Of a stretch of 64,000 nt of DNA, positions 1 to 64,000 are shown piece by piece. Source of the DNA: Clostridiaceae bacterium (GTDB lineage: Bacteria > Bacillota > Clostridia > Acetivibrionales > DUMB01); the NCBI GenBank assembly GCA_012840535.1, contig DULF01000095.1, positions 9,069 through 73,068 of the forward strand. The letters are read 5' to 3'. The translations under genes and the position numbers were made by a program. The notes below the pieces were generated by a model. That model saw only the letters and a list, made by a program, of their open reading frames with translations, did no database searches and was not told the origin of the DNA. How positions within the stretch are numbered: position 1 is the first letter of the stretch; the number at the start of each line of letters is the position of its first letter.

Positions 1-168
1 AAGGAATTCGGAGCGATTGTTGTAGATAAACTGAATAGTTTTGTAACAAAAATGTTCGATAGCAATATCCCAATAGATTTTGAAGTAAACTTAAGCAAAT
101 ATGATGAAAACAGTGCTCTGATAGGAGCTTTGGAATTAGTAACAAATAGGTGGATTGAAAGTTTATAA
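1..168 (+). CDS. ROK-family protein (sugar kinase or regulator), C-terminal fragment entering from upstream of the window
   Basis: Frame 1 is open from base 1 to TAA at 166-168. The tail ...YDENSALIGALELV... resembles the conserved ROK C-terminus. It sits in front of a sugar ABC locus. Confidence 0.45.
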   Translation, partial: KEFGAIVVDKLNSFVTKMFDSNIPIDFEVNLSKYDENSALIGALELVTNRWIESL

Positions 169-266
169 TTATTCGTCCTGCACAAAAAAAGAATGAAAAC
201 GCTTTTATTTTGTACATATTTTAAATATATTTTAAAAAATATTTTTTTATAATTTATTAAAATATA

Positions 267-295
267 TTGACAAATAGGTTAACTAAATATATACT
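267..295 (+). promoter_or_regulatory. sigma-A-type promoter candidate for the sugar locus
   Basis: TTGACA (267-272), a 17-nt spacer, then TATACT (290-295), about 145 nt upstream of ATG 439. Confidence 0.4.
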
Positions 296-438
296 GTAGT
301 TGTAGGTTAAAGATTAAATACTTTGCCAAATTACTTATGTTAAATTAATTTGTAATGTTTAGCAATATTTTTATATGCTGGTCTTTTGCTTTAAAGTCTA
401 ATCGCGTATTTGAGGAGCTTTTACCTAGGGGGTATTTT

Positions 439-1463
439 ATGAATTCTAAACAAAGGGTTTTAAATTCTCTTAATGGACTTGATATTGATCGTATTCCTGT
501 TGATATGTTTGAAGGTGGAAGTATTTATCCTGATCTAATCAAAAATAGATTAATGAGTTATTTTAATGTTTCAAATTGGGATGATGTTCTAATAGCCGTG
601 AAATCAGATTTAAGATGGCTGAATGCTGCGGTTTATAGAGGTCCAAAGAAGTATACTCCGGATGGACGGGAAACTAATGAATTTGGCGCAATTGAATTGG
701 CCTACAGTCCATGGAAAGAAGTTAACATGGATTTAATAAATTCTTACGACTGGCCAGATCCTTCGGATTGGGATTACACAGGCTTAAGGGAACAAGCATT
801 AAAATATTCGGATTATGCTATATGCGCTCCATATATTCCTACAATGTTGTTTTCAAGGACAGCAGAACTGATGGGTATGGAGGAAGCTTTAATATGTATG
901 TACACTGAACCTAAAGTATATGATGCTTTGGTCGCAAAAATATTTGAATACAGCTATGGATTTATGAAAATGTATTGAAGATTTGCGGAGATCTTATTGA
1001 TATTTTATGGACCTGGGATGACGTTGCCATGCAAACAGGAATGATTTTCCCCAGAGAAATGTGGCAGAAGTTTTTCAAGAACAGATTAAGAAAGATTTGT
1101 GATTTGGCAAAAAAGTATAATCTGAAAATGATGTATCATTGCTGCGGTTCTCCTATAGAAATACTCCCTGATTTAATTGAAATAGGTGTAGATATTTTAT
1201 CTCCTATACAGACATCTGCCAAAGGAATGGATCCCAAAAAGCTAAAAAAGGAATATGGAAAAGATTTATGTTTCCACGGAGGCATTGATACTCAGCAACT
1301 ACTTCCGTTTGGAACCGAAGAACAGGTAAGGGATGCTGTAAGATATAATATTGAAGCTCTAGGACCTCGATACATAGTAGCATCAAGTCATGTTTTGAAT
1401 GATTGCATTCCTGTAAATAACGTTATAGCAATGTTTGATGAAGCAATTAACTATAAGTTATAA
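439..1463 (+). pseudogene. Uroporphyrinogen-decarboxylase (URO-D/MtaA-CmuA-like) family gene split by a frameshift
   Basis: Two ORFs (to 978 in frame 1; 975-1463 in frame 3) together cover one URO-D fold. The N-part begins MNSKQRVLNSLNGLDIDRIPVD; the C-part contains MYHCCGSPIEILPDLIEIGVDILSPIQTSAKGMD...FHGGIDTQ. Frame 3 is open only from 948, so the break lies in 948-978 at ATGAAAATG. An AGGGGG RBS precedes ATG 439. Confidence 0.6.
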
Positions 1464-1526
1464 ACATACACTTATTTCTTGAATGCCATGCAATAATTTT
1501 CGTAGAAGTATAAAGGGGGCATCTCG

Positions 1527-2804
1527 ATGAGAGTAGGCTATGGCGAAAGTGATATAACGCCACCGTTAGGTATTGAACTTTCGGGATATGGATATTTTCT
1601 TGGGAGAAAGGCTGAAGGGGTGCTAGATCCACTCTATGCACGCTCGGTATGCTTTTATGACAGCAACAAAACCATTCTTATAATAAGTTGTGATCTCATT
1701 GGTTTAAGGAAAGATATTGTTGAGCAGGTTAAAGCACGGCTCTGCAAGGAATTGAATCTAAGTAAGGAAGGAATAATGGTTCTTTGTACACACACCCACT
1801 CCGGACCTGCCACCTCTAATCTTATTGCTTGCGGAGAGCCTGATGAAACTTATATTGTATCTATTATTGAAAAAATAGTAGATGCTGGTGTTAAAGCTTT
1901 TAAAGATATTCAGGATGTTTACCGTATTTTATTTATTGATTCTGAATTTGATGGAATAGGATACAATCGGGTTTTTGGTGAAAACGGATGTGCGGATAGT
2001 AGAGTTCGAGGTTTATTGATCGAAAGAGTCAATGATGACCCCATAGCATTGGTGAACTACGCATGCCATCCTGTAGTTTTGGGTGTAAATAATATGATAT
2101 CTGCAGATTACCCAGGACAGGTGGTTAGAGTTCTAAACGGATTAGGTTATAAAGCTATGTTTTTAACCGGTTTTTGTGGAGATATAGACCCTTTGGTTAA
2201 CTTAGTAAAATGGGGATCCGGAAAAGAAAGTGATGTTGTGAAGTACGGAACGGAAATAGCAAATGCTTTTATCAATGGTATAGATTCAGCACAACTATTG
2301 GACAACTATACGGTTGACACTTTCGAGGTAAATGCAAAACTATCTCTTTTTCATCTTACAGAGCAATCCTTCTATGCTGAAGTTAAAACTTTTAACCAAT
2401 TGTATTCGGATAACCCAAAAATCTTTAAAGCCTTAAATATATGGGCAGAAGAAAAGAGAAGGGAACTTGGTGTAAGTGGCGCAATAAATTCAGAGGATGT
2501 ACAGATACAGGCGTTTAAAATAGGGAAAACCTTACTTATAGGCGTTCCGGGAGAGGTGTTTACTGAAATAGGTTCAATTATACGGAATGGTTTACATGAA
2601 TTCAACATAATGTTGTTAGGTTATGCAAATGAAGTTTTAAGGTATTTCCCTACGGCTAAAGAAATTAAAAACAAGGGATACGAAGGCTATCTCTCGGCAT
2701 TTCTTTACAGGAGAATACCTCTCCTTGCGGGGGAAAGTGAGAGAATGGGACATATTATAGTAAAAACCTTGAATGCTCTCCTTAATGAATCATCAGAAGT
2801 TTAA
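1527..2804 (+). CDS. Neutral/alkaline-ceramidase-like hydrolase family protein (cytoplasmic)
   Basis: The N-terminal pattern GESDITPPLGIELSGYGYF...GVLDPLYARSV...ISCDLIG...CTHTHSGP is typical of the ceramidase_alk N-domain family. No signal peptide is visible. An AAGGGGG RBS is present. Confidence 0.55.
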   Translation: MRVGYGESDITPPLGIELSGYGYFLGRKAEGVLDPLYARSVCFYDSNKTILIISCDLIGLRKDIVEQVKARLCKELNLSKEGIMVLCTHTHSGPATSNLIACGEPDETYIVSIIEKIVDAGVKAFKDIQDVYRILFIDSEFDGIGYNRVFGENGCADSRVRGLLIERVNDDPIALVNYACHPVVLGVNNMISADYPGQVVRVLNGLGYKAMFLTGFCGDIDPLVNLVKWGSGKESDVVKYGTEIANAFINGIDSAQLLDNYTVDTFEVNAKLSLFHLTEQSFYAEVKTFNQLYSDNPKIFKALNIWAEEKRRELGVSGAINSEDVQIQAFKIGKTLLIGVPGEVFTEIGSIIRNGLHEFNIMLLGYANEVLRYFPTAKEIKNKGYEGYLSAFLYRRIPLLAGESERMGHIIVKTLNALLNESSEV

Positions 2805-2859
2805 TAAAGAAAGGTTCCAGTCTATTAATATAAATTTGCTATAGGTTTAGTAAAACTAA

Positions 2860-4332
2860 TTGGCAGAAAGGATGGAAAGAGTTATGAGCACGAAATACAG
2901 AATGAGTTTACTTGAGCGTTCTACAATTTACAGCGGAGCAACTAGAGCATGGATTTCAGCTCCATCTATAGTAAGTCCAGGTGAAAAATTTAATATAAGG
3001 ATTTCACTCTTGCGAATAGACGGCAACCTGGATGTCGATTTTGAAGGAATATTGCTTGTAAAAAACAATAACGGCATTAAAAACATTCCCAATAAGCTGA
3101 CCTTTACGAAGGAAGACAGGGGAAGTATTTTGCTGGAAGACTGTATGGTGGATGAAGAAAACATTTTTACGTTTGAAGTCTGTCCCGGTACCGGCACTTT
3201 CCCTACCGGAAAGTGCAACCCTATAATGGCAAAAAAGAATTTTCCGTTCAAGCTTTATTGGGGAGATATTCATGTACATAGTGTACATGGCAAGTGCGGT
3301 ACGCCTTACCTGCCTAAAACTCCGGATTTTGGGTATTGGTATGCAAAGGAAGTAATGGGACATGACTTTTGCGCCATTACGGATCACGCCAATGCGCTTA
3401 CGGAAAAGAGTTGGAAGGAAACAAAAGAAGCTTTCAAAAGATGGGATGAGCCTGGAATATTTGTACCGATACTAGCATTTGAGACTGATTATGACGGTGA
3501 GGACGGGGGACATTTTAACATATATTTTGAATCCGATATAGGTGAATACAAGGATTTCCGAATTTGTTCCGGAGGAACATTAAAGAGTGTTTTTGAGCAC
3601 GCTAAGAAGTATGGAGGACTTGCTATTTGCCATCATTCAGGCAGATCTATATGTGGTAGGGATTTTGAAAAGAGTTTTTTTGGTGGACTTGAAGTCGAAC
3701 CTGTCATGGAGATTTACTCTCAGTGGGGTTCGTCAGAAGAATACGCCAGTTCCCGCCCAATAATAGAAGGAAGGCATCCTAAGGAAAGCCATTATTACAG
3801 ATATGCTCTGGCTAACGGCTATCCTCTCGGTGTAGTCGGTGGCTCAGACAGCCATACTACTACTCCGGGTGGACAGGTTGTAATGGCCTATCCTCAATGG
3901 GGCGGAAAGAATATGTTTCACACCGGCGGAGTAACGGCAGTTTACGCAACGGAATTAACCAGAAAGGGCATTTTTGATGCTATAAGAAACCGCCGGTGCT
4001 ATGCAGCAAGTCTTGATAAGATCCTCGTTTGGATAGAAGCGGAAGGTAAACCTATGGGTTCCATTGTGGAAACGGACAGGGCAATTATTGATATTACAAT
4101 CGCATGCACCTATGCCCCTATAACTGAAGTTGTGATTGTTAAAAATGGCATTGTTGCAGCAAAATATGGTGATTTCGGATCCAAAGAAGGTTTTAACGCT
4201 GATAGAACAATATTCAGGCTCAATTGGGAAGATGCGGATTTTAAAGATGAAAGCTGCTATTATGTAAGAGTTACACAGTTTGACGGAGATATGGCATGGT
4301 CCAGTCCTATCTGGATAAAATCAGCAAAATAA
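2860..4332 (+). CDS. PHP-type / CehA-McbA-like metallohydrolase (DUF3604-like) with an N-terminal beta-sandwich region
   Basis: His-rich metal motifs are present: WGDIHVHSVHG, AITDHAN, AICHHSG, GGSDSHT. The start is uncertain (TTG 2860, ATG 2872 or ATG 2884). Confidence 0.5.
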   Translation: MAERMERVMSTKYRMSLLERSTIYSGATRAWISAPSIVSPGEKFNIRISLLRIDGNLDVDFEGILLVKNNNGIKNIPNKLTFTKEDRGSILLEDCMVDEENIFTFEVCPGTGTFPTGKCNPIMAKKNFPFKLYWGDIHVHSVHGKCGTPYLPKTPDFGYWYAKEVMGHDFCAITDHANALTEKSWKETKEAFKRWDEPGIFVPILAFETDYDGEDGGHFNIYFESDIGEYKDFRICSGGTLKSVFEHAKKYGGLAICHHSGRSICGRDFEKSFFGGLEVEPVMEIYSQWGSSEEYASSRPIIEGRHPKESHYYRYALANGYPLGVVGGSDSHTTTPGGQVVMAYPQWGGKNMFHTGGVTAVYATELTRKGIFDAIRNRRCYAASLDKILVWIEAEGKPMGSIVETDRAIIDITIACTYAPITEVVIVKNGIVAAKYGDFGSKEGFNADRTIFRLNWEDADFKDESCYYVRVTQFDGDMAWSSPIWIKSAK

Positions 4333-4412
4333 AATATTGTTTTGAGTTAATGTTGTCACAAGTCTTAATTTAAAACTACACAATTACTTTAAGCGTTAGG
4401 AGTGTCACAGTA

Positions 4413-5384
4413 ATGAATAAAAGAATTTTCATTGGTGTTGACGGAGGCGGCACATGTACCAGGGCCATAGCCATTACAGCAGATGGTAAGGTTCTTGGCA
4501 AGGTTATTGGAGAAAATATTAATTTTTACGCATCAGGTATGGACGTTGCAAAAGCCAATTTTAAAAGTACACTTAAGTCTCTTATGGAAAAGTGTGGTAT
4601 AAGTGATTACGAATGTATATCCATTGGCATGTCAGCAGTAGATGATGATCCTTCTGATGATATCGTAAACCTGTTTTGCCAGGATATGTTACCTGTAAAC
4701 AAAGTATTTATGAGAAGTGACGCATATATGGCCTTAATGGGTATGACATTAGGCGGACCGGGAATAATCGTTGTAAGCGGTACTGGATCGGTAGGATTAG
4801 CTGTTGATAAATACGGAAAATCACATTATATAGGTGGATGGGGTTATCTTCTTGAAGATGAAGGCAGTGCGTATTATATAGCAATTGAAGGAATAAAAGC
4901 CGCCTTAAAGAGTTTTGACGGGCTGGGACCCACAACAAAGTTGGAAGATGAACTCCTTGCTTATTTCAAAATAAGTGACCATAGAAAATTGATAAAGCTT
5001 TTGTATGATCCTCCCATCGAGAAGTCGTTTATTGCAGGTTTTGCAAGAGTAGTTAGCCAATGCGCTGAACAAGGCGATACATCATCATTATTAATACTCC
5101 ATTCAACAACCAATATACTGGTGGACTACGCATTAAGGCTAATAGGTATAATTGGCGATAACAGCTGTTCAGTTGCAATATACGGTGGAGTATTCCAGAA
5201 CAACGAGAAGTTGGTCAGAGATTTCAAAAAAAGGGTTAATTCAGTATTTCCTAATGTAAAAATAGGATTTCCTCCATTTCCGGCAGAAATAGGCGCTGCC
5301 TTTGCTGCTATGAGAAAAAATGAAATTGAGATTACGCCTGATATGTTTTCAAATCTAAAAAGATTTTTGGAGAGTAAAAAATGA
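4413..5384 (+). CDS. BadF/BadG/BcrA/BcrD-type ATPase, N-acetylglucosamine-kinase-like sugar kinase
   Basis: It has the phosphate-1 motif IGVDGGGTCTR, the motif VVSGTGS, and GGWGYLLEDEGSAYYIA, all typical of the family. Its end overlaps the next gene (ATGA at 5381-5384). Confidence 0.7.
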   Translation: MNKRIFIGVDGGGTCTRAIAITADGKVLGKVIGENINFYASGMDVAKANFKSTLKSLMEKCGISDYECISIGMSAVDDDPSDDIVNLFCQDMLPVNKVFMRSDAYMALMGMTLGGPGIIVVSGTGSVGLAVDKYGKSHYIGGWGYLLEDEGSAYYIAIEGIKAALKSFDGLGPTTKLEDELLAYFKISDHRKLIKLLYDPPIEKSFIAGFARVVSQCAEQGDTSSLLILHSTTNILVDYALRLIGIIGDNSCSVAIYGGVFQNNEKLVRDFKKRVNSVFPNVKIGFPPFPAEIGAAFAAMRKNEIEITPDMFSNLKRFLESKK

Positions 5385-6730
5385 AATTTAAAAAAAGCCT
5401 TCTTACATTATTCATTGTAATTCTATCGCTATGCGTTGTGTTGTTTGGGTGCGGAAAAGCAGCAGATGAAGGAAGTAAGGACACTCCACAAGGGACAGCC
5501 AGCGAAGAAAGCCCTAAGCAAGAAGCCGAGACCAAAACAGTCACCCTTGAGCTAAGCAGTTGGAGAACTGAGGATGTTGAGCCTTTTAACAGAATTAACG
5601 AAGCCTTCAACAAAAAATACCCTAACATAAAGGTTGAATTTAAGCCAATCAAGAATACAGAATACGACGCACAGATAAAAATTGCATTAGAAAGCGGCGA
5701 AGGTCCTGATCTCCTATACTTAAGGCCGTATGACGCCGGACGGCTGCTTGCAAGTTCCGGTGTTATTATGGAACTTACACCAGAAATGGTGCCTGCGTTG
5801 AAAGATGCAAATCCAAGTTACTTAGAGGCTTTCAAAACAGATGATGGTAAAATATATGCTCTACCGGGCGGCAGGGTAATGTTAGGCTTTTTGTACAATA
5901 AAAAAATATTCCAGGAATATGGTCTTGAAGAACCTAAAACATGGGACGAATTTTATCAGGTGTGCGAAAAATTGCAAGAAAACGGAGTTAGACCCATAGC
6001 GATGGGATTTAAAGATGCATGGACTATCGCACACCGTTCATATCAAATGCTTCCAGCGTTTATTGAAGGGAATGCTGAAGAATGGCGCAGAAAACTGTTG
6101 AACGGTGAAGTAAGGTTTACTGACGAAAGCTTTGTAAATCACCTTGCATGCTTAAATAAAATGAAAGAATACTGTGGAAGTGACTTTCTGGGACTGGGTT
6201 ATGTTGATACGCAGCAGTTGTTCCTTGCTGAGCAGGCTGCCATTTTCCCCGGAGGATCCTTTGAAATTACCTATTTCAGGCAAACAAATCCTGACTTGGA
6301 GTTTGATGTGTTTGCAACACCCAGCAACACAAAGGCCGGTCCGGCACCTGTGGCAATGACACCGTCATGGGGGTATTCCATAAATAAAAATACAAGAAAT
6401 GTTGATGAATGCTTGGTATATCTGAACTGGTTAGCAACCCCTGAAGCAGCAGAAATTATAGTCAATGAATTACCGGGAATGCCTCCGATGATACCTGGCA
6501 ACATTGAGATCGAAGATGAAATAATGAAAAAATGGAGTAGTTTTGTAGGTGAAAAAGGCGATAATGTTGCAATGTATTGGGCATTTGACAAACTTAATTC
6601 CCAGGTACCGACAGGAGCGGTTTTAATCGGAGAAGCAGTCCAGATGATGTGGCAAGGGGACTACACTCCCGAACAAGCAGCCGAACATGTCCAAAAAGGA
6701 ATATCCACGTGGTATGAACCACACAAATGA
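5381..6730 (+). CDS. ABC transporter substrate-binding lipoprotein (solute-binding family 1, sugar type)
   Basis: It has a lipoprotein signal peptide with lipobox LFGCG, a Ser/Glu-rich linker, a length of about 450 aa, and is followed by two MalF/MalG-type permeases. Confidence 0.85.
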   Translation: MKFKKSLLTLFIVILSLCVVLFGCGKAADEGSKDTPQGTASEESPKQEAETKTVTLELSSWRTEDVEPFNRINEAFNKKYPNIKVEFKPIKNTEYDAQIKIALESGEGPDLLYLRPYDAGRLLASSGVIMELTPEMVPALKDANPSYLEAFKTDDGKIYALPGGRVMLGFLYNKKIFQEYGLEEPKTWDEFYQVCEKLQENGVRPIAMGFKDAWTIAHRSYQMLPAFIEGNAEEWRRKLLNGEVRFTDESFVNHLACLNKMKEYCGSDFLGLGYVDTQQLFLAEQAAIFPGGSFEITYFRQTNPDLEFDVFATPSNTKAGPAPVAMTPSWGYSINKNTRNVDECLVYLNWLATPEAAEIIVNELPGMPPMIPGNIEIEDEIMKKWSSFVGEKGDNVAMYWAFDKLNSQVPTGAVLIGEAVQMMWQGDYTPEQAAEHVQKGISTWYEPHK

Positions 6731-6755
6731 TGTAGAATGTAAAACAGACAACAAG

Positions 6756-6791
6756 ATTTACAATAAGTGCTTCAGCGCACTTATTGTAAAT
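6756..6791 (+). promoter_or_regulatory. Intercistronic perfect 15-bp stem-loop between the binding-protein and permease genes
   Basis: ATTTACAATAAGTGC (6756-6770), loop TTCAGC, then GCACTTATTGTAAAT (6777-6791). No clean T-run follows. Confidence 0.6.
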
Positions 6792-6914
6792 CTTATATCT
6801 AATATCAGCAAATAGATTACTCTTGCTAGATACTATTGGTAAATATAAATGCATATTATGCTATGTCAAATTGCATATAAAAAACACATTTAAAATTATT
6901 GAGGGATGATATTT

Positions 6915-7847
6915 ATGCGTGAAGGTAGTACTCGTGCGGTAAGGTTATGGCACAAAGAAAAGTTCGAACCAATAAAGTATATACTTCCGGCGTTTTTAGT
7001 TTATACTGTATTCATGACTCTCCCGCTTTTTGGCTCTTTGCTGTACAGCTTTTTCGAATGGCAGGGTATCGGTGAAATGCGATATGTAGGAATTCAAAAC
7101 TATATAAAATTGTTTACACAATACCCTTACAATGAAAGGCTCGTAAATGTAATTATCAACAATTTTAAGTTTTTCTTCCTGACTATTATATTTCAAAACA
7201 TTGTTGCATTAGGTATTGCTATTTTGTTAAGCTTTAATTTAAAAGGAAAAAACTTTTTCAGGTTTACGTTCTTTTTGCCTACAACGCTTTCAGTAATAAT
7301 TGTAGGATACTTATGGACGCTTCTGCTAAACCCTACCTGGGGACCTATTAATAGTTTTTTAAAATCAATAGGCTTGGAAAAGTTGGCTCTAAACTGGCTG
7401 GGTAATACTAAAACTTCTCTGATTTGTATAACAATCGCAAATGCATGGCAGTATATGGGCATACCAATGATGATTTTCCTTGCAGGAATTAATAATATTG
7501 ATGAAAGCATAAATGAATCATCTATAATTGACGGATGTAATGAGTTAAAACGAATGTGGTATATTACGTTGCCTTTATTGAGGCCGATTATCGGAATGAC
7601 AACAATATTGGTTTTTGTCAGAAATTTCAGCGCTTTTGAAATTGTGTACGCTATGGCGGGAACCAGCGCAGGGCCACTGTATTCAACGGACATATTCGGT
7701 ACATTTTTCTACAGGACATTGTTCGGCGAGACTAACAGCGCTCCTCAGGATTTTGGCATGGGAGCTACAATTGCCACATGTATGCTGTTCATTATTAGCC
7801 TCGGTGTAATTATATGGCAGATTTGGGACAAAAGGGTCAACGAGTAA
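6915..7847 (+). CDS. ABC sugar transporter permease (MalF/UgpA type)
   Basis: It is polytopic, with an EAA-loop region IDESINESSIIDGCNELKRMWYITLPLLRP. A GAGGG RBS favours ATG 6915 over ATG 6906. Confidence 0.85.
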   Translation: MREGSTRAVRLWHKEKFEPIKYILPAFLVYTVFMTLPLFGSLLYSFFEWQGIGEMRYVGIQNYIKLFTQYPYNERLVNVIINNFKFFFLTIIFQNIVALGIAILLSFNLKGKNFFRFTFFLPTTLSVIIVGYLWTLLLNPTWGPINSFLKSIGLEKLALNWLGNTKTSLICITIANAWQYMGIPMMIFLAGINNIDESINESSIIDGCNELKRMWYITLPLLRPIIGMTTILVFVRNFSAFEIVYAMAGTSAGPLYSTDIFGTFFYRTLFGETNSAPQDFGMGATIATCMLFIISLGVIIWQIWDKRVNE

Positions 7848-7865
7848 TGTGAGGAGGACAAGAAG

Positions 7866-8693
7866 ATGATCAGAAATAAAATATCTAAGGCTGCAATATA
7901 TTTTGTATTTATAATATATGCACTTTATGCGCTCTATCCGGTTATTATAATGATATTAACCTCATTCAAATCAAATCTTGATATAATTAAATATCCTCTA
8001 AGCCTGCCAAAGAGCCTGTATTTGGATGGTTATAAGAACGCATGGGTAAAAGGACAATTTAGTACGTATTTTGTTAATAGCATAATTATCGCATTTTTCT
8101 CTTTAATTGCGATTATCATCCTTTCTTTAATGGCATCTTATGGGTTTGCAAGGTACAGATTCAAAATGAGTTCTTTGCTATACTTGTATTTTCTGGCTGG
8201 AATTATGATTCCTATTAAGCTGGGATCTGCAAATCTGTTCAGAATGATGAGGTCACTTAACCTAATAGATAGACTGACATCAGTAATTCTTGTAAATATA
8301 GCAATGAGTATTCCAATATCTATTTTAATTTTAACGAGTTTCATAAAACAGATTCCGGACTCTCTAGAAGAGGCCGCTAAAATAGATGGATGTAAAAGCA
8401 GTAAAATTTTGTGGTGGATCGTCGTACCTATAGTCAGACCAGCTATAGCAACGGTCACTATTATGAACTTTTTACCAATATGGAACGACTTTTATTTTCC
8501 GTTGCTGTTCATCCGCAAGGAAAATTTAAAACCAATTCCTCTTGGCATAGCTCAATTCTTTGGAGAATATCAAACTGACTGGAGTATAATATTTGCAGGC
8601 TTAACAATTGCTTCATTGCCAACAATGGCTGTATACCTGTTTATGTCAAAACAGTTTATACAGGGATTAACTGCAGGGGCAATAAAGGGTTAA
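7866..8693 (+). CDS. ABC sugar transporter permease (MalG/UgpE type)
   Basis: It has six predicted TM segments and the EAA loop LEEAAKIDGCKSSKILWWIVVPIVRP. A GAGGAGG RBS is present. Confidence 0.85.
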   Translation: MIRNKISKAAIYFVFIIYALYALYPVIIMILTSFKSNLDIIKYPLSLPKSLYLDGYKNAWVKGQFSTYFVNSIIIAFFSLIAIIILSLMASYGFARYRFKMSSLLYLYFLAGIMIPIKLGSANLFRMMRSLNLIDRLTSVILVNIAMSIPISILILTSFIKQIPDSLEEAAKIDGCKSSKILWWIVVPIVRPAIATVTIMNFLPIWNDFYFPLLFIRKENLKPIPLGIAQFFGEYQTDWSIIFAGLTIASLPTMAVYLFMSKQFIQGLTAGAIKG

Positions 8694-8732
8694 AAACACT
8701 GGGAAAAAATATGCCTGTTCTGACGGGCTTCA

Positions 8733-9086
8733 TTATATCAGCCCCAGGACCATAAGCAACAAAAACAGAACAGCCCCTGCCATTACAATATTCAGCAGGA
8801 CACTGAAGGAAAAAGTGCCTTTAAAAATATTGTTCTTTTTATTGAATCCGTTTCTCTCTTCCGCCTGGATCTTACATTCCTTAATATAATTATTTATTAT
8901 GAGCCTAGCCTCATTTAGCAAGTAATCATTTCCCATTTTTGCATTGGAGGGGACTTCCTTGTGTTTCGCCTGTTTTTCGATTTTCTCTATATCAATATCG
9001 TTTTTTAGTATCAAAATAGCCTCTTCGATAATATTTGACTGAATATCCTTAATTACCACTACCCTTTTTGTTCTCCCGCTTACCAT
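8733..9086 (-). CDS. Hypothetical small tail-anchored protein downstream of spoIIE
   Basis: The ORF track gives 8733-9176. The internal Met (MVSGRTKRVVVIKD...) avoids overlap with spoIIE. There is one C-terminal TM segment (VLLNIVMAGAVLFLLLMVLGLI). I did not recognise a family. Confidence 0.35.
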   Translation of the reverse strand: MVSGRTKRVVVIKDIQSNIIEEAILILKNDIDIEKIEKQAKHKEVPSNAKMGNDYLLNEARLIINNYIKECKIQAEERNGFNKKNNIFKGTFSFSVLLNIVMAGAVLFLLLMVLGLI

Positions 9087-9144
9087 AAACAGAGCCTCCG
9101 TTATGATCACATCATAACGGTAGTTTATGATAAAACGGGAAAAA

Positions 9145-11550
9145 TTATACGCCGGCCCTTTTCCATACCTTGACAACTAATACAAGCATATCATCCGGGG
9201 GTTTTCCCTCGCAGCTCTCATAAGCCTTTTCCAGTATCCTGTCTGCAATCTGCTGCGGATTCAGGCTCTTTATTCCGTCAATATATTCCTTAAGGAGCTT
9301 ATCATTTCCTTCATCACTTTTAAACAAATCGTATACCCCGTCCGTCATCATTATTATAAAATCACCGCTGCCAACTTTTTTATGTATAAGCTCAAGTTCA
9401 ATGTTGCTCAGTATCCCTGCAGGCAACGATGCTGACTTCACAACTTCCACCCTGTCGCATCTCTTGATAAAAGTTGGCACTGCGCCGACTTTCACAAATT
9501 CGACATCCCCTTCGTATAAATCAATAACGGATAAATCAACGGTCGAAAATGACTCGTCATTGGATTTAAGAAGCAATATGGAGTTAATCATTCTTATAGT
9601 AGTATCCCTGTCAAATCCGGATTCCATGAATTGCTCAAGCAGATTTATCGTTGTTCTGCTCTGCATTGCCGCTTTCTGCCCTGAACCCATACCGTCGCTC
9701 AGTGCAACAAAAAAACTGCCGTCCCCGTTATTCATAAATGTATAATTGTCTCCAGAAACGACGCCGTTATATTTGCACATTTTGGCAACACCAGTAGTTA
9801 CCCTGTATATCTCCTCTTCAATCAGCTTTAGTACGCAGGAACCGTTTCTGTCATTCCTCATGCAACCGCTGCTTTGCTTAATCATTTTCCTGCCAAGTAT
9901 ATCAGAAACGGCCTTTTCCATTTTGCTTATACAATCCCTTTTGCCTCCGCATGTCGCATGGTTGATAATAACTTCATATTTTCCCCATTTATTTTCAAAT
10001 ACAGTGACACTATCAACTTTGATATTCTCTTTTTTTAACGCACTCATTATTACTGATTCAAGATCCTCCAAAAAATTAACATCAATGCTGATTTCTGAAG
10101 CCAGGTCGGAGATAACCTTAGACAGGCCTTCAAGCTGCTGAGATACAAGATTCCTGCTTTCTCCGATTTTGTTCTTCCAAACCATATCCACCTTGAAAAT
10201 TTCATATACATTATTCACACTGTCAACAAAATCATTTATTCTCTCACATCTGTCAAGAAAATATTGCGGAATGTCCTCTTCCTCAATTCTGCCTTTTGAA
10301 TCCAGCCTTTCAATAATCTTAAACATAACCTGGTATGTATTATAGAAGTTCCTGTCCCAGCAGTACAGGCAAAGGCTGCAATCCCTGCACACCTTGTCAG
10401 CAACTCTGTCAAACAAGGAGGAAATATCCTGCTTGCTGGGTGTTGCCGTTGTCTGGGATATTTCATTAAACGCCTTTGACAACTCTTCAAATGTTTTTGA
10501 AAACTTCTTCAACTTGTCCACAGTGAATTCTCTAACCCGGGCAAAGTAATTTTTGCTGTCTGTGTAAAGCGGATTGCTTTTGATTAAACTTGCGCAAATA
10601 TCGTCAACAATTCTTTGAGGTATTATTAAAAAGCCTATAATTGCCGCAACGATTTCCTTCAGATGAATAATTACCTCAGTAGAACCGTTCATATAAAGCG
10701 TAAGTACTGCATTGCCCATTATAAAGCCGAGACTTGCTCCAAGCTTTCCAAGGTTCCTGAACAACCCCCCCAATAGCCCGCAAAATGCATATGAACCGAT
10801 TATCAAAGGCGTAACCGCCGTGGACATGCTCACTATCAACCCTGTAGTCACGCCTGTCGCAGCACCGGTACCCGTACCGTATTTATAGCTGAATAACAAA
10901 ATAATCAACACGCATAATATATTTTTAAATCCAAGTCCAAAAAGGCTGATTCCATCCATTCCCAGCACAGCCAGCGAAATTGTTATAGCAACGCTTATAG
11001 TCCCTTCATTTGAAAAGATTTTTGCTTTCCCGGCTCTATTAACAAATGCAACTGCATTCTTAAAGACAAAGGTGAGAGAAAAAACAACGGCTGCATACAG
11101 GAGGGCTTTCAGCAAATCGTATAACAGGAACCCCTGGATAAAAATAAGTATCAGCTGGGGAATAATAGAGCTTACAAAAGCAGTAGCCGCGTGCCTTAAG
11201 GTTGTACCTGTTTTTTTATTTTTAAACGGAATGTTGACAACATTAAATATAAACATTCCGGCGATGGCTATAAGTGTCTGCTCTGCTTTGCCTCTGCTCA
11301 CCATGCCTAATATCGTAAACACTGCCACAAGATTTCTGTTAACGCCAGAACCCGTACACGCCGCATAGGCTGGAATGGCAAAAGGCAATAAATTTCCCGC
11401 CAGCAATGCTCTCCCAAGAAGAAAAGATACCGGCAGGATAATTATATTGCCTTTTAACAATAACATATTAACAATTTTTAAAAATACCGGTTTTCCGTTG
11501 TGTTTTGAAGGATTCGTCGCACTTCTGTACTCTACGGTTTGGCTTTTCAT
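9145..11550 (-). CDS. spoIIE: Stage II sporulation protein E (membrane PP2C phosphatase)
   Basis: It is 801 aa, with about 10 N-terminal TM segments, a central domain, and a C-terminal PP2C domain (VSGDNY...ALSDGMGSG...IIMMTDGV...DDM). Confidence 0.9.
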   Translation of the reverse strand: MKSQTVEYRSATNPSKHNGKPVFLKIVNMLLLKGNIIILPVSFLLGRALLAGNLLPFAIPAYAACTGSGVNRNLVAVFTILGMVSRGKAEQTLIAIAGMFIFNVVNIPFKNKKTGTTLRHAATAFVSSIIPQLILIFIQGFLLYDLLKALLYAAVVFSLTFVFKNAVAFVNRAGKAKIFSNEGTISVAITISLAVLGMDGISLFGLGFKNILCVLIILLFSYKYGTGTGAATGVTTGLIVSMSTAVTPLIIGSYAFCGLLGGLFRNLGKLGASLGFIMGNAVLTLYMNGSTEVIIHLKEIVAAIIGFLIIPQRIVDDICASLIKSNPLYTDSKNYFARVREFTVDKLKKFSKTFEELSKAFNEISQTTATPSKQDISSLFDRVADKVCRDCSLCLYCWDRNFYNTYQVMFKIIERLDSKGRIEEEDIPQYFLDRCERINDFVDSVNNVYEIFKVDMVWKNKIGESRNLVSQQLEGLSKVISDLASEISIDVNFLEDLESVIMSALKKENIKVDSVTVFENKWGKYEVIINHATCGGKRDCISKMEKAVSDILGRKMIKQSSGCMRNDRNGSCVLKLIEEEIYRVTTGVAKMCKYNGVVSGDNYTFMNNGDGSFFVALSDGMGSGQKAAMQSRTTINLLEQFMESGFDRDTTIRMINSILLLKSNDESFSTVDLSVIDLYEGDVEFVKVGAVPTFIKRCDRVEVVKSASLPAGILSNIELELIHKKVGSGDFIIMMTDGVYDLFKSDEGNDKLLKEYIDGIKSLNPQQIADRILEKAYESCEGKPPDDMLVLVVKVWKRAGV

Positions 11551-11801
11551 CCTTTGTGACCCCCTACCCTTGGTATGCAGAAATGATTATAAGCCAAACA
11601 CAGCAAAAATATTTGTCAGAATGGGTAGCATAATTTTAAGATTTTTTTGACATATATCTTCAAAAGCTTATCAATAGCAACATTGGCAAACTGCGCTCTA
11701 ACTTTCACAAATATTGGGGTTAAGTTGGAAATGGCAAATAAAATAAATAAATATGTAGTATTTAGTCAAAACATTATTGGAATGCTGTGATAATATAATA
11801 G

Positions 11802-11832
11802 CGGGTTGCCCCCTGGTTTGCTGGGCAACCCG
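11802..11832 (-). terminator. GC-rich hairpin downstream of the 623-aa gene
   Basis: CGGGTTGCCC (11802-11811) pairs with GGGCAACCCG (11823-11832). It lies 18 nt after the stop, and the trailing sequence on the minus strand is only moderately T-rich. Confidence 0.45.
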
Positions 11833-11849
11833 TCGCTTGTTATAACCTG

Positions 11850-13721
11850 TTATCTCTGATCGCTGATGTTTGCGTTATTGTTTTCAGCAGACAGTTGATC
11901 TATATCTTCATAAGGCGGTCCCATAGTAGTTCCGGGAAGGAGAGCAATATCGACTTCATTGGGGGGCGTACCCCAGGAGTTTCCGAAAAATGTGGTAAAA
12001 GCACGGTCAACGAGGAATCCGCCTTTTGTGTTGTAAACCACATTGTTATTGATGGCACCAGTTGTGTCAGGATTGATATACATTCCGGTCCTCAGGGAAT
12101 AAAAGGTGTTACCCTCCAATAGGACGTTTTGAGTATTCACCTGCGATACAACTGCCCGGTTCACAATCCAATTGTCCATCGGTGGCGGCTGCTCAGGCCC
12201 GTAAATTGTATTTCCAATAATCTTTACATTAGGCGCGCCAATCTGGATGAACTCTCCTACATAAGGCTGGTCGCTGGTCATGGTTAATCCCTGGACAGTT
12301 GCGCCGTTGCCTGTAACCAATATGGGAATAATACCTGCCTTAAGGAGAATCTCCGCACCCGGTTCACCGAGCAGTGTCATTTCCGCTTTGTTCACATTGA
12401 TTTGTGTTGTTACCTCATAAGTGCCGGCTCCAACATGAACTGTCCCACCGGGAGCTACCGCAGCAATACCTTCAGAAATGCTTCCAAACGGATGCGCAAT
12501 ACTTCCGTTTCCTCCCACGCTGCCGGCCTTTACACGAATGTTTTCAGGGTCCACCACTTCATTTACAGCAAGGTCAAGTGCTTGCTGCAAAGCAGCCACT
12601 GATGGATATCCCAGATCAGGGCGGTTTACCAGCAAGGATTGAAGCACTATATCCTGTACTGTTGTACTGAGAGCATTAAAACCGTCAAGATCCAGGCCAA
12701 GAGCGGGATCGGTAATTGCTGCCCGCATTTGAGTAATATCCTGTGCGCTATTGACGGCATCAAGCTGTGGATCTGTAGTTGTCGCTGCACCAATTTTCAA
12801 AATCATGATTGATGCGCTGACCCCGGTTTCTGTTCCTCCAGCGGCATTATCAAGGGTTACATCGCCCGCGCTGGTATGATTCCTCAGGGTTATTTGATCA
12901 CCTGCAGCAGCGTTGATGATTACCATTCCGGAATAACCGTTATTTGCCGTGCTGGTTCCGTACGTGCTTCCAGGTACAGGATTGTCATTCTGGTACAGCG
13001 TAAACTGATTGGGTTCCGCACCGGTTACAGTATACCAGACCGCATAAGTTCCTGCGGAATCAATGTTAATAGTGGCTGTGTTTATATCGTGGCTGATTCC
13101 GAGCAAAGCGCCGTTTCTGTTAAAGGTAACAGAACCATCTACCGGAACTGTCTGATTGTCTGTGTTATAGATATACGCATACGGATTTCCCATTGGAGGT
13201 GGCGGTGGGGGTTCCGTATAGGTAATCACCAGCTTCGGGAAATACGGTTCATATACGATATTATTTGCACCAAACTGTACCAGGGTTTCCCCGTCCGGAT
13301 TCGTCAATGCAATTCCAAAGTTGTCATGAGTACCGTTCAGCCACTCATTCACAAGGGTTGTAATATCAATTCCCACAATCGTGTACAGATCCGATGTATT
13401 GATATTAATCTGTGAAGTTGTGGCGGTAAAGGATGGACGAGTATTGTAAGTTACAGTTTGTGCGTCAAAAGGACTGGTTACTCTGTTTACAATAACAGGG
13501 CTTGGATTTTCGCCGGTTTTCACAATCACGGATAACTGCAGCACCGCACTGTCCACACTTGTTACTGGCAGATCCGGCAAATCAATTTCCATAAGAGCTA
13601 TACACTCTGAAAAAACCGGATCCTGGCCAACATACATCAGCGGGTAAAAGGAAAAATTGTTTGATGGCATGGAAGAAGATACAAAGGTTGTATCAGGTAT
13701 ACCAACAGATATTGTCGGCAT
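11850..13721 (-). CDS. Chimeric surface-type protein: DNRLRE-like beta-sandwich + poly-Pro linker + BclA-C-terminal/C1q-like domain + right-handed beta-helix domain; no signal peptide
   Basis: - The N-terminus carries DNRLRE-like marks (SSMPSNNFS, IDLPDLP, SAVLQL, VTYNTRP, DITTLVNEWLNGTHDNFG).
- A PPPPPP linker follows.
- The next segment, SAGTYAVWYTV...LYQNDNPVPGSTYG...AGDQITLRNH...SASIMILKIG, resembles the BclA/C1q jelly-roll.
- The C-terminus, GGTVHVGAGTYEV...TLLG...VQGLT...IIGNTIYG...LLEGNTFY..., is beta-helix-like. Confidence 0.65.
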   Translation of the reverse strand: MPTISVGIPDTTFVSSSMPSNNFSFYPLMYVGQDPVFSECIALMEIDLPDLPVTSVDSAVLQLSVIVKTGENPSPVIVNRVTSPFDAQTVTYNTRPSFTATTSQININTSDLYTIVGIDITTLVNEWLNGTHDNFGIALTNPDGETLVQFGANNIVYEPYFPKLVITYTEPPPPPPMGNPYAYIYNTDNQTVPVDGSVTFNRNGALLGISHDINTATINIDSAGTYAVWYTVTGAEPNQFTLYQNDNPVPGSTYGTSTANNGYSGMVIINAAAGDQITLRNHTSAGDVTLDNAAGGTETGVSASIMILKIGAATTTDPQLDAVNSAQDITQMRAAITDPALGLDLDGFNALSTTVQDIVLQSLLVNRPDLGYPSVAALQQALDLAVNEVVDPENIRVKAGSVGGNGSIAHPFGSISEGIAAVAPGGTVHVGAGTYEVTTQINVNKAEMTLLGEPGAEILLKAGIIPILVTGNGATVQGLTMTSDQPYVGEFIQIGAPNVKIIGNTIYGPEQPPPMDNWIVNRAVVSQVNTQNVLLEGNTFYSLRTGMYINPDTTGAINNNVVYNTKGGFLVDRAFTTFFGNSWGTPPNEVDIALLPGTTMGPPYEDIDQLSAENNNANISDQR

Positions 13722-14025
13722 GAATTAATTCACATCCTTTCTTTTACTTGAAAGTTAATTTTTTGCTATGTAAACGCGCCTGTAAAGCGGATAACTTTCA
13801 GTTTACATAATTACCCGCTAACCATCTTCCTGTATAAACATTATATTCATTAATTCATGAGATGTTGCATATACTGTCATCATTTATAAAAAATATTATG
13901 TTAACCTCATCTCCCGTTGAAATATGCAAATGTAACATTACATAATCAGTTTGCATATAGTATTATACCAAACCAATTTAAGCATTTTTTTGCTCGAATC
14001 ATCTATGCCATGGGAGGGTATTTTA

Positions 14026-15054
14026 ATGAACAAGGCGTTAATTACAGGAATCACCGGACAGGATGGCTCTTATCTGGCAGAATTTTTATTGGAAAAAGGA
14101 TATGAAGTACACGGACTTATCAGAAGAAGCAGTACGGATAATACTGAAAGGATCTGCCACCTGCTCGATGAACCTAAAAAGGTGACTTTGCATTACGGTG
14201 ATATGACCGATGCAGGAAGCCTTTGCAGATTACTGTACAGGATTGAACCCACCGAGGTGTATAATCTGGCAGCTCAAAGCCATGTGAAAGTTTCTTTTGA
14301 TATACCGAAATTTACGTCAGATGTAAATGCATTAGGCACTCTCATGTTATTGGACAGTATCCGGGAAGTGAACCCGGATATTAAATTTTACCAGGCTTCC
14401 TCCAGCGAACTGTTTGGGAAAGTAAGGGAGATACCACAGAATGAAAACACGCCGTTTTACCCGAGAAGCCCATATGCAGTAAGCAAGCTGTATGCATACT
14501 GGATAACGGTAAACTACCGTGAATCCTATAATTTATTTGCGTGCAACGGAATACTTTTTAATCACGAATCCCCCAGGAGAGGAAAAAATTTTGTTACAAG
14601 GAAAATTACAACCGGAATTGCTGATATATTGACTGGAAAATCAGAGTGCATATACCTTGGCAATCTGGAAGCAAAAAGGGACTGGGGATATGCAGGAGAT
14701 TATGTTGAAGCCATGTGGCTGATACTCCAGCAAGACAAACCCGACGACTATGTAGTCGCAACAGGAGAAACGCATACGGTAAGGGAGTTTTGTGAACTGG
14801 CATTCCGGTATGCCGGTATCAACCTCGTCTGGACAGGAGAAGGCTTAAATGAAAAAGGCGTGGATAAGGAAACCGGCAGGGAATTGGTTCGTGTCAGCAA
14901 AGAGTTTTTCAGGCCGGCGGAAGTGGATTTGCTGTTGGGGGATCCGACAAAGGCAAAAAACAAACTGGGATGGAAACCCAGGGTAACTTTTGAAGAACTG
15001 GTTGCAATGATGGTGAAGAGCGACCTTCAGGCCGCGGGAATAAATATGTATTAA
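14026..15054 (+). CDS. gmd: GDP-mannose 4,6-dehydratase
   Basis: [43 protein letters not shown] (YxxxK) and NHESPRRG are near-canonical Gmd motifs. A GGGAGGG RBS precedes ATG 14026; the ORF-track 5' extension is spurious. Confidence 0.95.
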
Positions 15055-15066
15055 GGAGGGATTTAC

Positions 15067-16002
15067 GTGGAAAAAAACAGCAGGATATACGTGGCAGGAC
15101 ATACCGGAATGGTTGGTTCGGCCATTGTCAGATGCCTTCGGAGAAACGGGTATGAGAATATTATCCAGAGGACCCATCAGGAATTGGACCTGACAAACCA
15201 GGCAGAATGCGAAAAGTTTTTTGAAGAGGAAAAACCGGAATATGTATTTCTTGCCGCCGCAAAAGTAGGGGGAATTCTTGCAAATGATACTTATCCTGCG
15301 GATTTCATAATGGAGAACATGCTGATTGAATGCAATGTGATCCGCAGCGCCTTTAAGAATAAAGTCAAAAAGTTGATGTTTTTCGGAAGCTCATGTATTT
15401 ATCCTAAATTATGCCCCCAGCCGATTAAAGAGAAATACCTGCTTACCGGTCCGCTGGAACCCACCAATGAAGCTTACGCTTTGGCAAAAATATCAGGAAT
15501 TAAAATGTGCCAGGCTTATAACAAGCAGTACGGCACCCGTTATATTTCAGTTATGCCGGCCAATCTATACGGCATCAATGACAGATTTGACGCTTTCAAA
15601 TCCCATGTAATTCCCTCCATGATGGTAAAATTCCACAGAGCAAAACTGGAGAACCGGCCTTTTGTTGAATTGTGGGGTACGGGCAAGCCTCTGCGGGAAT
15701 TTTTATATGTGGACGACATGGCCGAAGCATGTCTTTACCTTATGGAGAACTATGAAGGCAGCGAGCTTGTTAATATTGGTTCCGGGATGGAAATCAGCAT
15801 TAAGGAACTGGCTGAGATTATCCGGGATGTTGTAGGTTTTCAGGGAGAAATTGTATTTGATTCCACAAAACCTGACGGAACACCGCGCAGGGTTTTGGAC
15901 AATTCAAAGATTTCGGCAACCGGCTGGAAGCCGAAAGTGGACCTTAAAGAAGGCATCAGGATGGAATACGAATTCTACCTGAACATGCTTAAGAACAACT
16001 GA
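15067..16002 (+). CDS. fcl: GDP-L-fucose synthase (GDP-4-keto-6-deoxymannose 3,5-epimerase/4-reductase)
   Basis: It contains IYVAGHTGMVGSAI, GSSCIYP and YALAKISG. A GTG start follows a GGAGGG RBS. It lies directly downstream of gmd. Confidence 0.9.
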   Translation: MEKNSRIYVAGHTGMVGSAIVRCLRRNGYENIIQRTHQELDLTNQAECEKFFEEEKPEYVFLAAAKVGGILANDTYPADFIMENMLIECNVIRSAFKNKVKKLMFFGSSCIYPKLCPQPIKEKYLLTGPLEPTNEAYALAKISGIKMCQAYNKQYGTRYISVMPANLYGINDRFDAFKSHVIPSMMVKFHRAKLENRPFVELWGTGKPLREFLYVDDMAEACLYLMENYEGSELVNIGSGMEISIKELAEIIRDVVGFQGEIVFDSTKPDGTPRRVLDNSKISATGWKPKVDLKEGIRMEYEFYLNMLKNN

Positions 16003-16011
16003 GGAATCAGA

Positions 16012-16059
16012 GGGGACACTCCTTGACGTATAATACATCGGAAGAAAAGGAATGTCCCC
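16012..16059. terminator. Stem-loop between convergent fcl and the DivIVA-like gene
   Basis: GGGGACACTCCTT (16012-16024) pairs with AAGGAATGTCCCC (16047-16059), giving 13 bp with one mismatch and a 22-nt loop. Confidence 0.45.
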
Positions 16060-16064
16060 TTACA

Positions 16065-16553
16065 TTATTTCTCGGGAAGCAATTGTCTGAGAACATCCAT
16101 CTGGGCCTGGAGTAATGCTTCCGATTTCTTTTTGAAACTATATACTTCATTTCTGATTTCTTCATATTTCATTTGAATTTTGCGTGCTTCATTGTTAGCA
16201 TCATCAATAATTTTCTTTGCTTTTACCTCTGCTTCTTCCACGATGTTCTTCGCCTTTTCACATGCATTTGCCTTGATTTGCTCTGCAGTATGTTGTGCAA
16301 CCAGGATAGAGTGTTGCAGGGATTCTTCAAGTACCTTGTAATGCCGCACCGTCTCATTTAAAGTGGATATCTGGCATTTTAGCTCATGGATGGTGTTATT
16401 CATCTCCGTATAGTCTTCAATAATTTTTACCATTAGGTTATCTACCTGCTTCTTGTTGTATCCTTCAAAATAGCTTCTTTTGATTACAAGGCGGCTTAAA
16501 TCAGTAGAGGAGTAATGCACACTACCATCTCCAAAAACATATTCCTGTAACAA
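16065..16553 (-). CDS. DivIVA-domain protein
   Basis: The N-terminal motif F..GYNKKQVDNLMVKI is followed by a long coiled-coil (heptad-rich, E/K/Q). Confidence 0.7.
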   Translation of the reverse strand: MLQEYVFGDGSVHYSSTDLSRLVIKRSYFEGYNKKQVDNLMVKIIEDYTEMNNTIHELKCQISTLNETVRHYKVLEESLQHSILVAQHTAEQIKANACEKAKNIVEEAEVKAKKIIDDANNEARKIQMKYEEIRNEVYSFKKKSEALLQAQMDVLRQLLPEK

Positions 16554-16586
16554 TATTTATTCAGGATCCCGCCTGAATATCACATT

Positions 16587-17519
16587 TCATTTTTTTGACT
16601 GCCTTGCTCCTGTTGCCGGGTATAATGTTCCCATAGGGAAAATGTCCCTGTCTTTTGCCGGAATTTGAAAACGTGAAAAATCACGTGTTGAAATCATGTC
16701 GCAGACATCCATTAACCACATAAAATTGCTGATATAAGCATAGAATCTGGCTCTATCCAGGCATGCAGGAGAAATATTATAATATCTGTGTATCCGCTTG
16801 AGGAAATTCTCCCCCAGATGATCCAGAAGCATTCCCAGATCAAAGGCTGGATCGCCAAATCCTGCATTGCAGAAACCAATAATGCCGTTAATTCGTGCAG
16901 AAGCTTCATCAAACAGAATATGGCAGGGTGTTAAATCTCCGTGTATAATCACAGGCCTGAATTCAAAAAATTTTTCATTGTCTATGGCAGGTTGTATAAT
17001 TTGACGTAAATACTCTTTTACATAGTTCGAGCAATATGGGAATATTTTTCTTTGCACCGTTTCCAATTCAACCAGCCATTCTTCCCTTGTCCGGTTCATT
17101 TGGGAATTATTGATTTTTACATACTCTGCTTTTTTTACCGGAATGTTATGCAGCTGGTGTAAAAAGACCGCAATTTGTTTTGCAACAGTATCCTGGGTGC
17201 GGTAATCCAGTTTAAGCAAGATATTCCGGTAAAGTGGCGAGCCCTTTATATACCGGCGCATGGATATATTTTTATCAATCAATTCCGCTTCCGGCAAAGG
17301 CATATCAATAAAATTCTGAATGAAGCGGATCACATCCGCTTCATTTCTAAGGTAAAAAGTGCTCCAGTCATATTTCGCAAATTTAAACACTACCTCGTTA
17401 TTTACAATAACGATATCGCTATAACTCCCGTCGGAGTTATTAAATTCAACTTTTGACAGGCTCATTTGTGGACATTTGCTCTTTATTAATTCAATATATT
17501 TTAGTTCATTGGAGTTCAA
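16587..17519 (-). CDS. Phosphotransferase-enzyme-family (APH/ChoK/CotS-like kinase fold) protein, atypical active site
   Basis: The catalytic-loop-like IIHGDLTPCHILFD is followed by GIIGFCNAGFGDPAFDLG. A Gly occupies the position normally held by the metal-binding Asp of the I-D-F/W motif. Confidence 0.65.
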   Translation of the reverse strand: MNSNELKYIELIKSKCPQMSLSKVEFNNSDGSYSDIVIVNNEVVFKFAKYDWSTFYLRNEADVIRFIQNFIDMPLPEAELIDKNISMRRYIKGSPLYRNILLKLDYRTQDTVAKQIAVFLHQLHNIPVKKAEYVKINNSQMNRTREEWLVELETVQRKIFPYCSNYVKEYLRQIIQPAIDNEKFFEFRPVIIHGDLTPCHILFDEASARINGIIGFCNAGFGDPAFDLGMLLDHLGENFLKRIHRYYNISPACLDRARFYAYISNFMWLMDVCDMISTRDFSRFQIPAKDRDIFPMGTLYPATGARQSKK

Positions 17520-17570
17520 AAATCATCCCTCCTCTTCCTTGGAAAACAACCGGCTAATATAAAAATTGGT

Positions 17571-18530
17571 TCAATATAATAGTTTGATATTTGTTTCAGG
17601 CCAATCCTTAAGCCGCATCACCATATTGGACAGGCTAGAATAACCGTTGCCGATAAAGAAGTCACACTGTGAAGCCAGGTATGTGTCCTTTATGACTTCA
17701 ATGGTATCCTTGATCAGCTCCACTCCTTTGTGCCTCTTGTTTGGATAGGTCAGAAGGCAAGTGGGCAAACGCTCTTTTAAAGGACGTTTTTTGCTGTCAG
17801 TATATAAAAGCATGCCGTTTGCGCCGTATAGTTTTTTGAAATCTTTCAGTATTTTTTTGGAGTCAGTTATTAAAAATACATGCCTGACGTTGTACCGTAC
17901 AATATACTGCCAGATAAAAGGCCTATAAAGCTCATTCAAATCATAAATCTGCGCCACTTCGTGCACAATGGCATTAGAACGGCAGTGAACCCCGAGTATT
18001 GGCTTTTCATCCCTGAAATCGGGAGTTGTATTGATGTATTTTTTTATTTCCCGTATTACTTCAGGTTTTGGTTTCAGATATTTGTCAAAAAGTTGCCGGT
18101 AAACCTGATAGGGAGTTTTCCCGAAAGACCAGTGGGACCTGTTGGTCCATGCCAATATGGAGCTCAGCGGATAATAAATGTCGCTGACAACAATATTTGC
18201 ATCGCTTTTCATCAGGTTTTTCAAGTCCCGGTATTCCATTTTAAACCTGTCGATGTCTTCTGCAAGAATATTCTCCGAATTCCATGTAGGCGGATAATAA
18301 GAATATCCTGGACGGATAATATCATGGACCGTAAAGTCGGAAACCGGTTCGAAAAAAAACTCGAATGCATTTGTAGCGATGGACTCGCTGTACAAACTTT
18401 CCATACCCCAATACACGACCGGAATCCGGTTGGTTAACTCTGCAGCAAGAAGCTGGCACATGACATGGTCCACATCGGCCCAAATGCTTTTACCCAAAGA
18501 TTTTATTAACAGATAACGATTCGTCTGCAT
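17571..18530 (-). CDS. Fucosyltransferase-superfamily-like protein, paralog 1 (NodZ/GT11/GT65-like motifs)
   Basis: The N-terminus LLIKSLGKSIWADVDHVMCQLLAAELTNRIPVVYWG parallels the G-x-G...R-x-L-V-x-W opening of NodZ/POFUT-type enzymes. Other motifs are LGVHCRSNA (a degenerate HxRxxD) and C-terminal KDTYLASQCDFFIGNGYSSLS. A GGAGGTG RBS is present. No TM segment or signal peptide is visible. Confidence 0.5.
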   Translation of the reverse strand: MQTNRYLLIKSLGKSIWADVDHVMCQLLAAELTNRIPVVYWGMESLYSESIATNAFEFFFEPVSDFTVHDIIRPGYSYYPPTWNSENILAEDIDRFKMEYRDLKNLMKSDANIVVSDIYYPLSSILAWTNRSHWSFGKTPYQVYRQLFDKYLKPKPEVIREIKKYINTTPDFRDEKPILGVHCRSNAIVHEVAQIYDLNELYRPFIWQYIVRYNVRHVFLITDSKKILKDFKKLYGANGMLLYTDSKKRPLKERLPTCLLTYPNKRHKGVELIKDTIEVIKDTYLASQCDFFIGNGYSSLSNMVMRLKDWPETNIKLLY

Positions 18531-19587
18531 ACGTATTCACACCTCCGTATAATTCAGGATATTCCAGCCTATGGCGGATTCTTTCCGATTTTCTTCTCCG
18601 CCGGTCCGCTCTCACACGTTTTTTGGCCAGCTTTATTTCATGCTTCAAATCCCTGTAGAAAAGGACAATATTGTTGTCGGGCCAATCTCTCAGTCGTTTT
18701 ACCGTGTATGATACATTGGAATATCCATTGCCTATAAAGAAGTCACACATTGTAGCCAGGTAGGTATCCTTGATGATCTCTATTCCTTTACGCCTTCTTT
18801 CTGAATAGTTAGTTAGGTGGGGAGCGTTTTTCGTGTCATAGATCTGTCCTCTTCTGCAATCGGTAAAGACCACCATCCGGCCGTACTTCTTCTGAAAATC
18901 GGCAAGAATCTCCTCGCAGTCTGTCAACAACAGGATTTTTTGAATACCGTACCGTTTAATAAATTCTTCTATTGTCCGATGATACCTTTTGTTCAGGTGA
19001 GTTAAGTTTTCTACTTCCCGTACCTTGTCGCCCCCGCGGATGTGAACCCCCAGCAGGGGTTTTGAGCCCTTCATGTGTTCATCGTAAAATTTCTGTATTT
19101 CTTCCTGGATATCTGGTTTTAATCTGATATATTTGTCAAAAAGGCACCGGTATATCTGGTGGGCAGTCATTCCGTATGCCCAATGGCTTTTAGGAATGTA
19201 AGGGATTATGGGGCGGATGAAGTAGTGGGTATCGCTTACCACCACATTGGCATCGCTGTTCATCATATCGCCCAGGTTCCTGTAAGCCCATGCCACTTTA
19301 TCCAAGTCTTCCACCGCCAGATTTTTGCCGTTCCATATAGGGGGATAGTAGGTAAAACCGGGCCGGTTTAAATCTTCCAATGTATAATTGGATACAGGTT
19401 CAAAATATAATTCAAAGGCATTTCCTTTAAAAGATTCGGAATACAGGCTGTTTGTTCCCCAGTAAACGACAGGAATCCGGTTAGTCAGTTCGGCAGCCAG
19501 CAATTGTCCCATTAGATGGTCCACATCTGACCAGAAACCGCAACCCCAGCTTTTAATAAGGAGAAATCGGTCAACTGTCAATTTCAT
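18490..19587 (-). CDS. Fucosyltransferase-superfamily-like protein, paralog 2
   Basis: It has the same architecture, with LGVHIRGGDKV (HxRxxD) and KDTYLATMCDFFIGNGYSNVS, plus a basic C-terminal tail (KKRVRADRRRRKSERIRHR). Its 3' end overlaps paralog 1 by 41 nt. The start is ATG 19587 or TTG 19596. Confidence 0.5.
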   Translation of the reverse strand: MKLTVDRFLLIKSWGCGFWSDVDHLMGQLLAAELTNRIPVVYWGTNSLYSESFKGNAFELYFEPVSNYTLEDLNRPGFTYYPPIWNGKNLAVEDLDKVAWAYRNLGDMMNSDANVVVSDTHYFIRPIIPYIPKSHWAYGMTAHQIYRCLFDKYIRLKPDIQEEIQKFYDEHMKGSKPLLGVHIRGGDKVREVENLTHLNKRYHRTIEEFIKRYGIQKILLLTDCEEILADFQKKYGRMVVFTDCRRGQIYDTKNAPHLTNYSERRRKGIEIIKDTYLATMCDFFIGNGYSNVSYTVKRLRDWPDNNIVLFYRDLKHEIKLAKKRVRADRRRRKSERIRHRLEYPELYGGVNTYADESLSVNKIFG

Positions 19588-20752
19588 CACCCCCAATGTG
19601 CAGTTTTTTCTTTATTGTGCTGTAAAGCTTTTTTACAAACTCCATGATTGAACGCAATATTTTTCTTTCCCTGGCTGTAATCATTCTTACATTGACGGGG
19701 TACTTGCGCTTTTCCCTTTGGCGGAAAAGAAGCTTGACATTTCCTTCAGGCCAGTCTTTTATCCGGTATATCGTCCGGGATAAACTTGAAAAATTGTTTC
19801 CTATGAAAAAGTCACACTGGGCGGCAAGATATGCATCTTTAATTGCCTCTACTCCACGCCTTCTTTTTACCATATGGTTTTCCATATTATATGCCGGTTC
19901 ATTGGCGGTTAACCGCTTACAGTCAGTATAAACAACTGAATCACCGTATGTTTTACGGTATTCCTCTACCACTTCCGCACTGTCGGTAAGGAGGAATATT
20001 CTTTTGATTGCATATTTATTAATCAACTTGCTGATTTCAGCATGATATTGCGTATTGGCTTTCAGCATTCTTCCCTTTCCTAAAAAGAAGTATCTTCTTT
20101 TCCGGTTTTTTGAATGCTTTGTCATATATTTTCCTCTGTTCCTGTACCAGTAGTGCTCTTCCACTATGTCTTTTCTTTCGTCAATGACCATGTTGTCTTC
20201 CTCTCTCCGGACATGCACGGCCAGCAAGGGATGCCCGTCCCCGAGCCATGATTGGTAAAACCCCTGCACCTCCATGAGGATGTCCCTTTTGACCCTTATA
20301 TATTTCCTGTAAAGGTAGCGGTAAATCTCCAGGGCTGTCATGCCATATGCCGCATTATTCTTTTTGATGAAAGGAATGATTTCCGATATTGAAAAATATA
20401 CATCTCCGACGATCACATTAGCGTCACTGCTTATAAGATCGCCGATGCTTCTATACATCCATGTATCCTTGCCGGTATCCTCCATCAGTAGATTGTCAGC
20501 GTCCCAGATGGGCGGATAGAAGGTATACCCGGGTTTGGTCAAATCGAAAATACTGTAATTGGATACAGGTTCAAAATACAATTCAAATCCGTTTGTATGA
20601 ATAAATCCGTTATGCAGACAGTGGGTCGGCCAAAAGACAACCGGTATACGGTTTGTGAGCTCAGCAATTAAAAGCTGACCCAGAACATGCTCCACATCAT
20701 ACCATAACCTGTAACTCCAAGGCTTGATTAACAGGAATCTGTCACCTGCCAT
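19571..20752 (-). CDS. Fucosyltransferase-superfamily-like protein, paralog 3 (with basic insertion)
   Basis: A GAGGTGA RBS precedes ATG 20752 (MAGDRFLLIKPWSYRLWYDVEH...). It contains LAVHVRREED, followed by a Lys/Arg-rich insertion of about 35 aa, then KDAYLAAQCDFFIGNNFSSLS and a basic C-terminal tail. Its end overlaps the start of paralog 2. Confidence 0.5.
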   Translation of the reverse strand: MAGDRFLLIKPWSYRLWYDVEHVLGQLLIAELTNRIPVVFWPTHCLHNGFIHTNGFELYFEPVSNYSIFDLTKPGYTFYPPIWDADNLLMEDTGKDTWMYRSIGDLISSDANVIVGDVYFSISEIIPFIKKNNAAYGMTALEIYRYLYRKYIRVKRDILMEVQGFYQSWLGDGHPLLAVHVRREEDNMVIDERKDIVEEHYWYRNRGKYMTKHSKNRKRRYFFLGKGRMLKANTQYHAEISKLINKYAIKRIFLLTDSAEVVEEYRKTYGDSVVYTDCKRLTANEPAYNMENHMVKRRRGVEAIKDAYLAAQCDFFIGNNFSSLSRTIYRIKDWPEGNVKLLFRQREKRKYPVNVRMITARERKILRSIMEFVKKLYSTIKKKLHIGGDEIDS

Positions 20753-20799
20753 GTAATGGTTCACCTCGCACTCTTTCCGTTTAATTCTTTTCTTCAAGT

Positions 20800-21861
20800 T
20801 CATTTTATGTATACCTGTTGCTTTTGGTGCCACCTGTTCCATTCAATGGTGCGAGCCAGGCCTTCACGGAAAGGTTTGAACGGCGGAAGAGGGAATTCGG
20901 TGCTTACTTTTGTAATATCAAGCTTTACCAGTTTTGGAGAAACCTTGATGTTCTGCAAGTCTTCTTTATTTGGGATTTCCTGAGACAATGCGCTTCCAGT
21001 CAGCAGACATATTTCTTCTGCTAGGGCGCGAATGCTTATGCTGTCCTTTCCTCCCACATTATATACAAAGTCTTTCCCGTAGAGCATTATATAAAGCAGC
21101 ATCAGCACGCTGTCGGCAATGTAGCAGAATGTCCTTACCTTGCTTCCGTCATCCAGCATCGTAATTTTTTTTTCATAAAGAGCCTGCCGCAGGAAATGAG
21201 CCAAGACCCTCTCATCCTTCAAACCGATGCCGGGTCCATAGGTCATGGAAATCCGCGCGATTTTTGCGTTAACCCCTTCAAAGTTTCTATAGGCAAAGCA
21301 CAAAGTTTCACCCATGCGTTTCGACTCAGCGTAGATCGCCCGTACATCCACTGGAGAACACAAGCCGGGGTAATCTTCGCTTGTGGGAACATGTTTTTCA
21401 TCGGGTTCGCCATATACTTCCGAGGAACTTAAAAACAAAAAAACGGCGTTGTCTTTTTTTGCTTTTTTAAGCAGCCTTTCGGTTACTGTTGTATTTAGGT
21501 GAATGGTCTCCAAATAGTTTTGAATAAATTTTTTCGGCTGGGCATAGGTCGCTCCATGGATAATATAGTCAGCCTTCACTTCAAAGCAATCGCAATCCGG
21601 CTTGATCAGATCCGTTGCAAAGAAGGCATAGCGGTCCTTGAAAATATCCTGCAGGTGGCTTCCGGGAGGACTTTTGCTGACAGCGGCAATGTTGATCCCG
21701 GCATTTTTGACGGTATTTGCAAGGTGGAGCATATATATCACATACGTTCCAATGAGCCCGTTTGCTCCTGTAATATAAACTGTTTTATCCCTTAGCGGGG
21801 TAAGATCGATTTTTTCAATATATTCAAGGCAATCTTGCTCAATAATCCTGTCCATAACCAT
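20800..21861 (-). CDS. NAD-dependent epimerase/dehydratase (extended SDR, nucleotide-sugar modifying; UXS/4,6-dehydratase-like)
   Basis: It contains VYITGANGLIGTYV (GxxGxxG), SSSEVYG and YAESKRMGE (YxxxK). Confidence 0.75.
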   Translation of the reverse strand: MVMDRIIEQDCLEYIEKIDLTPLRDKTVYITGANGLIGTYVIYMLHLANTVKNAGINIAAVSKSPPGSHLQDIFKDRYAFFATDLIKPDCDCFEVKADYIIHGATYAQPKKFIQNYLETIHLNTTVTERLLKKAKKDNAVFLFLSSSEVYGEPDEKHVPTSEDYPGLCSPVDVRAIYAESKRMGETLCFAYRNFEGVNAKIARISMTYGPGIGLKDERVLAHFLRQALYEKKITMLDDGSKVRTFCYIADSVLMLLYIMLYGKDFVYNVGGKDSISIRALAEEICLLTGSALSQEIPNKEDLQNIKVSPKLVKLDITKVSTEFPLPPFKPFREGLARTIEWNRWHQKQQVYIK

Positions 21862-21885
21862 CCTCTTTCCTTTTTTACAATATTT

Positions 21886-22929
21886 TTATTCTTTTACCAA
21901 CTTCACCGCTTCGGTGCAAATGTCCTCCGCAGTGGGATAAAAAGCTTTTTCCAGTACATCGCTGGTGGGTGTCGGCGTATCCGGGCAGCATACCCGTTTT
22001 ACAGGCTTCTTCAGCAGATGGAATGCTTTTTCAGCAGCAACGGCGGCTATTTCCGAAGCTACGCTTCCTGTTTTGCAGCCGGTGTCGGCAATCAGAAGCC
22101 TTCCGGTTTTTTCGACGGATTCCACAAGAATCTTTTCGTCGAAGGGCTTTAATGTCCGAAGATCTACAACCTCTGCAGATATGCCTGCTTGCTGAAGCTT
22201 TTCAGCTGCCTTCAATGCCTCCACAAGCATATAGGACACTGCCACAATGGTAATATCTTCTCCCCTGCGGTGAATAACGCCTCTGCCGATGGGAATGGAA
22301 TAAAGCTCTTCAGGAACATATCCGGTTGTCTTGTACAGCCATCTGTGTTCTACAAACAGAACAGGGCTGTTATCTATGATGGATGATATCATTAACCCTT
22401 TGGCGTCGTAAGGAGTGGCAGGGGCAACAATTTTAAGACCAGGAACATTCATCAGCATTCCCTGGATGCACTGTGAATGCTGAGCTCCGGATCCCCATCC
22501 CCTGGCGCTTATTGTTCTTACTACCAAGGGAACCTTTACCTGTCCGCCGAACATATAACACCATTTGGATGCGTGATTTACCAGCTGGTCAAAGGAAAGC
22601 AACAGAAAATCCATCCGCGCGTGAATGAGAATCGGCCTTAAGCCTGCCATTGCAGCTCCAGCGGCTATTCCGGTCAAAGAATTCTCCGCTATCGGAGTAT
22701 CGAATACCCTGTTTGCGCCGTATTTCTCTTTCAATCCCTTGGTGGTTCCAAAAACGCCCGCCACATCATCCACGCCTTCGCCCATGATAAACACTCTCGG
22801 GTCCCTTGCCAGCGATTGATCCATGGCTTCATGCAGCGCATCCCTGTAAGAGAGTATCCGATTACCCGTAAAATCGCCGGATATAAAAAAGTTATCAAGT
22901 TTTTCTACCTGAACTGTCGTCCAAGGCAT
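21886..22929 (-). CDS. TPP-dependent 2-oxoacid dehydrogenase E1 component, beta subunit-like
   Basis: It contains FIMGEGVDD..GVFGTTKGL, DTPIAENSLTGIAAGAAMAG and a transketolase C-terminal region. A GGAAAGGAGG RBS is present. Confidence 0.8.
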   Translation of the reverse strand: MPWTTVQVEKLDNFFISGDFTGNRILSYRDALHEAMDQSLARDPRVFIMGEGVDDVAGVFGTTKGLKEKYGANRVFDTPIAENSLTGIAAGAAMAGLRPILIHARMDFLLLSFDQLVNHASKWCYMFGGQVKVPLVVRTISARGWGSGAQHSQCIQGMLMNVPGLKIVAPATPYDAKGLMISSIIDNSPVLFVEHRWLYKTTGYVPEELYSIPIGRGVIHRRGEDITIVAVSYMLVEALKAAEKLQQAGISAEVVDLRTLKPFDEKILVESVEKTGRLLIADTGCKTGSVASEIAAVAAEKAFHLLKKPVKRVCCPDTPTPTSDVLEKAFYPTAEDICTEAVKLVKE

Positions 22930-23025
22930 GAAAACATCCTCCTTTCCAATAGACAGTACGAGTCATTTTCATCGCCAGTACATATCATTCCTGTCGTCAG
23001 AAAACCATTCTGCCGTCTCCTGTTT

Positions 23026-23991
23026 CTAGTCTGCATACACAAAATCCAGCAGTTCATCAGGTGAGGGTTTTGGAGAGTTCTGCGCAAAACTGAACGCCTC
23101 TTCTATCAAACCGTATATTTCCTCATCAATGTTTTTAATAAGCTCATCATTTAAAACTCCCATATTCTTTAAATATTCCGAGAACCGTTTTATCGGGCAT
23201 TTTGAAACCCAATAGTCATATTCCTCTTTCGGCCTGTAGCCTTCCCCTACATCATCCACCGTTCCGATATGCCCTTTCCACCTGTAAGTCAGACATTCAA
23301 TAAGGGTGGGGCCTTCGCCGTTCCGGCATCTTAAAATGGCTTTTTCGGCATAATCTGAAACTTCCAGCACATCATTTCCATCAATCTTATAGCCCAGCAT
23401 TCCGTAATTTTGCGCCCATTTGTAAATGTTGTCGTCCACCTGCCGTGCCAGCTGGTGCGAGTTGATGGCATAAAAATTGTTTTCACACACATATACTACA
23501 GGCAGCTTTTTCAGCGCGGCAAAATTCAGGCTTTCATGAAAGGTGCCTTCATCAGCAGCGCCGTCGCCGAAAAATACAACAGTTACCCTGTCATTTCCCT
23601 GAAGCTTTGACGCCAGAGCTGTGCCTGTTCCGAGCGGAATATTACCCCCGACAATGGCAGAAGAGCCAAGTATGCCCACATCCGGATCGACAAGATGCAT
23701 CGACCCGCCTCTGCCATACGCACATCCTGTTTTCCTCAGGTACAATTCAGCGATCATTTTTTTTATGTCGCCGCCTTTTGCAATATATTGGGCATGACTT
23801 CGGTGGGTGCCGAAAATGTAATCATCCTTACGAAGATGTATGCAGGCGCCTGCTGCCACCGCTTCCTGCCCGATGGACAGATGGATAGGCGTTTTGATTT
23901 CGTCATACTTGTATTCGTCATTGATTCTTTGTTCAATCAGGCGAATAAGACGCATGATTCTATACATTTCAATCAATTTGCTTTTTTCCAT
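23026..23991 (-). CDS. TPP-dependent 2-oxoacid dehydrogenase E1 component, alpha subunit-like
   Basis: It contains the TPP-binding motif GDGAADEGTFHESLNFAAL..PVVYVCENN, and YRWKGH. Confidence 0.8.
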   Translation of the reverse strand: MEKSKLIEMYRIMRLIRLIEQRINDEYKYDEIKTPIHLSIGQEAVAAGACIHLRKDDYIFGTHRSHAQYIAKGGDIKKMIAELYLRKTGCAYGRGGSMHLVDPDVGILGSSAIVGGNIPLGTGTALASKLQGNDRVTVVFFGDGAADEGTFHESLNFAALKKLPVVYVCENNFYAINSHQLARQVDDNIYKWAQNYGMLGYKIDGNDVLEVSDYAEKAILRCRNGEGPTLIECLTYRWKGHIGTVDDVGEGYRPKEEYDYWVSKCPIKRFSEYLKNMGVLNDELIKNIDEEIYGLIEEAFSFAQNSPKPSPDELLDFVYAD

Positions 23992-24010
23992 ATGTCATCG
24001 CTCCTTTCTG

Positions 24011-25000
24011 TCAATACAAGAGTTTGATCCTGTCGTCTTTCCATTCCTTTAATTCACTTATGGCTGCAGATACGTAAGAATATCCGTTGCCGATAAAGAA
24101 ATCACATCTTGCAGCAAGCCATGTGTCCCGGATTATTTCAAAACCCTTCAGTTTGTTATCCGGATATTCATGAAAATGGATCCCCTGGCCGTCCTTGTGG
24201 ACCCTTTTGCAATCAGTGTGAATCAGAAGTTCGCCATACCTTTTTTTATATTCTTCCAGGATTTCAATGCAGTCGGTCATTAAAAATATCCGTATACCCG
24301 GATTTTCTTTGAGAACCTTTTCTATCTCCGCGGCATACCTGCTGTTTAACTCGTGCAGGTGACGTACTTCCACAATTTTATCGCTGCTTCGGATATGTAC
24401 CGCCAAAAAGGAGGCACCTTTCATATGCTCTTCGTAGAAAGCATCGATAAAAGCCTGAGTCTCTTTTTGCAGGCGGATGTATTTTTGTATCAGACAGTAA
24501 AACAAATCCCTGCGGTTAAGCCCGCAGAGCGGATGCCACTCCGGTATCAAAGGAATAACCTTTTCCACATCTACATAGGTATCCCGGACACAAACATCAG
24601 CATTACAATCATGTAAGAGACAAGAGGTATGGGGTAATAGACAAATATTCCTGGAACAAAAATCGGTGTTTGTCTTCAGCAAAGGGCCTGTTTCCGCATG
24701 TTTACCGCCTTCGGGGAACATTGGGGCCGGATCAAGAATATTCCCGCTGTTCCAGCATTCAGGGCAATAGGAAAATTCTTCCTTCGCAAGATCATGCATG
24801 CTATAGCCTGATACCGGCTGAAAAAACTGCTCAAAGGCATTGGAACCATCGGACGAGGAATACAGGCTGCCTTTACCCCAGTATACAACGGGAACCCTTT
24901 TCATGATTTCCGCAACAAGCAGCTGGGTCAGGACATGGTGCATTTCGTTCCATAATCCCTGGCCTATTTCCCTTATTAATAAGAACTTTGTTTTTCCCAT
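24011..25000 (-). CDS. Fucosyltransferase-superfamily-like protein, paralog 4
   Basis: It contains FLLIREIGQGLWNEMHHVLTQLLVAEIMKRVPVVYWG, LAVHIRSSDKI and RDTWLAARCDFFIGNGYSYVS. It is separated from paralogs 1-3 by the SDR and E1 genes. Confidence 0.5.
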   Translation of the reverse strand: MGKTKFLLIREIGQGLWNEMHHVLTQLLVAEIMKRVPVVYWGKGSLYSSSDGSNAFEQFFQPVSGYSMHDLAKEEFSYCPECWNSGNILDPAPMFPEGGKHAETGPLLKTNTDFCSRNICLLPHTSCLLHDCNADVCVRDTYVDVEKVIPLIPEWHPLCGLNRRDLFYCLIQKYIRLQKETQAFIDAFYEEHMKGASFLAVHIRSSDKIVEVRHLHELNSRYAAEIEKVLKENPGIRIFLMTDCIEILEEYKKRYGELLIHTDCKRVHKDGQGIHFHEYPDNKLKGFEIIRDTWLAARCDFFIGNGYSYVSAAISELKEWKDDRIKLLY

Positions 25001-25024
25001 CCAATTCCCCCTGTATGTTAATTT

Positions 25025-26113
25025 TTAAAGCAGATCTTCATGTCCCTGTTTTTTCAGTTTATCCACAAGAATCTTAACCTTCTGGGACTCATTCCTGGGG
25101 CAAACCAGCACCTCGTCTTTTGTACCTACCACAATCATGTTGTTGACGTCTATCGTACAAATGGTGACATCTTTTCCGAATATAACGGAATTTGTTGTAT
25201 TGACTCCGATATGGCGTCCCATTACCCTGTTGCCTGCCGAATCCGTTTCGAGAGTTTTTGCCAGAGCATCAATACTGCCGATATCATCCCAGTCAAAGGA
25301 CGCCCTCACGGCATACAGGGAAGAAGCACACTTTTCAAGCACCCCGTTGTCGAAGGAAATGCTTTTAAGCTCACGGTAGGCTTTTTCAACTGAGGCTGAT
25401 GTTCCATCTTCCTCTTTCCCCAATGCGTCCGAAAGCTTTTCGTAATGCTCGGGAATGTGTTCCTTTATATTCCTTATAATGACGTCCATTGTGCCGACCA
25501 CTATCCCGCAGTTCCACAGGTAATCATCTGAGCGGACAAGCTCCTTCGCTACCTCAAGGGGCGGTTTCTCAATAAATTTCAACACAGGAGACACTTCAAT
25601 GTCTGCACTTGTCGCAGGTCCTACATGTATATAGCCATATCCTGTCGCAGGATATGTGGGTTTGATCCCGATAATGACAAGGCTGTTGAGTCGTTCAGCT
25701 GTGTCAAACGCCAATTGTAAAGCTTTTGCATAGCTTTCCGTATCTTTTACATACCCGTCTGCCGGTACAAAGCACAAAACCCCTTCCTTATACTTTTTCT
25801 TAAGCAAAAGCGTTGCATAAGCAATACATGCAGCAGTGTTTTTCCTCTCCGGTTCCAGCAATATATTCTCCTCCGGAATGCATTCACACTCTGCCCTTTT
25901 ACACGCTGTCTTTATTGTAATCTCCGACAAAAGCCTGTTTGTTACAATAAAACATTGATCAGGCTGAACAACCTTGCATAAACGTTTAATGGTCTGAACT
26001 AGGATTGAATGGCCGCCTTCTATGGGAATGAATTGTTTAGGGCTGGCTTCCTTTGAAATAGGCCAAAGCCTGGTTCCAGAACCACCTGCCATAAGTACAG
26101 CATATTTTTTCAT
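25025..26113 (-). CDS. manC: Mannose-1-phosphate guanylyltransferase (no isomerase domain)
   Basis: MKKYAVLMAGGSGTRLWPISKEASPKQFIPI is the signature N-terminus. An AAGGAG RBS precedes ATG 26113; the ORF-track extension covers the RBS. Confidence 0.85.
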   Translation of the reverse strand: MKKYAVLMAGGSGTRLWPISKEASPKQFIPIEGGHSILVQTIKRLCKVVQPDQCFIVTNRLLSEITIKTACKRAECECIPEENILLEPERKNTAACIAYATLLLKKKYKEGVLCFVPADGYVKDTESYAKALQLAFDTAERLNSLVIIGIKPTYPATGYGYIHVGPATSADIEVSPVLKFIEKPPLEVAKELVRSDDYLWNCGIVVGTMDVIIRNIKEHIPEHYEKLSDALGKEEDGTSASVEKAYRELKSISFDNGVLEKCASSLYAVRASFDWDDIGSIDALAKTLETDSAGNRVMGRHIGVNTTNSVIFGKDVTICTIDVNNMIVVGTKDEVLVCPRNESQKVKILVDKLKKQGHEDLL

Positions 26114-26350
26114 ATTCTTACACTCCTTAGTCAATGCATTCTGTAATTGCTGTGCCAGCGCCGGCTCACCGACGCCGGACTATGTACCTTCTGAGGAAAA
26201 CACAGTGTATTTTATATTATGTAAATTAAATGAATAAGGTTACTGTGAAAATATACGCACAGCTTGTATAAAGCTTTATGGGTAATTTTTTACAATGGAA
26301 GGCAACCGAGTCGAATGCAGGAATTTGAGACAATCAGGCGGAAAAGCAAT

Positions 26351-26388
26351 AAAAATAAAAAAGAGCGGGTTAAAATCCCGCTTTTTTA
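26351..26388 (-). terminator. Rho-independent terminator downstream of fucI
   Basis: On the minus strand, AGCGGG-ATTTTAA-CCCGCT is followed by CTTTTTTATTTTTATT. The plus strand also carries a T-run, so the site may act bidirectionally. Confidence 0.7.
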
Positions 26389-26473
26389 AAAATGCATGTC
26401 ATTTGTTTATTGTTTTATGTTAATTTGTTTTTCATTTTTTGTTAATTTACCGGTGTAGATTTGCCGCGTAATT

Positions 26474-28294
26474 CTATTTTCTGCCATACAACGGGCCAAA
26501 ATTCATGCATGCCCTGTAATCAGCGCCTTCAAGGTCATTTGTGCCAAATGCGCTCCAAGCGCTTGGCCTGAATATCTTCTCCTCGTCAACGTTATGCATG
26601 CATACAGGAATTCTCAGCATTGAAGCAAGCGTAATCAAGTCCGCTCCTATATGCCCATAGCTGATTGCCCCATGGTTTGCTCCCCAATTTGCCATAACAG
26701 TGTAAACATCCTTAAACGCGCCTTTACCCGTAAGTCTTGGTACAAACCATGTTGTAGGCCATGTGGGATCAGTACGTTGATCAAGAATATTATGAATATC
26801 TGCCGGAATATCCACTGTATAACCTTCTGCAATTTGCAATACAGGTCCAAGCCCCTTGATGATATTTACCCTTGACATGGTAACCGGCATTCCGCCCTTT
26901 GTCAGGAAATTCGATGAGAATCCGCCGCCCCTGAAATAACCTCTGCTGGCAGGTCTCCAGGATGTGGCATCGAGGCATCTTCCCACTTCTTCAGGAGTAA
27001 TCTCCCAGTAAGGTTTCATGACAGGTTCGCCGTTCCTGGATTGTTGTCCTGTTCCATCCAGTGTTGTCGCACCTGAATTTATCAAGTGAATTATGCCGTT
27101 TTCAGCAAGGCCTGTGAGTTCTTTTCCTGTTACTCGTTTTACAGCTTCCGGGCTCCAATAAGTCCTGACATCTGAGAAAATCTGGGCAGTATTTGTCAAT
27201 AAATGTCCGAACAGCATAGCAACTCCGTTCAGGCTGTCGTTTTCAGTTGCTACAATAAAAGGTTCCCTGATTCCGTTCCAGTCAAAGGATGAGCATAAGA
27301 TTGCCTCGAGGAAATCTCCATTGGGGAAATGGTCGGTCCATTGCCTCTGTCCCTGGAATCCAGCTGCAATAGCATTGTGGCCTAGTGCTTCTTCCTCAAA
27401 ACCCATTTCTGCCAGCCTAGGATTTCCTATCATTAAATCCCGCGCAATCATGGTCATTTTAACAACAAATTCCCATTCCCAGTCTTTTCTTTCCCTTGAA
27501 GACTGGAGTTCTATCGGGTTGTTGTCCGGACCCTCTTTGCAGTTCTCTTTCACCCATTTAATGGCTCTTTCAAATTCTTCCTTGTCATATATTCCTTCAT
27601 CCATTCTTCTGATGAATTCCGACATGTCAACATATTCATTGCGCATTCCAAGATAGTTCTGGAAAAAGTCAGCATCAACTATTGAACCGGCTATTCCCAT
27701 TGAGACAGAACCCATTGACAGATAAGACTTGCCTCTCATATACGCAACTGCAAGACCGGCTTTTACAAAACGCAATATTTTCTCCCGCACATCTTCAGGA
27801 ATTGTATTATCGCTCATATCCTGCACGTCCCTGCCATAAATACCAAAGGCGGGCAATCCCTTTTGGTTGTGTGCAGCAAGTACAGCAGCAAGGTACACAG
27901 CTCCCGGACGTTCAGTTCCATTAAATCCCCAGACAGCCTTTGGTATGTATGGGTCCATATCCATTGTCTCAGAACCATAGCACCAGCAAGGTGTTACAGA
28001 AAGGGAAACACCTACGCCTTCCCTTGCAAACTTCTCTGCAGCTTGTGCCGCTTCTGCAACTCCACCGATACATGTGTCTGCAATTACACATTCCACAGGA
28101 AGTCCGTTAGGGTGTCTCAGGTTTTCTGTAATCAGTGCCGCTGCTGCTTTAGCCAGGCTCATCGTCTTTTCTTCCAAAGACTCCCTTACTCCTCTGCGTC
28201 TCCCGTCAATTATTGGCCTGATTCCGACTTTAGGCATCGTCCCGCACAATCTGTTTTGAGGTTGGTTTACCTTTAAGCCACTAACATTAGCCAT
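26474..28294 (-). CDS. fucI: L-fucose isomerase
   Basis: It is collinear with E. coli FucI as I recall it: [81 protein letters not shown]. An AAGGAGGGG RBS precedes ATG 28294. Confidence 0.95.
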
Positions 28295-28322
28295 AAAAAA
28301 TCCCCTCCTTGAATATTGTTTA

Positions 28323-28346
28323 TGCACTCGATTGCATTCGAGTGTA
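28323..28346. promoter_or_regulatory. Imperfect 24-bp palindrome, candidate LacI-family operator in the fucI promoter region
   Basis: In TGCACTCGATTG|CATTCGAGTGTA, 10 of 12 positions are symmetric. It lies 29 nt upstream of the fucI start and just downstream of the lacI-type gene. Confidence 0.45.
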
Positions 28347-28423
28347 ATTTGTACCTTTTTAATGAACTTGCATATACCATGTACATATACATAGTATTGA
28401 TGCATAGTGTTTCCTTGGTTTTA

Positions 28424-29419
28424 TCAAACTTTGCTTTCAATCTTCAGCTCTGTTTTTAACCTTAATATTTGCGGAAATTCGGCTTCTTCGTGATTAATCT
28501 TTGATAAAATTAATTGTGCGGCTCTCCTTCCGATTTTCACTATAGGTTGGGCTACTCTTACATTGCACAATCCAAGAATGGATGACAACTCCATGTCGTC
28601 AAAGCCGGCAATTGATACCTGCACCTTAATTGATTCCTTGTTTTCCAAAAGGTACTTTATTGCGCCAACATGCATAAAGTAATTTGAAATAAACACATGT
28701 TGTGGCGGATTATTCATTTCCATAAGTTCTTTCATCAGATCGTATCCGCTGTCTACATGAAAGTCTCCGAACTTGATTATTTCCTTTTCCGGTTGGATGC
28801 GATAATCCCTTAACGCTCTTAAATACCCTTCATATCTTTCAAAAGCGGTCGTAATCTCGACATTTCCTCCAATAAAGGCAATTCTTCTGTGTCCCTGGTT
28901 TATAAGGTACTCTATTGCTGAATAGCTGCCGTTAATGTTGTCAACCAGCACAGCATCTGTTTCAAATTCTGAAACAAGCCTGTCTACCAGAACAATCGGG
29001 ATACCGGCGTCCTTAAACTCGTTAAGGTGCGAACCCTTGCCACTTGAAGGAATGAGTATTATACCGTCCACACATTTTTCACATAAAAGCTTTATCCGGT
29101 CTCTTTCTTCATCAACATTTTCATTTGAGTTACAGACTATAATATTATACCCGTGCTTTCTCAGCTCTGTCTCAACACCTTTTGCAATACCCATGAAAAA
29201 GTCATTCGTTAACTCAGGTGAAACAAAACCTACTGTATATGACTTGCTTGTTTTTAAACTACGTGCGATATTGTTGACCCTGTATCCCAGCTTTTCAATG
29301 CACTCAAGAACTCTTTTCCTGGTTTTTTCACTAATTCGCGGATCGTCGTTAATTACCCTCGAGACCGTTGCTGTAGAGACCCCGGCTGCTTTTGCTACAT
29401 CTTTGACCGTAACTGCCAT
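28424..29419 (-). CDS. LacI-family transcriptional regulator
   Basis: It has the HTH MAVTVKDVAKAAGVSTATVSRVINDDPRISEKTRKRV followed by a periplasmic-binding-protein-like sugar-binding core. The start is ATG 29419 (the ORF-track extension is spurious). Confidence 0.9.
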   Translation of the reverse strand: MAVTVKDVAKAAGVSTATVSRVINDDPRISEKTRKRVLECIEKLGYRVNNIARSLKTSKSYTVGFVSPELTNDFFMGIAKGVETELRKHGYNIIVCNSNENVDEERDRIKLLCEKCVDGIILIPSSGKGSHLNEFKDAGIPIVLVDRLVSEFETDAVLVDNINGSYSAIEYLINQGHRRIAFIGGNVEITTAFERYEGYLRALRDYRIQPEKEIIKFGDFHVDSGYDLMKELMEMNNPPQHVFISNYFMHVGAIKYLLENKESIKVQVSIAGFDDMELSSILGLCNVRVAQPIVKIGRRAAQLILSKINHEEAEFPQILRLKTELKIESKV

Positions 29420-29491
29420 TATTTTTCCCCTATCTGTTATGCACACGATTACATATGTAGTATATTCTACACAGATTAAAAAAATCCTTCT

Positions 29492-29537
29492 AAAAAATAA
29501 AAAACAACAGGTAATTTTACACGCCTGTTGTTTTTTA
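29492..29537 (-). terminator. Rho-independent terminator downstream of spoVT
   Basis: On the minus strand, ACAACAGG-CGTGTAAAATTA-CCTGTTGT is followed by TTTTTTATTTTTT. Confidence 0.7.
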
Positions 29538-29566
29538 TTATATTTTTTCATTATGTTTTTTCAATA

Positions 29567-30121
29567 TCATTGCTCCATCTGTTTCCCAAGAAATCCCGCC
29601 GCTGATTGCGCAAGCTTTGCTTCAACTTCGCCCATGCGCACATTCGGGTCTACCGACAGCAACATTACAGCGCCTATTGGGTCTCCTTCCGATATTATAG
29701 GTGATACAACCTGAGCAGTATACTTTTTAGCATCTGTGTCATCCGCTGTAATAGCAATGGCTTTATCTTCAGGAGATTTCACAATAAGAGTCGTCTTTTC
29801 CTCTATTACTTTCTCAACCTCCGGGCTTAATGCTTTCTCAAGGAATTCTTTTTTGGAAGCACCAGAAACAGCAATAATTGTATCTCTATCTGAAATACAT
29901 GTTATATGTCCGCTGGTCTTATGAAGAGACTCGGCATACTGGGCTGCAAAATCACCTAATTCGCCTATTGGTGAATATTTTTTAAGTATTACCTCTCCTT
30001 CTTTGTCTGTAAATATTTCCAGAGGGTCACCTTCTCTTATTCTTAAAGTTCTTCTTATCTCTTTCGGAATTACAACCCTTCCCAAGTCATCTATCCTTCT
30101 TACTATTCCAGTTGCCTTCAA
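29567..30121 (-). CDS. spoVT: Stage V sporulation protein T (AbrB-type N-domain + GAF-like C-domain)
   Basis: The N-terminus MKATGIVRRIDDLGRVVIPKEIRRTLRIREGDPLEIF is a SpoVT/AbrB swapped-hairpin domain. It is 184 aa and lies next to mfd, as in Bacillus. Confidence 0.9.
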   Translation of the reverse strand: MKATGIVRRIDDLGRVVIPKEIRRTLRIREGDPLEIFTDKEGEVILKKYSPIGELGDFAAQYAESLHKTSGHITCISDRDTIIAVSGASKKEFLEKALSPEVEKVIEEKTTLIVKSPEDKAIAITADDTDAKKYTAQVVSPIISEGDPIGAVMLLSVDPNVRMGEVEAKLAQSAAGFLGKQMEQ

Positions 30122-30287
30122 TTATTCCTACCTCCTTACCTGGTTTATTTTTTACTTCGTTTTTAGTATTAATTATTTATTGGAGTTTTATACATTAGAG
30201 GTTAATTGTGAAAAAAATGACGCGGAGAGGTTCCTGCTCATTTTCGAGTGAGCTGGAATAACCGTCTCCGCGGCGTTGGTTTTAATC

Positions 30288-31379
30288 CTATTTTATTGAA
30301 TCATAAACCCTCGGATCCTTCTTTACATCATATTTGGGGTCTTTCTTCCATTCTTCCATCTTTTCTACGAATTTCTCGTTTTCCACTTCTTCCTCTATAT
30401 ATTCTTTCACTTCTTCAAAATCAGTGGTCTCTCTGTTTTCAAGCCTCATTACATGGTAGCCGTAGTAAGTTTCCACTATATCTATATCGCCAACGTTTGC
30501 CTTAAATGCCCAATCCATAAACTCAGGCACGAAATTGCCGTATTTGTTGAACTTATATTCTCCCTCGTTCTCCTCTACTGCAGGCTTGTCGTCGGATAAT
30601 TCCTTAGCCAGCTTCTTCATATCTTCGCCTGCTTTTATTCTTTCCATGATGTCCTTTGCCTTTTCCTCAGCTTCCTTCTTCTTTTCTTCATCTAGCGGTT
30701 CCTTGGTTTCAGGGTCCAACGTGGAAACCAGTATATGCCTCACTGTTACTGTATCATAAGAACTTTTATCAGCTTCATATTTTTTCTTATAATCCTCATC
30801 GGTAAGGTTCATGTTCTCTATTTCTTTCCGGTATGCTTTTTGAGCAAGGATCACGTCCTCGTTCATTTTTTTGTATTCGCTCAATGTTATACCGTATGTT
30901 TCCTTGAGATATTTATCGGTTTTTGACCTGCTGTTGTCATTGCTTTCAATTAACTGGCCGACCCTTTGATCAATATATTCCTTATCTTCCTTTTCCAGCT
31001 TCAAATTATATTCCTTGGCTTTGTTAACCATTATTTTCTGTTCCTTCAAACCGTCAAGAGTGCGTCTTTTTGCTTCTTCAATAGCGCTTAAACCGTTAAA
31101 GTTGGCTGTATTCCAGAAAGTCTCGGCTTCAGGTGTTCCTTCCTCAATTCCGGCTTCCAAAAGCATGCTGTATTTTACATTTTCCAGGTACATGTTGAAT
31201 TCTCCAAGACTTATCTTTTCAGTTCCGACTGTAGCTACATAGGTTATGGTATTTGAAATTACCCAGGATATCGCAACTCCAAGTATGACGAGAACAATCA
31301 AGCCGATAAATCCATATTTCAGCCACTTCTCCACAGCTTCCACTTTTTCGTTCTTATTCCTTTTTTTGTTTTTGTTCAA
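30288..31379 (-). CDS. Membrane-anchored peptidyl-prolyl isomerase (PrsA/SurA-N + parvulin type)
   Basis: It has an N-terminal TM anchor, a SurA-N-like chaperone region, and a parvulin core VRHILV...FMDWAF...GYHVMRL. Confidence 0.75.
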   Translation of the reverse strand: MNKNKKRNKNEKVEAVEKWLKYGFIGLIVLVILGVAISWVISNTITYVATVGTEKISLGEFNMYLENVKYSMLLEAGIEEGTPEAETFWNTANFNGLSAIEEAKRRTLDGLKEQKIMVNKAKEYNLKLEKEDKEYIDQRVGQLIESNDNSRSKTDKYLKETYGITLSEYKKMNEDVILAQKAYRKEIENMNLTDEDYKKKYEADKSSYDTVTVRHILVSTLDPETKEPLDEEKKKEAEEKAKDIMERIKAGEDMKKLAKELSDDKPAVEENEGEYKFNKYGNFVPEFMDWAFKANVGDIDIVETYYGYHVMRLENRETTDFEEVKEYIEEEVENEKFVEKMEEWKKDPKYDVKKDPRVYDSIK

Positions 31380-31436
31380 GGCAAACCTCTCCCTAAATAA
31401 ATGTTTGGTAATAAAATTATTATACTTAAATTTTAA

Positions 31437-34400
31437 TCATACTTCAAAACTTTTAATATCATGTAACAGAATCTTAATATTGTCCAGCAATTTGTCCCTT
31501 TCCACACCTGAAATCCTGTATACGAGATGCGGATCATTTCCGGCGTTAAAAAGAAGTTGCCTTTTATAACGGGCTGCTAAGTCAAAGATTACCTTTATAT
31601 CAGGTTTTTTCACGCTACTTAGTTGAAACAAAACCGAACCGTTTTTCTCAGTTATTGATGAGAATCCGATTTTTGCAGCCAGTGATTTTATATAAGCTAT
31701 TGATATCAAATTTCTTACCGGTTGAGGCAATTCGCCATAGCGGTCCATGAGTTCATCTTCTACATCCAGCACATCCTGTTCATCCTGTATTGAAGCAATT
31801 TTTTTATACATCTCTATTCTTTGGTTTTCTGAACTTATATATTCATTGTCTATATAAGCATTGACATTAATATCAACGGTTACCTCAGGCTCCTCCTGTA
31901 CCGGCCCGCCGCCTTTCAATTCCCTTATGGCTTCATCCAAAAGCCTGCAATACATGTCATACCCTACCGATTCCATATGTCCGTGCTGTTCAGGTCCTAA
32001 CAGGTTTCCCGCTCCCCTGATTTCCATATCCCTCATGGCAATCTTAAAACCTGATCCAAGCTCCGTAAACTCTTTTATTGCCAACAGCCTTTTCTCAGCC
32101 ATCTCTGAGACCACTTTATCCTTTCTGTAAGTTATATATGCATAAGCAAGCCTGTTGGAGCGGCCTACCCTTCCCCTGAGCTGATAAAGCTGGGCAAGCC
32201 CCATCCTGTCCGCATCTTCAATAATAATTGTATTGACGTTGGGCATATCGAGTCCCGATTCTATTATAGTGGTACAGACCAGGATATCGTACTCGCCACT
32301 AATATAGGCCAGCATAATATCCTCAAGCTGTCTCTCGTCCATCTGGCCATGAGCCACGGCCACCCTTGCATCAGGAACAAGCCTCTGTACATGTGATGCT
32401 TTTACATCAATTGACCTTACCCTGTTGTAAAGGTAAAACACCTGCCCTTTTCTGCCAAGTTCGCGGATTATTGCATCTTTTATCACATCTTCATCATATT
32501 CCATTACATATGTCTGTACTGGATACCTTTCTTCCGGCGGATCCTCTATGACGCTTATGTCGCGGATTCCTACCAGGGACATGTGAAGAGTCCTTGGTAT
32601 GGGTGTCGCAGTTAGGGTTAAAACGTCAACATTAGGTTTTAAATTCTTTATCTTTTCCTTATGAGCAACCCCAAACCGCTGTTCTTCGTCAATTACAAGC
32701 AACCCGAGGTCCTTAAACTGTATGTCCTTTTGGAGCAGTCTGTGTGTACCTATCAACACGTCTATATTTCCAGATTTTACGTCCTTCAGAATTTTTTTCT
32801 GCTCAGACCTGGTTCTGAACCGGCTTATAACGTCTACAACAACAGGGAAATCTTTCATTCGCTCCTTAAAGGTATTATAATGCTGCTGGGCAAGTATTGT
32901 GGTCGGTACAAGGTAAGCTACCTGCTTGCCGTCCATAACTGCTTTAAAAACAGCCCTTATAGCCACTTCGGTTTTACCATACCCCACATCACCGCACAAT
33001 AACCTGTCCATAACTTTATCCGATTCCATATCCCTCTTTATTTCCTCAATGCACTTGAGCTGGTCTTCCGTCTCCTCGTACGGGAATTGTTCCTCAAACT
33101 GCCTCTGCCATACAGTATCTTTCGAATATGCAAATCCTTTAAGTGCCTGTCTTTGAGCATACAATTTTATTAATTCAGCAGCAAGCTCCTTCAAAGACTC
33201 TTTTACTTTCTTCTTCGTCTTTACCCAGTCACTGCCGCCCAGTTTGCTAAGTTTTGGCGTTTTGCCCTCGGAGCCGATGTACTTTTGAATCAGGTCTAAC
33301 TGGTTTGTAGGTATATAGAGGAAAGCCCCGTCCTGGTACCTGATTTTCAGATAATCCCTTTTTATATTTTCAACAGTCAGCTTCTCCATGCCAACATACT
33401 GTCCTATGCCGTGTGTCTGATGCACGACATAATCTCCGGGTTTAAGGTCCGTAAAAAGGTTAATCCTGTCGCCTTTTTTCCTTGATTTAGCCCTTTTACG
33501 CACTCTATCCTGCCCGAACACTTCCCTGCCGCTTAATACTACAAGCCCTATAGACGGGTATTCAAAGCCCTTGTATAAGCTCCCGCGGGTAATAACAACC
33601 TGGCCGGGCATTATGGGATATGACCTGTCTTCGTTGTAAACCGCTTCAACATTTGAGGCCCTAAGTGTTTCAACCAGCCTCTCGCCTCTGCCTTTTGTGC
33701 CCGAGAGTATGACTATCCGGCTTCCCCTTGTTTTCCAGTCCCTTATTTCTTCAACCAGAATGTCAATGTAGGTATTATAAGAACCAATAGACCTTGAAGC
33801 AATGTTGTAGCATTTTGCGCCGCTAATTTCTTTTTCAGCTGCAAGGGAGTTTAAATATACAGTTCTGTAATTTTTAAACCTTTTACATATATCCACGAAA
33901 TCAAAAAATATATTAAGGCTGCCGGGCAATATTTTCCCCTTTTCCATCATCGTTTTGCATATCTCTCCGTGCTCAAGCAATAAATTCTCATTCCTTTGTT
34001 TCAACCTTGTGAACTCGTCAACAAAAACCACTGCGCTGTCGTCCACAAAATCAGTAACAATGCCCGGTTCATCTATAATATATGGTATATACCTGTCTAT
34101 TCCCGGAAAATAATAATCGTTTTTTATCCTGTCAATATCTGATTTTATTTTTTGGCACAATGGGGAGTCAGGCGAATAATTGCCTTGGTTTAAGAGATCT
34201 TCCTCAATTCTGCCGATTATTGTGTCAACTTTGTCTGCCGGGTAAATTACATCCCTCGCCGGTATTACCCTCACCTTTTCGACCCTGTCAACAGAACGCT
34301 GGGTTAAGGTATCAAAACTCCTTATTGAGTCAACCTCGTCGTCAAACAGCTCAATTCGCACAGCCTGTTCACTGTTTGCAGGAAAAATATCGATAATGCC

Positions 34401-34931
34401 GCCTCTCACTGCAAACTGGCCTTTTGCCTCAACCGTATCCGTCCTTTCATAACCCATTGCAACGAACTTCTGAAGGGTTTCAGAAAGGTTTATCCTTGAA
34501 CCAACTGCAAATTCAAGCGTATTATCGATAAACATCTCTTTGGGTACAAGCTTATGGGAAATCGCCTCGGCAGATGTGACAAGAAACTTGTAATCTCCGT
34601 TTATTAGCCTGTCAATTACTTTGACTCTTTCATAAACATCGTCGTAATTCTTTGCCTCAATGTCATACATGACTATTTCCCTTGAGGGATACAGCAACAC
34701 ATCATCGCCAAGAAAAAAAGAAAAGTCCTCATATGCTCTTCTCGCCTGCATCTCGTTATAAGTGATAAAAACACCCTTCCGACCGGTATGCTCACAAATT
34801 GCGCAAGCAATGTGAACCTTCTGTGAATCGGAGGGTCCGGTAATGTTTACTGGCCGTGTGTATTTTGTTATCGCGTCTAAAATATCGTTATATTCATTTA
34901 TATCACGAAGTACATTAACCAAATAATTCAT
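31437..34931 (-). CDS. mfd: Transcription-repair coupling factor
   Basis: It is 1164 aa with a UvrB-homology N-terminus, CarD-like region (GDYVVHQTHGIGQY), helicase motifs (GDVGYGKTEVA, DEEQRFGV) and a TRCF C-terminal domain. Confidence 0.95.
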   Translation of the reverse strand: MNYLVNVLRDINEYNDILDAITKYTRPVNITGPSDSQKVHIACAICEHTGRKGVFITYNEMQARRAYEDFSFFLGDDVLLYPSREIVMYDIEAKNYDDVYERVKVIDRLINGDYKFLVTSAEAISHKLVPKEMFIDNTLEFAVGSRINLSETLQKFVAMGYERTDTVEAKGQFAVRGGIIDIFPANSEQAVRIELFDDEVDSIRSFDTLTQRSVDRVEKVRVIPARDVIYPADKVDTIIGRIEEDLLNQGNYSPDSPLCQKIKSDIDRIKNDYYFPGIDRYIPYIIDEPGIVTDFVDDSAVVFVDEFTRLKQRNENLLLEHGEICKTMMEKGKILPGSLNIFFDFVDICKRFKNYRTVYLNSLAAEKEISGAKCYNIASRSIGSYNTYIDILVEEIRDWKTRGSRIVILSGTKGRGERLVETLRASNVEAVYNEDRSYPIMPGQVVITRGSLYKGFEYPSIGLVVLSGREVFGQDRVRKRAKSRKKGDRINLFTDLKPGDYVVHQTHGIGQYVGMEKLTVENIKRDYLKIRYQDGAFLYIPTNQLDLIQKYIGSEGKTPKLSKLGGSDWVKTKKKVKESLKELAAELIKLYAQRQALKGFAYSKDTVWQRQFEEQFPYEETEDQLKCIEEIKRDMESDKVMDRLLCGDVGYGKTEVAIRAVFKAVMDGKQVAYLVPTTILAQQHYNTFKERMKDFPVVVDVISRFRTRSEQKKILKDVKSGNIDVLIGTHRLLQKDIQFKDLGLLVIDEEQRFGVAHKEKIKNLKPNVDVLTLTATPIPRTLHMSLVGIRDISVIEDPPEERYPVQTYVMEYDEDVIKDAIIRELGRKGQVFYLYNRVRSIDVKASHVQRLVPDARVAVAHGQMDERQLEDIMLAYISGEYDILVCTTIIESGLDMPNVNTIIIEDADRMGLAQLYQLRGRVGRSNRLAYAYITYRKDKVVSEMAEKRLLAIKEFTELGSGFKIAMRDMEIRGAGNLLGPEQHGHMESVGYDMYCRLLDEAIRELKGGGPVQEEPEVTVDINVNAYIDNEYISSENQRIEMYKKIASIQDEQDVLDVEDELMDRYGELPQPVRNLISIAYIKSLAAKIGFSSITEKNGSVLFQLSSVKKPDIKVIFDLAARYKRQLLFNAGNDPHLVYRISGVERDKLLDNIKILLHDIKSFEV

Positions 34932-34936
34932 GGACC

Positions 34937-35506
34937 TTACCCGTTATATAAATTCATGGCTGCCTCAGTACCTGACTTAATTATAGTTACAACAGCTTCC
35001 GCAGCCCTTTTTATACTATTATCTATTACCTCCCTTTCCTGCTCATTAAACTTGCTTAATACATAATCAGCCAAATCCCAGTTCTCAGGGGGCTTATCTA
35101 TTCCGATTCTAACCCTTGGAAATTCATCGGATTGTATCTGGTATATTACGGATTTCATCCCGTTATGGCTGCCGGCGCTTCCCTTTGCCCTCACCCTTAT
35201 CTTTCCAAGAGGTATATCTATATCGTCATAAATAATTATCAGGTTGTTAAGGGACGGTTTGTACCATTCTACTGCTTCCCTGACGCTTTCCCCGCTAAGA
35301 TTCATAAAGGTCTGCGGTTTCAAAAGCAGCACCCTTTTCCCCTCTATGGAACCCTCCCCTGTAAGGGCTTTGAATTTAAGCTTATTAACTTTAATGCCAA
35401 ATTTATACGACAGCATATCTATGGTGTCAAAACCAACATTATGCCTTGTATTATCATATTTTTTCCCCGGATTTCCAAGACCTGCAATTAAAAAAAAATC
35501 CTCCAC
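34937..35506 (-). CDS. pth: Peptidyl-tRNA hydrolase
   Basis: It contains LIAGLGNPGKKYDNTRHNVGF. A GTG start at 35506 follows a GAGGAGG RBS. The ORF-track 5' extension would overlap prs. Confidence 0.9.
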   Translation of the reverse strand: MEDFFLIAGLGNPGKKYDNTRHNVGFDTIDMLSYKFGIKVNKLKFKALTGEGSIEGKRVLLLKPQTFMNLSGESVREAVEWYKPSLNNLIIIYDDIDIPLGKIRVRAKGSAGSHNGMKSVIYQIQSDEFPRVRIGIDKPPENWDLADYVLSKFNEQEREVIDNSIKRAAEAVVTIIKSGTEAAMNLYNG

Positions 35507-35558
35507 TCTTTTCCTCCTCGCTATATATGTCCAAAGCTGCAAAACTTGCAGCTTTTGG

Positions 35559-36521
35559 CTAATCTTGCTGTGTAAAGAGTTTGCTGATAGACATATCCCC
35601 ATATATCCTTTCGATGGCTTCAGCAAATATCGCTGCAGCTGAAAGGACAGTTATCTTGTCAATTTGCTTCTCCTTCGGAAGAGGAATTGTATTTAATGTA
35701 ACAAGTTCTTTAATCTCCGAATTGCTTATCCTCTCTATAGCCGGGCCTGAAAGAACAGCATGGGTGCAACATGCGTATACTTCTTTGGCTCCTATTTCTC
35801 TCAATGCATTTGCAGCATTGACAATGGTTCCCGCCGTATCTATCAGGTCGTCAACCAGTATCGCTTTCTTGTTTTTAACGTCACCGATAATATTCATAAC
35901 TTCGCTTACATTAGCCTTCTGCCTTCTCTTATCTATAATAGCCAGCGGGACATCAAGGCGCCCTGCAATCTTTCTCGACCTGGTGACGCCTCCTACGTCA
36001 GGTGACACAACTACAACATCATCCAGCCTGTCGAATTTTTCCACAAAGTACTGGGCAATAATCGGACCGCCAAGCAAATGGTCAAGAGGAATATCAAAAA
36101 ACCCTTGCAGCTGCGGTGCATGTAAATCCATAGTAAGTATTCTGTCTGCTCCGGCAACGGTTATGAGGTTTGCTACCAGCTTTGCGGAAATAGGGTCCCT
36201 GGCTTTTGATTTCCTGTCCTGCCTTCCATAACCATAATACGGTATTACCGCTGTTATACGGCCTGCTGAAGCCCTTTTCAGAGCATCAATCATAATAAGC
36301 AATTCCACGAGATTATCGTTAACCGGAGGACATGTAGACTGAATTATAAATACATCACAGCCTCTGACCAATTCACCTATATTAACCTCGATCTCCCCAT
36401 CGCTGAATTTCCCGACAGTTGCAAGCCCTAAAGGCAGTCCGATTTTGCGCGCTATCTCTTCAGCCAATTCCCTGTTGGAGTTTCCCGCAAATATTTTGAT
36501 ATCTTTACCATGGATATTCAT
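35559..36521 (-). CDS. prs: Ribose-phosphate pyrophosphokinase
   Basis: It contains [42 protein letters not shown] and [11 protein letters not shown]. Confidence 0.95.
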
Positions 36522-36537
36522 TCATAATACTCCTTTG

Positions 36538-37914
36538 CTATTTTCTTTCCATACCTCTTTTTATTACCCAGTTTTCTTTTATAACCTGGCGTTCTCTGGC
36601 AATTGCAAGAGCATATTCCGGAACCTCTTCGGTTATTGTTGAGCCTGCGGCAATATATGAATTATCTTTAACCTCAACAGGCGCAATAAGGTTCACATTG
36701 CATCCTACAAATGAATTATTCCCGATAATTGTCTTGCTTTTCTTTTTTCCGTCATAATTGACAGTTATTACGCCGCATGCTATATTTGTATTTTTTCCTA
36801 TTTCAGCATCGCCTATATACGCAAGATGGGGTATTTTAGTCTTGTCTCCCACCACGGATTTCTTTATTTCCACAAAATCACCTATTTTCACATTATTGCC
36901 TATAACACTTTCAGGTCTGATATATGCAAAAGGTCCGACACGTACATCATTTCCTATTGTGCTGTTAAGTATTACAGAGCTGTTTATCTCTGTGCCGTTT
37001 CCTACTTTCGCGTCAACCAGCCTGCTGTTTGGCCCTATTATACAATCTTCGCCAATTACAGTGCTTCCCTCAATAATTGTACCCGGATAGACAACCGTGT
37101 CAATCCCGATTTTCACACCTTCATCTATGTATGTGGAAGCCGGGTCTATAATCGTTACCCCGGATTTCATATGTTTCTCAAGTATCCGCTTTCTGATAAG
37201 TTCAGATGCCTGATATAACTGGACTCTGTCATTTATTCCAAGTATCTCGGCAGGGTTCTCAAGTTTCATAGCCCCTGCTTTAAACCCTTCATTTATCAGG
37301 ATCCTAATGGTATCTGTTATATAAAACTCGCCCTGCTCATTATCATTGGTCAACTTTTTCAACGATTCCAAAAGAGGCCTTATTGTAAAGCAATAAAGCC
37401 CGGAATTTATCTCTTTTATCCTCTTTTCTTCATCCGAGGCATCGCGCTCTTCGACAATCTTGACAACATTTCCATATTCATCCCTGACAATCCTTCCATA
37501 ACCAGTTGGATCGTCAAAGTCTGCAGTTACAACGGTTACTGCATTACCGTTCTTTTTATGTAAATCAATGCAGCCGGATATGGTTTCTGCAGTTATTAAC
37601 GGAGTATCCCCGTACAACACAAACACATATCCTTCCTTGCCTCTCAAGTATTCTTCCGCCTGCATTACCGCATGTCCCGTGCCGAGCTGCAGGTTCTGAA
37701 CAGCATACTTTACCCTGCCACCCATACATTCTTTTACCTGGTCCGCTCTATGTCCTACAACTAATATGGTCTCATCTATGCCTGCACCGGATACCGCGTC
37801 ATAAACCCACTCGATGAGTGATTTGCCGCAAATCTTGTGTGCCACTTTTGAATTTTTTGATTTCATCCTCTTGCCTTCACCAGCTGCAAGAATTATTGCC
37901 ATAAGATGTTCCAT
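36538..37914 (-). CDS. glmU: Bifunctional UDP-GlcNAc diphosphorylase / GlcN-1-P N-acetyltransferase
   Basis: It has AIILAAGEGKRMKS and a C-terminal left-handed beta-helix made of hexapeptide repeats. An AGGGGG RBS precedes ATG 37914. Confidence 0.95.
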   Translation of the reverse strand: MEHLMAIILAAGEGKRMKSKNSKVAHKICGKSLIEWVYDAVSGAGIDETILVVGHRADQVKECMGGRVKYAVQNLQLGTGHAVMQAEEYLRGKEGYVFVLYGDTPLITAETISGCIDLHKKNGNAVTVVTADFDDPTGYGRIVRDEYGNVVKIVEERDASDEEKRIKEINSGLYCFTIRPLLESLKKLTNDNEQGEFYITDTIRILINEGFKAGAMKLENPAEILGINDRVQLYQASELIRKRILEKHMKSGVTIIDPASTYIDEGVKIGIDTVVYPGTIIEGSTVIGEDCIIGPNSRLVDAKVGNGTEINSSVILNSTIGNDVRVGPFAYIRPESVIGNNVKIGDFVEIKKSVVGDKTKIPHLAYIGDAEIGKNTNIACGVITVNYDGKKKSKTIIGNNSFVGCNVNLIAPVEVKDNSYIAAGSTITEEVPEYALAIARERQVIKENWVIKRGMERK

Positions 37915-37987
37915 AAAACCACGCCCCCTATCCAAGGTTTATTTTCTCATTTTTTTTTTATTTTTTCAATATAAAATCCTTACGGCG

Positions 37988-38029
37988 GGTAATGGGTATG
38001 AGGTAAGGGGTAAAGGGGAACAGGGAAGA
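37988..38029 (+). repeat. Short phased GGTANNN heptamer run (4 clean + 2 degenerate units)
   Basis: The units are GGTAATG GGTATGA GGTAAGG GGTAAAG GGGAACA GGGAAGA. This is the same unit family as the array at 59025-59157. Confidence 0.7.
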
Positions 38030-38123
38030 AAGCTATAGTCAGTCTTACGGCGGGCAAAGGGTTCAGGCAAGTGGTAAAAAATTGAAAATTTAACTGAATA
38101 AAAAAGAGGCTATTATAAAACCT

Positions 38124-38186
38124 CCAAACCATAACCTATAACCCCTTACCGTTAGGTAACACCCATTACCTATAACCTGTTTTACC
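38124..38186 (+). repeat. Degenerate complementary copies (NNNTACC/NNNAACC) forming the inverted partner of 37988-38029
   Basis: ACCCCTTACC (38141-38150) is the exact reverse complement of GGTAAGGGGT (38002-38011). ACCCATTACC (38161-38170) is the exact reverse complement of GGTAATGGGT (37988-37997). Confidence 0.65.
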
Positions 38187-38254
38187 GTCAGGTAAAACAA
38201 AAAAACAGAGACTAAGTCCTGTTTTCTCAAAATACAACAATATACTTCTCAGCG

Positions 38255-38288
38255 CAAAATGAAGACACTTATTAAAAATAAGTGTCTT
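38255..38288 (-). terminator. Hairpin terminator downstream of spoVG
   Basis: AAGACACTTAT (38262-38272) pairs perfectly (11 bp) with ATAAGTGTCTT (38278-38288), 6 nt after the spoVG stop. On the minus strand CATTTTG follows; the plus strand has TTTTTT. Confidence 0.6.
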
Positions 38289-38293
38289 TTTTC

Positions 38294-38560
38294 CTATTCT
38301 TCAACTGCTATAGTAGATTCATACTTCTGCAAAATTGCTGTTTGTATTTTCTCCCTTGTAGCAGCGTTTATCGGGTGTGCAATATCTTTAAATTCACCGT
38401 CAGGAGTTTTTCTGCTCGGCATTGCAATGAATAGTCCGTTTTGACTCTCTATAACTTTTATGTCATGGACGACAAATTCATTGTCAAAGGTAACAGAAAC
38501 AACTGCCTTCATTTTTCCTTCTACGTCGATTCTTCTAATGCGGACATCTGTAATCTCCAT
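38294..38560 (-). CDS. spoVG: Septation protein SpoVG
   Basis: [11 protein letters not shown]...[46 protein letters not shown] is the canonical SpoVG sequence pattern. Confidence 0.95.
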
Positions 38561-38718
38561 AGATGTTACCACCTTCCGTTATTTTATGTACGTTTCCCTT
38601 ACTTTTATATATTCTATACAAAAACGCTTTTTCCTTCTTAATTTAATAAATTTCTCAATAATTTATGCACTATTAAGTTAATTATATTTTTAAACATGAA
38701 GCGGTTAATAAAGTAAAG

Positions 38719-39540
38719 TTAATAGTTAAACCTCTCACTTGGTGATATTTTTACGGTAGCATCTGCTTCATTGACATTATCAAGAGTTAAAATGGAAAAA
38801 TAATCATCTACCAGCTTTTTTTCAGGTTCAGCTGTTTTTATCAGGACTCCGATGCCCGCAACTTCACAGTCAAATTCCTTTGCCAGCTCAACAATTCCTT
38901 TGGCAGTTCCGCCACCTTTCATAAAATCATCTATAAAAAGGAGCCTGGAATTTCTTTTCAACGCTTTTATAGAAAGCACCATCGTCTGTACCTTTTTGGA
39001 GTATCCCGAAACATAATTTATGTTAACTGACGCGCCGTCCGTCGCTTCACTATAATGCCTGACAATAACAAGAGGAGCGTTCATATACTTTGCTGTAATA
39101 AAAGCCAGGGGTATGCCTTTTGTTTCGACTGTCACCACATAATCAACATCTCGTGAAAAAAATTCTCCTGCAAATATACGCCCAATATTTGAAACTATTT
39201 CAGGATTATAAATAATATCAAGCATATAAAGATATCCGCCGGGAAGTATTCTCTCTTTCTTTTCCAGCTCCCTGCATAAAAAATTCAGTAAGTCTTTTGT
39301 TTTTTCAGTACCGAGGGACGGAATAAATATGACTCCTCCTGATGCGCCAGGAATTGTTTTTATAAAACCTAATTCAAAATTCCTGAAAGTGCTTTCAAGA
39401 ATATCAATATCCTCGCTGATGGTTGACTTCGCAACTCCAAACATTTCAGAAAAGTAACCCAGCGTAAATACCTTTCCCGGAGAATCGGACAGTATTTTGG
39501 TAAGCATAACCATACGTTCGCTTCTGTGCATTTTGAGCAT
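38719..39540 (-). CDS. purR: Pur operon repressor
   Basis: It is collinear with B. subtilis PurR as I recall it: HRSERMV..LT..L, STISEDI, ILPGGYLY, and a PRT-type core VTVETKGIPLA...LFIDDFMKGGGT. Confidence 0.9.
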   Translation of the reverse strand: MLKMHRSERMVMLTKILSDSPGKVFTLGYFSEMFGVAKSTISEDIDILESTFRNFELGFIKTIPGASGGVIFIPSLGTEKTKDLLNFLCRELEKKERILPGGYLYMLDIIYNPEIVSNIGRIFAGEFFSRDVDYVVTVETKGIPLAFITAKYMNAPLVIVRHYSEATDGASVNINYVSGYSKKVQTMVLSIKALKRNSRLLFIDDFMKGGGTAKGIVELAKEFDCEVAGIGVLIKTAEPEKKLVDDYFSILTLDNVNEADATVKISPSERFNY

Positions 39541-39777
39541 TCTAATCCCTCAATTCACAAGTGTACCTTCTATATTATAAAACAAATATTTATGCATGAG
39601 AACATTTATTATAATTTAAATCGCAAAATAATATAATAAAAATAAAAAAAATGTCATATAATAAATATTGTATATTTTAGTATTTTTTGAAATTTTACTT
39701 TTTGGTTATAATAATGTATTATTGTATTTGGTGAGTTATTTTTCAAATTTTAAATTACCCCGAAGAGGTGTTTTGAG

Positions 39778-41196
39778 TTGGAAGGACTTAATCTTCTTGA
39801 ATTACCTGGAATTAAACATATACATTTTATAGGCATAGGTGGCATAAGTATGAGCGGCCTGGCTGAAATCCTTTTAAACCTCGGTTTTAAAGTCTCCGGA
39901 TCGGATATCAGGGAATCCAATTTGACGCAAAAGCTCAGGCAGCTCGGAGCAGCAGTGGTTCCACACCACAGCAAGGAAAATGTACATAACGCAGACCTCG
40001 TTGTTTATACTGCAGCAGTCAAAGAAAACAATCCCGAACTTGTGGAAGCCAGAAAATTGAATATTCCTGTAATAGACAGAGCAACCCTTTTGGGACTGAT
40101 TATGAAAAAATATCCCTATAGTATTGCAGTATCAGGCACTCATGGAAAAACGACCACCACTTCCATGATATCCGTGATTCTGCTTGAATCAGGTTTAAAT
40201 CCGACAATTCATATAGGCGGTGAGCTTGACTCTATAGGCGGTACTACAAAAATAGGCAACAGCAGATATTTCGTGGCAGAAGCTTGTGAGTATTATGAAA
40301 GCTTTTTAAAGTTCTCCCCGTTTATGGCAATCATAAATAATATTGAATACGACCATGCAGACTTTTTTACCGGCATAGAGCATGTAAAGCAGACTTTCCT
40401 GAAATTTGCCTCGCTTGTTCCTGAAGACGGATACGTGGTTGCCAATATAGATGACCTTAATGTGTCGTCGGTTCTGGATAAAATACATTGCAATAAGGTT
40501 ACTTACGGTATAAAATCCAGCGATGCCATGTGGACCGCAAAAGATATAGCATACGATTCCCTGGGATGCGCTTCCTTTAAACTTGTACATAATGACAAGG
40601 AAGTTACCGAAATTAAACTGAATGTGCCCGGAGTCCATAATGTAATCAATGCTTTGGCTGCATCAGCCGCATGTTACACCATTGGCTGCAGCGCCGATTC
40701 AATAAGGCTGGGACTCAATAACTTTTATGGCACACACAGGCGCTTTGAGCTGAAAGGTATATTAAACAATATAAAAGTAATTGATGATTACGCTCATCAT
40801 CCGTCCGAGGTCAAAGCTACCCTAAAGGCAGCAAGAAATTCGTCCCACTCAAAAATTTGGTGTGTATTTCAGCCACATACTTATACAAGGACCAAAACCC
40901 TATTAGCAGAGTTTGCCAAGGCTTTCGCTGACGCAGATACAGTAATAGTGGCTGACATTTATGCAGCAAGAGAAGTAGACAACGGTGAAATACATTCAAA
41001 AGTGCTGGCAGACAGAATAAATGCAAATTCTCCGAATCATAAGGCCATATATATCAGCGGATTCAATAACATTGTCAAATACCTTGAAGATAATGTCTCA
41101 CCGGGAGACCTTATTATAACAATGGGTGCAGGTGATATATATAAAGTAGGAGAGTTGTATCTTAGCAACAGAACCAATGTTATGGCTGTAAGCTGA
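39778..41196 (+). CDS. murC: UDP-N-acetylmuramate--L-alanine ligase
   Basis: It contains IHFIGIGGISMSGLAEIL, VSGTHGKTTTTSM and DDYAHHPSE. A TTG start follows a GAAGAGGTG RBS. Confidence 0.9.
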   Translation: MEGLNLLELPGIKHIHFIGIGGISMSGLAEILLNLGFKVSGSDIRESNLTQKLRQLGAAVVPHHSKENVHNADLVVYTAAVKENNPELVEARKLNIPVIDRATLLGLIMKKYPYSIAVSGTHGKTTTTSMISVILLESGLNPTIHIGGELDSIGGTTKIGNSRYFVAEACEYYESFLKFSPFMAIINNIEYDHADFFTGIEHVKQTFLKFASLVPEDGYVVANIDDLNVSSVLDKIHCNKVTYGIKSSDAMWTAKDIAYDSLGCASFKLVHNDKEVTEIKLNVPGVHNVINALAASAACYTIGCSADSIRLGLNNFYGTHRRFELKGILNNIKVIDDYAHHPSEVKATLKAARNSSHSKIWCVFQPHTYTRTKTLLAEFAKAFADADTVIVADIYAAREVDNGEIHSKVLADRINANSPNHKAIYISGFNNIVKYLEDNVSPGDLIITMGAGDIYKVGELYLSNRTNVMAVS

Positions 41197-41213
41197 AAAG
41201 CTGTGCACACAAT

Positions 41214-41255
41214 AAGGAGATGCCATGGCTTAACATGCATCTCCTTTTGATTTTA
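41214..41255 (+). terminator. Rho-independent terminator after murC
   Basis: AAGGAGATGC (41214-41223) pairs with GCATCTCCTT (41237-41246), followed by TTGATTTT. Confidence 0.65.
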
Positions 41256-41289
41256 CGTTCTCGTTTATCCATTTGTTTTAGTGAACTTA

Positions 41290-41724
41290 TCATTTATCTA
41301 TGCTCACCATAGCAAACCTGATTTCTCCCTCGGCTGCTGTTTGTCCGTCAACTGACGCTTTAACCTTTGCTTTAACCACTCCCATTTTATTTGCCAGGAT
41401 TTCAGCTTCAAGGATAAGCGTGTCGCCCGGAACTACCTGTTTCTTAAACTTCATAGACTCTATGCCTGCAAAGACACCGAGCTTATTCCTGCTCTCATCC
41501 TGTATGGCAACTGCAATACCGGCAGCCTGAGCAAGAGCTTCAACTATTAAAACGCCTGGCATAATGGGATTTCCCGGGAAATGTCCCTGAAAAAACGGTT
41601 CATTGACAGTTACATTTTTTACAGCTACAGTTTTCTTTCCAGGCTCTACTTCAACAACTTTATCAACCAGCAGGAATGGATACCTGTGTGGAAGAATTTT
41701 CTGAACTTCAATATTCGTTAACAT
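41290..41724 (-). CDS. fabZ: 3-hydroxyacyl-ACP dehydratase
   Basis: It contains ILPHRYPFLLVDKV and FFQGHFPGNPIMPGVLIVEALAQ. Confidence 0.95.
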   Translation of the reverse strand: MLTNIEVQKILPHRYPFLLVDKVVEVEPGKKTVAVKNVTVNEPFFQGHFPGNPIMPGVLIVEALAQAAGIAVAIQDESRNKLGVFAGIESMKFKKQVVPGDTLILEAEILANKMGVVKAKVKASVDGQTAAEGEIRFAMVSIDK

Positions 41725-41781
41725 AAAATACCTCCATCAACTTAAATTATAACTTGCTATGCAAGTATATCTCACATTTAA

Positions 41782-41819
41782 ATAGAATTTAATTAAATTT
41801 GTATTTAATTAAATTCTAT
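41782..41819. promoter_or_regulatory. Perfect 17-bp AT-only inverted repeat upstream of fabZ
   Basis: ATAGAATTTAATTAAAT (41782-41798), loop TTGT, then ATTTAATTAAATTCTAT (41803-41819). Confidence 0.5.
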
Positions 41820-41907
41820 AAAAAATTTAAAAACCCTTCTCGGAGGTTAATCATGTCAAATTAGCTGAGACAAATTTGTGAATAACATCAGCCTTCTTCC
41901 TTATGCT

Positions 41908-43200
41908 TCACATTACCTCCCTGATCACCGCATCAAAATCAAAATCTTTTTTAATCATGGGTATCAGTCTCATCAATGTCATCCTGTGCCGCATATAAGC
42001 ATGATATTTCAGCGCCTGCAAGCATAAATCGTACGATACGTCAATTTCACTGATTTTTGTTGCCGCCTTTGCTCTTTTCAAAAGTTTAAGCATATCCTCA
42101 TATGAAGGCAGTTCTGTTTTTATAAGTTTGCAGATATCTCCCCAGCGTTCCCTTATAATTTCAGGCGAGGTTTTGGTTGTAACCGTGGGGTTGTTCACCT
42201 TTTTTACATCCTCGATGAAGTTTTCGCCGTATGCGCGATAAATTTCCTCCCAGTCCAAGTTTTCCTCTCCAATATCAACTTGCGACTCTGTGAGCATATG
42301 ATAAGTTTTTGCAGTTAAAAGCGTGGCAATTCCGACTTTTTTCCCGTGATAATCTGACAGCTCCCCTTTTTCCAGCTTTTTTATCTCCCAGAAATGGGAA
42401 ATTACATGTTCAGCGCCGGATGCAGGGCGGGTATTATGGGTAAAGCTCATTCCAAGTCCTGTCAATACCAGCGCTTCCATAATTGCACCCGCAGTTTCAG
42501 GGTCGTTCTTTGTTACGGAATCCACCATCGAAACAATTTTTTTAAGGGCTTCGATTGTCAAATTCGCAACATTTTCGCAGTAATATTCACCGGTGGTCAT
42601 AGTGGAAATCTTCCAGTCCACAATAGCGATGTATTTCGCAATCATATCCCCAAAGCCGGCTGCTTTCAGTTCAACGGGAGCCGCTGCCAAAATATCGGTA
42701 TCTCCGATAACAACTTTGGGGCTGCATGCCGGATATGATATTTTAAAATTGCCGTTGATAATAGGCGCTGAGTCTGATGCAAAGCCGTCCATGGACGGTG
42801 CGGTTGCAAAGATTGCAAAATCCTTACCTGCGCGTGCTGCAGCAAGACGGCAGATATCGCAAATTGAGCCACTGCCTACAGCAAGGATACCGTCAACATT
42901 TGCGCTCAGTTCCATCAATGTATTTACATCGGACATATGCGCAACCCGAAGGTTGTCATACAGCTTTAAAGTATGCTTATATCCGCCATCCGCAAGTATA
43001 TCCAGAATGCCATCGGCTGCCGACAATGTGTTTTTATCGGCTACAACCAGTATGTTCTTCGGGAAACCGTTTGTGCTTAAAATTTCGGCTGTTTTGTTAA
43101 TTAACCCCCTTCCGATTTCCACCGCAAGGATATTTGTCTCGTGCTTCCTTCCGCAGGGACAGTTTTTCAGTGAATCCTGTATTTCCTTTATATTCATCAT
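41908..43200 (-). CDS. Iron-containing alcohol-dehydrogenase superfamily protein, AraM/EgsA-like sn-glycerol-1-phosphate dehydrogenase
   Basis: It contains VVADKNT, GSGSICDICRL, APSMDGFAS and a His cluster (GAEHVISHFWE). It is adjacent to an AraL-like HAD hydrolase, as with araL-araM in B. subtilis. Confidence 0.55.
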   Translation of the reverse strand: MMNIKEIQDSLKNCPCGRKHETNILAVEIGRGLINKTAEILSTNGFPKNILVVADKNTLSAADGILDILADGGYKHTLKLYDNLRVAHMSDVNTLMELSANVDGILAVGSGSICDICRLAAARAGKDFAIFATAPSMDGFASDSAPIINGNFKISYPACSPKVVIGDTDILAAAPVELKAAGFGDMIAKYIAIVDWKISTMTTGEYYCENVANLTIEALKKIVSMVDSVTKNDPETAGAIMEALVLTGLGMSFTHNTRPASGAEHVISHFWEIKKLEKGELSDYHGKKVGIATLLTAKTYHMLTESQVDIGEENLDWEEIYRAYGENFIEDVKKVNNPTVTTKTSPEIIRERWGDICKLIKTELPSYEDMLKLLKRAKAATKISEIDVSYDLCLQALKYHAYMRHRMTLMRLIPMIKKDFDFDAVIREVM

Positions 43201-43220
43201 AATTCCTCCAATATTTTCAT

Positions 43221-44024
43221 TTATTCTTTCAGTGCTTCATATATATCTTTTATGCTGCCAAAAATAAAGTCAGGTTTTACGCTGCTTTCCTCAACATCAG
43301 CCAGAGTCGCTTCACCGCTTAAAACAAGGGCTGTACTTATTCCGGCATTTTTGCCGCAGGCGATGTCTGTATAGATTCTGTCACCTATCATAAGGGTTTC
43401 CTCGGGTGTAAAGCCGCTTTTTTCAATAGCCAGTAAAGCCATTGCCGGTTCAGGCTTGCCTATAAAAACCGGACGTCTCTTTGTAGCACGGTACAACATT
43501 TCACATACAGAGCCGCAGTCCGGAACATACCCGTACCAGGTGGGGCATACCCAATCCGGATTCGTTGCTATGTAATCAACACCTCTGTTAAGCAGAATAC
43601 AAGCATCCTCCAGCTTCTGAAAGGTCAGTTCAGTATCAAACCCAATGACAAGGCAGTCAATATCATCCTGTAGGGTGTCAACGACATTAATTCCGCTGTT
43701 TTTCAATTGTTGTTTAAACGCTTTGGTTCCAAACGCATAAATTTTTTTTGCGGGATAATTTTTATGTAAATACAAAACTGTGGCATCTGTCGATGTAAAA
43801 AAATCTTCTTCTCCGGCAGATATCCCCAATCCTTCAAGTTTTTCAACATATTTTTCCACACTCTTGGATGAGTTGTTGGTAAGGAACATGTACTTCCCGT
43901 TTATACTTTTCACATAATTAAGAAAATCCAACGTTCCATCAAAAAGCGTGTTGTCAATATATATTGTGCCATCCATATCAAGCAGAAACAATCTTTTGTT
44001 TTTAAGCTTTTTCACTCTAACCAC
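43221..44024 (-). CDS. HAD-IIA family sugar-phosphate phosphatase (NagD/AraL-like)
   Basis: It contains FLLDMDGTIY, FLTNNSS and MIGDRIYTDI. Confidence 0.75.
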   Translation of the reverse strand: MVRVKKLKNKRLFLLDMDGTIYIDNTLFDGTLDFLNYVKSINGKYMFLTNNSSKSVEKYVEKLEGLGISAGEEDFFTSTDATVLYLHKNYPAKKIYAFGTKAFKQQLKNSGINVVDTLQDDIDCLVIGFDTELTFQKLEDACILLNRGVDYIATNPDWVCPTWYGYVPDCGSVCEMLYRATKRRPVFIGKPEPAMALLAIEKSGFTPEETLMIGDRIYTDIACGKNAGISTALVLSGEATLADVEESSVKPDFIFGSIKDIYEALKE

Positions 44025-44560
44025 AACTCTTTCTTTGTAGTTGAAATTGCTGCAGCGCCCGCTTTAAGCGCATCAATAATATCTGATTTCATTTCAATGA
44101 GCCCGCCGGTTATAACAGGAACTTTCACCTTGCTTTTAAAAACAGAGATTACTCTTGTCAATATCCCGGGCATAATTTCTATCATGTCAGGCTTTGAAGA
44201 TTTAATGGATTCAATAGCGGTGTCAATTGAATGCGAGTCAACTATAAAAAACCGTTGAATCGTTATCAGGTTGCATTCTTTCGCAAGCTTAATTACATTT
44301 GCCCTTGTGCTGATAATTCCGTCAGCACCACATCTTGCTACATATTCAATGCCAACTCTGTCCTTTTCAATTCCCTCTGTAAAATCTATATGAACAAAAA
44401 TGTTTTTATGTTTTTCGTGCGCGTGTTCCACCATTTCCTTCAGGGTCAGTATATTTGATTGCAATAAAAATATAATCTTTACAGGTGAATCAACCGCAAA
44501 ATCAAAATCTTCTTTTGTCCGCACCGCTGCAATAACCGGGCTTGCTTCAAGATCAACCAT
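44012..44560 (-). CDS. glpP: Glycerol-3-phosphate-responsive antiterminator
   Basis: It is a GlpP-family protein of about 180 aa (PVIAAVR..., IFVHIDF.EGI..D..G.EYV, GIISTR, IQRFFIVDS). Its end overlaps the HAD gene start. Confidence 0.8.
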   Translation of the reverse strand: MVDLEASPVIAAVRTKEDFDFAVDSPVKIIFLLQSNILTLKEMVEHAHEKHKNIFVHIDFTEGIEKDRVGIEYVARCGADGIISTRANVIKLAKECNLITIQRFFIVDSHSIDTAIESIKSSKPDMIEIMPGILTRVISVFKSKVKVPVITGGLIEMKSDIIDALKAGAAAISTTKKELWLE

Positions 44561-44564
44561 GACA

Positions 44565-44915
44565 TCACCTCATGTTATTTGTAGAAATAACATTTGAACC
44601 AGTGCCTTCAATATTTTCTATTATAACCTTGCCGATTTCAATAGGCAATGATACTTTTGTGGATTTAATAGCCTTCATGCAATCAAACAGTTTTTCTTTA
44701 GGGACAGGTTTATCGGTTTTAACCGGCAGAACCTTTCCGTCAATCGTGAAAACTGTTGTAGTTATTGTTCTTAAAGGGTTTTTACACTCACTTTTTGCGT
44801 ATTCTTCCCCTCTTTTGCATGAATACCCTTTGATGCTTACAATTTCCCCTTTTTTTATTTCTACCTCTATATTACAACCTATCGGACATATTATGCAGGT
44901 CAGGTTTTTAATCAT
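44565..44915 (-). CDS. DUF1667-domain protein (third subunit of the clostridial G3P-oxidoreductase trio)
   Basis: It contains MIKNLTCIICPIGCNIEVE. A GGAGGG RBS precedes ATG 44915. There is an 8-nt overlap with the upstream gene. Confidence 0.75.
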   Translation of the reverse strand: MIKNLTCIICPIGCNIEVEIKKGEIVSIKGYSCKRGEEYAKSECKNPLRTITTTVFTIDGKVLPVKTDKPVPKEKLFDCMKAIKSTKVSLPIEIGKVIIENIEGTGSNVISTNNMR

Positions 44916-46176
44916 GCAATCCCTCCAATTCAAAAGTTACGATACCTCCTTTAATCTCCCTGATATTGTCTCCGGTAAGCTTTATCATCTCCATTTCTGC
45001 AGGTACAACTCTTTTCTTTTTGATTGAGGCAACAACTCTTTCGCCTTCTTTGATACTGATTTTTGCATTTCTATAGATGCCTGATGTCCTGAAATATATT
45101 TTTGCATCAGTAATCGAAGTGATCTTCCGGGGAACGGTATACCGTATCCCGCCGCCGGTTTTAATTATAATATTCCTTGCAAAACTCCCCGGACTCATTC
45201 CATTATTCTTTATGTAATCCGCTGCTGACTTCCCTGCAATTTCAGCCTCCTCGGAAACATAATCGACCAAATCGTGAACATGAAGCGCGTTCCCACAGGC
45301 AAAAATGCCTTTGACTGATGTCTGCCTGTTCTGGTCCACAACCGCCCCACCTGTAACGCTGTCCAATTCAATTCCTGCGGATTTTGCAAGTTCATTTTCT
45401 GGAATGAGACCCACTGACAGGAGCAATGTGTCACAAGATATGTATTCTTCAGTACCCGGAACCGGCTTTTTATTTTCATCGACTTTAGCTATTGTCACGC
45501 CTGTCAGCCGATGCTTTCCATGTATTTCAACAACAGTATGGCTTAATTTCAGGGGAATGTTAAAATCGTTAAGGCATTGCTCAACATTTCTTGCCCGTCC
45601 CCCCGGATACGGCATTATCTCACAAACCGCCTTTACTTCCGCACCCTCCAGGGTCATGCGTCTTGCCATAATCAGCCCAATATCGCCTGAGCCGAGAATA
45701 ACAACACTTTTCCCCGGCATATATCCCTTGATGTTAATATACTTCTGGGCTGTTCCCGCCGTAAATATGCCGGACGGTCGCGTGCCGGGAATATTCAATG
45801 CACCTCTCGGGCGTTCCCTGCAGCCCGTGGCAAGAATAACCGCTTTCGCTTTAATTTTGAATATCCCGTCCTGCTCATTGACTGCCGTGATAATCTTGTC
45901 TCTAGTAAATTCAGTTACCATGGTGTTTAATTTATAAGGTATCTTTAATTCTAGAATCTGTTTTTCATATCTCCACGAATATTCAGGCCCTGTTAGCTCC
46001 TCATTGAATTTGTGAATCCCAAAGCCGTTATGAATGCATTGCTGCAGGATTCCACCGAGGGTTTCAGCCCTCTCCAGTATTAAAATATCACGTATTCCGT
46101 TATTATAAGCACTTATTGCGGCGCTCATTCCCGCAGGACCGCCGCCGATTATGACCAAATCAGTACTTTTTACCAT
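44908..46176 (-). CDS. NAD(P)/FAD-dependent pyridine-nucleotide-disulfide-type oxidoreductase (GlpB-like partner)
   Basis: It contains DLVIIGGGPAGMSAA and a second dinucleotide fold VVILGSGDIGLIMA. Confidence 0.75.
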   Translation of the reverse strand: MVKSTDLVIIGGGPAGMSAAISAYNNGIRDILILERAETLGGILQQCIHNGFGIHKFNEELTGPEYSWRYEKQILELKIPYKLNTMVTEFTRDKIITAVNEQDGIFKIKAKAVILATGCRERPRGALNIPGTRPSGIFTAGTAQKYINIKGYMPGKSVVILGSGDIGLIMARRMTLEGAEVKAVCEIMPYPGGRARNVEQCLNDFNIPLKLSHTVVEIHGKHRLTGVTIAKVDENKKPVPGTEEYISCDTLLLSVGLIPENELAKSAGIELDSVTGGAVVDQNRQTSVKGIFACGNALHVHDLVDYVSEEAEIAGKSAADYIKNNGMSPGSFARNIIIKTGGGIRYTVPRKITSITDAKIYFRTSGIYRNAKISIKEGERVVASIKKKRVVPAEMEMIKLTGDNIREIKGGIVTFELEGLHD

Positions 46177-47609
46177 TGCTCTCCACCTTTTGTTCTGCCA
46201 ATGATAATATTCGAAGCTCCGCCTGATTTTGTTATATGCTCGACAGGTATTTTTAGTTCTTCAGACAATATGTCTAAAATATACGGCGAGCAAAATCCGC
46301 CCTGGCAACGTCCCATTCCGCTTCTTGTACGGCGCTTTACGGCATCTAAGTTTGTTGCCTTTGGGTTTGACCGTATTGCATCTATAATTTCTCCTTCACT
46401 AACCATTTCGCATCTGCATACTATCCTGGCGTATTTTCTGTTTTCCCTGATAAGCCTGTTTTTCTCCTCATCAGATAAATTTTTAAAAAAGTGCATGGAT
46501 TTTCGATATGGATTAAATTTTTTCTTTTTCTCAAGCCTGATACCTGTTTCTTTAAGCATCCCGGCTACATACCGGGCAATTGCGGGAGCCGCAGAAAGCC
46601 CCGGCGATTCAATTCCCGCCACACTTATAAAATTATCATTACTGAATTTTATTATGAAATCCCCTGTGCCGCCTACTGCCCTAAGGCCGCTGAATGAAGT
46701 TATTACCCTGTTGAAGGGGATACTGTTCACATATTTATTCACCTGTGACAATATTGTTTCGATTCCATCAAAGGTCGTTGAGGTATCCGTCTTATCCGTT
46801 ATATCAACAGAGGTTGGACCTAAGAGGAGATTTCCGTCAACGGTAGGGGTAATAAGAATTCCTTTGCCTTTTTCGGTGGGAGTTCCGAATATGGTATGGG
46901 ACACCAGGCTGCCGCATTCTTTATCCAAAAGCAAGTACTCACCCTTTCTGGGATGGATGCTAAAGCTTGTATCGCCGGCCATTTTTGCAATGTCATCCGC
47001 GAAAAGGCCTGCCGCATTTATAATGTATTTTGCTTTGACAGATTCAAATGATGATATTACTTCATACCCATCTTCATTCTTTTTTATTTCCTCCACTTTA
47101 AAATTAAGCTTTAAATCAACGCCGTTGTCCATAGCATTTCCTATTGCTGCAATCGCAAGCTCATAAGGGCATGTAATTCCGCTGGTTGGCGCATATAATG
47201 CACAAACCGCATTTTTTGATATATTAGACTCCAGGTTCAGAAGTTCGTCCTTATCAAGCAACGCAAGCTTCTTGACGCCGTTTGCTATGCCGCGGCGGTA
47301 AAGAGTTTTTATTTTTTCTGCATCTTCATCATTAAAACCTATAACAAGGGAACCGTTATTTATATATCTTACGCCAAGTTCTTCAGCTATCTGGGGCATC
47401 ATTTCAGATCCTAAAACATTAAGCCTTGCTTTCAAAGTACCTTCCTTTGGATCATATCCTGCATGTATGATAGCGCTGTTTGCTTTGGTTGCTCCCATGG
47501 CAACATCGCTTTCCTTATCAAGAATGCAAACAGACAAGAGATATTTAGAAAGCTCCCTTGCTGTCATCGCGCCGACTATTCCCGCACCTATTATCACTAT
47601 ATCATACAT
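46170..47609 (-). CDS. FAD-dependent glycerol-3-phosphate dehydrogenase/oxidase-like protein with a BFD-like [2Fe-2S] domain
   Basis: It contains MYDIVIIGAGIVGAMTARE, and a C-terminal CRCEMVSEGEI...GRCQGGFC. Confidence 0.75.
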   Translation of the reverse strand: MYDIVIIGAGIVGAMTARELSKYLLSVCILDKESDVAMGATKANSAIIHAGYDPKEGTLKARLNVLGSEMMPQIAEELGVRYINNGSLVIGFNDEDAEKIKTLYRRGIANGVKKLALLDKDELLNLESNISKNAVCALYAPTSGITCPYELAIAAIGNAMDNGVDLKLNFKVEEIKKNEDGYEVISSFESVKAKYIINAAGLFADDIAKMAGDTSFSIHPRKGEYLLLDKECGSLVSHTIFGTPTEKGKGILITPTVDGNLLLGPTSVDITDKTDTSTTFDGIETILSQVNKYVNSIPFNRVITSFSGLRAVGGTGDFIIKFSNDNFISVAGIESPGLSAAPAIARYVAGMLKETGIRLEKKKKFNPYRKSMHFFKNLSDEEKNRLIRENRKYARIVCRCEMVSEGEIIDAIRSNPKATNLDAVKRRTRSGMGRCQGGFCSPYILDILSEELKIPVEHITKSGGASNIIIGRTKGGEQW

Positions 47610-47629
47610 TCTGAATCCCCTCTTGCAGA

Positions 47630-47683
47630 ATTAAAAAGACGCATCAGATACAGGGTCATAAAACCCTTTATTCCAATGCGTCT
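47630..47683 (-). promoter_or_regulatory. Leader terminator of the glycerol-phosphate operon (candidate GlpP antitermination target)
   Basis: On the minus strand, AGACGCAT (47683-47676) pairs with ATGCGTCT (47644-47637). The intervening sequence contains an inner hairpin GGGTTTTATGACCC, and TTTTTAA follows. The structure ends about 20 nt before the ATG at 47609. Confidence 0.55.
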
Positions 47684-47827
47684 CCAAATCTCTGCATTAA
47701 TTATTCAATTAATTTTATAATACCATCTGGTTCTTTATTTGTCAATATTTTGGGGGGGTTCGGTTATGCCTTATTGCATCAACAATATGAAAAGACTCCG
47801 GCGTTTCCACTACCGGAGTCTTTTCCT

Positions 47828-47903
47828 TGGAGCTGGCGGACGGAATCGAACCCCCGACCTGCTGATTACAAGTCAGCTGCTCTACCTGCTGAGCTACGCC
47901 AGC
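47828..47903 (-). tRNA. tRNA-Thr (anticodon UGU)
   Basis: The 76-nt sequence folds as a cloverleaf by hand: acceptor GCTGGCG/CGCCAGC, D-arm GCTC-AGCAGGTA-GAGC, anticodon arm GCTGA-CTTGTAA-TCAGC, T-loop TTCGATT, and an encoded CCA. Confidence 0.85.
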
Positions 47904-47933
47904 AAAAATATTTAATTCGTCAACCGCTATAAT

Positions 47934-47963
47934 ATAATAGCACGACGTTTGGTTAACTGTCAA
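47934..47963 (-). promoter_or_regulatory. Promoter candidate for tRNA-Thr
   Basis: On the minus strand: TTGACA (47963-47958), an 18-nt spacer, then TATTAT (47939-47934). Confidence 0.35.
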
Positions 47964-48052
47964 CACCTATTAATGAAAAAAACATGGTAAAAACGGGGAA
48001 AATTATTCGCTGCAAAAAGCCATTTGAGGCCTTTTGCAGCATAGTTAAGCTG

Positions 48053-48409
48053 TTAGATATCGACAAACTCATCTTTCAGAGATGATTCTTTAGCCTTTAT
48101 ACACATCCGTGAACTGAGTATTCCGGCCTCCAAGGGAGCAATGGATTTCTCTTTTCCGCGCATAACATTTATAAAATTGTACGCAAGCACTGAATCACCG
48201 CCAAAATGCGCCATGACGCTCGAATCAAATTTATAGCTTCTTGTTATTGGTGTATGGTGCATATACACCTTAACCTCGTCCCTGTACCAGTCGAACTCTA
48301 TAGTTCCTTTATATCCAAACAGTGTCGCGCCGCGTTTCCGGGCTTCTTTCCTGGCGGTGGATACATACAAGGATGGCAGCCTTGACATAAAAAAAGATTT
48401 CAATACCAT
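48053..48409 (-). pseudogene. Remnant of a Gfo/Idh/MocA-type oxidoreductase (C-terminal domain only)
   Basis: The 118-aa ORF ...GYKGTIEFDW...VKVY...HFGGDSVLAYNFINVMRG...PLEAGILSSRMCIKAKESS...FVDI matches the C-terminal alpha/beta domain pattern. The N-terminal Rossmann domain is absent. The ORF is wedged between two tRNA genes. Confidence 0.5.
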
Positions 48410-48434
48410 CAGGTACTGAAATCCCTCTTCTTTT

Positions 48435-48510
48435 TGGTGGGCACTATAGGGCTTGAACCTATGACCCCCTGCTTGTAAGGCAGATGCTCTCCCAGCTGAG
48501 CTAAGCGCCC
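48435..48510 (-). tRNA. tRNA-Val (anticodon UAC)
   Basis: GGGCGCTTAGCTCAGCTGGGAGAGCATCTGCCTTACAAGCAGGGGGTCATAGGTTCAAGCCCTATAGTGCCCACCA folds as a cloverleaf by hand, with an encoded CCA. Confidence 0.85.
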
Positions 48511-48535
48511 GAATGCGTTTTTCAAAACAAGGTTA

Positions 48536-48565
48536 ATTATAACACCATTATGTCACACATGTCAA
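48536..48565 (-). promoter_or_regulatory. Promoter candidate for tRNA-Val
   Basis: On the minus strand: TTGACA (48565-48560), an 18-nt spacer, then an extended -10 TGTTATAAT (TATAAT = 48541-48536). Confidence 0.45.
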
Positions 48566-48614
48566 ATGGAATTTTTTAAATGAATGCGGTTTTTTAAGTT
48601 TTGCGGCAAAGGCG

Positions 48615-48908
48615 TCACAGATACACCTTTTTATCTGTTCTGCCTTCTATTTTCCCTATTCCATAGCCATAGCAAAAAGACTGGCACATGCTTGCAACTA
48701 TGAGTTCACTTAAGAATTCCCTTTCTTCTTTATCAAGCCCCTTGTCCATTATTTTGATAAAATCCCTGGTCTTTTCTTTTGCAATAAGCTTTATTGCCTC
48801 CCTTGTGCCGGCCAGTTCATTTGCAAGCCTTGCTCTTCCCTGCCTTAAATACTCCCTTATTGTCCTTTCAAATTCACTCATATTTTCATTGTTTGATATC
48901 TTAGCCAT
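48615..48908 (-). CDS. Hypothetical protein (97 aa)
   Basis: It is an intact ORF with charged helical sequence. I did not recognise a family. Confidence 0.35.
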   Translation of the reverse strand: MAKISNNENMSEFERTIREYLRQGRARLANELAGTREAIKLIAKEKTRDFIKIMDKGLDKEEREFLSELIVASMCQSFCYGYGIGKIEGRTDKKVYL

Positions 48909-49011
48909 TTTACAGAGCCTCCTAAATGTCTTTTAGTATAATTTTCCCATATAATCCAATATTTATACACGTAACAGCAAAATATCAGACAGGAACCCCG
49001 CGAGCTCCTGC

Positions 49012-50202
49012 CTATCTGGTTATTAGTCCATCCTTTTCTTTTTCGGCCAGCTTAATAGGGATTGTAACCAATTTATTGCTCTTTCTGTCAAGATGCGTGA
49101 CGTTGATGATATCGCCTGGTTTTTTGGAATATATATATGTTCGAAGCTGCATCATTGTATTTATTTCAATTTCGTCAACCTGCTTGATAATACATCCAAC
49201 GCGAATCCCCGCATTATATGCCGGCCCGCTCGTATCTACATTAACCACATATATTCCGCTGTCGAGTTCTATATCGTCTTCCAGGTACGGGATAACCTCC
49301 CGGTCATATGCAAATATGCCCATATACGGTTCTTTGAAACTGCCGTTTTCTGTAAATTGTTTAATTATCGGCACAGCGACGTTTATTGGTATCGCAAATC
49401 CAATACCTTCAGCGCTTGCAACTTTTATTGTGTTAATGCCTATTACCTCTCCCTTTGAATTTAACAGCGGACCACCGCTGTTTCCAGGGTTTATGCTGGC
49501 ATCAGTCTGTATCAGGTCCTCCATGTAGTTCGGACCTTCCCCGGTTTCAATTTGTATAGTCCTGTTTAAAGCGCTGATTATTCCCGAGGTTACAGTCCTT
49601 TGAAACTGCAGCCCAAGCGGGTTTCCAATGGCTATAGCCGGTTCTCCGACCTGGAGCGTATTTGCGTCGCCAAGCGGAATTGTGGTCAAACCTTTTGCGT
49701 TTACCTTTACCACAGCAAGATCCAATACAGGATCGGACCAGACCGTCACGCCGTCAAGTTCCTTCCCGTCTGCAAAAGATACAATAATCCTTTTATTTCT
49801 GCCTCCTGCAACATGATGGTTGGTAAGAATATATCCATCTTTGCTTACTACCACACCCGAACCGATGCCCCATTTTTCAGCTGCATTACTGTCAAATATC
49901 GAGTTCCTGTCAACCCTGAGGACTGAAATCCCTACTACCCCTGCTGTAGCGCTTTTTGCCACTGAAGCGGCCACAGGTGTTTCAGTGGTGGTTGTTTCAG
50001 CAACAATCTGCTGTGGTTTCGGCGCTTCAGTTCTGTTCTCCACCGGCGGGACAGCAGGCGGATTTGAATACATCCCAAAGTAACCGGTTACAAAGAATAA
50101 AAACAACCCTACTGTCAGCGCTGAAAGTACAGCCGTCATGACAATTTTGAAAAAGTCACTTTTACGTCTGTCATCGAACAATTTTATCAACCTCTTTTTC
50201 AA
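49012..50202 (-). CDS. htrA: HtrA/DegP-family serine protease with PDZ domain, membrane-anchored
   Basis: It has an N-terminal TM segment, the trypsin-like triad context (TNHHV, DLAVVKV, GNSGGPLLN) and a C-terminal PDZ domain. Confidence 0.9.
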   Translation of the reverse strand: MKKRLIKLFDDRRKSDFFKIVMTAVLSALTVGLFLFFVTGYFGMYSNPPAVPPVENRTEAPKPQQIVAETTTTETPVAASVAKSATAGVVGISVLRVDRNSIFDSNAAEKWGIGSGVVVSKDGYILTNHHVAGGRNKRIIVSFADGKELDGVTVWSDPVLDLAVVKVNAKGLTTIPLGDANTLQVGEPAIAIGNPLGLQFQRTVTSGIISALNRTIQIETGEGPNYMEDLIQTDASINPGNSGGPLLNSKGEVIGINTIKVASAEGIGFAIPINVAVPIIKQFTENGSFKEPYMGIFAYDREVIPYLEDDIELDSGIYVVNVDTSGPAYNAGIRVGCIIKQVDEIEINTMMQLRTYIYSKKPGDIINVTHLDRKSNKLVTIPIKLAEKEKDGLITR

Positions 50203-50270
50203 ATTTGTGTTGTACTGCTTTGCTAATATTACTACAAACCTTATTATTTCAACAAATTTGAAAAAAATAC

Positions 50271-50300
50271 AAAAAAAGCGCCTAAGCGCCTTTTTATTTT
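50271..50300. terminator. Short GC hairpin flanked by A- and T-runs (bidirectional-type terminator) after the DUF951 gene
   Basis: The sequence is AAAAAAAGCGCCTAAGCGCCTTTTTATTTT. The stem is short and bulged. Confidence 0.4.
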
Positions 50301-50355
50301 AAATGAATACCTGTTCTCGTTTTATTAATGAATGCCTGCCCCTGTTTTATTCCAC

Positions 50356-50571
50356 TTACTCCTGGTCTTCCTGGCCTGTTTCGAAATAAGACTTTAACAC
50401 CTTTTTCACGCTCTTTTCAAATTTTGGCCTGGGAAGCATGACTTGATGCCCGCATCCCAGACACTTTATCCTGAAATCGGCTCCTGTTCTCAATACTTCC
50501 CACTGCTTGCTTCCACAGGGATGTTGTTTTTTCAGTTCCACAATATCACCAAGGTGAAACTTACCCGGCAT
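50356..50571 (-). CDS. DUF951-family small protein
   Basis: The 71-aa protein contains LGDIVELKKQHPCGS..WEVLRTGADFRIKCLGCGH.VMLPR, the pattern of the DUF951 family. Confidence 0.7.
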   Translation of the reverse strand: MPGKFHLGDIVELKKQHPCGSKQWEVLRTGADFRIKCLGCGHQVMLPRPKFEKSVKKVLKSYFETGQEDQE

Positions 50572-50616
50572 GAACTTCTCCTCCCTCCAAAACCATTATC
50601 CATAACAAAATCTGTT

Positions 50617-51426
50617 TTATATGAAAGCAATATCCTCCTTGCTGAACCTTTCCTTTATTAGCTTTCTTATCCGCCTTTCTACCTCCCCCTGGGTGTCCGG
50701 CCGCGTTCTGGCAAAAATCCTGAGATTCAGGTTTCTATCCCTCAACTCTGTAATTCCCAGCACTCTGGGCTTCTCAACAATCGCGTCAAACTCTTTTGCC
50801 ACATCGCTGCAGACTTCTTCGGCCACGGCAAACGCTTTGTCAATGTCCACGCTGTGAGCTATTGGAACGTCTACAATTACAGCCCTGTTCCCACGCGTAT
50901 GGTTTATTACCTTCTTTATTTCACCGTTCGGGATTATATATAAGTCCCCGTTAAAGTTGCGCAGTTTCGTCACCCTGAGCTCAAGCTGCTCCACTGTACC
51001 TGTCATATCGCCAACCGTTATAAGGTCTCCTACAGCATACTGATCCTCCATCACAATAAACATGCCTGAAATAATGTCTTTTATAAGGCTTTGGGCCCCA
51101 AAACCGATAGCTATGCCACCAACACCTGCCGCAGCTAAAACAGAAGTCATTTTAAAAACATCTGTCAGAATTACAACTCCTGACAATATATATACTGCAT
51201 ACTTGAATATGCTAATAAGAAGGCTGGACATCGTATCAACCTTTTTTACGTCTATATTCCTGAGAGTTTTCTGCTTGTCTAGGACCCTTTTAATAATAAA
51301 ACTTCCAACTTTTACTGCTCCTGCAGTAATCAAAATTATTAATACAATTTTGATCAAATCCATTAAAGGCCTTGGCAAAGCGTTGTAAAAGTCACTGATT
51401 GTTTTCAAAACATTGTTAAGCCACAT
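50617..51426 (-). CDS. Mechanosensitive ion channel (MscS family)
   Basis: It has three TM segments followed by the MscS beta-domain (FIVMEDQYAVGDLITVGDMTGTVEQLELRVTKLRNFNGDLYIIPNG). An AAGGAGG RBS precedes ATG 51426. Confidence 0.85.
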   Translation of the reverse strand: MWLNNVLKTISDFYNALPRPLMDLIKIVLIILITAGAVKVGSFIIKRVLDKQKTLRNIDVKKVDTMSSLLISIFKYAVYILSGVVILTDVFKMTSVLAAAGVGGIAIGFGAQSLIKDIISGMFIVMEDQYAVGDLITVGDMTGTVEQLELRVTKLRNFNGDLYIIPNGEIKKVINHTRGNRAVIVDVPIAHSVDIDKAFAVAEEVCSDVAKEFDAIVEKPRVLGITELRDRNLNLRIFARTRPDTQGEVERRIRKLIKERFSKEDIAFI

Positions 51427-51513
51427 GCTTTTCTGCCTCCTTTTTATGCACATTTCACGCACTTTCGAGGTAATGTTAACCGCCATTATTTTAACACATA
51501 TATCATTAGCATG

Positions 51514-52248
51514 TCACTTCCCCGCTGAAAAAACAGCCGCAGCTTCTATAAATTTCGTAAAAAGCCCCAAATGCTGTTTGTCCTTCTCCCACATAAGCTC
51601 AGGATGCCATTGGACCCCTACGGCAAATACGTGCTTCGCATGCTCTATTGATTCAATTATGCCGTCAGAAGTCCTTGAAGTCACCAGGAAGCCGTCTGCC
51701 ACATCCTTTATTGCCTGATGGTGGAATGAATTTACACATACGCGTTCCCGCTTATATACCGTCCATACCTTTGAACCCTCTTCAACGGCAATACAGTGCG
51801 TAGGATACCATTTTGGCGCATTCTGGGAGTGCTTTATCAAAACTTTGTTTTTAATCTGTGAATAGATGTCCTGATATAATGTCCCTCCCAACGCAACGTT
51901 GAGCACCTGAATACCTCTGCAGATTCCCAATATAGGCTTGCCGCTTCTTATAGCCTCCCTGGCAATGAATATTTCCAACGAATCCCTAAGGGGTGAAATT
52001 TCTCCGTTGAAAGGCAGGTTTTCCTCGCCAAAAAGCCCTGCATCAATGTCAGGTCCACCAGAAATGAGAAATCCGTCAAGCCTTTTACATATGTCCGCTA
52101 ATTCATCCTCTTTCTGCATCAAGGGCAGGAGCACCCCCAGCCCTCCGGCCTCAGCGATGCCTTCCATGTACCCATGCTTAATATAGGTAATTTTCTTCTC
52201 GTAATCGTAAAACGGAGTTACACCTATTAAAGGTTTGTATTTACTCAC
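51514..52248 (-). CDS. Class-I glutamine amidotransferase / gamma-glutamyl hydrolase (peptidase C26, PuuD-like)
   Basis: It contains GICRGIQVLNVALGG, NSFHHQ and VQWHPE. Confidence 0.8.
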   Translation of the reverse strand: MSKYKPLIGVTPFYDYEKKITYIKHGYMEGIAEAGGLGVLLPLMQKEDELADICKRLDGFLISGGPDIDAGLFGEENLPFNGEISPLRDSLEIFIAREAIRSGKPILGICRGIQVLNVALGGTLYQDIYSQIKNKVLIKHSQNAPKWYPTHCIAVEEGSKVWTVYKRERVCVNSFHHQAIKDVADGFLVTSRTSDGIIESIEHAKHVFAVGVQWHPELMWEKDKQHLGLFTKFIEAAAVFSAGK

Positions 52249-52261
52249 GGCATGCCCTCCT

Positions 52262-52311
52262 TAAACATAAAATAAATATAGGGAACGGTTTAACATCCAT
52301 TCCCTATATTT
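52262..52311 (-). terminator. Rho-independent terminator downstream of glnA
   Basis: AAATATAGGGAA (52274-52285) pairs perfectly (12 bp) with TTCCCTATATTT (52300-52311). On the minus strand ATTTTATGTTT follows. Confidence 0.6.
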
Positions 52312-52364
52312 TATTAACCGGTCCCTACAACTATGTGGCACTCGTTAACGGCGGTCAGCACCTC

Positions 52365-53699
52365 TCAGTATTTCTTCAGATATTGGTCAATTTCCCACTG
52401 GGTTACTTTGCTGGTATAGTCATTCCATTCTTTCGTTTTCGCTTCAATATATTTATTAAAAATGTGATCTCCAAGAACCTCCCTTACAAGCTCGCTTTTA
52501 CTCATTTCCTCGACCGCTTCCTTAAGGTTTGCGGGCAATTGATATACACCTTCACTCGCTTTTTGCTCTTCGGTCATCTCATAAATATTTCTGTTAACAG
52601 GCGGCGGTGGCTGAATTTTGTTTTTTATTCCATCCAAACCGGCAGTTAGTATTGCCGCCAATGCAAGATAAGGATTGCATGCAGGGTCGGGACATCTTAG
52701 CTCAACTCTTGTAAAATCACCTTCTGCAGTCGGTATCCTGATAAGAGGGCTCCTGTTCTTGGCCGACCACGCAATATAAACCGGCGCCTCATATCCCGGC
52801 ACAAGTCTCTTGTATGAATTAACCAACGGATTTGTTAATGCCGTTATTGATCTTATATGCTTCATCAGACCTCCAATAAACCAATATGCATACTCGCTCA
52901 ACCGCAGGGGGTCATTTTCATCGTAGAATACATTTTTGCCGTTTTTGAACAATGAAGTATTTACATGCATACCTGAGCCGTTAATCCCAAAAATCGGTTT
53001 AGGCATAAAAGTAGCGTGAAGTCCGTGCCTTTGCGCAATCGTCTTAACCACAAGCTTGAATGTCAAAATCGCATCGGCAGTGCTTAATGCGTCATTGTAT
53101 TTGAAATCAATTTCATGCTGACCCGGAGCAACCTCATGATGGGAGGCTTCTATTTCGAATCCCATTTCTTCCAGGGCAAGCACCATGTCTCTCCTTGCAT
53201 CTTCGCCCAAATCAACGGGACCTAAATCAAAGTAGCCTCCTTTATCATGTGTTTTTGTGGTTGGATTGCCTTCATCGTCGGTAAGAAAGAGGAAAAATTC
53301 ACACTCCGGCCCTACGTTAAAGATATCGAACCCCATTTCGGCAGCCTTATTAACAGCCCGTTTGAGAACATATCTGGGATCACCCTCAAATGGTGTTCCG
53401 TCAGGATTGTACACATCGCATATAAGCCTGGCCACCCTGCCTACCTGAGGCCTCCATGGGAATATCACAAAAGTATTGGGATCAGGCCTCAAATACATAT
53501 CAGACTCCTCTATCCTTACAAATCCCTCAATGGACGAGCCGTCAAACATGCATTTGTTGTCAAGGGCTTTTTCAAGCTGTTCCGATGTAATAGCAAGATT
53601 CTTGAGTGTTCCAAGTATATCTGTAAATTGCAATCTTATAAATTTAACATCCTGCTCTCTTACAATACGTACAATATCATCTTTTGAATATTTCGGCAT
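52365..53699 (-). CDS. glnA: Glutamine synthetase, type I
   Basis: It contains [40 protein letters not shown] and [20 protein letters not shown] precedes ATG 53699; the ORF-track extension covers the leader. Confidence 0.95.
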
Positions 53700-53732
53700 A
53701 CCGTAACACTCCCTCGGCTTATTTTTAACATC

Positions 53733-53792
53733 AAAAACAAAAAAGCGCACCCACAAGGTTTTGGCAAACCTTTCTGGGAACGCCGTTGTTCC
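53733..53792 (-). promoter_or_regulatory. glnA leader: intrinsic terminator plus an overlapping alternative hairpin
   Basis: On the minus strand, GCGTTCCCAG...AAGGTTTGCCAAAACCTT...TGTGGGTGCGC is followed by TTTTTTGTTTTT. An upstream hairpin GGAAC-AACGGC-GTTCC (53792-53777) shares GTTCC with the left arm of the terminator. Confidence 0.55.
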
Positions 53793-53821
53793 ACAAAAAA
53801 TAAAATGATTTAACCACATTT

Positions 53822-53849
53822 ATTATAACATAATCAGCAAATATTACAA
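53822..53849 (-). promoter_or_regulatory. Promoter candidate for glnA
   Basis: On the minus strand: TTGTAA (53849-53844), a 16-nt spacer, then an extended -10 TGTTATAAT (TATAAT = 53827-53822). Confidence 0.4.
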
Positions 53850-53865
53850 TATCATTATTACCAAA

Positions 53866-54024
53866 CTACATTTTTTCAAACATGTCCTTTTCCACACCGC
53901 ATACCGGGCATACCCAGTCCTCAGGCAAATCTTCGAATGGTGTGCCTGGAGGTATATTGCCATCAGGGTCACCTACAGCCGGATCATAAACATAACCACA
54001 TGCAGTGCAAACATATTTATCCAT
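53866..54024 (-). CDS. Rubredoxin (52 aa; below the ORF-track length cut-off)
   Basis: My hand translation gives [52 protein letters not shown]. It has two CxxCG knuckles and the rubredoxin core motifs. An AGGAGTG RBS is present. Confidence 0.9.
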
Positions 54025-54102
54025 TATTATCACTCCTGTAAAATATTTATATAAATATTACCCATATGCTTTTATTATATAACAAAAAATTAACAAATCA
54101 AG

Positions 54103-54140
54103 TTGGCCGGGAACAACCGTCAAAGCCGGTTCCCGGCCAA
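54103..54140 (-). terminator. Terminator downstream of the 85-aa gene
   Basis: TTGGCCGGGAAC (54103-54114) pairs perfectly (12 bp) with GTTCCCGGCCAA (54129-54140). The trailing sequence on the minus strand is T-rich (CTTGATTTGTTAATTTTTTG). Confidence 0.6.
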
Positions 54141-54155
54141 TACTTATGTATCTTT

Positions 54156-54413
54156 TTAGCCGGCAGGATGCTTATACTTCATATAGCAGTAATTGGTTTT
54201 TATCCTTTTATATGCCCTTTGGTGCTTGGTTGGCTTATACTTTTGCATGTATTGCCTGCCGTTATAATATATTTCAGTTTCTGTGTATGAAGGTGGAAAA
54301 ATGTTGTTGCAAAAACACTCCCCGCTGTTTATTTCCGCCATCAACTTGTTTAATTCTTCATACACCCGGTTTTTCAGGAATTCCAGCCTTTCCCTGATAG
54401 TGATACCGCTCAT
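54156..54413 (-). CDS. Hypothetical small protein with a Tyr/Lys/Cys-rich C-terminus
   Basis: A GAAGGTG RBS precedes ATG 54413. The C-terminus reads YYNGRQYMQKYKPTKHQRAYKRIKTNYCYMKYKH. I did not recognise a family. Confidence 0.4.
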   Translation of the reverse strand: MSGITIRERLEFLKNRVYEELNKLMAEINSGECFCNNIFPPSYTETEIYYNGRQYMQKYKPTKHQRAYKRIKTNYCYMKYKHPAG

Positions 54414-54488
54414 AAACAACACCTTCTTTGCATAATTTGCTTTTTAAGGTTTTATATAATTATATGAACGGTATCTATACATTGTGCG

Positions 54489-55019
54489 TCACACTTTTTT
54501 ATTGCTCCGCCCCCCGAATAATATAGAAAGACCGATAATTACGAAGATCAAAGGTACCAAAAAACTGCTCATGTCGAAGTTGAAAAGTTCGCTTAGTGTA
54601 AATCTCGTAAAAAATACAAAGGAAAGTCCGGCAAGTATGCCCACAGGAATGAGAAGTCCCCTGTCCCTGGTGCCAAAATAATAAAGTTCAAAAAGGCCTA
54701 CTGCCACGGCCAGGATATATCCAGGCCAAAGGATATGCCATCCTCCGAAAAGCATATTTATCTGGAAAACTATTCCGAGGACTAAAAGTATCCCGCCCGG
54801 TACAAGCAACCCCGGGTTCCTGTTTCTGCCTGAAAAAAATGCACAATGAAAAATTATGCCAGGCAGTATAAGAAAGAGTGAAGGCCATCCACGTCCGATC
54901 AATTGCCATAAACTTCTGATCCCAAAGAGTTTGTTCAGTATTCCCATGTTCTCCATCAAGACTGCGCCGCCTATGATAATAAATACCGTTCCGACCACCA
55001 CATTGCCTTTTTTACCCAT
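54489..55019 (-). CDS. Polytopic membrane protein (LiaF/DUF5668-like TM region)
   Basis: It is 176 aa and almost entirely hydrophobic, with 5-6 predicted TM segments. The N-terminus is MGKKGNVVVGTVFIIIGGAVL. Confidence 0.45.
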   Translation of the reverse strand: MGKKGNVVVGTVFIIIGGAVLMENMGILNKLFGIRSLWQLIGRGWPSLFLILPGIIFHCAFFSGRNRNPGLLVPGGILLVLGIVFQINMLFGGWHILWPGYILAVAVGLFELYYFGTRDRGLLIPVGILAGLSFVFFTRFTLSELFNFDMSSFLVPLIFVIIGLSILFGGRSNKKV

Positions 55020-55137
55020 ACAAATTCCCTCCCGTCACAACTTGGCGCACAATATAAAGGGCAAAAATTTGCCTCCTGTTATATTATAATAATTAAACAG
55101 AAAAAAGTCTGATAATAAGATTTGCATTTTGGAAAGC

Positions 55138-55743
55138 TTACGAATAAAAACCGTGCAAAATGGGTGAAATCTCAGGATTTCGTTCAATTTCCCAGAGGAC
55201 GTACCTGATTCCTATTGAAACAAGGTCTGCCATTTTCATTACAATGCTCAACCTGGTGTTCTGCAGCACAAGAAAATCCATAAATCCTCCAAAGTTCACT
55301 ATACCCGTTACATAAGCATTGCCTACCGGCGCAAGGTTCTTATTAACCCCTGAACCAGGTTTGATAGACCCTTCCCCTATTGTCAGGTACCCGACATGTT
55401 CCATGCGGCCAAGACAAGCATCAATAGCTATGACATATGGTTTTTCAAATTTTTCAAAGACATGTTTCATGATTTCATCAAGGTTTTTAGCATGGACCGG
55501 TGTTTCAAGATTTCCAAAAACATGGACATTCTTGTATTTAATATTTTGAATCTTATATCCGATAAGAGGACCTAAGCTGTCGCCGGTCGACCTGTCGGTA
55601 CCAATGCATACAAATACTATGGACTTATACCCGTTTTTAATGCACTTGTATAATAACGCGTACAAAGCGTCTGTAAAACAGCTTAGCGCTGAAGGGCTGT
55701 TAACATTGATATATTGCTGTTTCAGTTCATTTTTTAGCAACAT
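55138..55743 (-). CDS. yyaC: Spore protease YyaC family (DUF1256)
   Basis: It contains VFVCIGTDRSTGDSLGPLIG and IAIDACLG. A GGGAG RBS favours ATG 55743. Confidence 0.75.
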   Translation of the reverse strand: MLLKNELKQQYINVNSPSALSCFTDALYALLYKCIKNGYKSIVFVCIGTDRSTGDSLGPLIGYKIQNIKYKNVHVFGNLETPVHAKNLDEIMKHVFEKFEKPYVIAIDACLGRMEHVGYLTIGEGSIKPGSGVNKNLAPVGNAYVTGIVNFGGFMDFLVLQNTRLSIVMKMADLVSIGIRYVLWEIERNPEISPILHGFYS

Positions 55744-55961
55744 CCCAATCTCCCGCATCCACGTTAATATTTCTATACCGTTTCGATATATTAGTATTAC
55801 CGGGGATGGTCTTATTATTACAAAATTAAGAAAATTACCCATGTAAACAGTACTTTGCATTGTCTATATTTATTTTGTGCGTTTTTCCGTTCGCATAACT
55901 TTATAAGAATGTTGATGCAGATTGTCGATTTTGTTATGATAAAATTAAACAATTTATTTTC

Positions 55962-57113
55962 ATGGGGAGATACTGTGTCATTATGGCATTCAGTTTTGGT
56001 CCGAATGGTTTTAGAGAAGAAAATTCAGACATAAAGTTTATCCTGGAAATAATAGACGGCATGTATGACTGGGTGAGAGTTCTTGACAAGAACAGCAATA
56101 TCATCTTTCTTAACAAGGCTATGGCTGACGCGCTCAATTGTTATGCACCCGGGAAAAAATGCTATGAACTTTTAGGAAGAGAAGCTCCATGTGAAAACTG
56201 TATATCCCGAAAAGCAGTGTTTAACGGGTATCCTCACGAGAAAGAAGAAATAATAAACGGCAGAATATTTTCAGTAATGAGTTCACCCGTAAGGAACCAA
56301 AACGGTGAAATAATCGCAGTGGTCGAGGTTTTACGTGATGTTACGCAAATGAAACAAATGCAGCAGAAAATCATTGAGCATAACAAAAACCTTCAAAACA
56401 ACCTTGAAATGGCAAAAAAACTCCAGTATAGCCTTCTTCCCGACGAGTTTTTTGACGAAAGGATTAATTTTTCATATTTCTATGAGTCCTGCGAAATGCT
56501 TGGAGGTGATTTTATTGATATATTTGCTATTGACGAAGACCATATTGGAGTTTATATAGCCGATGTATCCGGTCATGGAGTCCCTGCGTCAATGCTGACA
56601 GTTTTCTTGTTCTCGTCAATAAACAGGGAAATACTGTCCCCGGCGTCTGCCCTTGAAGGACTTTATAAAAAATTCAACTGCTCCAGTCTTGGCAACAACA
56701 TGTACATAACTGTATTTTACGCGATAATTAATTTAAAAGACAGGAAAATGACATATTCAAATGCCGGTCATAATGTTTGCCCAATAGTTTTTGGTAATAA
56801 CCGCTTCGAATTGTTAAGGGTTCCGGGCGTCCCAATAAGCAATTGGGTTAACACGCCTTCATACACTGACAGGAGCATAATCCTCAATCCGAAAGACAGG
56901 CTTTTTCTTTATACTGATGGGTTGATAGAATTAAAGAACAGTGAAGGTGAGCAGTTTGGTGAAGAAAGGCTTCTGAATATACTTCTTAATGATACGTCAA
57001 GACCTGATGCTGTCCTTAGTAAAATATATAAAGCGGCAAGTAAATTTGCATCTCCGGAAAAGCCGCTTCAATTGGCTGACGATATAACCATGGCTCTGCT
57101 GGAAATAAAATAA
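55962..57113 (+). CDS. PAS-domain PP2C (SpoIIE/RsbU-type) serine phosphatase
   Basis: The N-terminal PAS-like region carries a 4-Cys cluster. It is followed by a coiled linker and a PP2C core (GGDFIDIF...YIADVSGHGVPASM...LYTDGLIE...DDIT). The start could instead be ATG 55983. Confidence 0.8.
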   Translation: MGRYCVIMAFSFGPNGFREENSDIKFILEIIDGMYDWVRVLDKNSNIIFLNKAMADALNCYAPGKKCYELLGREAPCENCISRKAVFNGYPHEKEEIINGRIFSVMSSPVRNQNGEIIAVVEVLRDVTQMKQMQQKIIEHNKNLQNNLEMAKKLQYSLLPDEFFDERINFSYFYESCEMLGGDFIDIFAIDEDHIGVYIADVSGHGVPASMLTVFLFSSINREILSPASALEGLYKKFNCSSLGNNMYITVFYAIINLKDRKMTYSNAGHNVCPIVFGNNRFELLRVPGVPISNWVNTPSYTDRSIILNPKDRLFLYTDGLIELKNSEGEQFGEERLLNILLNDTSRPDAVLSKIYKAASKFASPEKPLQLADDITMALLEIK

Positions 57114-57130
57114 ATACATTTTCCAGCTAT

Positions 57131-58303
57131 TCATTCATTGGCATCATTTATTAATGCCAGCGCATACAAGGCTGTCAGGTTGTCAAAGGAATAAAACTCA
57201 CAGGTCTTTTCATCTCCAAAACCTCCATAATAAGGGGAGTTAATGTCATCAACCATAAAATCCAGCATTCTGTCAATCAGTTTAAGGCATAGTTCCTCTT
57301 CTCCTACGGTCTTTGAGTATATTGCGGCAAGAGCATATACGGCTGTGCTCTCAAGTTGTTGTACAGGTTCCGATGTATATGGGTCGTACCATGCGTAAAG
57401 CTTTCCCTTTTCCAGCTCTTTTTTAAGCCATTGGGTAAAAAAACCGGTGTTTTCATTTGTTTCAGCCATGTGCAATACAGTATAAAGCGTATAGGTAAGG
57501 CAAACTCCCCTGCCCTCTTTATATTCCTCATCCGGGAAATATTTCCTGTCTTTATATGCATAATATTTATAGAAAAAAGGCGAGGCATTCGAAATCTTAC
57601 CGTTTTTAATAATTGAAATTCCCTTATCACAGATATTTCGCCAGCTTTTATTAAAAAAAGCCAGCCTGTTTATCGTGTAAAGGTCAATATAGCATAAAGG
57701 TATTGACTCTTTTCCCATATTTAGCTTAAAGTCGTACAACTCATAAATATCATATCCCCTGACCTGCTTTTTATAGATACCTTCCTGAATAAAACAGGCA
57801 ATATTAAGATACCTGCTGTCCCGCCATCTATCGTATGCATCCAGTAATGCTCCAATTATTCTTAAATCATCTATTAGGGCGTTGCACCATATGTCCTCAC
57901 CTGTCCTCCACCTGACATAGCGTCCGTCAAAAAGCAGTTCTTCCTCTAAAAAACGCAATTCCTTGTCAAACAGTTCTTTATCACTTTTTAGAACACAGTA
58001 CTCCATAAGCAAGCCTATTGATTCGGAAAGGGTATTCTCTCCGCTTCCGTCTGTCTTCAAGTTGGTCAATATTTGTCCGTTGTCCCACAACATGTTTGAT
58101 TTTAAAAAATTAAAGACTAAGGCTTCTTTTTCCCTGTAATTAATTTCACATCCGGAGTTCAGACCCTTAAATGCGTACTGTTGAGGAGGAGTTTTGACTG
58201 TGTTTTCTGCAATGTGAATTTCTGCCAAAAGCAGGCAGAAGGCTGAATAAAGACAGGCAAAAACTAAAAAAATTATGATACCGTTGTATTTTTTCACGAA
58301 CAA
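57131..58303 (-). CDS. Glycoside-hydrolase family 8-like (alpha/alpha)6-barrel protein with an N-terminal membrane anchor
   Basis: It contains SESIGLLMEY (compare the GH8 motif SEGxxYxM). DDLRIIGALLDAYDRW fits most of the GH8 signature D-x2-[IM]-x2-[SA]-[LIVM]2-x-A-x3-[FW]. Confidence 0.55.
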   Translation of the reverse strand: MFVKKYNGIIIFLVFACLYSAFCLLLAEIHIAENTVKTPPQQYAFKGLNSGCEINYREKEALVFNFLKSNMLWDNGQILTNLKTDGSGENTLSESIGLLMEYCVLKSDKELFDKELRFLEEELLFDGRYVRWRTGEDIWCNALIDDLRIIGALLDAYDRWRDSRYLNIACFIQEGIYKKQVRGYDIYELYDFKLNMGKESIPLCYIDLYTINRLAFFNKSWRNICDKGISIIKNGKISNASPFFYKYYAYKDRKYFPDEEYKEGRGVCLTYTLYTVLHMAETNENTGFFTQWLKKELEKGKLYAWYDPYTSEPVQQLESTAVYALAAIYSKTVGEEELCLKLIDRMLDFMVDDINSPYYGGFGDEKTCEFYSFDNLTALYALALINDANE

Positions 58304-58334
58304 TCCCCCACTATAAATGTATGCAGAGGACAGT

Positions 58335-59003
58335 TCAGGAATTACACAACCCCCTCTTTAGCATCTCCATATATTCCCTGCTCTCTTCCATAATTCTGTC
58401 CATGGATTGAAGCACTTCTTCCGCTTTCATGTTTTTAAAAATTTTCAGGTATTTATTGCCCAGCCCGTCCAGTACCAAGGCAATCAGTTCTAATGCTTTT
58501 TGAATATCAATATCCTTACGGAATTTAGAAGTATCAATCCCTCTGTAAAACCCTCCTAAACTCTCTGCAAATATTTTTTCATACCTTTCCTGAATATCTT
58601 TTCTTACTTCTTCAGAAGGATTTATAAAAGCATTAAAAAGCATTTCATACATCAGCGGCTCATTATAAGCTAATTTCAGCTTGGCAATTCCGTATTGAAT
58701 AAACCTTTCGAAAACATCCGCAGGCAGATTATCAAGTGTTTTTTCAAGTTTATCCGCCATATATTCCATAACGTAATCAATAAGGTACAAAAACAAATTT
58801 CTCTTGTTTCCAAAATAGTGAAAAAGGATGCCTTTTGAAATTCCTGCCTTTCTGGTGATTTCGTTGGTGGAAGCTTTGTCATATCCTTTTTTTGCAAACT
58901 CTTCTATACATATATCAATAATTTTCTTCCTTTTTTCCTCAGGCAAGTTTTTAAAGCTTTTATTCAAAGACAAATTTTCCTCCTTCTTAATGTGCTCTCT
59001 CAC
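58335..59003 (-). CDS. TetR/AcrR-family transcriptional regulator
   Basis: It has the HTH ASTNEITRKAGISKGILFHYF. The ORF track starts at GTG 59003, but an AAGGAGG RBS at 58985-58979 makes TTG 58973 the more likely start. Confidence 0.85.
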   Translation of the reverse strand: MREHIKKEENLSLNKSFKNLPEEKRKKIIDICIEEFAKKGYDKASTNEITRKAGISKGILFHYFGNKRNLFLYLIDYVMEYMADKLEKTLDNLPADVFERFIQYGIAKLKLAYNEPLMYEMLFNAFINPSEEVRKDIQERYEKIFAESLGGFYRGIDTSKFRKDIDIQKALELIALVLDGLGNKYLKIFKNMKAEEVLQSMDRIMEESREYMEMLKRGLCNS

Positions 59004-59024
59004 TTACATACTCCGTTCCCGATC

Positions 59025-59157
59025 ACTTACCTCGTACCTCTTACCTCATACCCCTTACCTCTTACCCCGTACCTATTACCTCTTACCTACTACCTATTAC
59101 CCCGTATCTATTACCTCTTACCTCATACCCCTTACCTCGTACCTCTTACCTCATACC
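59025..59157 (-). repeat. Tandem array of 19 strictly phased heptamers (GGTANNN on the transcribed minus strand)
   Basis: I parsed it by hand with no indels. The plus-strand units are ACTTACC TCGTACC TCTTACC TCATACC CCTTACC TCTTACC CCGTACC TATTACC TCTTACC TACTACC TATTACC CCGTATC TATTACC TCTTACC TCATACC CCTTACC TCGTACC TCTTACC TCATACC. The array fills the permease-tetR spacer. Confidence 0.9.
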
Positions 59158-59161
59158 CATG

Positions 59162-59959
59162 TTATACACATATATCCTTCCTGTTATAAAACACATAAGT
59201 CAAAGCAACCGATACAAGCGTTACAGCAGCCATTATTATTATATATACGCCTTCAATCCTGCCGCTGCTTACAATATCAGAGGGATTGATATATTTAAAA
59301 GGCGTAAGATACTTTAAATTCTCCAGCTTGTCTGATATAGCTGCTGTAATATTTATGAAAAATGCTCCCAGGACAATCCCAAAAGCAACAGGGTATATGG
59401 ATTTTGCTTTGACAATAAACACCGAAACCAATAAGCCAATAGCGGCAAATGTAATCATTATCAGAAAAAAACCCAGATGCATTAAAAGAAAAATATTAAT
59501 ATCGTAACCACTTTTTTTGAGAGCCTCAAACGCAAGATAATCTGCAACAGTGAAAACTACATTGAACACAGTAATATAAAAGAACACGCATAATGTTTTT
59601 GCAGTTACAATTGTATTTCTTGTTACAGGTTTTGCCATTAAAAACTCAACTGTTTTTTCACTTTCTTCTTTGGATATTATGCTAGTTGCGAGAAGAATTG
59701 CATATACACAGCCAAATAAGATTATATACAGAAAAACATATGCGAAGAAGTCCAGTATTTGCGCAAAATTAAGCTTATCCATGCTCAGTCCTTTAAGCAT
59801 TTCTTTCGGGAGCTTTTTCATAAGCTCGTTATATTCTCCTGCCTGCTCGGCTATCATAGGATACATCATCATTAACCCTATATTTGATATTATCAGTATT
59901 AATGTCCAAATTATAAATGACTTAAAATTTCTTGAAAGTTCTCTAAGGAATAATGCCAT
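59162..59959 (-). CDS. ABC-2-type transporter permease
   Basis: It is 265 aa with six predicted TM segments, directly downstream of the ABC ATPase. Confidence 0.75.
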   Translation of the reverse strand: MALFLRELSRNFKSFIIWTLILIISNIGLMMMYPMIAEQAGEYNELMKKLPKEMLKGLSMDKLNFAQILDFFAYVFLYIILFGCVYAILLATSIISKEESEKTVEFLMAKPVTRNTIVTAKTLCVFFYITVFNVVFTVADYLAFEALKKSGYDINIFLLMHLGFFLIMITFAAIGLLVSVFIVKAKSIYPVAFGIVLGAFFINITAAISDKLENLKYLTPFKYINPSDIVSSGRIEGVYIIIMAAVTLVSVALTYVFYNRKDICV

Positions 59960-59976
59960 ATCTTTTTACCCCCTGC

Positions 59977-60858
59977 TTAATTTCTGTCTTCCGACCGGTA
60001 ATAATGCATAAATACTTCTTCCAATGAAGGTTCTTCTATCCACAAGTTTTCAACCTTTACACCTGCAAGACTTTTTATAAGGATGTCAACTTTACCGCTA
60101 AACAGAAACTCCATTGTTTTATCCTTTGTTTGCACATTCACCATACCCGGTAATTCAAAGGTTTCATCATTTGCAAATTCAATTTTTATCTTTTTGAACT
60201 TGTCTCCGGCAAGTTCATCAACTTCTCCAATCCTCAATATCTTACCTTCCTTGATAATTGCCACCCTGTCACACAGCTTTTGTACTTCGCTTAAGACATG
60301 AGAAGAAAAGAATATGGTTACACCTCTTTTATTTTCTTCCCTTAGCACCTCAAAGAACTTATTCTGCATCAGTGGGTCCAGTCCGCCGGTAGGCTCATCA
60401 AGAAGCAGCAGCCTGGGTTCATGCAGAAGAGACTGAATTATTGCAACCTTTTTCTTATTTCCAAATGAAAGTGAATCAATTCTCTTATTTAAATCCAGCT
60501 CAAAAATATCACTGAGTTCCTTTATTCTTTTACTGCAATCCTTTCTGTAAAACTTGGCGGAATACCTCAGCAAATCCTTTACTTTCATGTCATCATAATA
60601 ATTTACTTCTGCCGGAAGATATCCAATATCCATTTTAATCTTCTCAGAATCCCTAAAACAATCCATTCCGAAAATTTTTGCACTTCCTCCTGAAGGAAAT
60701 ATAAAAGACAGCAAAGTCCTTATGGTAGTCGACTTACCTGCTCCATTCGGGCCAATGAAGCCAAAGATCTCACCTTCTCTTACATCCATGCTTACACCTA
60801 TAATTCCCCTGGACTTTCCGTAATACTTCGTCAGATTTCTTATCTCTATAGCATTCAC
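59977..60858 (-). CDS. ABC transporter ATP-binding protein
   Basis: It has Walker A GPNGAGKST, the signature LSFGNKKKV and Walker B LLLLDEPTGGLD. A GTG start at 60858 follows a GGGAAGGGG RBS. The ORF-track 5' extension covers promoter DNA. Confidence 0.85.
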   Translation of the reverse strand: MNAIEIRNLTKYYGKSRGIIGVSMDVREGEIFGFIGPNGAGKSTTIRTLLSFIFPSGGSAKIFGMDCFRDSEKIKMDIGYLPAEVNYYDDMKVKDLLRYSAKFYRKDCSKRIKELSDIFELDLNKRIDSLSFGNKKKVAIIQSLLHEPRLLLLDEPTGGLDPLMQNKFFEVLREENKRGVTIFFSSHVLSEVQKLCDRVAIIKEGKILRIGEVDELAGDKFKKIKIEFANDETFELPGMVNVQTKDKTMEFLFSGKVDILIKSLAGVKVENLWIEEPSLEEVFMHYYRSEDRN

Positions 60859-60890
60859 ATTACCAGCCCCTTCCCGCCTGTCAATTTCAC

Positions 60891-60945
60891 TGACCATATG
60901 GTCAATTATAAGTTTATTATATAACCAATTGACCATGTAGTCAAT
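60891..60945 (-). promoter_or_regulatory. Promoter with two palindromic operators for the ABC-ABC2-tetR operon
   Basis: On the minus strand: -35 TTGACT (60944-60939), a 17-nt spacer, -10 TATAAT (60921-60916). The palindrome ATTGACCATGTAGTCAAT (60928-60945) overlaps the -35. The perfect palindrome TGACCATATGGTCA (60891-60904) lies just downstream of the -10. Confidence 0.6.
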
Positions 60946-60954
60946 GTAGAGTTC

Positions 60955-61014
60955 AATAAAAAATAAGCAGGCGATAAATCTATTGCCTCCTTGGATAATA
61001 GATGTATCGCCTGC
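60955..61014 (-). terminator. Rho-independent terminator downstream of rnfB
   Basis: GCAGGCGATA (60967-60976) pairs with TATCGCCTGC (61005-61014). On the minus strand TTATTTTTTATT follows. Confidence 0.65.
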
Positions 61015-61057
61015 TGTAATAGATATATCGTCCGCTGTTTTTCTCACATCCAATTTA

Positions 61058-61882
61058 TCACACCGCAGCCTGGTTTAACTTGCGGCATAAGAATATTTGT
61101 ATAGTTTTTGTCGGACAAACTTTGGCACATTCGCCACAGTTATTGCACAATTCAGGGTTAATCTTAGCCAAATTGTCTTTAAGCTCAATAGCTCCTACAG
61201 GGCAGGCTCTCACGCATCTTCCGCAGCCGATGCAGCCCACATCGCAATTTTTTCTTACTATATTTCCTTTATCAGTACTGCTGCAGCAAACCGTATATTC
61301 AAGGCTTGCCGGTACCATCTCAATAATCTTTTTAGGGCAGGCAGCTACACATTTTCCGCAGCCTGTGCATTTTGAATCGATTACCCTTGCAAGCCCGTTT
61401 TCTATTACTATTGCGTCAAAAGGACATGCCCTGGCGCAATTTCCAAGTCCCACGCAGCCATAATTACAGGCCTGAGGTCCGCCAAACAGGTTTGCTGCTG
61501 CAAGGCAATCCTGTACTCCCTCATAATCAAATTTTTTCCTGCAAGTATCATTTGTGCCTCCGCATAATACTCTCGCAACTTTTTCTTCTACATCGGAAGT
61601 TTCAACGCCCATGATCTCCGCAATTTTACCCGCAACATCAGCGCCGCCCACAGGGCAACCATTTACCGGGCTGTTTCCTGCGACAACGGCTTCAGCAAAA
61701 GCATCACAGCCTGTTTGGCCGCATGCGGCACAATTGGCGCCGGGAAGGATTTCCCTTACTTTGCTGACCCTTTCATCTACGGCTACTTCAAATTTTTTGG
61801 ATGCATAGGACAACCCAAGCCCAAAAATCAGCCCCATTACTCCGACAACAACTACCGGTATCCATATAGTATCAAGCATCAA
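61058..61882 (-). CDS. rnfB: Rnf electron-transport complex subunit B (polyferredoxin)
   Basis: It has an N-terminal TM segment, CAACGQTGCDAFAEA, and several CxxCxxCxxxCP ferredoxin motifs. Confidence 0.9.
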   Translation of the reverse strand: MMLDTIWIPVVVVGVMGLIFGLGLSYASKKFEVAVDERVSKVREILPGANCAACGQTGCDAFAEAVVAGNSPVNGCPVGGADVAGKIAEIMGVETSDVEEKVARVLCGGTNDTCRKKFDYEGVQDCLAAANLFGGPQACNYGCVGLGNCARACPFDAIVIENGLARVIDSKCTGCGKCVAACPKKIIEMVPASLEYTVCCSSTDKGNIVRKNCDVGCIGCGRCVRACPVGAIELKDNLAKINPELCNNCGECAKVCPTKTIQIFLCRKLNQAAV

Positions 61883-61933
61883 CTATCACCATCCTTAAAA
61901 ATGTGTGGATATACCACCCACTAAACCATCACA

Positions 61934-62512
61934 TCACTGAAACAACCCCTGGAATCCAAAAAACGCTACGGATACCAGTGAAGCGGCAATCAGTGTTATC
62001 GGTAATCCCTTCAATGATTCAGGAATATCCGACATTTCTATCCTCTCACGCACACCTGCAAACAATATCAGTGCAAGAGTAAAACCTAATCCTGCACCAA
62101 AGCTGAACAATACGGAACTTAAGAAGTTGTATTGCCTTTCAACATTCAACAGCGCTACGCCAAGTACAGCACAGTTGGTGGTTATTAACGGCAGATATAT
62201 GCCAAGTGCCTTATAAAGCGAAGGTACAAGCTTCTTCAGTACAGTTTCCACAAGCTGAACCAGTGCTGCAATAACGAGAATAAAAACTATTATTTGCAAA
62301 TACTCAAGTCCAAAAGGTGCAAGGAGGTATTCATAAACCAGCCATGTAAAAGCTGAAGCTAAAGTCATAACAAATATGACGGCACCGCTCATACCTATAG
62401 CAGTGTTAAGCTTTTTGGAAACCCCCAGGAAAGGGCATATTCCTAAAAAGCGGACCAAAACAAAGTTTTCAACAAGTACCGCTCCCATAATAATAACAAT
62501 TATTTCACGCAT
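61934..62512 (-). CDS. rnfA: Rnf complex subunit A
   Basis: MREIIVIIMGAVLVENFVLVRFLGICPFLGVS is the typical RnfA N-terminus. Its ATG overlaps the rnfE stop (TAATG). Confidence 0.9.
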   Translation of the reverse strand: MREIIVIIMGAVLVENFVLVRFLGICPFLGVSKKLNTAIGMSGAVIFVMTLASAFTWLVYEYLLAPFGLEYLQIIVFILVIAALVQLVETVLKKLVPSLYKALGIYLPLITTNCAVLGVALLNVERQYNFLSSVLFSFGAGLGFTLALILFAGVRERIEMSDIPESLKGLPITLIAASLVSVAFFGFQGLFQ

Positions 62513-63174
62513 TATGCATCCCCCTCCTTGCCGGCGGCATATACTCCGCACTGTACATTACATCCTGCGCAACCTGTTTTCTTTATCTTCACGCTGGTAA
62601 ATTTATTAAGAAGGCCAATAAGTACGCCAAAGGCAAGGAAGCCTCCCGGAGGCAATATCATTATAACGGCGGGATCAAACAGGCTTGCCGTCACATTAAT
62701 TCCAAAAATCGTCCCGTTGCCTATTAATTCCCTTATTGAGCCCATAATAACCAATGCAATTGTAAAACCAATGCCCATTCCCAGTCCATCGATTATTGAA
62801 AGGGGCACTGAATTCTTACACGCAAACATCTCAGCCCTCGCAAGAATTATGCAGTTAACAACTATAAGGGGAATATAAATACCCAGGGCCGCATCAATTG
62901 CGGGCAGGTAAGCCTTTAATAAAAATTGGACTATTGTAACGAAACCCGCGATAATCGTTATAAATGCAGGGATTCTTACCTTATCAGGAATAATTTTTCT
63001 GATTGCTGCAATAACAGCATTTGACCCAATAAGCACTGCTGTAGTGGCTAATCCCATGCCTACACCGTTTATAGCAGCCGTAGTTACGGCAAGTGTCGGA
63101 CAGGTTCCAAGTACAAGCCTAAGGGTAGGATTCTCTTTAACCAGCCCGTTTGTAAAAGTCTTTAATGCCTTCAT
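62512..63174 (-). CDS. rnfE: Rnf complex subunit E
   Basis: It contains NPTLRLVLGTCPTLAVTT and GIYIPLIVVNCIILARAE. Confidence 0.9.
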   Translation of the reverse strand: MKALKTFTNGLVKENPTLRLVLGTCPTLAVTTAAINGVGMGLATTAVLIGSNAVIAAIRKIIPDKVRIPAFITIIAGFVTIVQFLLKAYLPAIDAALGIYIPLIVVNCIILARAEMFACKNSVPLSIIDGLGMGIGFTIALVIMGSIRELIGNGTIFGINVTASLFDPAVIMILPPGGFLAFGVLIGLLNKFTSVKIKKTGCAGCNVQCGVYAAGKEGDA

Positions 63175-63767
63175 CCGGCTTTACCTCCCTCTTCTAAAAG
63201 TTGCGAAGCCATATCAACAGCAGCCTGTACAGCTCTTGTAACAGCTCTTGTAGATATTGTTGCGCTGCTGATTGCTTCTATTTCCTCCTTCTTAACTTTT
63301 TCTCTCTTGACGACCTGTAACGGTTCTGAAGGCGCAAAACCTGCAAATTGAGATGTAAAAGCCTCATCAGTAACTTTAAGTCCAAGTCCGGGAGTTTCGC
63401 TGTTATTGCCTATCTTAACACCGGTAATTTCTCCCTTGTTATTAATGCCTACCGTTACTTCCATATCGCCGCCATAACCCTTGCTGACAACCAAAAATAC
63501 ATATCCGACGGAAACATTGTCTTTAATTCCTTCGTACACTTCCTTTACAATATCCAGTTCCGGGTTTTCATTAATAAATCTCTCTATACTTTCAACACGA
63601 CTGAATGAATCAGCATCAGCAAGGACTTCCCTCCTTGCATTCTCTGCGTCAAGTGCAGCCCGTTCAGCTATCTTGTCCTTGGTGATAGCATGGGTATATG
63701 CAAGAGCAGCTGTAACCACAAGGCAAATAACAAATAAAACAATCGTTGGTTTAATTATGCTGCGCAA
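63171..63767 (-). CDS. rnfG: Rnf complex subunit G (FMN-binding)
   Basis: It has an N-terminal TM segment and the FMN-attachment motif [12 protein letters not shown]. The probable start is TTG 63767, after a GGAGGTG RBS. The ORF-track start at 63812 would overlap rnfD by 62 nt. Confidence 0.8.
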
Positions 63768-64000
63768 CTGGCTTTTCACCTCCAAAACTCCTTGGCAAGG
63801 TAAACCTGTCAATCAAAGGAGTTGCAATATTCATCAAAAGTATGGCAAAGGAAACCCCTTCCGGGTAATTTGCGTACAGGCGTATTATTGAAGTAACCAG
63901 TCCGCACATAATACCCGCGATAATCTTTCCTCTTCTAGTTACAGGAGAAGTTGTATAGTCCGTGGCCATAAAAAATGCCCCGATCATAAGTCCTCCGGAT
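63751..64000 (-). CDS. rnfD: Rnf complex subunit D, C-terminal part (gene continues beyond the window)
   Basis: It contains [11 protein letters not shown] (flavin-attachment region), with TM segments to the stop at 63751. Confidence 0.85.

Follow-up and report, generated by a model that had tools for sequence, protein, structure and literature searches.

A candidate mother-cell glycosylation cluster in endospore-forming Bacillota

Gene content of the locus

The window analysed here is a 64,000-nucleotide stretch of contig DULF01000095.1 (assembly GCA_012840535.1, Clostridiaceae bacterium), in which a 14-kb island of sugar-making and sugar-attaching genes (positions 11850-26113) lies between spoIIE (9145-11550, minus strand) and spoVT (29567-30121, minus strand). 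Four GT-B paralogs that resemble fucosyltransferases are encoded here alongside ManC, Gmd and Fcl. The other products are the alpha and beta subunits of a PDH-type E1, an SDR resembling UXS, an APH-fold protein, a DivIVA paralog and a protein of 623 aa that contains a BclA-C domain. This inventory, proposed in an earlier note made from the sequence alone, is borne out by Pfam and NCBIfam domain matches. The interval from the island to spoVT also contains fucI and a lacI-family gene, and past spoVT follows the mfd-pth-prs-glmU synteny. The note had also put the island forward as a candidate undescribed one, and the searched library yielded no paper on the cluster.

Three genes belong to the GDP-fucose route. 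The manC gene (25025-26113, minus strand, true start at ATG 26113) encodes a mannose-1-phosphate guanylyltransferase lacking a PMI domain, with NTP_transferase and ManC_GMP_beta-helix domains and a TIGR01479 match confined to the GMP part. The GDP-mannose 4,6-dehydratase gene gmd (14026-15054, plus strand) matches TIGR01472 at 564 bits (cut-off 415) and Pfam GDP_Man_Dehyd at 509 bits; its true start is M26 (14026), as the mechanical open reading frame from 13951 takes in the promoter. It is followed by fcl for GDP-L-fucose synthase (15067-16002, plus strand), which has a Pfam Epimerase domain and reaches 486 bits with NF047922, slightly below the cut-off of 500. Judged by the known functions of these enzyme families, ManC, Gmd and Fcl would convert mannose-1-phosphate via GDP-4-keto-6-deoxymannose to GDP-L-fucose.

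The four fucosyltransferase-like proteins are true paralogs, sharing 31-49% identity with one another, and in an alignment all of them retain the HxR, TD and CDFFIGN..S..S motifs. The core paralogs are encoded on the minus strand by fucT1 (17571-18530; assigned by domain match, paralog identity and motif alignment), fucT2 (18490-19581; FUT8_N_cat 31.7 bits, cut-off 27.6), whose product ends in a basic C-terminal helix, and fucT3 (19571-20752; O-FucT 33.6 bits, cut-off 31.5, and motif alignment). The true start of fucT3 is M31 (20752), the mechanical reading frame extending to 20842; the Thermoclostridium stercorarium ortholog comprises 393 aa. An accessory paralog, fucT4 (24011-25000, minus strand), exceeds the cut-offs of both FUT8_N_cat (32.9 bits) and NodZ (32.1 bits). 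Profile and fold matches of the transferases are to GDP-fucose transferases only (NodZ, FUT8, AtFUT1, POFUT1/2). A fucT2 profile searched against the PDB retrieves NodZ (E 7e-8), FUT8 (E 5e-6) and POFUT1 (E 7e-5), and the top 50 Foldseek matches of the fucT2 model, which is of moderate confidence (pLDDT 69.8; TM about 0.5-0.6 to NodZ), are all GDP-fucose transferases. The three core proteins may act in sequence as soluble, GDP-sugar-dependent GT-B transferases, and would build up an oligo- or polysaccharide of defined structure on an acceptor that is itself a protein or a glycan.

The TPP-dependent E1 alpha subunit (23026-23991, minus strand; E1_dh 258 bits) has an intact GDG-X27-NN TPP-binding motif at residue 142, and the PDH-type E1 beta subunit (21886-22929, minus strand) carries Pfam Transket_pyr and Transketolase_C domains and matches NF006667 at 333 bits; no E2 or E3 partner lies near the E1 beta gene. 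The adjoining extended SDR (20800-21861, minus strand), of the UXS/ArnA type that comprises NDP-hexuronate decarboxylases and 4-keto-sugar enzymes, has the motifs GANGLIG, SSSEVYG and YAESK and human UXS1 as its closest solved relative (E 4e-39). Across loci it is invariably found together with the E1 pair; the UDP-glucose dehydrogenase that a UXS-type route needs is absent from the island. While the orphan E1 pair listed previously is confirmed as E1 alpha and beta, its chemistry does have a precedent in two-carbon branched-sugar biosynthesis with a UXS-like SDR, and the trio fits the known scheme of two-carbon branch addition to NDP-4-keto sugars. By analogy with Plm8/Plm9, AviB1/B2 and EvdS6, the SDR would supply or process an NDP-4-keto sugar, onto which E1 alpha/beta would move a two-carbon unit from pyruvate to give a C-branched sugar, possibly added by fucT4.

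Two further genes encode proteins that may serve as scaffolds or adaptors and not as enzymes. The APH-fold protein (16587-17519, minus strand; Pfam APH 73 bits) has APH(2'') enzymes as its best solved relatives (E 2e-21) and, in its IDFG motif, a Gly in place of the metal-binding Asp, likewise in most orthologs; judged by sequence it is probably a degenerate kinase. The CotS-like identity suggested for it was rejected, as APH(2'') models match the protein and CotS, YsxE and YutH models do not. The DivIVA paralog (16065-16553, minus strand, likely start near 16520; Pfam DivIVA 116 bits) belongs to a tight, cluster-specific subfamily of about 150 aa, with 111 proteins (identity at least 49%) from the taxa that carry the cluster; of 63 Bacillota loci, 54 contain this paralog.

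Conservation of the module

The module is found again in about 60 Bacillota loci, arranged as [manC-(fucT4)-E1a-E1b-SDR]-fucT3-fucT2-fucT1-APH-DivIVA, with gmd-fcl alongside. These loci belong to genera known for endospore formation, and the taxa include Thermoclostridium, Ruminiclostridium, Desulfitobacterium, Herbinix, Lachnotalea, Galacturonibacter, Paenibacillus and Niallia. The most conserved gene is fucT2, with 55-88% identity among its orthologs in Clostridia and Bacilli, and fucT1 is found in all Bacillota loci, the order fucT3-fucT2-fucT1 being constant. The transferase family also has members, 36-45% identical, in Proteobacteria, Phycisphaerales and Saccharibacteria, none of which sporulates; hence, the family itself is not spore-specific.

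The position between spoIIE and spoVT, which had been read as a clue to function, is seen in this window only. Since no other locus has spoIIE near the cluster and close relatives hold the cassette at other sites, this siting carries no information.

Conservation also bears on the idea that the cluster serves a pathway to a glycosylated secondary metabolite, an explanation that hardly deserves credence. Such a pathway is brought to mind by the two-carbon-branching E1 alpha/beta pairs, which are so far known from antibiotic sugar pathways; the precedents Plm8/Plm9, AviB1/B2 and the eurekanate route all stem from natural products of actinomycetes. However, no locus contains genes for a PKS, NRPS or aglycone, for resistance or for export, and the E1/SDR submodule is optional, occurring in about 60% of loci (to which fucT4 is also restricted), whereas the fucT triad, gmd and fcl are universal. 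Moreover, strong conservation across families and promoters of the sporulation type would be atypical of such a pathway.

Promoter motifs of the mother-cell type

According to the published mother-cell consensus, sigma-K promoters have a -35 element AC and sigma-E promoters ATA, with a shared -10 element of the CATATTAT or CATAnnnTA type. The 200 nt upstream of genes were scanned for AC-N16-17-CATAnnnT (sigma-K-like) or ATA-N13-15-CATAnnnT (sigma-E-like). In the window, sigma-K-like motifs precede gmd (ACATTACATAATCAGTTTGCATATAGTA, 13935-13962, plus strand), fucT3 (ACCAAAAGCAACAGGTATACATAAAATGA, 20800-20828, minus strand, within the 3' end of the SDR gene) and manC (ACCTTATTCATTTAATTTACATAATATA, 26213-26240, minus strand), the last being among just 7 strict matches in the entire window on both strands. 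An intrinsic terminator after fucI (26364-26382, minus strand) parts fucI and the lacI-family gene from the manC operon and forms the upstream boundary of its transcription unit.

Counting related loci, which are not independent, the motif is found upstream of manC in 33 of 39 loci, upstream of fucT3 in 52 of 60 (at -57 to -78 from the start) and upstream of gmd, among 52 loci, in sigma-K-like form in 25 and sigma-E-like form in 21. In Ruminiclostridium-type loci the gmd promoter reads TCCATAAT-N12-CATATTAT, the canonical geometry of a sigma-E promoter. The internal genes fucT4, E1a, SDR, fucT2, APH, DivIVA and fcl have 0-3 matches each, and in a random control 3.3% of 11,300 windows of 200 nt from the same loci match. 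After collapse at 80% fucT2 identity to 13 lineages, the operon heads retain the motif in 8/13, 9/12 and 10/12, the internal genes in 0-2; at non-Bacillota homolog loci it occurs in 0/14. The -35 and -10 boxes are kept while the spacers differ between lineages. The persistence of sigma-K/sigma-E-type motifs at three operon heads across diverged lineages upholds, in silico, the previously voiced idea of mother-cell expression, and RNA polymerase with sigma-E and/or sigma-K would start at these three promoters.

Absence of membrane and export functions

A crude scan with a 19-residue Kyte-Doolittle window (threshold 1.65), combined with inspection for a hydrophobic N-terminus and made with no dedicated predictor, revealed neither TM segments nor signal peptides in the island proteins. 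By Pfam, phosphoglycosyltransferases, flippases, polymerases and ABC-2 exporters are absent from the window start to about 47.6 kb, where CUT1-type sugar importers upstream of spoIIE are the sole transporter genes. Both scans agree with the cytoplasmic, export-free character ascribed to the island before.

GDP-fucose pathways with multiple transferases are also typical of O-antigen and capsule loci, and the island might feed a polymer that is secreted or linked to a lipid, for example a capsule, an S-layer glycan or a wall polymer, with priming, flipping and export genes elsewhere in the genome. Such a polymer is nevertheless improbable: among the roughly 60 loci, no conserved position is occupied by a membrane protein, a priming transferase, Wzx/Wzy or an exporter, and one would not expect conserved sigma-K/sigma-E-type promoters if the product were an envelope polymer of vegetative cells. 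An ABC ATPase and two ABC-2-like permeases do adjoin gmd in one Ruminiclostridium lineage, but these genes are limited to that lineage and have a NatAB/YhaPQ-type look. It is very improbable that the cluster glycosylates, in the cytoplasm, a protein secreted by vegetative cells, such as a flagellin, pilin or serine-rich adhesin. Flagellin and adhesin islands are likewise cytoplasmic and devoid of flippases, and in one source the fucT2 ortholog of T. stercorarium bears the name TPR repeat protein, as do some flagellin transferases; yet flagellar, pilus or accessory-Sec genes lie near the cluster in none of the inspected loci, Maf, GT2-TPR and GtfA/B-type enzymes are absent by Pfam, and the promoters are of the mother-cell type.

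The 623-aa protein

The 623-aa protein (11850-13721, minus strand; Pfam and NCBIfam domains, AF2 model with pLDDT 88.5, Foldseek) begins with a CBM96/DNRLRE sandwich (residues 1-170, nt 13212-13721, minus strand; 54.5 bits, NF033679 111 bits), which a PPPPPP linker joins to a BclA-C/TNF-like jelly roll (residues 178-310, nt 12792-13190, minus strand). A helical linker (residues 311-392) leads to a Pel9A-like right-handed beta-helix (residues 393-623, nt 11853-12545, minus strand). The suggested likeness of the middle domain to the BclA/C1q jelly roll holds, as BclA_C is matched at 46.7 bits (cut-off 38) and Foldseek finds the C-terminal domain of F-BclA (9H38) nearest (TM 0.88-0.90, 38% identity; phmmer E 3e-21), followed by BclA (1WCK, TM 0.81) and then ExsFA/BxpB. 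F-BclA is the tip of an endospore appendage of Bacillus thuringiensis, and the F-ENA paper expects it to be glycosylated and describes putative O-glycan densities on a clostridial F-ENA.

The gene adjoins the cluster only in a Thermoclostridium-like clade, and homologs at 52%, 44% and 61% identity lie apart from any such cluster; the most similar of these (P0047) combines collagen GXX repeats with BclA_C and a beta-helix in a BclA-like architecture. No acceptor gene linked to the cluster everywhere was found among the approximately 60 loci. Since adjacency is limited to this clade, the 623-aa protein is retained only as a candidate for the glycosylation substrate.

It is accordingly conceivable, at clearly less than even probability, that a spore polysaccharide is made for which the 623-aa protein is a lectin-like anchor, a glycan cleaver (CBM plus PL9/GH87-like beta-helix) or an unrelated neighbour. 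Besides the restricted adjacency, this is favoured by resemblance of the N-terminal domain to CBMs (8wab, TM 0.79; 7vbo, a CBM96, TM 0.70) and of the beta-helix to GH87 glucanases and phage receptor-binding/depolymerase proteins in Foldseek. It is also favoured by a promoter unlike those of the three operons: the two-block motif GYAACAT-N15-GAATATWATGT (13837-13868, minus strand), recognised by eye in most Thermoclostridium-type loci, is mother-cell-promoter-like, but the first base of its -10 element is A where the consensus has C. On the other hand, 17 of 63 Bacillota loci have a DNRLRE-domain gene no further than 10 kb away, next to the cluster or within it and in three different, independent arrangements. 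Moreover, BclA-C domains are characteristic of exosporium proteins that are glycosylated, and Ser and Thr make up about 20% of the residues of the N-terminal and BclA-C domains.

A proposed spore-surface glycan built in the mother cell

Conservation among spore formers and the mother-cell promoter signatures together argue that the probable product of the cluster is a glycan that contains fucose and is displayed on the spore surface. The earlier proposal of spore-surface glycosylation is in part sustained in silico by the conserved motifs, the spore-former loci, the export-free gene content and the likeness of the 623-aa protein's middle domain to exosporium and endospore-appendage proteins, and loses its arguments from siting, the CotS label and the 623-aa protein as substrate. 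The glycan would be made inside the mother-cell cytoplasm during sporulation and placed on a spore-surface structure. Most tentatively, the 623-aa protein may form a probably trimeric spore-surface spike via its BclA-C/TNF-like domain, and could be the glycan acceptor or, given its CBM-like and beta-helix domains, bind, anchor or trim the glycan.

Taken together, the cluster is probably an undescribed, mother-cell spore-surface glycosylation system. On the genomic comparisons made here, we lean towards regarding it as a conserved, relocatable cassette of endospore-forming Bacillota, which would be transcribed in the mother cell and would build a deoxyhexose-rich spore-surface glycan independently of a lipid carrier or exporter.

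Layout of the gene island

The island (window 11850-26113) lies between spoIIE (9145-11550, minus strand) and spoVT (29567-30121, minus strand). On the minus strand, manC, fucT4, the E1 alpha and E1 beta genes (E1a, E1b), a UXS-like extended SDR gene, fucT3, fucT2, fucT1, an APH-fold gene and a DivIVA gene follow each other in this order, where fucT1 to fucT4 denote four paralogous GT-B fucosyltransferase-like genes. The plus-strand pair gmd-fcl is convergent with this manC-to-DivIVA unit, and the gene of a 623-aa protein (11850-13721, minus strand) is divergent from gmd. Three mechanical ORF starts were overlong and engulfed promoters; the true starts are M26 of gmd (14026), M31 of fucT3 (20752) and the ATG of manC at 26113. 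A hairpin between the APH-fold and DivIVA genes (TATTCAGG..CCTGAATA; 16558-16579, minus strand) could be a partial terminator or a processing site.

ORF listing together with Pfam and NCBIfam scans confirmed almost item by item the gene list of the earlier note, including a manC-gmd-fcl route to GDP-fucose, four paralogous fucosyltransferase-superfamily proteins, an orphan TPP-dependent E1 alpha/beta pair, a DivIVA protein and a BclA/C1q-like jelly-roll domain in the middle of the 623-aa protein. The same holds for two absences it had pointed out. A hydropathy scan detects neither a TM segment nor a signal-like N-terminus in any island protein. As for capsule or O-antigen export genes, Pfam finds no priming phosphoglycosyltransferase, flippase, ABC-2 exporter, polymerase or chain-length regulator from the window start to about 47.6 kb, and no priming transferase, flippase/exporter or polymerase is encoded in the conserved part of about 60 homologous loci. 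The ABC genes upstream of spoIIE specify a CUT1-type importer. By its gene content, the island is not a Wzx/Wzy- or ABC-dependent surface polysaccharide locus.

Between the island and spoVT, fucI (NF008220, 1138 bits) and a lacI-family regulator gene occupy 26474-29551 (minus strand), separated from the island by a strong terminator at 26364-26382 (minus strand). Since fucI/lacI adjoin the module in no other locus, the proximity of fucose-catabolic fucI to a fucose-anabolic island looks coincidental. The genes past spoVT encode a PrsA-like PPIase, mfd, pth, prs and glmU, and surroundings of the mfd-pth-prs-glmU type are a usual Firmicutes neighbourhood. Upstream of the CUT1 importer, at 975-6730 (plus strand), a URO-D-like fragment, a ceramidase-N-like protein, a DUF3604 protein and a BadF/BcrA-type ATPase are encoded.

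Conservation and mobility of the module

Orthologs of FucT2 with 55-88% identity occur in Thermoclostridium-like MAGs, Ruminiclostridium (R. cellobioparum, R. papyrosolvens, R. hungatei, R. sufflavum and R. herbifermentans), Desulfitobacterium, Caproiciproducens, Oscillospiraceae MAGs, Herbinix, Galacturonibacter, Lachnotalea, Paenibacillus and Niallia, where the only label that NCBI gives them is 'O-fucosyltransferase family protein'. Mapping of each island protein onto 20-kb neighbourhoods, with distributions counted among 63 Bacillota loci, uncovered a fixed order, [manC-(fucT4)-E1a-E1b-SDR]-fucT3-fucT2-fucT1-APH-DivIVA, with gmd-fcl alongside. The fucT3-fucT2-fucT1 triad is universal among these loci. 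Contig ends cut some of them, and gmd is found in 55/63; DivIVA is present in 54/63, being absent in Paenibacillus and Niallia, and the APH-fold protein in 46/63. E1a and E1b occur in 37 and 36 loci, respectively, always accompanied by the UXS-like SDR, and fucT4 is confined to loci that carry E1 and SDR.

The location between spoIIE and spoVT, to which the earlier note had drawn attention, lost its weight as an argument in this comparison: spoIIE adjoins the module in none of 58 further Bacillota loci, so that the site is specific to this genome and cannot be used to argue for a function. In Thermoclostridium stercorarium, E1a, E1b, SDR, three fucT genes, APH, DivIVA, fcl, gmd and a 622-aa gene are found in another location, with ACT, PspC and prfC as neighbours and spoIIGA-sigE-sigG some 6.5 kb away; this flank is common to only two of these 58 loci. 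The module resides at different sites in relatives, and therefore the cassette moves as a unit. Neither convincing flanking repeats around the island nor a nearby tRNA were found. The GC content (window 11000-29000) is 0.42-0.47 across the island and fucI/lacI, compared with 0.34-0.40 upstream and 0.38-0.40 just downstream, a contrast that fits a relocated cassette.

The transferase family as a whole is small, since an exhaustive profile search of 1.84 billion proteins yielded 349 cluster representatives at E<=1e-30. Distant relatives (36-45% identity) occur as single-copy genes, unaccompanied by the remaining module genes, in Proteobacteria, Phycisphaerales and Saccharibacteria; those inspected at locus level (L061-L076) stem from Gammaproteobacteria, Alphaproteobacteria, Phycisphaerales, Saccharibacteria and Methylococcaceae MAGs, and a few of them (L071, L074) adjoin gmd-fcl. 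Many relatives from the exhaustive search bear an N-terminal extension of about 100 aa or are embedded in proteins of >1000 aa.

Clustering of the neighbouring ORFs of the 63 loci disclosed no universal acceptor gene, the recurrent extra neighbours being lineage-specific housekeeping or ABC genes. The module of R. herbifermentans has additional genes (L077, 14201-17916) for a GFO/IDH/MocA oxidoreductase, a hexapeptide acyltransferase and a DegT-type aminotransferase, which together make up an acetamido-sugar branch and point to lineage-specific glycan variation; homologs of the oxidoreductase and the acyltransferase also occur in L033, L037, L039 and L047. In Paenibacillus sp. URB8-2 (L078), the gene of a 74-aa GerE-family regulator (1570-1794) is situated about 4 kb upstream of a gmd-fcl-manC-fucT operon, and a second glycosyltransferase/epimerase cluster about 4 kb downstream of it.

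Promoter motifs of the mother-cell type

According to the published consensus, sigma-K promoters combine an AC at -35 with a -10 element of the CATAnnnTA or CATATAAT type, the gap between the 5-nt -35 block and the -10 element being 15 +/- 1 nt. The sigma-E consensus features ATA within an 8-nt -35 block, which a gap of 12 nt separates from the same -10 element, and for mother-cell sigma factors CATATTAT has been termed canonical. The upstream 200 nt of every gene were scanned for AC-N16-17-CATAnnnT (sigma-K-like) and ATA-N13-15-CATAnnnT (sigma-E-like). Sigma-K-like motifs precede manC in 33/39, fucT3 in 52/60 and gmd in 25/52 cases, with sigma-E-like motifs at 5/39, 27/60 and 21/52, respectively. 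Neither type was encountered upstream of fucT4 (0/59), E1a (0/35), SDR (0/53), fucT2 (0/60) or fcl (0/53), and the sigma-K-like and sigma-E-like counts are 1/36 and 0/36 for E1b, 3/60 and 2/60 for fucT1, 0/46 and 1/46 for APH, and 0/52 and 3/52 for DivIVA. In 11,300 random 200-nt windows drawn from these loci, the respective frequencies are 3.3% and 3.1%. After collapsing the loci into 13 lineages at 80% FucT2 identity, motifs remain at fucT3 in 8/13, manC in 9/12 and gmd in 10/12 lineages, with 0-2 for the internal genes; homolog loci outside the Bacillota have none (0/14). Between lineages the -35 and -10 boxes are retained and the spacers are divergent. In Ruminiclostridium-type loci, the gmd promoter reads TCCATAAT-N12-CATATTAT, which is the exact sigma-E geometry.

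In the window itself, the three proposed transcription units are headed by P_manC (26213-26240, minus strand), P_fucT3 (20800-20828, minus strand) and P_gmd (13935-13962, plus strand). P_manC and P_gmd are strict sigma-K matches, of which both strands of the whole 64 kb contain only seven. At the sequence level, the AC or ATA of the -35 region, the CATA-type -10 element and the correct spacing of the sigma-E/sigma-K regulons are thus all present. The 623-aa gene is preceded by a different conserved two-block motif, GYAACAT-N15-GAATATWATGT, in which the first -10 base is A, not C. A sigma-70 scan returned sites no more numerous than in shuffled sequence.

Sporulation-type promoters had been foreseen in the earlier note, and the sigma-K/sigma-E-like motifs at manC, fucT3 and gmd, inferred from sequence, are the strongest new evidence for expression in the mother cell. 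The cluster is best read, with somewhat better than even confidence, as a mother-cell, cytoplasmic glycosylation cassette for the spore surface. Three other destinations of the sugars have to be weighed against it, namely a lipid-linked or secreted polymer whose export genes reside elsewhere, a vegetative protein such as flagellin or an adhesin, and a secondary metabolite. All three conflict with the promoter evidence, the partner genes they would be expected to have are absent in about 60 loci, and each of them is regarded as very improbable.

GDP-fucose supply and the transferase paralogs

Gmd matches TIGR01472 at the equivalog level (564 bits, cut-off 415), Fcl scores just under the cut-off of NF047922 (486 bits, cut-off 500), and ManC consists of the guanylyltransferase (GMP) domain alone (267 bits), so that, lacking the PMI domain, it does not reach the cut-off of the bifunctional model. 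By these profile matches, ManC, Gmd and Fcl are predicted members of the GDP-L-fucose de novo pathway. The constant co-occurrence of gmd and fcl with the fucT genes is the one observation that points to GDP-L-fucose as the putative donor of the transferases.

The four transferase-like proteins are paralogs with 31-49% identity and have HxR, TD and CDFFIGN..S..S motifs in common; none of the four departs from H182/R184, the TD motif or CDFFIGN..S..S. The arginine of the HxR motif contacts GDP in solved enzymes. Pfam scores are 31.7 for FucT2 with FUT8_N_cat (threshold 27.6), 32.9 for FucT4 with FUT8_N_cat and 32.1 with NodZ (threshold 28.3), and 33.6 for FucT3 with O-FucT (threshold 31.5); FucT1, at about 19 bits, stays under every Pfam threshold. 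Profile comparison matched GDP-fucose enzymes only (NodZ, 7e-8; FUT8, 5e-6; POFUT1, 7e-5), and the top 50 Foldseek matches of the FucT2 model were all GDP-fucose transferases, the model having a pLDDT of only 69.8 and TM scores lying at 0.5-0.6. Because the Pfam scores fall on both sides of the thresholds and the confidence of the FucT2 model is only moderate, the proteins are assigned to the GDP-fucose transferase superfamily (GT23/GT37/GT65/GT68) and to no single CAZy family. NodZ/FUT8 (GT23), POFUT1/2 (GT65/68) and plant FUT1 (GT37) are the only solved relatives that profile and fold searches retrieved. They have the GT-B fold, the HxR...D motif and the C-terminal motifs in common with the island proteins, but identity amounts to 10-20% only, and the island transferases are soluble bacterial paralogs in a conserved triad.

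Solely FucT2 and FucT3 possess a conserved, strongly basic C-terminal extension (e.g. KLAKKRVRADRRRRKSERIRHR; window 18490-18640 and 19571-19720), which forms a long helix in the FucT2 model. This tail could bind the membrane, the coat or DivIVA.

The E1 pair and a possible branched sugar

E1 alpha has an intact GDG-X27-NN TPP motif. The SDR is UXS/ArnA-like, with the UDP-glucuronate decarboxylase UXS1 as its closest relative (E 4e-39), and carries the motifs SSSEVYG and YAESK. E1a, E1b and SDR form a constant trio across loci, and E2 or E3 components are encoded neither in the window nor in any homologous locus; by gene content, the pair does not form a pyruvate or 2-oxoacid dehydrogenase complex. 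PDH-type E1 pairs without E2/E3 have been described to place a pyruvate-derived two-carbon branch on NDP-4-keto sugars in the formation of paulomycose and eurekanate, and the 4-keto acceptor of eurekanate is made by a UXS-type decarboxylase. The Gmd product is also a 4-keto sugar. By analogy, the E1a-E1b-SDR trio would fit the logic of two-carbon branched-sugar synthesis, which may account for the 'orphan' E1; in terms of gene content, an E1 pair without its complex resides beside a predicted NDP-4-keto-sugar enzyme within a sugar cluster. The same arrangement characterizes Plm8/Plm9 (paulomycose), AviB1/AviB2 and the EvdS6-type decarboxylase, a likeness of gene context. These, however, belong to actinomycete antibiotic pathways acting on dTDP/UDP sugars, whereas the island trio is situated beside GDP-sugar enzymes in a Firmicutes cell-surface glycan context. 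Sugars with a two-carbon C-branch of this kind are not known outside antibiotic pathways and a few Gram-negative O-antigens.

The APH-fold and DivIVA proteins

The claim of an APH/CotS-like kinase-fold protein held for its first half only. NCBIfam gives aminoglycoside, macrolide and peptide phosphotransferase models alone, the models of CotS, YsxE and YutH do not match, and the best solved relatives are APH(2'') enzymes; the CotS-like reading is thereby ruled out. In the protein of the island (16587-17519, minus strand), HGD is present and IIGF stands in place of IIDFG, the metal-binding Asp being replaced by Gly. This Gly is common to most orthologs (L001-L060), only the R. cellobioparum-type group keeping IIDFG, and several orthologs also lack the catalytic Asp of HGD. 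The sequences indicate that the APH-fold protein is probably not an active kinase and suggest a pseudokinase or an adaptor.

The DivIVA protein scores 115.8 bits with the Pfam model (cut-off 28), and its N-terminal part matches GpsB as well; GpsB serves enzymes of envelope synthesis as a docking adaptor. The domain is shared with DivIVA/GpsB adaptors, but the island paralog belongs to a tight, distinct 150-aa subfamily that is co-distributed with the cluster, and no link of the paralog to division genes was seen.

The 623-aa protein and its relatives

In the AF2 model of the 623-aa protein (pLDDT 88.5), a beta-sandwich at the N-terminus is joined through a PPPPPP linker to a jelly roll, from which a helical linker leads to a right-handed beta-helix. 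The protein has 100% identity with one from a MAG labelled 'Clostridiaceae bacterium' and 76% with Cst_c15640 of T. stercorarium. The middle domain matches BclA_C (PF18573; 46.7 bits, cut-off 38), and its closest solved relative is the C-terminal domain of F-BclA (9H38; TM 0.88-0.90 and 38% identity in Foldseek, phmmer E 3e-21), followed by B. anthracis BclA (1WCK, TM 0.81), ExsFA/BxpB and then C1q/TNF domains. The BclA_C domain is internal, not C-terminal. As there are neither a collagen stalk (no Collagen Pfam match, no GXX repeats) nor an N-terminal exosporium-targeting motif, the N-terminus being DNRLRE/CBM96, the protein has BclA's domain but is not a member of the BclA family. A homolog with 61% identity (P0047) has collagen GXX repeats in place of DNRLRE, and hence a BclA-like layout plus the beta-helix.

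In Foldseek, the N-terminal domain resembles carbohydrate-binding modules (8wab, 7vbo/CBM96), and the beta-helix resembles GH87 enzymes and phage receptor-binding proteins. The 623-aa protein probably belongs to the spore surface and has a functional connection with the glycan, as acceptor, anchor or trimming enzyme. A close variant of the favoured interpretation retains the spore-surface role of the cassette and considers the 623-aa protein a lectin or an enzyme, not the substrate; it appears distinctly less likely.

Full-length orthologs adjoin the cluster only in Thermoclostridium-like genomes; homologs with 52% and 44% identity, as well as the collagen variant P0047, reside away from it. 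By the DNRLRE HMM, a DNRLRE gene lies within 10 kb of the cluster in 17/63 loci and in three arrangements: divergent from gmd; in the operon between fucT1 and DivIVA, replacing APH and with a DUF6385 tail; or upstream of manC. A beta-helix neighbour in Lachnotalea, considered as domain-level co-occurrence, was dropped, its N-terminus being signal-peptide-like.

Stand-alone DNRLRE paralogs of 360 aa occur in unrelated genomic contexts. Clostridia encode a family of intracellular DNRLRE/CBM96 proteins, many of about 360 aa (L080 10001-11080; L081 10001-11083; L083 6319-7452, 10001-11845 and 11980-13350); all have a near-identical N-terminus (MPTV..(L/I)..TTFVSS...NFSFYPL.Y), which is 60-70% identical to the 623-aa protein, and they are sometimes encoded in arrays of three. 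Several of the genes have upstream sigma-K-like motifs, which were present at 4/8 checked DNRLRE-family genes, stand-alone paralogs included. These proteins may be an unrecognised spore-surface protein family. Moreover, the Bacillales proteins P0068 (Aeribacillus pallidus), P0074 (Halobacillus halophilus), P0070, P0069 and P0076 are 54-68% identical to the half formed by the helical linker and the beta-helix, an unusually high value for a Clostridia-Bacilli comparison. In the two that were inspected in sequence, P0068 and P0074, a duplicated domain of about 120 aa without a Pfam match makes up the N-terminus (TTGPVV.DR...IYDLS.CPK).

Relation to known spore-surface systems

In B. subtilis, the spore crust genes of the sps, cge, yfn and ytc operons encode sigma-K-type mother-cell nucleotide-sugar enzymes and soluble glycosyltransferases for the decoration of the outermost layer of the spore, with no Wzx/Wzy or ABC export involved. 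The function proposed for the island is similar. The crust involves rhamnose and legionaminic-acid-type sugars and GT2/GT4 transferases, whereas the island would employ GDP-fucose, possibly a C-branched sugar, and NodZ/FUT8/POFUT-like GT-B enzymes; moreover, the crust operons are devoid of a DivIVA paralog, an E1 pair and a DNRLRE/BclA-C protein. In B. anthracis (bclA with rmlACBD/ant) and C. difficile (sgtA-bclA3), a BclA-C protein is encoded beside its decorating sugar genes. A BclA-C gene adjoins sugar-synthesis and transferase genes here too, but in one clade only; furthermore, the BclA-C domain lies internally between a CBM-like domain and a beta-helix, and the sugars would be GDP-linked instead of dTDP-linked. 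In sum, the island differs from known spore systems in four respects, i.e. transferase family, donor chemistry, DivIVA/APH-fold components and a probable branched sugar.

F-BclA is the tip fibrillum of the F-ENA endospore appendages of B. thuringiensis (PDB 9H38; PMC12357932), on whose fibres it docks; it has a collagen region (residues 19-720) and is expected to be glycosylated, a transferase gene lies nearby, and putative O-glycan densities were seen on a clostridial F-ENA (PMC12357932). Although F-BclA is the closest solved relative of the middle domain, the island has neither a DUF4183 (F-ENA) gene nor a collagen stalk.

These components can be joined into a more far-reaching and rather speculative proposal for endospore formers. 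A protein O-glycosylation system independent of lipid carriers, built from bacterial POFUT/FUT8/NodZ relatives, would fucosylate DNRLRE/BclA-C spore-surface proteins; a DivIVA paralog of its own and a pseudokinase would organise the conserved three-enzyme relay on the surface of the forespore; and in many species the glycan would be capped with a two-carbon C-branched sugar supplied by a recruited pyruvate-dehydrogenase E1.

Implications

As the earlier note had assumed, the literature searched gives no description of the cluster, and neither expression data nor anything relevant on spore fucose or the T. stercorarium locus tags. The cluster is broadly conserved and carries no annotation; what is said here beyond its gene content was deduced in silico. 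Adhesion, hydrophobicity, dispersal, the access of germinants and recognition by hosts and phages are all controlled by the glycans of the spore surface, whose biosynthesis, to our knowledge, is understood only in B. subtilis, the B. cereus group and, in part, C. difficile. If the interpretation holds true, cellulolytic and environmental Clostridia, Paenibacillus and Niallia would possess a third, chemically different spore glycan system, based on GDP-fucose and NodZ/FUT8/POFUT-like transferases and perhaps involving a C-branched sugar. Cultivable carriers, among them T. stercorarium and species of Ruminiclostridium and Paenibacillus, allow a direct test of this hypothesis. The interpretation would assign functions to bacterial 'O-fucosyltransferase family proteins', to the 150-aa DivIVA subfamily, to a degenerate APH-fold family and to intracellular DNRLRE/CBM96 proteins, and it would show E1-dependent branched-sugar chemistry at work in cell-surface glycans as well as in antibiotics.

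Follow-up and report, generated by a model that had tools for sequence, protein, structure and literature searches.

Four proteins encoded in the window (the whole 64,000-nucleotide stretch analyzed), here designated FT1 to FT4, are, as judged from sequence profiles and structural models, paralogous glycosyltransferases, soluble and cytoplasmic, that belong to the NodZ/FUT8 (GT23-like) GT-B fucosyltransferase superfamily. Within their gene cluster, promoter footprints of the mother-cell sigma-K type are conserved. The best explanation, with a probability of roughly 0.6, is that the cluster specifies a late mother-cell, lipid-carrier-free glycosylation system of the spore surface, in which catalysis of the canonical kind would fall to FT2 and FT4, with FT1 and FT3 as divergent, possibly accessory partners. 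What is new here is the conserved spore-linked arrangement; the enzyme family itself is already annotated. A preliminary description of the same DNA had proposed a fucosyltransferase family engaged in protein glycosylation, an interpretation that is partly supported.

Family Membership

All four paralogs of the preliminary description were recovered at the same coordinates, on the minus strand. In a MAFFT alignment with 68 invariant columns, FT2, FT3, and FT4 are 51%, 42%, and 37% identical to FT1, respectively, and the most distant pair tested by BLASTP (FT1 and FT4) shares 34% identity with an E-value of 2e-60, far beyond chance. The superfamily assignment made in that description has been strengthened by the agreement of Pfam, PDB profile searches, and AlphaFold/Foldseek, including the profile search and structure prediction that it had proposed as checks. 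FT2, FT3, and FT4 each passed the gathering score of FUT8_N_cat, O-FucT, or NodZ (for FT3, O-FucT, PF10250), and the Pfam matches of FT1 lay under the gathering scores. FT4 gave the best single-sequence match of the four to NodZ in the PDB (E-value 4e-9), and a profile of the family matched NodZ over its full length (7e-12) as well as FUT8 (3e-7). In the profile alignment, the HxRxxDK, TD, D..L, and S motifs correspond to the FUT8 stretches GVHVRRTDKVGTEA, LATDDP, VILDIHFL, and CTFSSQV, which we take to be those containing H363/R365/D368/K369, D409/D410, D453, and S469. The AlphaFold (AF2) model of FT2 (pLDDT 81) was closest in Foldseek to NodZ (2e-12) and FUT8 (2e-11), followed by AtFUT1, POFUT1, and POFUT2. 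The highest Kyte-Doolittle 19-residue window of any of the four proteins is at most 1.43, in keeping with soluble proteins.

The suggestion that soluble bacterial members of this superfamily in a protein-glycosylation setting would be novel does not hold, because NodZ is already a soluble bacterial member and relatives are entered in NCBI as 'O-fucosyltransferase family protein'; further labels in NCBI and UniRef are 'GT23 domain-containing protein' and 'Alpha-(1,6)-fucosyltransferase'. The first of these names reflects the Pfam model rather than an assayed activity. Gammaproteobacteria and cyanobacteria also contain distant relatives, each as a single copy (L061, L063, L068, L071, and L072), and the fold is therefore not confined to spore formers.

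Active-Site Motifs and Special Features

The N-terminal, central, and C-terminal motifs were found in the alignment as described. All four proteins share the N-terminal block (F/Y)LLIK...W...H...QLL.AE...R(I/V)PVV(Y/F)W and the C-terminal block D(T/A)(Y/W)LA..CDFFIGN.(Y/F)S..S, and the central motif reads HIRGGD in FT2, HIRSSD in FT4, HVRREED in FT3, and HCRSNA in FT1. All 61 FT2 orthologs have HxRxxDK, E, TD, D, and S without exception; FT4 orthologs (n = 27) keep the FUT8-type HxRxxDK with an invariant Arg, one of them having Gly in place of Asp. The FT1 and FT3 groups have lost the Asp and Lys after HxR and, repeatedly, the Arg. This residue, aligned with FUT8 R365, is Arg in 44, Lys in eight, His in three, and other residues in five of 60 FT1 orthologs, being swapped for Ile, Gln, Thr, or His even in proteins 84–88% identical to the window copy, and has become Cys, Leu, or Pro in 16 of 60 proteins at the FT3 position. 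Both groups keep the equivalents of FUT8 H363, D453, and S469, except for two Paenibacillus-type FT3-like proteins with Glu at the D453 equivalent, and FT1 and FT3 of the window still have the motif-I His and Arg. The HCRSNA motif of FT1 was correctly located, but its reading as simply degenerate is not sustained: throughout the FT1 orthologs, the loss of Asp and Lys is a fixed signature, and NodZ has Asn and Gly at these positions.

In addition, FT1 has a 7-aa duplication ahead of motif II. The basic C-terminal tails of FT2 and FT3 (net charge +8 and +10) and the basic insertion of FT3 are present as noted previously and are kept within the respective orthologous groups. The Arg/Lys-rich tail of FT2 is predicted to be helical, and that of FT3 to end in a cationic amphipathic helix, although hydrophobic moments equal to that of the FT3 tail are also found within the globular core of FT2. 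The FT3 insertion (about 35–36 aa, right after HVRREED) is predicted to be disordered, and its length is kept among orthologs (52–57 versus 17 residues). The FT3 model was poor (pLDDT 62.5).

Gene Organization and Conservation

The cluster forms a minus-strand block of about 10 kb in the order ManC-FT4-E1alpha-E1beta-SDR-FT3-FT2-FT1-kinase-DivIVA, with gmd-fcl convergent at the DivIVA end (Table 1), confirming the reported adjacency of gmd and fcl. A SpoIIE gene adjoins the cluster, which would fit a role in sporulation. The models nearest to the kinase in NCBIfam are those of APH(2''), and none of its 22 NCBIfam matches at E ≤ 0.001 was a CotS-family model. The E1alpha/E1beta pair has a precedent in Plm8/Plm9 and the avilamycin system, which add a two-carbon branch onto an NDP-4-keto-6-deoxy sugar (PMC4802897), and by analogy may do the same here.

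Table 1. Genes and predicted promoters of the cluster and its neighborhood in the window
Feature	Position	Strand	Remarks
623-aa acidic protein	11850..13721	-	DNRLRE/CBM96 domain, poly-Pro linker, BclA_C domain, beta-helix; no signal peptide
Sigma-K-type promoter AC-N17-CATATAGTA	13935..13962	+	63 nt upstream of gmd ATG 14026
gmd, GDP-mannose 4,6-dehydratase	14026..15054	+	TIGR01472, 563 bits (cut-off 415)
fcl, GDP-L-fucose synthase	15067..16002	+	NF047922, 486 bits (slightly below cut-off 500)
DivIVA-domain paralog	16065..16553	-	PF05103, 116 bits; last gene of operon
APH-fold kinase	16587..17519	-	Directly downstream of FT1
FT1	17571..18530	-	319 aa; HCRSNA; no C-terminal tail
FT2	18490..19587	-	363-365 aa (TTG 19581 or ATG 19587); HIRGGDK, Arg/Lys-rich tail
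FT3	19571..20752	-	393 aa; HVRREED, basic insertion, basic tail
SDR, NAD-dependent sugar epimerase/dehydratase	20800..21861	-	Second sugar module
Internal sigma-K-type promoter AC-N17-CATAAAATG	20801..20828	-	One mismatch; 48 nt upstream of FT3 ATG, overlapping SDR stop codon
Pyruvate dehydrogenase E1 beta-like subunit	21886..22929	-	ThDP enzyme
Pyruvate dehydrogenase E1 alpha-like subunit	23026..23991	-	ThDP enzyme
FT4	24011..25000	-	329 aa; HIRSSDK; no tail
ManC-like mannose-1-phosphate guanylyltransferase	25025..26113	-	Likely start ATG 26113, preceded by AAGGAG
Sigma-K-type promoter AC-N17-CATAATATA	26213..26240	-	Upstream of ManC, head of minus-strand operon

Consecutive FT genes overlap, as had been reported. 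FT2 and FT1 share 41 nt, with GGAGG preceding the FT1 ATG, and the FT3/FT2 overlap is 11, 17, or 26 nt depending on whether FT2 starts at TTG 19581 (the 363-aa version in the database), ATG 19587, or TTG 19596. Judging from the GAGGTGA in front of it, ATG 20752 is most likely the start of FT3, in which case FT3 does not overlap the upstream SDR gene (stop at 20800). Among related loci, an 11-nt overlap was found at 31 of 54 FT3/FT2 and 37 of 60 FT2/FT1 junctions, and the 41-nt overlap at ten of 60 FT2/FT1 junctions. The overlaps are therefore conserved in a manner that supports the translational coupling suggested earlier.

Comparison of 73 related loci revealed that the overlapping triplet FT3-FT2-FT1 has a fixed order in about 60 of them and travels with gmd (56 of the 73 loci), fcl (56), the DivIVA paralog (52), and the APH-fold kinase (44); ManC was found in 48 and E1alpha/E1beta in 40. 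Because this synteny is conserved, the family can be linked to GDP-fucose synthesis. FT4 invariably lies between ManC and E1alpha, and ManC-FT4-E1alpha-E1beta-SDR is a separable module that also stands alone on other contigs. Carriers of the triplet are endospore-forming Bacillota (Clostridia and Bacilli; cultivable examples of carriers of the cluster are Thermoclostridium stercorarium, Ruminiclostridium cellobioparum, Lachnotalea glycerini, and Paenibacillus), with one exception (L054), a metagenome-assembled genome labelled Burkholderiales whose gene content resembles that of Bacillota loci. No acceptor gene is encoded in the core conserved across the 73 loci, and neither a priming transferase, flippase, polymerase, nor ABC exporter is conserved in the cluster neighborhoods, whose flanks beyond the core consist of housekeeping genes. 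The 623-aa protein, whose peptides or domains the preliminary description had put forward for transfer assays, is at most a putative target of protein glycosylation, its gene adjoining the cluster in only ten of 73 loci; in this lineage, it is a candidate spore-surface protein and a possible acceptor.

Sigma-K-Type Promoters

Promoters were called from consensus matches and phylogenetic footprinting, using AC-N17-CATAnnnTA in the window and AC-N16/17-CATAnnnTA across the loci. The -10 element is common to sigma-E and sigma-K. The sigma-K consensus (AC at -35 and a CATA-type -10) and sigma-K control of bclA genes have been reported (PMC3789822). Five matches were observed in the window versus 2.1 expected, two of which are the ManC and gmd promoters, and the ManC motif is the sole conserved block in upstream DNA that is otherwise unalignable. 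In the 73 loci, 82 of 177 matches lie upstream of FT3 (42), ManC (33), or gmd (7). Those of FT3 are exact matches 31–51 nt upstream in 41 loci and one more at 165 nt, and those of ManC lie within 250 nt in 33 loci. For gmd, an exact upstream match is present in seven more distant loci, and an alignment of eight close relatives contains a conserved block whose -10 element is mostly off the strict pattern. No enrichment of sigma-70 promoters was detected in the cluster. By these footprints, spore formers appear to switch the cluster on late in sporulation.

Comparison with Known Systems

NodZ of Bradyrhizobium and other rhizobia (CAZy GT23; PDB 2hhc/3six) is comparable in size to the FT proteins (about 320 aa) and likewise works in the bacterial cytoplasm as a soluble enzyme. 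Among known structures it is the closest match, and the alignment spans the entire protein, taking in the N-terminal R-x-x-V-x-W block as well as HxR and motif II, with only about 19–20% identity in the structural alignment. Like FT1, NodZ lacks the Asp-Lys pair. However, NodZ is a single gene of a nod cluster acting on a lipo-chitooligosaccharide and has neither a basic tail nor an insertion, whereas here sporulation-type promoters precede a set of four paralogs, three of which overlap. Animal FUT8, the core alpha-1,6-fucosyltransferase (GT23; PDB 6vld/6x5h) and second-best structural match of the FT2 model, shares the exact HxRxxDK with FT2 and FT4 and aligns at the TD, D, and S positions, but it resides in the Golgi as a type-II membrane protein, carries an N-terminal coiled coil and a C-terminal SH3 domain, and acts on an N-glycan, none of which applies to the FT proteins. 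The protein O-fucosyltransferases POFUT1 and POFUT2 (GT65/GT68) belong to the same superfamily and are weaker structural matches; they reside in the ER lumen and recognize folded EGF or TSR modules, none of which is encoded near the FT genes.

The proposed system would have parallels in the B. cereus group and C. difficile, where BclA is glycosylated, and in B. subtilis, where the crust is. The B. anthracis BclA and rhamnose/anthrose operons, C. difficile SgtA-BclA3, and B. subtilis sps/cge/cotSA-cotS show mother-cell sigma-K-type expression, matched here by promoter motifs, and use soluble glycosyltransferases in the mother-cell cytoplasm with nucleotide-sugar genes beside the transferases, as proposed or seen here. 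The BclA_C-domain protein adjoining the cluster in this lineage offers a further link, and the kinase-fold gene beside the FT genes recalls cotSA-cotS. On the other hand, those systems rely on GT2 or GT4 enzymes and dTDP- or UDP-sugars in place of GT23-like enzymes with GDP-fucose and probably a branched GDP-sugar, and no counterpart of the overlapping three-paralog unit or of the DivIVA paralog has been described. In streptococcal serine-rich-repeat adhesin glycosylation, the catalytic GT-B protein GtfA works with GtfB, a GT-B paralog in which catalytic residues have been lost and which aids substrate binding. FT2 may be assisted by FT1 and FT3 in a similar way, although the streptococcal pair belongs to a different GT family and FT1 and FT3 retain most nucleotide-site residues.

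Proposed Function and Alternatives

Late in sporulation, ManC, Gmd, and Fcl would produce GDP-L-fucose in the mother cell. Where the second module is present, its SDR and its ThDP-dependent E1alpha/E1beta pair would also convert the Gmd product into a further GDP-6-deoxy sugar, probably carbon-branched. Within the mother-cell cytoplasm, the FT proteins would then attach these sugars straight to a component of the spore coat or exosporium, with neither lipid carrier nor flippase, the adjacent acidic BclA_C-domain protein being the best acceptor candidate in this lineage. Based on their conserved HxRxxDK site, the triplet member FT2 and the second-module member FT4 would be canonical inverting catalysts. 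The translationally coupled FT1 and FT3 may either add extra residues through a modified active site or act as accessory or targeting subunits, and the basic insertion and cationic helix of FT3 and the Arg-rich tail of FT2 may hold the enzymes at the surface of the spore or on acidic substrates.

It is conceivable, if less probable, that all four are independent, fully active fucosyltransferases, each adding a single residue and differing in linkage or acceptor specificity, to build a fucose-rich oligosaccharide stepwise, with FT1 and FT3 not accessory; this differs from the best explanation in division of labor only. FT1 and FT3 may be fully active because they keep the H363, D453, and S469 equivalents, together with the motif-I Arg in the window copies, and because NodZ is active with Asn and Gly at the Asp and Lys positions of FUT8. 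Orthologous groups and gene order stable across classes also fit non-redundant sequential steps. Against it, the R365-equivalent Arg is replaced in 16 of 60 FT1 orthologs and 16 of 60 FT3-position proteins, in contrast to its invariance in 61 FT2 and 27 FT4 proteins.

A vegetative envelope glycan of growing cells, such as an S-layer glycan, capsule, or secondary cell-wall polymer, is improbable. The combination of gmd, fcl, and manC with several glycosyltransferases is typical of surface-polysaccharide loci and relatives exist in non-sporulating phyla, but the usual priming and export genes are not conserved with the cluster, all FT proteins are devoid of membrane segments, sigma-K-type motifs take the place of sigma-70-type promoters, and the triplet is seen, bar L054, only in endospore-forming lineages. 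Least probable is a small-molecule target, a secondary metabolite given fucose and a branched deoxysugar as in avilamycin or paulomycin. Such pathways use dTDP-sugars and GT1 enzymes, which speaks against it, as does the absence of polyketide, NRPS, terpene, and resistance genes from the window around the cluster and from the conserved neighborhood. In its favor, the E1alpha/E1beta pairs described to date as adding two-carbon branches come from deoxysugar pathways of antibiotics (PMC4802897).

Spore-surface glycosylation remains the preferred reading. The spore-linked arrangement of FT genes described here was previously unstudied, and it probably serves to cover the surface of the spore with sugars that contain fucose.

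Family Assignment and Fold of the Four Paralogs

Four paralogous genes on the minus strand (FT1–FT4) had been attributed to the fucosyltransferase superfamily on the basis of their motifs, and Pfam, a profile search of PDB, and the comparison of a predicted structure all agree with this attribution. The Pfam models for the NodZ/FUT8 superfamily are PF19745, PF05830, and PF10250. FUT8_N_cat was matched by FT2 (31.7, gathering threshold 27.6) and FT4 (32.9), NodZ by FT4 (32.1, threshold 28.3), and O-FucT by FT3 (32.9, gathering threshold 31.5); FT1 scored 19.3, below the Pfam gathering threshold, and is tied to the family via its paralogs. No NCBIfam family was found for any of the four. The single FT4 sequence retrieved NodZ from PDB at E 4e-9.

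A profile search and a structure prediction, the two computational checks proposed in the preliminary description, both bear the assignment out. A profile of 31 family sequences matched NodZ residues 1–278 (E 7e-12) and FUT8 (E 3e-7), and placed its segments GVHIRGsDKvrE, LLTDs, iikDtYLa, and GNGYSnvS on GVHVRRTDKVGTEA, LATDDP, VILDIHFL, and CTFSSQVC of FUT8, respectively. The FUT8 donor-site residues aligned in this way are H363, R365, D368, K369, D409/D410, D453, and S469. The AlphaFold model of FT2 (pLDDT 81, pTM 0.78) shows a GT-B-type fold of two domains that superposes on those of NodZ and FUT8; its best Foldseek match was NodZ (3six, E 2.1e-12, TM 0.53/0.64), followed by FUT8 (6vld_A, E 1.8e-11) and then by plant FUT1, POFUT1, and POFUT2. 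The model of FT3 (pLDDT 62.5) is too poor for its fold to be judged. Membrane segments are absent from all four proteins. Sequence and fold place FT1–FT4 in the NodZ/FUT8 superfamily, with NodZ as their closest counterpart.

The suggestion that soluble bacterial members of this superfamily in a protein-glycosylation context would be new does not hold, because NodZ is already both soluble and bacterial, and relatives are labelled in NCBI and UniRef as "O-fucosyltransferase family protein", "GT23 domain-containing protein", or "Alpha-(1,6)-fucosyltransferase"; membership of the family is thus already known. At E <= 1e-3 the family has 3,853 representatives of 50%-identity clusters, and 380 remain at E <= 1e-30. 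Many of them carry N-terminal extensions (~100 aa) or are embedded in giant multidomain proteins. The transferase domain was seen, for example, in five representatives of 968–1,700 aa (P0125, P0130, P0131, P0177, and P0209) and within a ~2,600-aa ORF of the cyanobacterium Allocoleopsis (L063, 1988–9892). Within this Pfam family, the GT106 enzymes of plants take UDP-rhamnose, so the sugar donor is not readable from the fold.

Gene Organization in the Window

The four ORFs were present at the coordinates originally reported, and their paralogy is clear from end-to-end alignment with 68 invariant columns: FT2, FT3, and FT4 are 51%, 42%, and 37% identical to FT1, and FT1 matches even FT4 at E 2e-60 (BLASTP). 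The N-terminal, central (HIRGGD, HIRSSD, HVRREED, and HCRSNA), and C-terminal blocks align as described, gmd and fcl do adjoin the transferase genes (on the opposite strand), and consecutive genes of the FT3-FT2-FT1 triplet do overlap, FT2/FT1 by 41 nt and FT3/FT2 by 11 nt (TTG 19581) or 17 nt (ATG 19587). The TTG is the more likely start of FT2 and agrees with a 363-aa database entry, a protein of a Clostridiaceae bacterium MAG, that is 100% identical. The start of FT3 lies 47 nt past the stop of the upstream SDR gene.

Features of the window discussed in the text
Feature	Position	Strand	Remarks
SpoIIE	9145-11550	-	PF19732 at 350 bits, PF07228; adjoins 623-aa gene
623-aa protein	11850-13721	-	DNRLRE/CBM96, PPPPPP linker, BclA C-terminal domain, right-handed beta-helix
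Putative sigma-K-type promoter of gmd	13935-13962	+	Consensus match, conserved block
DivIVA-domain paralog	16065-16553	-	PF05103, 116 bits; last gene of operon
APH-fold kinase	16587-17519	-	Directly after FT1; 44/73 loci
FT1, 319 aa	17571-18530	-	ATG 18530 behind GGAGG inside FT2 tail
FT2, 363 or 365 aa	18490-19587	-	Start TTG 19581 (363 aa) most likely
FT3, 393 aa	19571-20752	-	ATG 20752 behind GAGGTGA
Putative sigma-K-type promoter of FT3	20801-20828	-	One mismatch, CATAAAATG
E1alpha/E1beta-like pair	21886-23991	-	In one module with 20800-21861 (SDR) and 25025-26113 (ManC)
FT4, 329 aa	24011-25000	-	ORF call
Putative sigma-K-type promoter of ManC	26213-26240	-	Consensus match, conserved block
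L-fucose isomerase (FucI) and putative LacI-type regulator	26474-29551	-	FucI 1138 bits; directly upstream of cluster
Mfd/TRCF	31437-34931	-	Farther along window

Distribution and Conservation of the Triplet

A scan of one genome per species yielded 73 related loci, in which ORFs were called and matched to the window proteins. The order FT3-FT2-FT1 was found in ~60 of them, in Acetivibrionales/Thermoclostridium, Ruminiclostridium, Oscillospiraceae, Desulfitobacterium, Lachnospiraceae (Herbinix, Lachnotalea, and Galacturonibacter), Paenibacillus, and Niallia. Apart from one MAG labelled Burkholderiales with Bacillota-like gene content, these triplet loci all belong to Clostridia or Bacilli, and single-domain relatives outside Bacillota occur without it. 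Companions of the triplet were gmd and fcl, each in 56 loci, a paralog with a DivIVA domain in 52, ManC in 48, and the APH-fold kinase in 44. An 11-nt overlap was present at 31 of 54 FT3/FT2 junctions and 37 of 60 FT2/FT1 junctions, the 41-nt overlap of FT2/FT1 being that of the window's clade; overlap within the triplet is ancestral. At 18490–18560 on the minus strand of the window, the bases of the GGAGG ribosome-binding site of FT1 also encode YPELYGGV, a conserved C-terminal peptide of FT2, so this peptide may be kept for translation signals and not for protein function.

Clustering of 217 family members gave clean orthologous groups of 61 FT2, 60 FT1, 50 FT3 (a further 10 divergent proteins occupy the FT3 position), and 27 FT4 proteins. 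FT4 was found only between ManC and a gene pair resembling pyruvate dehydrogenase E1, after which comes the SDR gene; this second module of five genes is either joined to the triplet cluster, as in the window, or placed on another contig (L064, L066, L067, L069, L070, and L073), and in some genomes it occurs without FT4. In L062 and L065 (Ectobacillus and Bacillus bruguierae), two or three tandem copies, all with HIRGSDK, lie beside gmd and have no FT1/FT3-type divergence, tails, or overlaps; they represent a separate expansion of this family within Bacilli.

Around the core of the 73 loci, no conserved priming transferase, flippase, polymerase, or exporter was detected, and clustering of all their ORFs did not reveal a conserved acceptor gene; beyond the core, only lineage-specific housekeeping genes were observed (ABC transporters, LeuRS, UvrA, and two-component systems). 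In Ruminiclostridium-type loci (L014, 3862–4539, minus strand; also L016, L018–L020, and L024–L028), a gene on the opposite strand separates FT1 from the kinase gene, and its product is Lys-rich with a signal peptide and Ser/Thr/Gly repeats (TTGSAISTTGSAV...).

Tails, Insertion, and Fusions

The basic C-terminal tails and the insertion of FT3, listed in the preliminary description as oddities, turned out to be signatures of orthologous groups and not peculiarities of the window. The FT2 group has a tail of ~44 aa (net charge +5), the FT3 group has both a ~36-aa insertion after HxR and a tail of ~47 aa (net charge +11), and the FT1 and FT4 groups have no tail. The FT3 tail ends in a cationic amphipathic helix with a hydrophobic moment of 0.79 in the window and a median of 0.65 among orthologs, a value that does not by itself discriminate the tail, as the globular core of FT2 also reaches 0.62. 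This helix is predicted at residues 364–383 in the poor AlphaFold model of FT3 (pLDDT 62.5), in which the insertion has pLDDT < 50 and which is too weak to show where the insertion lies with respect to the active site.

A search of 1.84 billion proteins gave no natural fusion of two FT proteins among its best 150 hits. A 664-aa FT2-FT1 fusion (P0308) was seen on one ENA metagenome contig and was rejected as evidence for a complex, because its junction RLPGIIWRCV is a frame-shifted reading of YPELYGGV, inside the tail, and because a single contig carries it; it is a read-through of a frameshift, most likely from an assembly error, possibly a rare true fusion.

Active-Site Residues and a Possible Division of Labor

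The H-x-R of motif I is present in all four window proteins and aligns with FUT8 and NodZ, where its Arg (FUT8 R365 and NodZ R182) binds the beta-phosphate of GDP. This Arg is retained in all 61 FT2 and all 27 FT4 orthologs, but is replaced in 16 of 60 FT1 orthologs and 16 of 60 proteins at the FT3 position. The whole set of H, R, D, K, E, TD, D, and S was kept in 61/61 FT2 and, save one D-to-G change, in 27/27 FT4 orthologs. In the FT1 group, 44 proteins have R at the motif I Arg position, 8 have K, 3 have H, and the remaining ones have I, Q, T, or C; the variants HCISNAI, HCQSNAI, HCTSNSI, and HCHSNAI belong to relatives 84–88% identical to the window protein. In the FT3 group, 40 proteins have R at this position, 9 have C, and one has L, and it is P in all six Lachnospiraceae-type proteins, including that of the isolate Lachnotalea glycerini. 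The pair equivalent to D368-K369 occurs in FT2 (HIRGGDK) and FT4 (HIRSSDK), varies in FT3, and is never present in the FT1 group, which has A and then I or L instead. In motifs II and III, the T-D, the D of KDTYLA, and the S of GNGYSxxS (equivalent to FUT8 D409/D410, D453, and S469) do not vary among the four paralogs and are almost invariant in every orthologous group; the residues aligned to FUT8 H363, D453, and S469 are essentially invariant in all groups.

These residue patterns suggest that FT2 and FT4 are canonical enzymes and that selection in FT1 and FT3 no longer holds the phosphate-binding Arg. The relaxed Arg, together with conserved gene order and overlap, would fit FT1 and FT3 as accessory or mechanistically altered partners in a coupled assembly. 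On the other hand, NodZ lacks the D-K pair in the profile alignment and works without it, so the pair is not defining for the wider family, and the FT1 and FT3 proteins of the window still carry the Arg. In the fullest form of the accessory reading, to which we would give a probability of only about 0.2, FT3-FT2-FT1 would be an obligate heteromeric GT23 machine formed by translational coupling, in which FT2 would be the sole dedicated catalyst and FT1 and FT3 would serve as subunits for substrate recognition and targeting; the amphipathic helix and basic insertion of FT3 would tether the complex to the surface of the forespore, the DivIVA paralog would act as scaffold, and the APH-fold kinase would phosphorylate the glycan or its precursor.

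Putative Promoters and Timing of Expression

In an alignment of twelve loci (the window, close relatives, and one Desulfitobacterium MAG), the sole alignable block upstream of ManC was (G/T)AACC-N-AATTTACATAATATA. A similar conserved block precedes gmd, and both fit AC-N17-CATAnnnTA, the sigma-K consensus. In C. difficile, an AC at -35 and a CATA-type -10 element accompany sigma-K control of bclA1-3 (PMC3789822). The pattern was observed 5 times in the window versus 2.1 expected, and the ManC and gmd sites are two of the five. Across the 73 loci (2.55 Mb, both strands counted), it had 177 matches, 42 of which lie upstream of the FT3 start (41 at 31–51 nt and a single one at 165 nt); a further 33 precede ManC and 7 precede gmd. 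Sigma-70-type matches were not enriched in the cluster (17 found versus 24.6 expected). The only convincing terminator (26364–26382), a strong one, follows the unrelated FucI gene just ahead of the ManC promoter and separates FucI/LacI from the cluster.

Judged by consensus match and conservation, the cluster is most likely transcribed as a unit late in the mother cell; sigma-E, which has the -10 element in common with sigma-K, is a less likely alternative. Sigma-K-type sites at conserved positions before ManC, FT3, and gmd would fit a mother-cell spore-surface system. SpoIIE and Mfd/TRCF confirm that the window belongs to the chromosome of an endospore-forming Firmicute, and the linkage to spore genes there consists of SpoIIE and the adjacent BclA_C-domain protein.

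Predicted Sugar Supply, Candidate Acceptor, and Accessory Genes

The presence of gmd and fcl in most loci provides a GDP-L-fucose context, and ManC, Gmd, and Fcl would together produce this donor. In antibiotic pathways (Plm8/Plm9 and the avilamycin system; PMC4802897), E1alpha/E1beta pairs beside deoxysugar genes extend NDP-4-keto-6-deoxy sugars by a two-carbon branch taken from pyruvate, and by analogy the ManC-FT4-E1-SDR module probably makes and transfers a branched GDP-6-deoxyhexose. Such a branched sugar linked to GDP would be unusual for a Firmicute. A link to fucose catabolism was considered and dropped, as the FucI and LacI genes are absent from related loci; fucose catabolism beside GDP-fucose use seems specific to the window genome.

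The 623-aa protein, proposed earlier as a substrate for transfer assays, is strongly acidic (58 D+E versus 19 K+R) and has no signal peptide; its gene is preceded by its own conserved block, TGCAAC-N18-TATAAT-like, outside the sigma-K pattern. It resembles a spore-surface protein and is a reasonable candidate acceptor in the window lineage; adjacency in only 10 of 73 loci rules it out as a general one. Genes for an EGF or TSR-like acceptor, as used by POFUT1/2-type enzymes, are absent from the vicinity. The nearest NCBIfam models of the kinase are aminoglycoside 2''-phosphotransferases, no CotS-family model being among its NCBIfam hits, and its target could be a sugar hydroxyl or a free sugar. 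We know of no explanation for a DivIVA-type protein tied to a glycosylation cluster.

Biological Implications

In its inferred mode of action the cluster resembles the systems by which mother cells glycosylate BclA and the crust of B. subtilis, but differs from them in its enzyme family and in its GDP-sugars. A literature search found no publications on FT genes in spore formers. What is of interest is the conserved, sigma-K-type, overlapping unit of three paralogs with one frozen and two relaxed active sites, accompanied by a DivIVA paralog and a kinase. If the heteromeric machine existed, the fucosyltransferase superfamily would have its first pseudo-glycosyltransferase complex, and spore-surface fucosylation a new, widespread route.

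Spore-surface glycans govern adhesion, hydrophobicity, dispersal, and immune recognition and, to our knowledge, have been worked out in detail in only a few Bacillus species and in C. difficile, with GT2/GT4 enzymes and dTDP-/UDP-sugars. The cluster would add a conserved GDP-fucose-based system with NodZ/FUT8-type enzymes, which would reach across cellulolytic and gut-associated Clostridia (Thermoclostridium, Ruminiclostridium, Oscillospiraceae, and Lachnospiraceae) and Paenibacillus. Natural paralogs that differ in whether the catalytic Arg is fixed or variable would also offer a handle on the evolution of non-catalytic roles in fucosyltransferase-fold proteins, and such small soluble bacterial relatives of FUT8 could be tractable models or biocatalysts.

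Follow-up and report, generated by a model that had tools for sequence, protein, structure and literature searches.

Cyanobacterial STRRs are intergenic repeats with a 7-bp unit, some of which lie between co-transcribed genes; their function is unknown, and effects on transcript stability or translational coupling have been suggested (PMC2670836). Bacterial VNTRs and contingency loci are likewise tandem repeats of short units with a copy number that varies between lineages, and the classical contingency repeats are homogeneous and are located within an ORF or between the two promoter boxes (-35 and -10). The sites of TRAP consist of 9-11 (G/U)AG triplets with 2-3 nt spacers. HutP reads the A and the G of XAG motifs that are held apart by sequence-independent 4-nt spacers, with three motifs per face and a linker of 12-17 nt, and it acts by opening a G-C-rich terminator that lies between two XAG sites (PMC2425495). 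At the level of DNA, the parS of plasmid pSM19035 requires a run of 4 or more contiguous heptads, whichever their orientation (PMC9499535).

The array described here was analysed within a 64-kb window (the whole stretch of DNA under study). It resembles the STRRs in its head-to-tail 7-bp units, its uninterrupted phase, its non-coding intergenic location and its labile copy number. It differs from them in host, which is an uncultured Clostridia-class bacterium (a MAG) and not a heterocystous cyanobacterium, and in unit, which is RGGTAWG or, more generally, GGTANNN. Its family occupies 2-3 sites in the 64 kb examined; a genome-wide dispersal like that of STRRs would be a further resemblance. Because host and unit differ, the array behaves like an STRR yet stands outside the named cyanobacterial families. 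With bacterial VNTRs it shares a short unit, a lineage-variable copy number and a block structure that fits slippage or unequal recombination. Unlike classical contingency repeats, it is intercistronic and interrupted.

Direct reading of the array (Table 1) gave exactly 19 x 7 nt with 0 indels. Tandem Repeats Finder placed it at 59026-59157 with a period of 7, 18.9 copies, 75% matches and 0% indels, so that the 19 indel-free, phased heptamers of the initial annotation were borne out by both. On the minus strand, unit positions 1-4 read GGTA in 18 of the 19 units, the exception being unit 8 (GATA), which amounts to a single change in the 76 positions of the core. Position 5 is more variable (A11/C4/T3/G1), as are positions 6 (G15/T4) and 7 (A14/G4/T1), and about 7 of the 8 mutational steps inferred for the units fall in positions 5-7 (p about 0.013 if mutation were uniform). 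The pattern GGTAN3GGTAN3GGTA, allowing at most one mismatch, was matched 20 times in the window against 0.13 +/- 0.42 expected from 100 dinucleotide shuffles. The 18 junctions between units spell 10 GAG, 4 TAG and 4 GGG triplets, in agreement with the count first given for the RNA.

The internal order of the units is not uniform. Nine unit types are present and adjacent units are never identical. Tandem Repeats Finder also reported a 35-nt higher-order period (82% matches), and units 1-4 recur exactly as units 16-19 in a 28-nt block (at 59158 and 59053), which is the longest exact repeat inside the array; the higher-order blocks noticed at the outset are therefore present. The 35-nt period and the duplicated 28-nt end block are the signature of block duplication. 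With nine unit types and no identical neighbours, single-unit slippage would be inefficient, which argues for growth mostly by blocks.

Table 1. Features of the permease-tetR and spoVG-glmU regions, in window coordinates.
Feature	Coordinates	Strand	Basis
GH8-like gene	57131..58303	-	weak Pfam PF01270 match
TetR/AcrR-family regulator gene, TTG start	58335..58973	-	Pfam PF00440, E 1.9e-14
Non-repetitive spacer remainder with tetR RBS AAGGAGG (58979-58985)	58974..59024	-	direct reading
Heptanucleotide tandem array, 19 units GGTANNN	59025..59157	-	exact phase, unit comparison, shuffles
ABC-2 family permease gene	59162..59959	-	Pfam PF12679, E 2.7e-30; identical protein on Logan contig L001
ABC transporter ATPase ORF, listed from first possible start	59977..61053	-	Pfam PF00005, E 4.4e-23
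Promoter-like site TTGACT-17-TATAAT (60944-60916) with two operator-like palindromes	60889..60945	-	promoter scan, 11/12 matches
Intrinsic terminator of upstream rnf operon, stem 61016-60966 and T-tract	60955..61037	-	Tandem Repeats Finder 60996-61038; fold
Short array, heptamers of the same family (GGGTAAT GGGTATG AGGTAAG GGGTAAA GGGGAAC AGGGAAG)	37987..38028	+	repeat scan
Inverted partner: 35-nt tandem duplication of heptamers and TTACC-N4-GGTAA hairpins (minus strand GGTAAGGGGTTATAGGTTATGG and similar)	38128..38198	-	

The array fills most of the spacer between two genes. It begins 4 nt (CATG) past the TAA stop of the permease gene (59164-59162) and ends about 39-44 nt ahead of the tetR SD, AAGGAGG beginning 39 nt beyond the array, in line with the distances of 4 and about 40 nt annotated earlier. 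The permease stop and the SD core of tetR (AGGAG) are 177 nt apart. All three minus-strand frames of the array contain stop codons, and the array is thus non-coding on the transcribed strand, as had been claimed. All three plus-strand frames are open, which accounts for the spurious ORFs called on that strand (58828-59289 and 58992-59189), again as proposed. These overlapping ORFs are antisense to well-supported genes, and the location of the array is intergenic.

Two other identities were considered for the array and rejected. A plus-strand heptad-repeat protein was ruled out because the ORFs in question overlap tetR and the permease gene in antisense; the plus-strand periodic peptide, used as a query to a protein database in search of arrays called as ORFs, returned no match. 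A CRISPR identity was ruled out by the period of 7 nt and the lack of spacers. As a separate observation, the sense strand carries GAGGU-AAGGGGU-AUG-AGG-UAA twice, at ~59100-59135 and ~59030-59065 (minus strand; coordinates estimated by eye), in which an SD-like motif at the correct spacing is followed by a two-codon mini-ORF, Met-Arg-stop.

The array lies within a conserved gene cluster. On the minus strand the order is rnfG/E/A/B, ABC ATPase, ABC-2 permease, array, tetR and GH8-like gene, beyond which stands a convergent gene for a PAS-SpoIIE phosphatase. The true start of the ATPase is probably near 60897, judging by a 306-aa orthologue in the relative L002. The encoded TetR is 100% identical to P0001 (annotated as 'MAG TPA: Clostridiaceae bacterium'), and the RBS of its gene lies 5 nt ahead of the TTG start (58973). 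The GH8-like gene follows 31 nt past the tetR stop and is the last of the conserved cluster, a position kept in L002, L003, L126 and L129.

The upstream end of the unit has the features of a conventionally regulated promoter. One palindrome, ATTGACTACATGGTCAAT (60945-60928), overlaps the -35 box of the near-consensus promoter, and a second, ATTGACCATATGGTCAGT (60906-60889), lies just downstream of the -10 box/start region. The two are near-identical, sharing the form ATTGACyAyATGGTCAnT, and both are conserved in L002 (1920-1975), whose TetR is 84% identical. The TetR encoded farther downstream in this operon probably uses them as its operators. Conventional control of the operon would already be provided by this promoter and the two palindromic operator-like sites. 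Gene order, the position of the promoter and relatives with almost no spacer together suggest that ATPase, permease, array and tetR, possibly with the GH8-like gene, form one autoregulated transcription unit, in which case the array would be transcribed in its G-rich sense. A separate tetR promoter inside the spacer was ruled out, as the scan found no promoter-like site there and L129 is without any spacer.

The upstream rnf operon is separated from the transporter-tetR unit by its intrinsic terminator (Table 1), which folds with a dG of -28 kcal/mol (z -5.6) and is kept in L002 (1819-1859). The 5' arm of this terminator is tandemly duplicated, 21 nt x 2 (61037-61017 and 61016-60996), and the duplication is also kept in L002 (1819-1895). 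Because of it, the 3' arm has two alternative partners, an arrangement that might be attenuator-like.

Comparison of orthologous loci shows that the operon is stable and its spacer is not. The order ATPase-permease-tetR-GH8-like gene-SpoIIE phosphatase is kept in five lineages, in which the permease-tetR spacer varies; these are between-species comparisons (about 87% nucleotide identity). Against 177 nt and 19 units in the window, L002 (TetR 84% identical) has a stop-to-SD distance of 51 nt and 4 units, GGGTAAG GAGTAAG AGGTAAG GGGTAAG. In L003 and L124 (TetR 87% identical) the distance is 28 nt, with 0 GGTA units. In L126-128 (TetR 59% identical) it is 87 nt of unrelated sequence with 0 units, and in L129 (TetR 56% identical) it is 0 nt with 0 units, the SD abutting the permease stop. 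The non-repetitive remainder of the window's spacer is alignable with the spacers of L002 and L003. A TetR query against metagenome contigs gave a single true relative, L124, whose spacer is identical to that of L003.

The copy number at the orthologous site thus takes the values 19, 4, 0, 0 and 0 in related genomes, and the array can be described, as it was initially, as an expanding and contracting VNTR. The same comparison counts against a conserved function, since close relatives that keep the operon have few units or none. The GH8-like gene is 82% identical in nucleotide sequence between the window and L002, closer than either is to L003 (79%). This placement fits a history in which a 4-unit seed arose once and later expanded in the lineage of the window. 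In 32 kb of a relative, one 4-unit heptamer site was found.

Taken together, these observations favour, with a probability of roughly 0.7, the reading that the array is a lineage-specific, STRR-like heptanucleotide VNTR whose presence as an unstructured spacer between two cistrons is tolerated. In the recent ancestor of the window and L002, the permease-tetR spacer would have acquired a short, purine-rich seed, about four units of RGGTAAG. This seed would then have grown to 19 units by replication slippage and by unequal recombination of 14-, 28- and 35-nt blocks. The array would be transcribed within the TetR-autoregulated ATPase-permease-tetR mRNA, to judge by gene order and promoter position, and may be tolerated there because its G-rich, C-poor RNA has no secondary structure, terminator or long sense ORF. 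As the stop-to-SD distance has been stretched to 177 nt (0-87 nt in relatives), tetR would be translated from its own AAGGAGG, uncoupled from the permease. Any change in TetR dosage would be a by-product of copy number, and the array would not be a sequence-specific regulatory device.

Some observations could be held against the VNTR reading. Single-unit slippage should be inefficient in this array, and its XAG triplets fall into runs that have a superficial likeness to the site layout of HutP. The near-invariant GGTA core could reflect constraint, and its presence at separate loci and in the L002 lineage could point to a recognised motif. The distribution of similar arrays bears on this core. 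Five consecutive GGTANNN units were sought in 185,579 species genomes, which gave at least 120 loci. Among the loci listed, Cyanobacteria contribute most, the rest coming from Bacteroidota, Planctomycetota, Acidobacteriota, Chloroflexota, Gemmatimonadota, Proteobacteria and others; neither Clostridia nor the source genome are among the loci listed. Among the matches listed, 122 of the 137 GGTA-core arrays are not within long ORFs, and their lengths range up to 26 units around a median of 7, with four arrays of 19 or more. Compared with most arrays in other phyla, that of the window is far more heterogeneous in its units.

The same 8-kb loci (L004-L123) hold 23 further heptamer arrays with unrelated units, each of 8 or more units and up to 43. 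Genomes with a GGTA-core array thus often hold such unrelated arrays close by, for instance at 335-636 in L071, 2926-3106 in L106 and 3069-3228 in L007. It seems that period 7 itself, and not one motif, is favoured in these genomes, chiefly those of Cyanobacteria and Bacteroidota. In unrelated heptamer arrays with at least 4 mutational steps, variation is limited to 3-4 of the 7 positions, and in the window array to positions 2, 5, 6 and 7. Since unselected arrays behave alike, an invariant core with a variable tail is a normal property of heptamer repeats and not a recognition code.

Mobile elements were searched as well. A blastn search of the array against phages gave no match, and against plasmids one, an unrelated AGGTATG array in Rahnella beside an IS end. 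In L135, the locus from this plasmid (Rahnella aceris pPlas1, NZ_CP067058.1), CACAACT x 5 (1327-1363) adjoins AGGTATG x 10 with variants (1501-1595). Both arrays lie between a ParM-fragment/partition gene and the IS end of a conjugative plasmid, in an unannotated region.

Within the window, the heptamer family is also found in the spoVG-glmU spacer (37936-38293), where it occurs in both orientations relative to transcription (Table 1). In the predicted fold, 38128-38198 pairs with 37987-38011 (z -3.56). Elsewhere in the 64-kb window, no GGTA-core heptamer arrays were found beyond the permease-tetR array and these two. In L131-133, whose GlmU is 93% identical, the ends of the spoVG-glmU spacer are conserved and its middle is wholly different, without heptamers. 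As these spacers differ among relatives, short heptamer arrays appear to be a labile intergenic filler in the clade, in either orientation. An 86% relative, L134, has a different heptamer, TATCTGT x 3.6, at the orthologous spot (475-499). This suggests that heptamer periodicity recurs at the site whatever the sequence of the unit.

The spoVG-glmU arrays are part of a repeat-rich composite insert of ~220 bp (37979-38198) that is missing from the 93%-identical relative. Its components are CTTACGGCGGG as a direct repeat at a distance of 65 nt, a tandem duplication of 35 nt, a pair of TTACC-N4-GGTAA hairpins and the inverted heptamer arrays, together with a terminator-like hairpin, GGAGG-N-CCTC-T6, in its interior. 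A MITE-like insertion is conceivable, as is a small RNA gene; Rfam gave no match.

The strict phase of the array raises the question of whether it is read by a protein. The initial annotation took the junction triplets for a (G/U)AG code of the TRAP/HutP type, which would make the array an RNA platform on which a ring-shaped protein, bound to phased XAG triplets, controls tetR. Indeed, XAG triplets occupy 14 of the 18 junctions and are spaced by 4 nt, like the motifs of HutP (PMC2425495). They form runs of 3, 3, 4, 1 and 3 at the 7-nt period, separated by GGG units, and the three-XAG runs stand 11 nt apart (one GGG unit), so that two clusters of three XAG with 4-nt spacers are present. The RNA is also predicted to be single-stranded, as such binders need: the array folds with an MFE of -6.9 kcal/mol, an empty centroid and a z of -0.54 (-0.25 with flanks). 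The likeness to the sites of the Bacillus subtilis hut terminator thus consists in XAG triplets that recur with a 7-nt period in single-stranded RNA, and the runs resemble the 3+3 layout of HutP superficially. This phase is trivial, as every AG-containing heptamer repeat shows it, and it is therefore not specific for HutP. In contrast to the hut sites, the array has 18 motifs and not 3+3, and four of these are GGG, in which the A needed by HutP is missing. A G-C-rich intrinsic terminator between XAG sites was not found, the scan detecting no terminator-like site between 59161 and 58974, and the array does not overlap the RBS. The context is that of an ABC transporter and a TetR regulator, neither hut nor trp. 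In contrast to TRAP sites, with their 2-3 nt spacing, all spacers measure 4 nt. Conservation is lacking too, for among the relatives that keep the operon one has 4 units and three have none, and the second locus carries the heptamers antisense as well as sense. No HutP, TRAP or RHH-type protein was found among the ten small ORFs of the 64-kb window; Rfam gave no match at E <= 1 in 56000-62000 and, at gathering thresholds, only two tRNAs in the whole window. The proposed code is not supported by this comparison, and an RNA platform is highly improbable. The heptads might instead be read as DNA, bound cooperatively by a small dimeric protein on the model of the ribbon-helix-helix omega/ParB of pSM19035, and serve as a repressor pad or as a centromere-like or nucleoid-organising site. 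A GGTA core followed by three variable bases at a strict 7-bp phase would suit a heptad reader, and the core recurs at the second locus and in L002. The array shares with the omega sites contiguous 7-bp units with a conserved core, at least four in a row, in a Firmicute (PMC9499535), and the sole plasmid match in blastn is a heptamer array ~1 kb from a parM fragment. That array adjoins an IS end, probably incidentally, and the core-plus-variable pattern is found equally in unselected heptamer repeats. The window heptad differs from that of pSM19035; its 19 units share one orientation and are chromosomal, inside an operon and not at its promoter, and absent in relatives. Contiguous heptads are present, and no cognate RHH, ParB or ParA gene was found among the neighbours or small ORFs. 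The likelihood of a DNA platform is accordingly very remote. Generalised to both types of binder, the GGTA-core arrays would form a family of functional motifs, dispersed in this Clostridia lineage and read in phase by an oligomeric protein (a HutP-type RNA or an omega-type DNA binder), with the 19 units setting TetR dosage, which is quite improbable. If such a phase-reading protein were real, TetR dosage in an autoregulated efflux operon would depend on copy number and be heritable yet reversible.

Effects of the array that need no dedicated reader were also weighed. As a contingency-type locus selected for its mutability, the array would tune the ratio of TetR to transporter through its copy number. 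It could do so by spacer length, by SD-like decoys, by a propensity to form two-tetrad G-quadruplexes or R-loops, or by endonuclease access. The array lies exactly between the regulated genes and the repressor gene of an autoregulated operon, its length differs strongly between lineages, and STRRs have been suggested to have comparable effects (PMC2670836). Its sense strand carries 10 GAGGU motifs, which might keep ribosomes on the spacer, and GG tracts every 7 nt, which allow two-tetrad G-quadruplexes only, with 5-nt loops, GGGG runs being 14-35 nt apart. Canonical G-quadruplexes have four or more tracts, each of 3 or more G, and loops no longer than 7 nt. The ViennaRNA model with the G4 option returned the same MFE and selected no G-quadruplex. 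An interrupted array without identical neighbours should also slip rarely, and in every lineage tetR has a strong RBS of its own, however long the spacer. Tuning of this kind is considered unlikely. Finally, the array or its length could have been made by short-read mis-assembly. The source appears to be a MAG, and the copy number of exactly 19 rests on this single assembly. Exact-protein look-ups led from the permease to one 1.1-kb contig and from an 88-aa SpoVG to one 0.5-kb contig, with no second full-length array; look-ups of P0001, of the 212-aa TetR and of the listed 92-aa SpoVG ORF found no record in other assemblies. The permease contig, L001 (Logan, SRR29786047), encodes the identical protein, carries the first 33 nt of the array (1074-1106) and then ends. 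It matches the first 4 units exactly, and its independence shows that the start of the array was not created by a single assembly. The 4-unit array at the same site in L002 and the flanks, which join permease and tetR in the conserved order, likewise speak against mis-assembly, as does the longest internal exact repeat of only 28 nt, which ordinary k-mer sizes can traverse. An artefact is therefore hardly to be expected. L001 itself breaks 33 nt into the array despite that short repeat length; the cause could be low coverage or copy-number heterogeneity in the SRR29786047 sample.

Read as a lineage-specific VNTR, the array as it stands matters little and is a known kind of simple-sequence repeat in an unusual host. 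It would gain importance if its copy number tuned the ratio of repressor to transporter or if some protein read its phase, and the present evidence indicates neither. In practical terms, the array produces spurious opposite-strand ORFs and broken short-read contigs, and it is a possible marker for strain typing. For the biology of the group, it documents heptanucleotide arrays of the STRR kind, mainly familiar from cyanobacteria, in an uncultured Clostridia lineage of anaerobic digesters as well, and shows that such arrays can occupy the interior of an operon without disrupting it.
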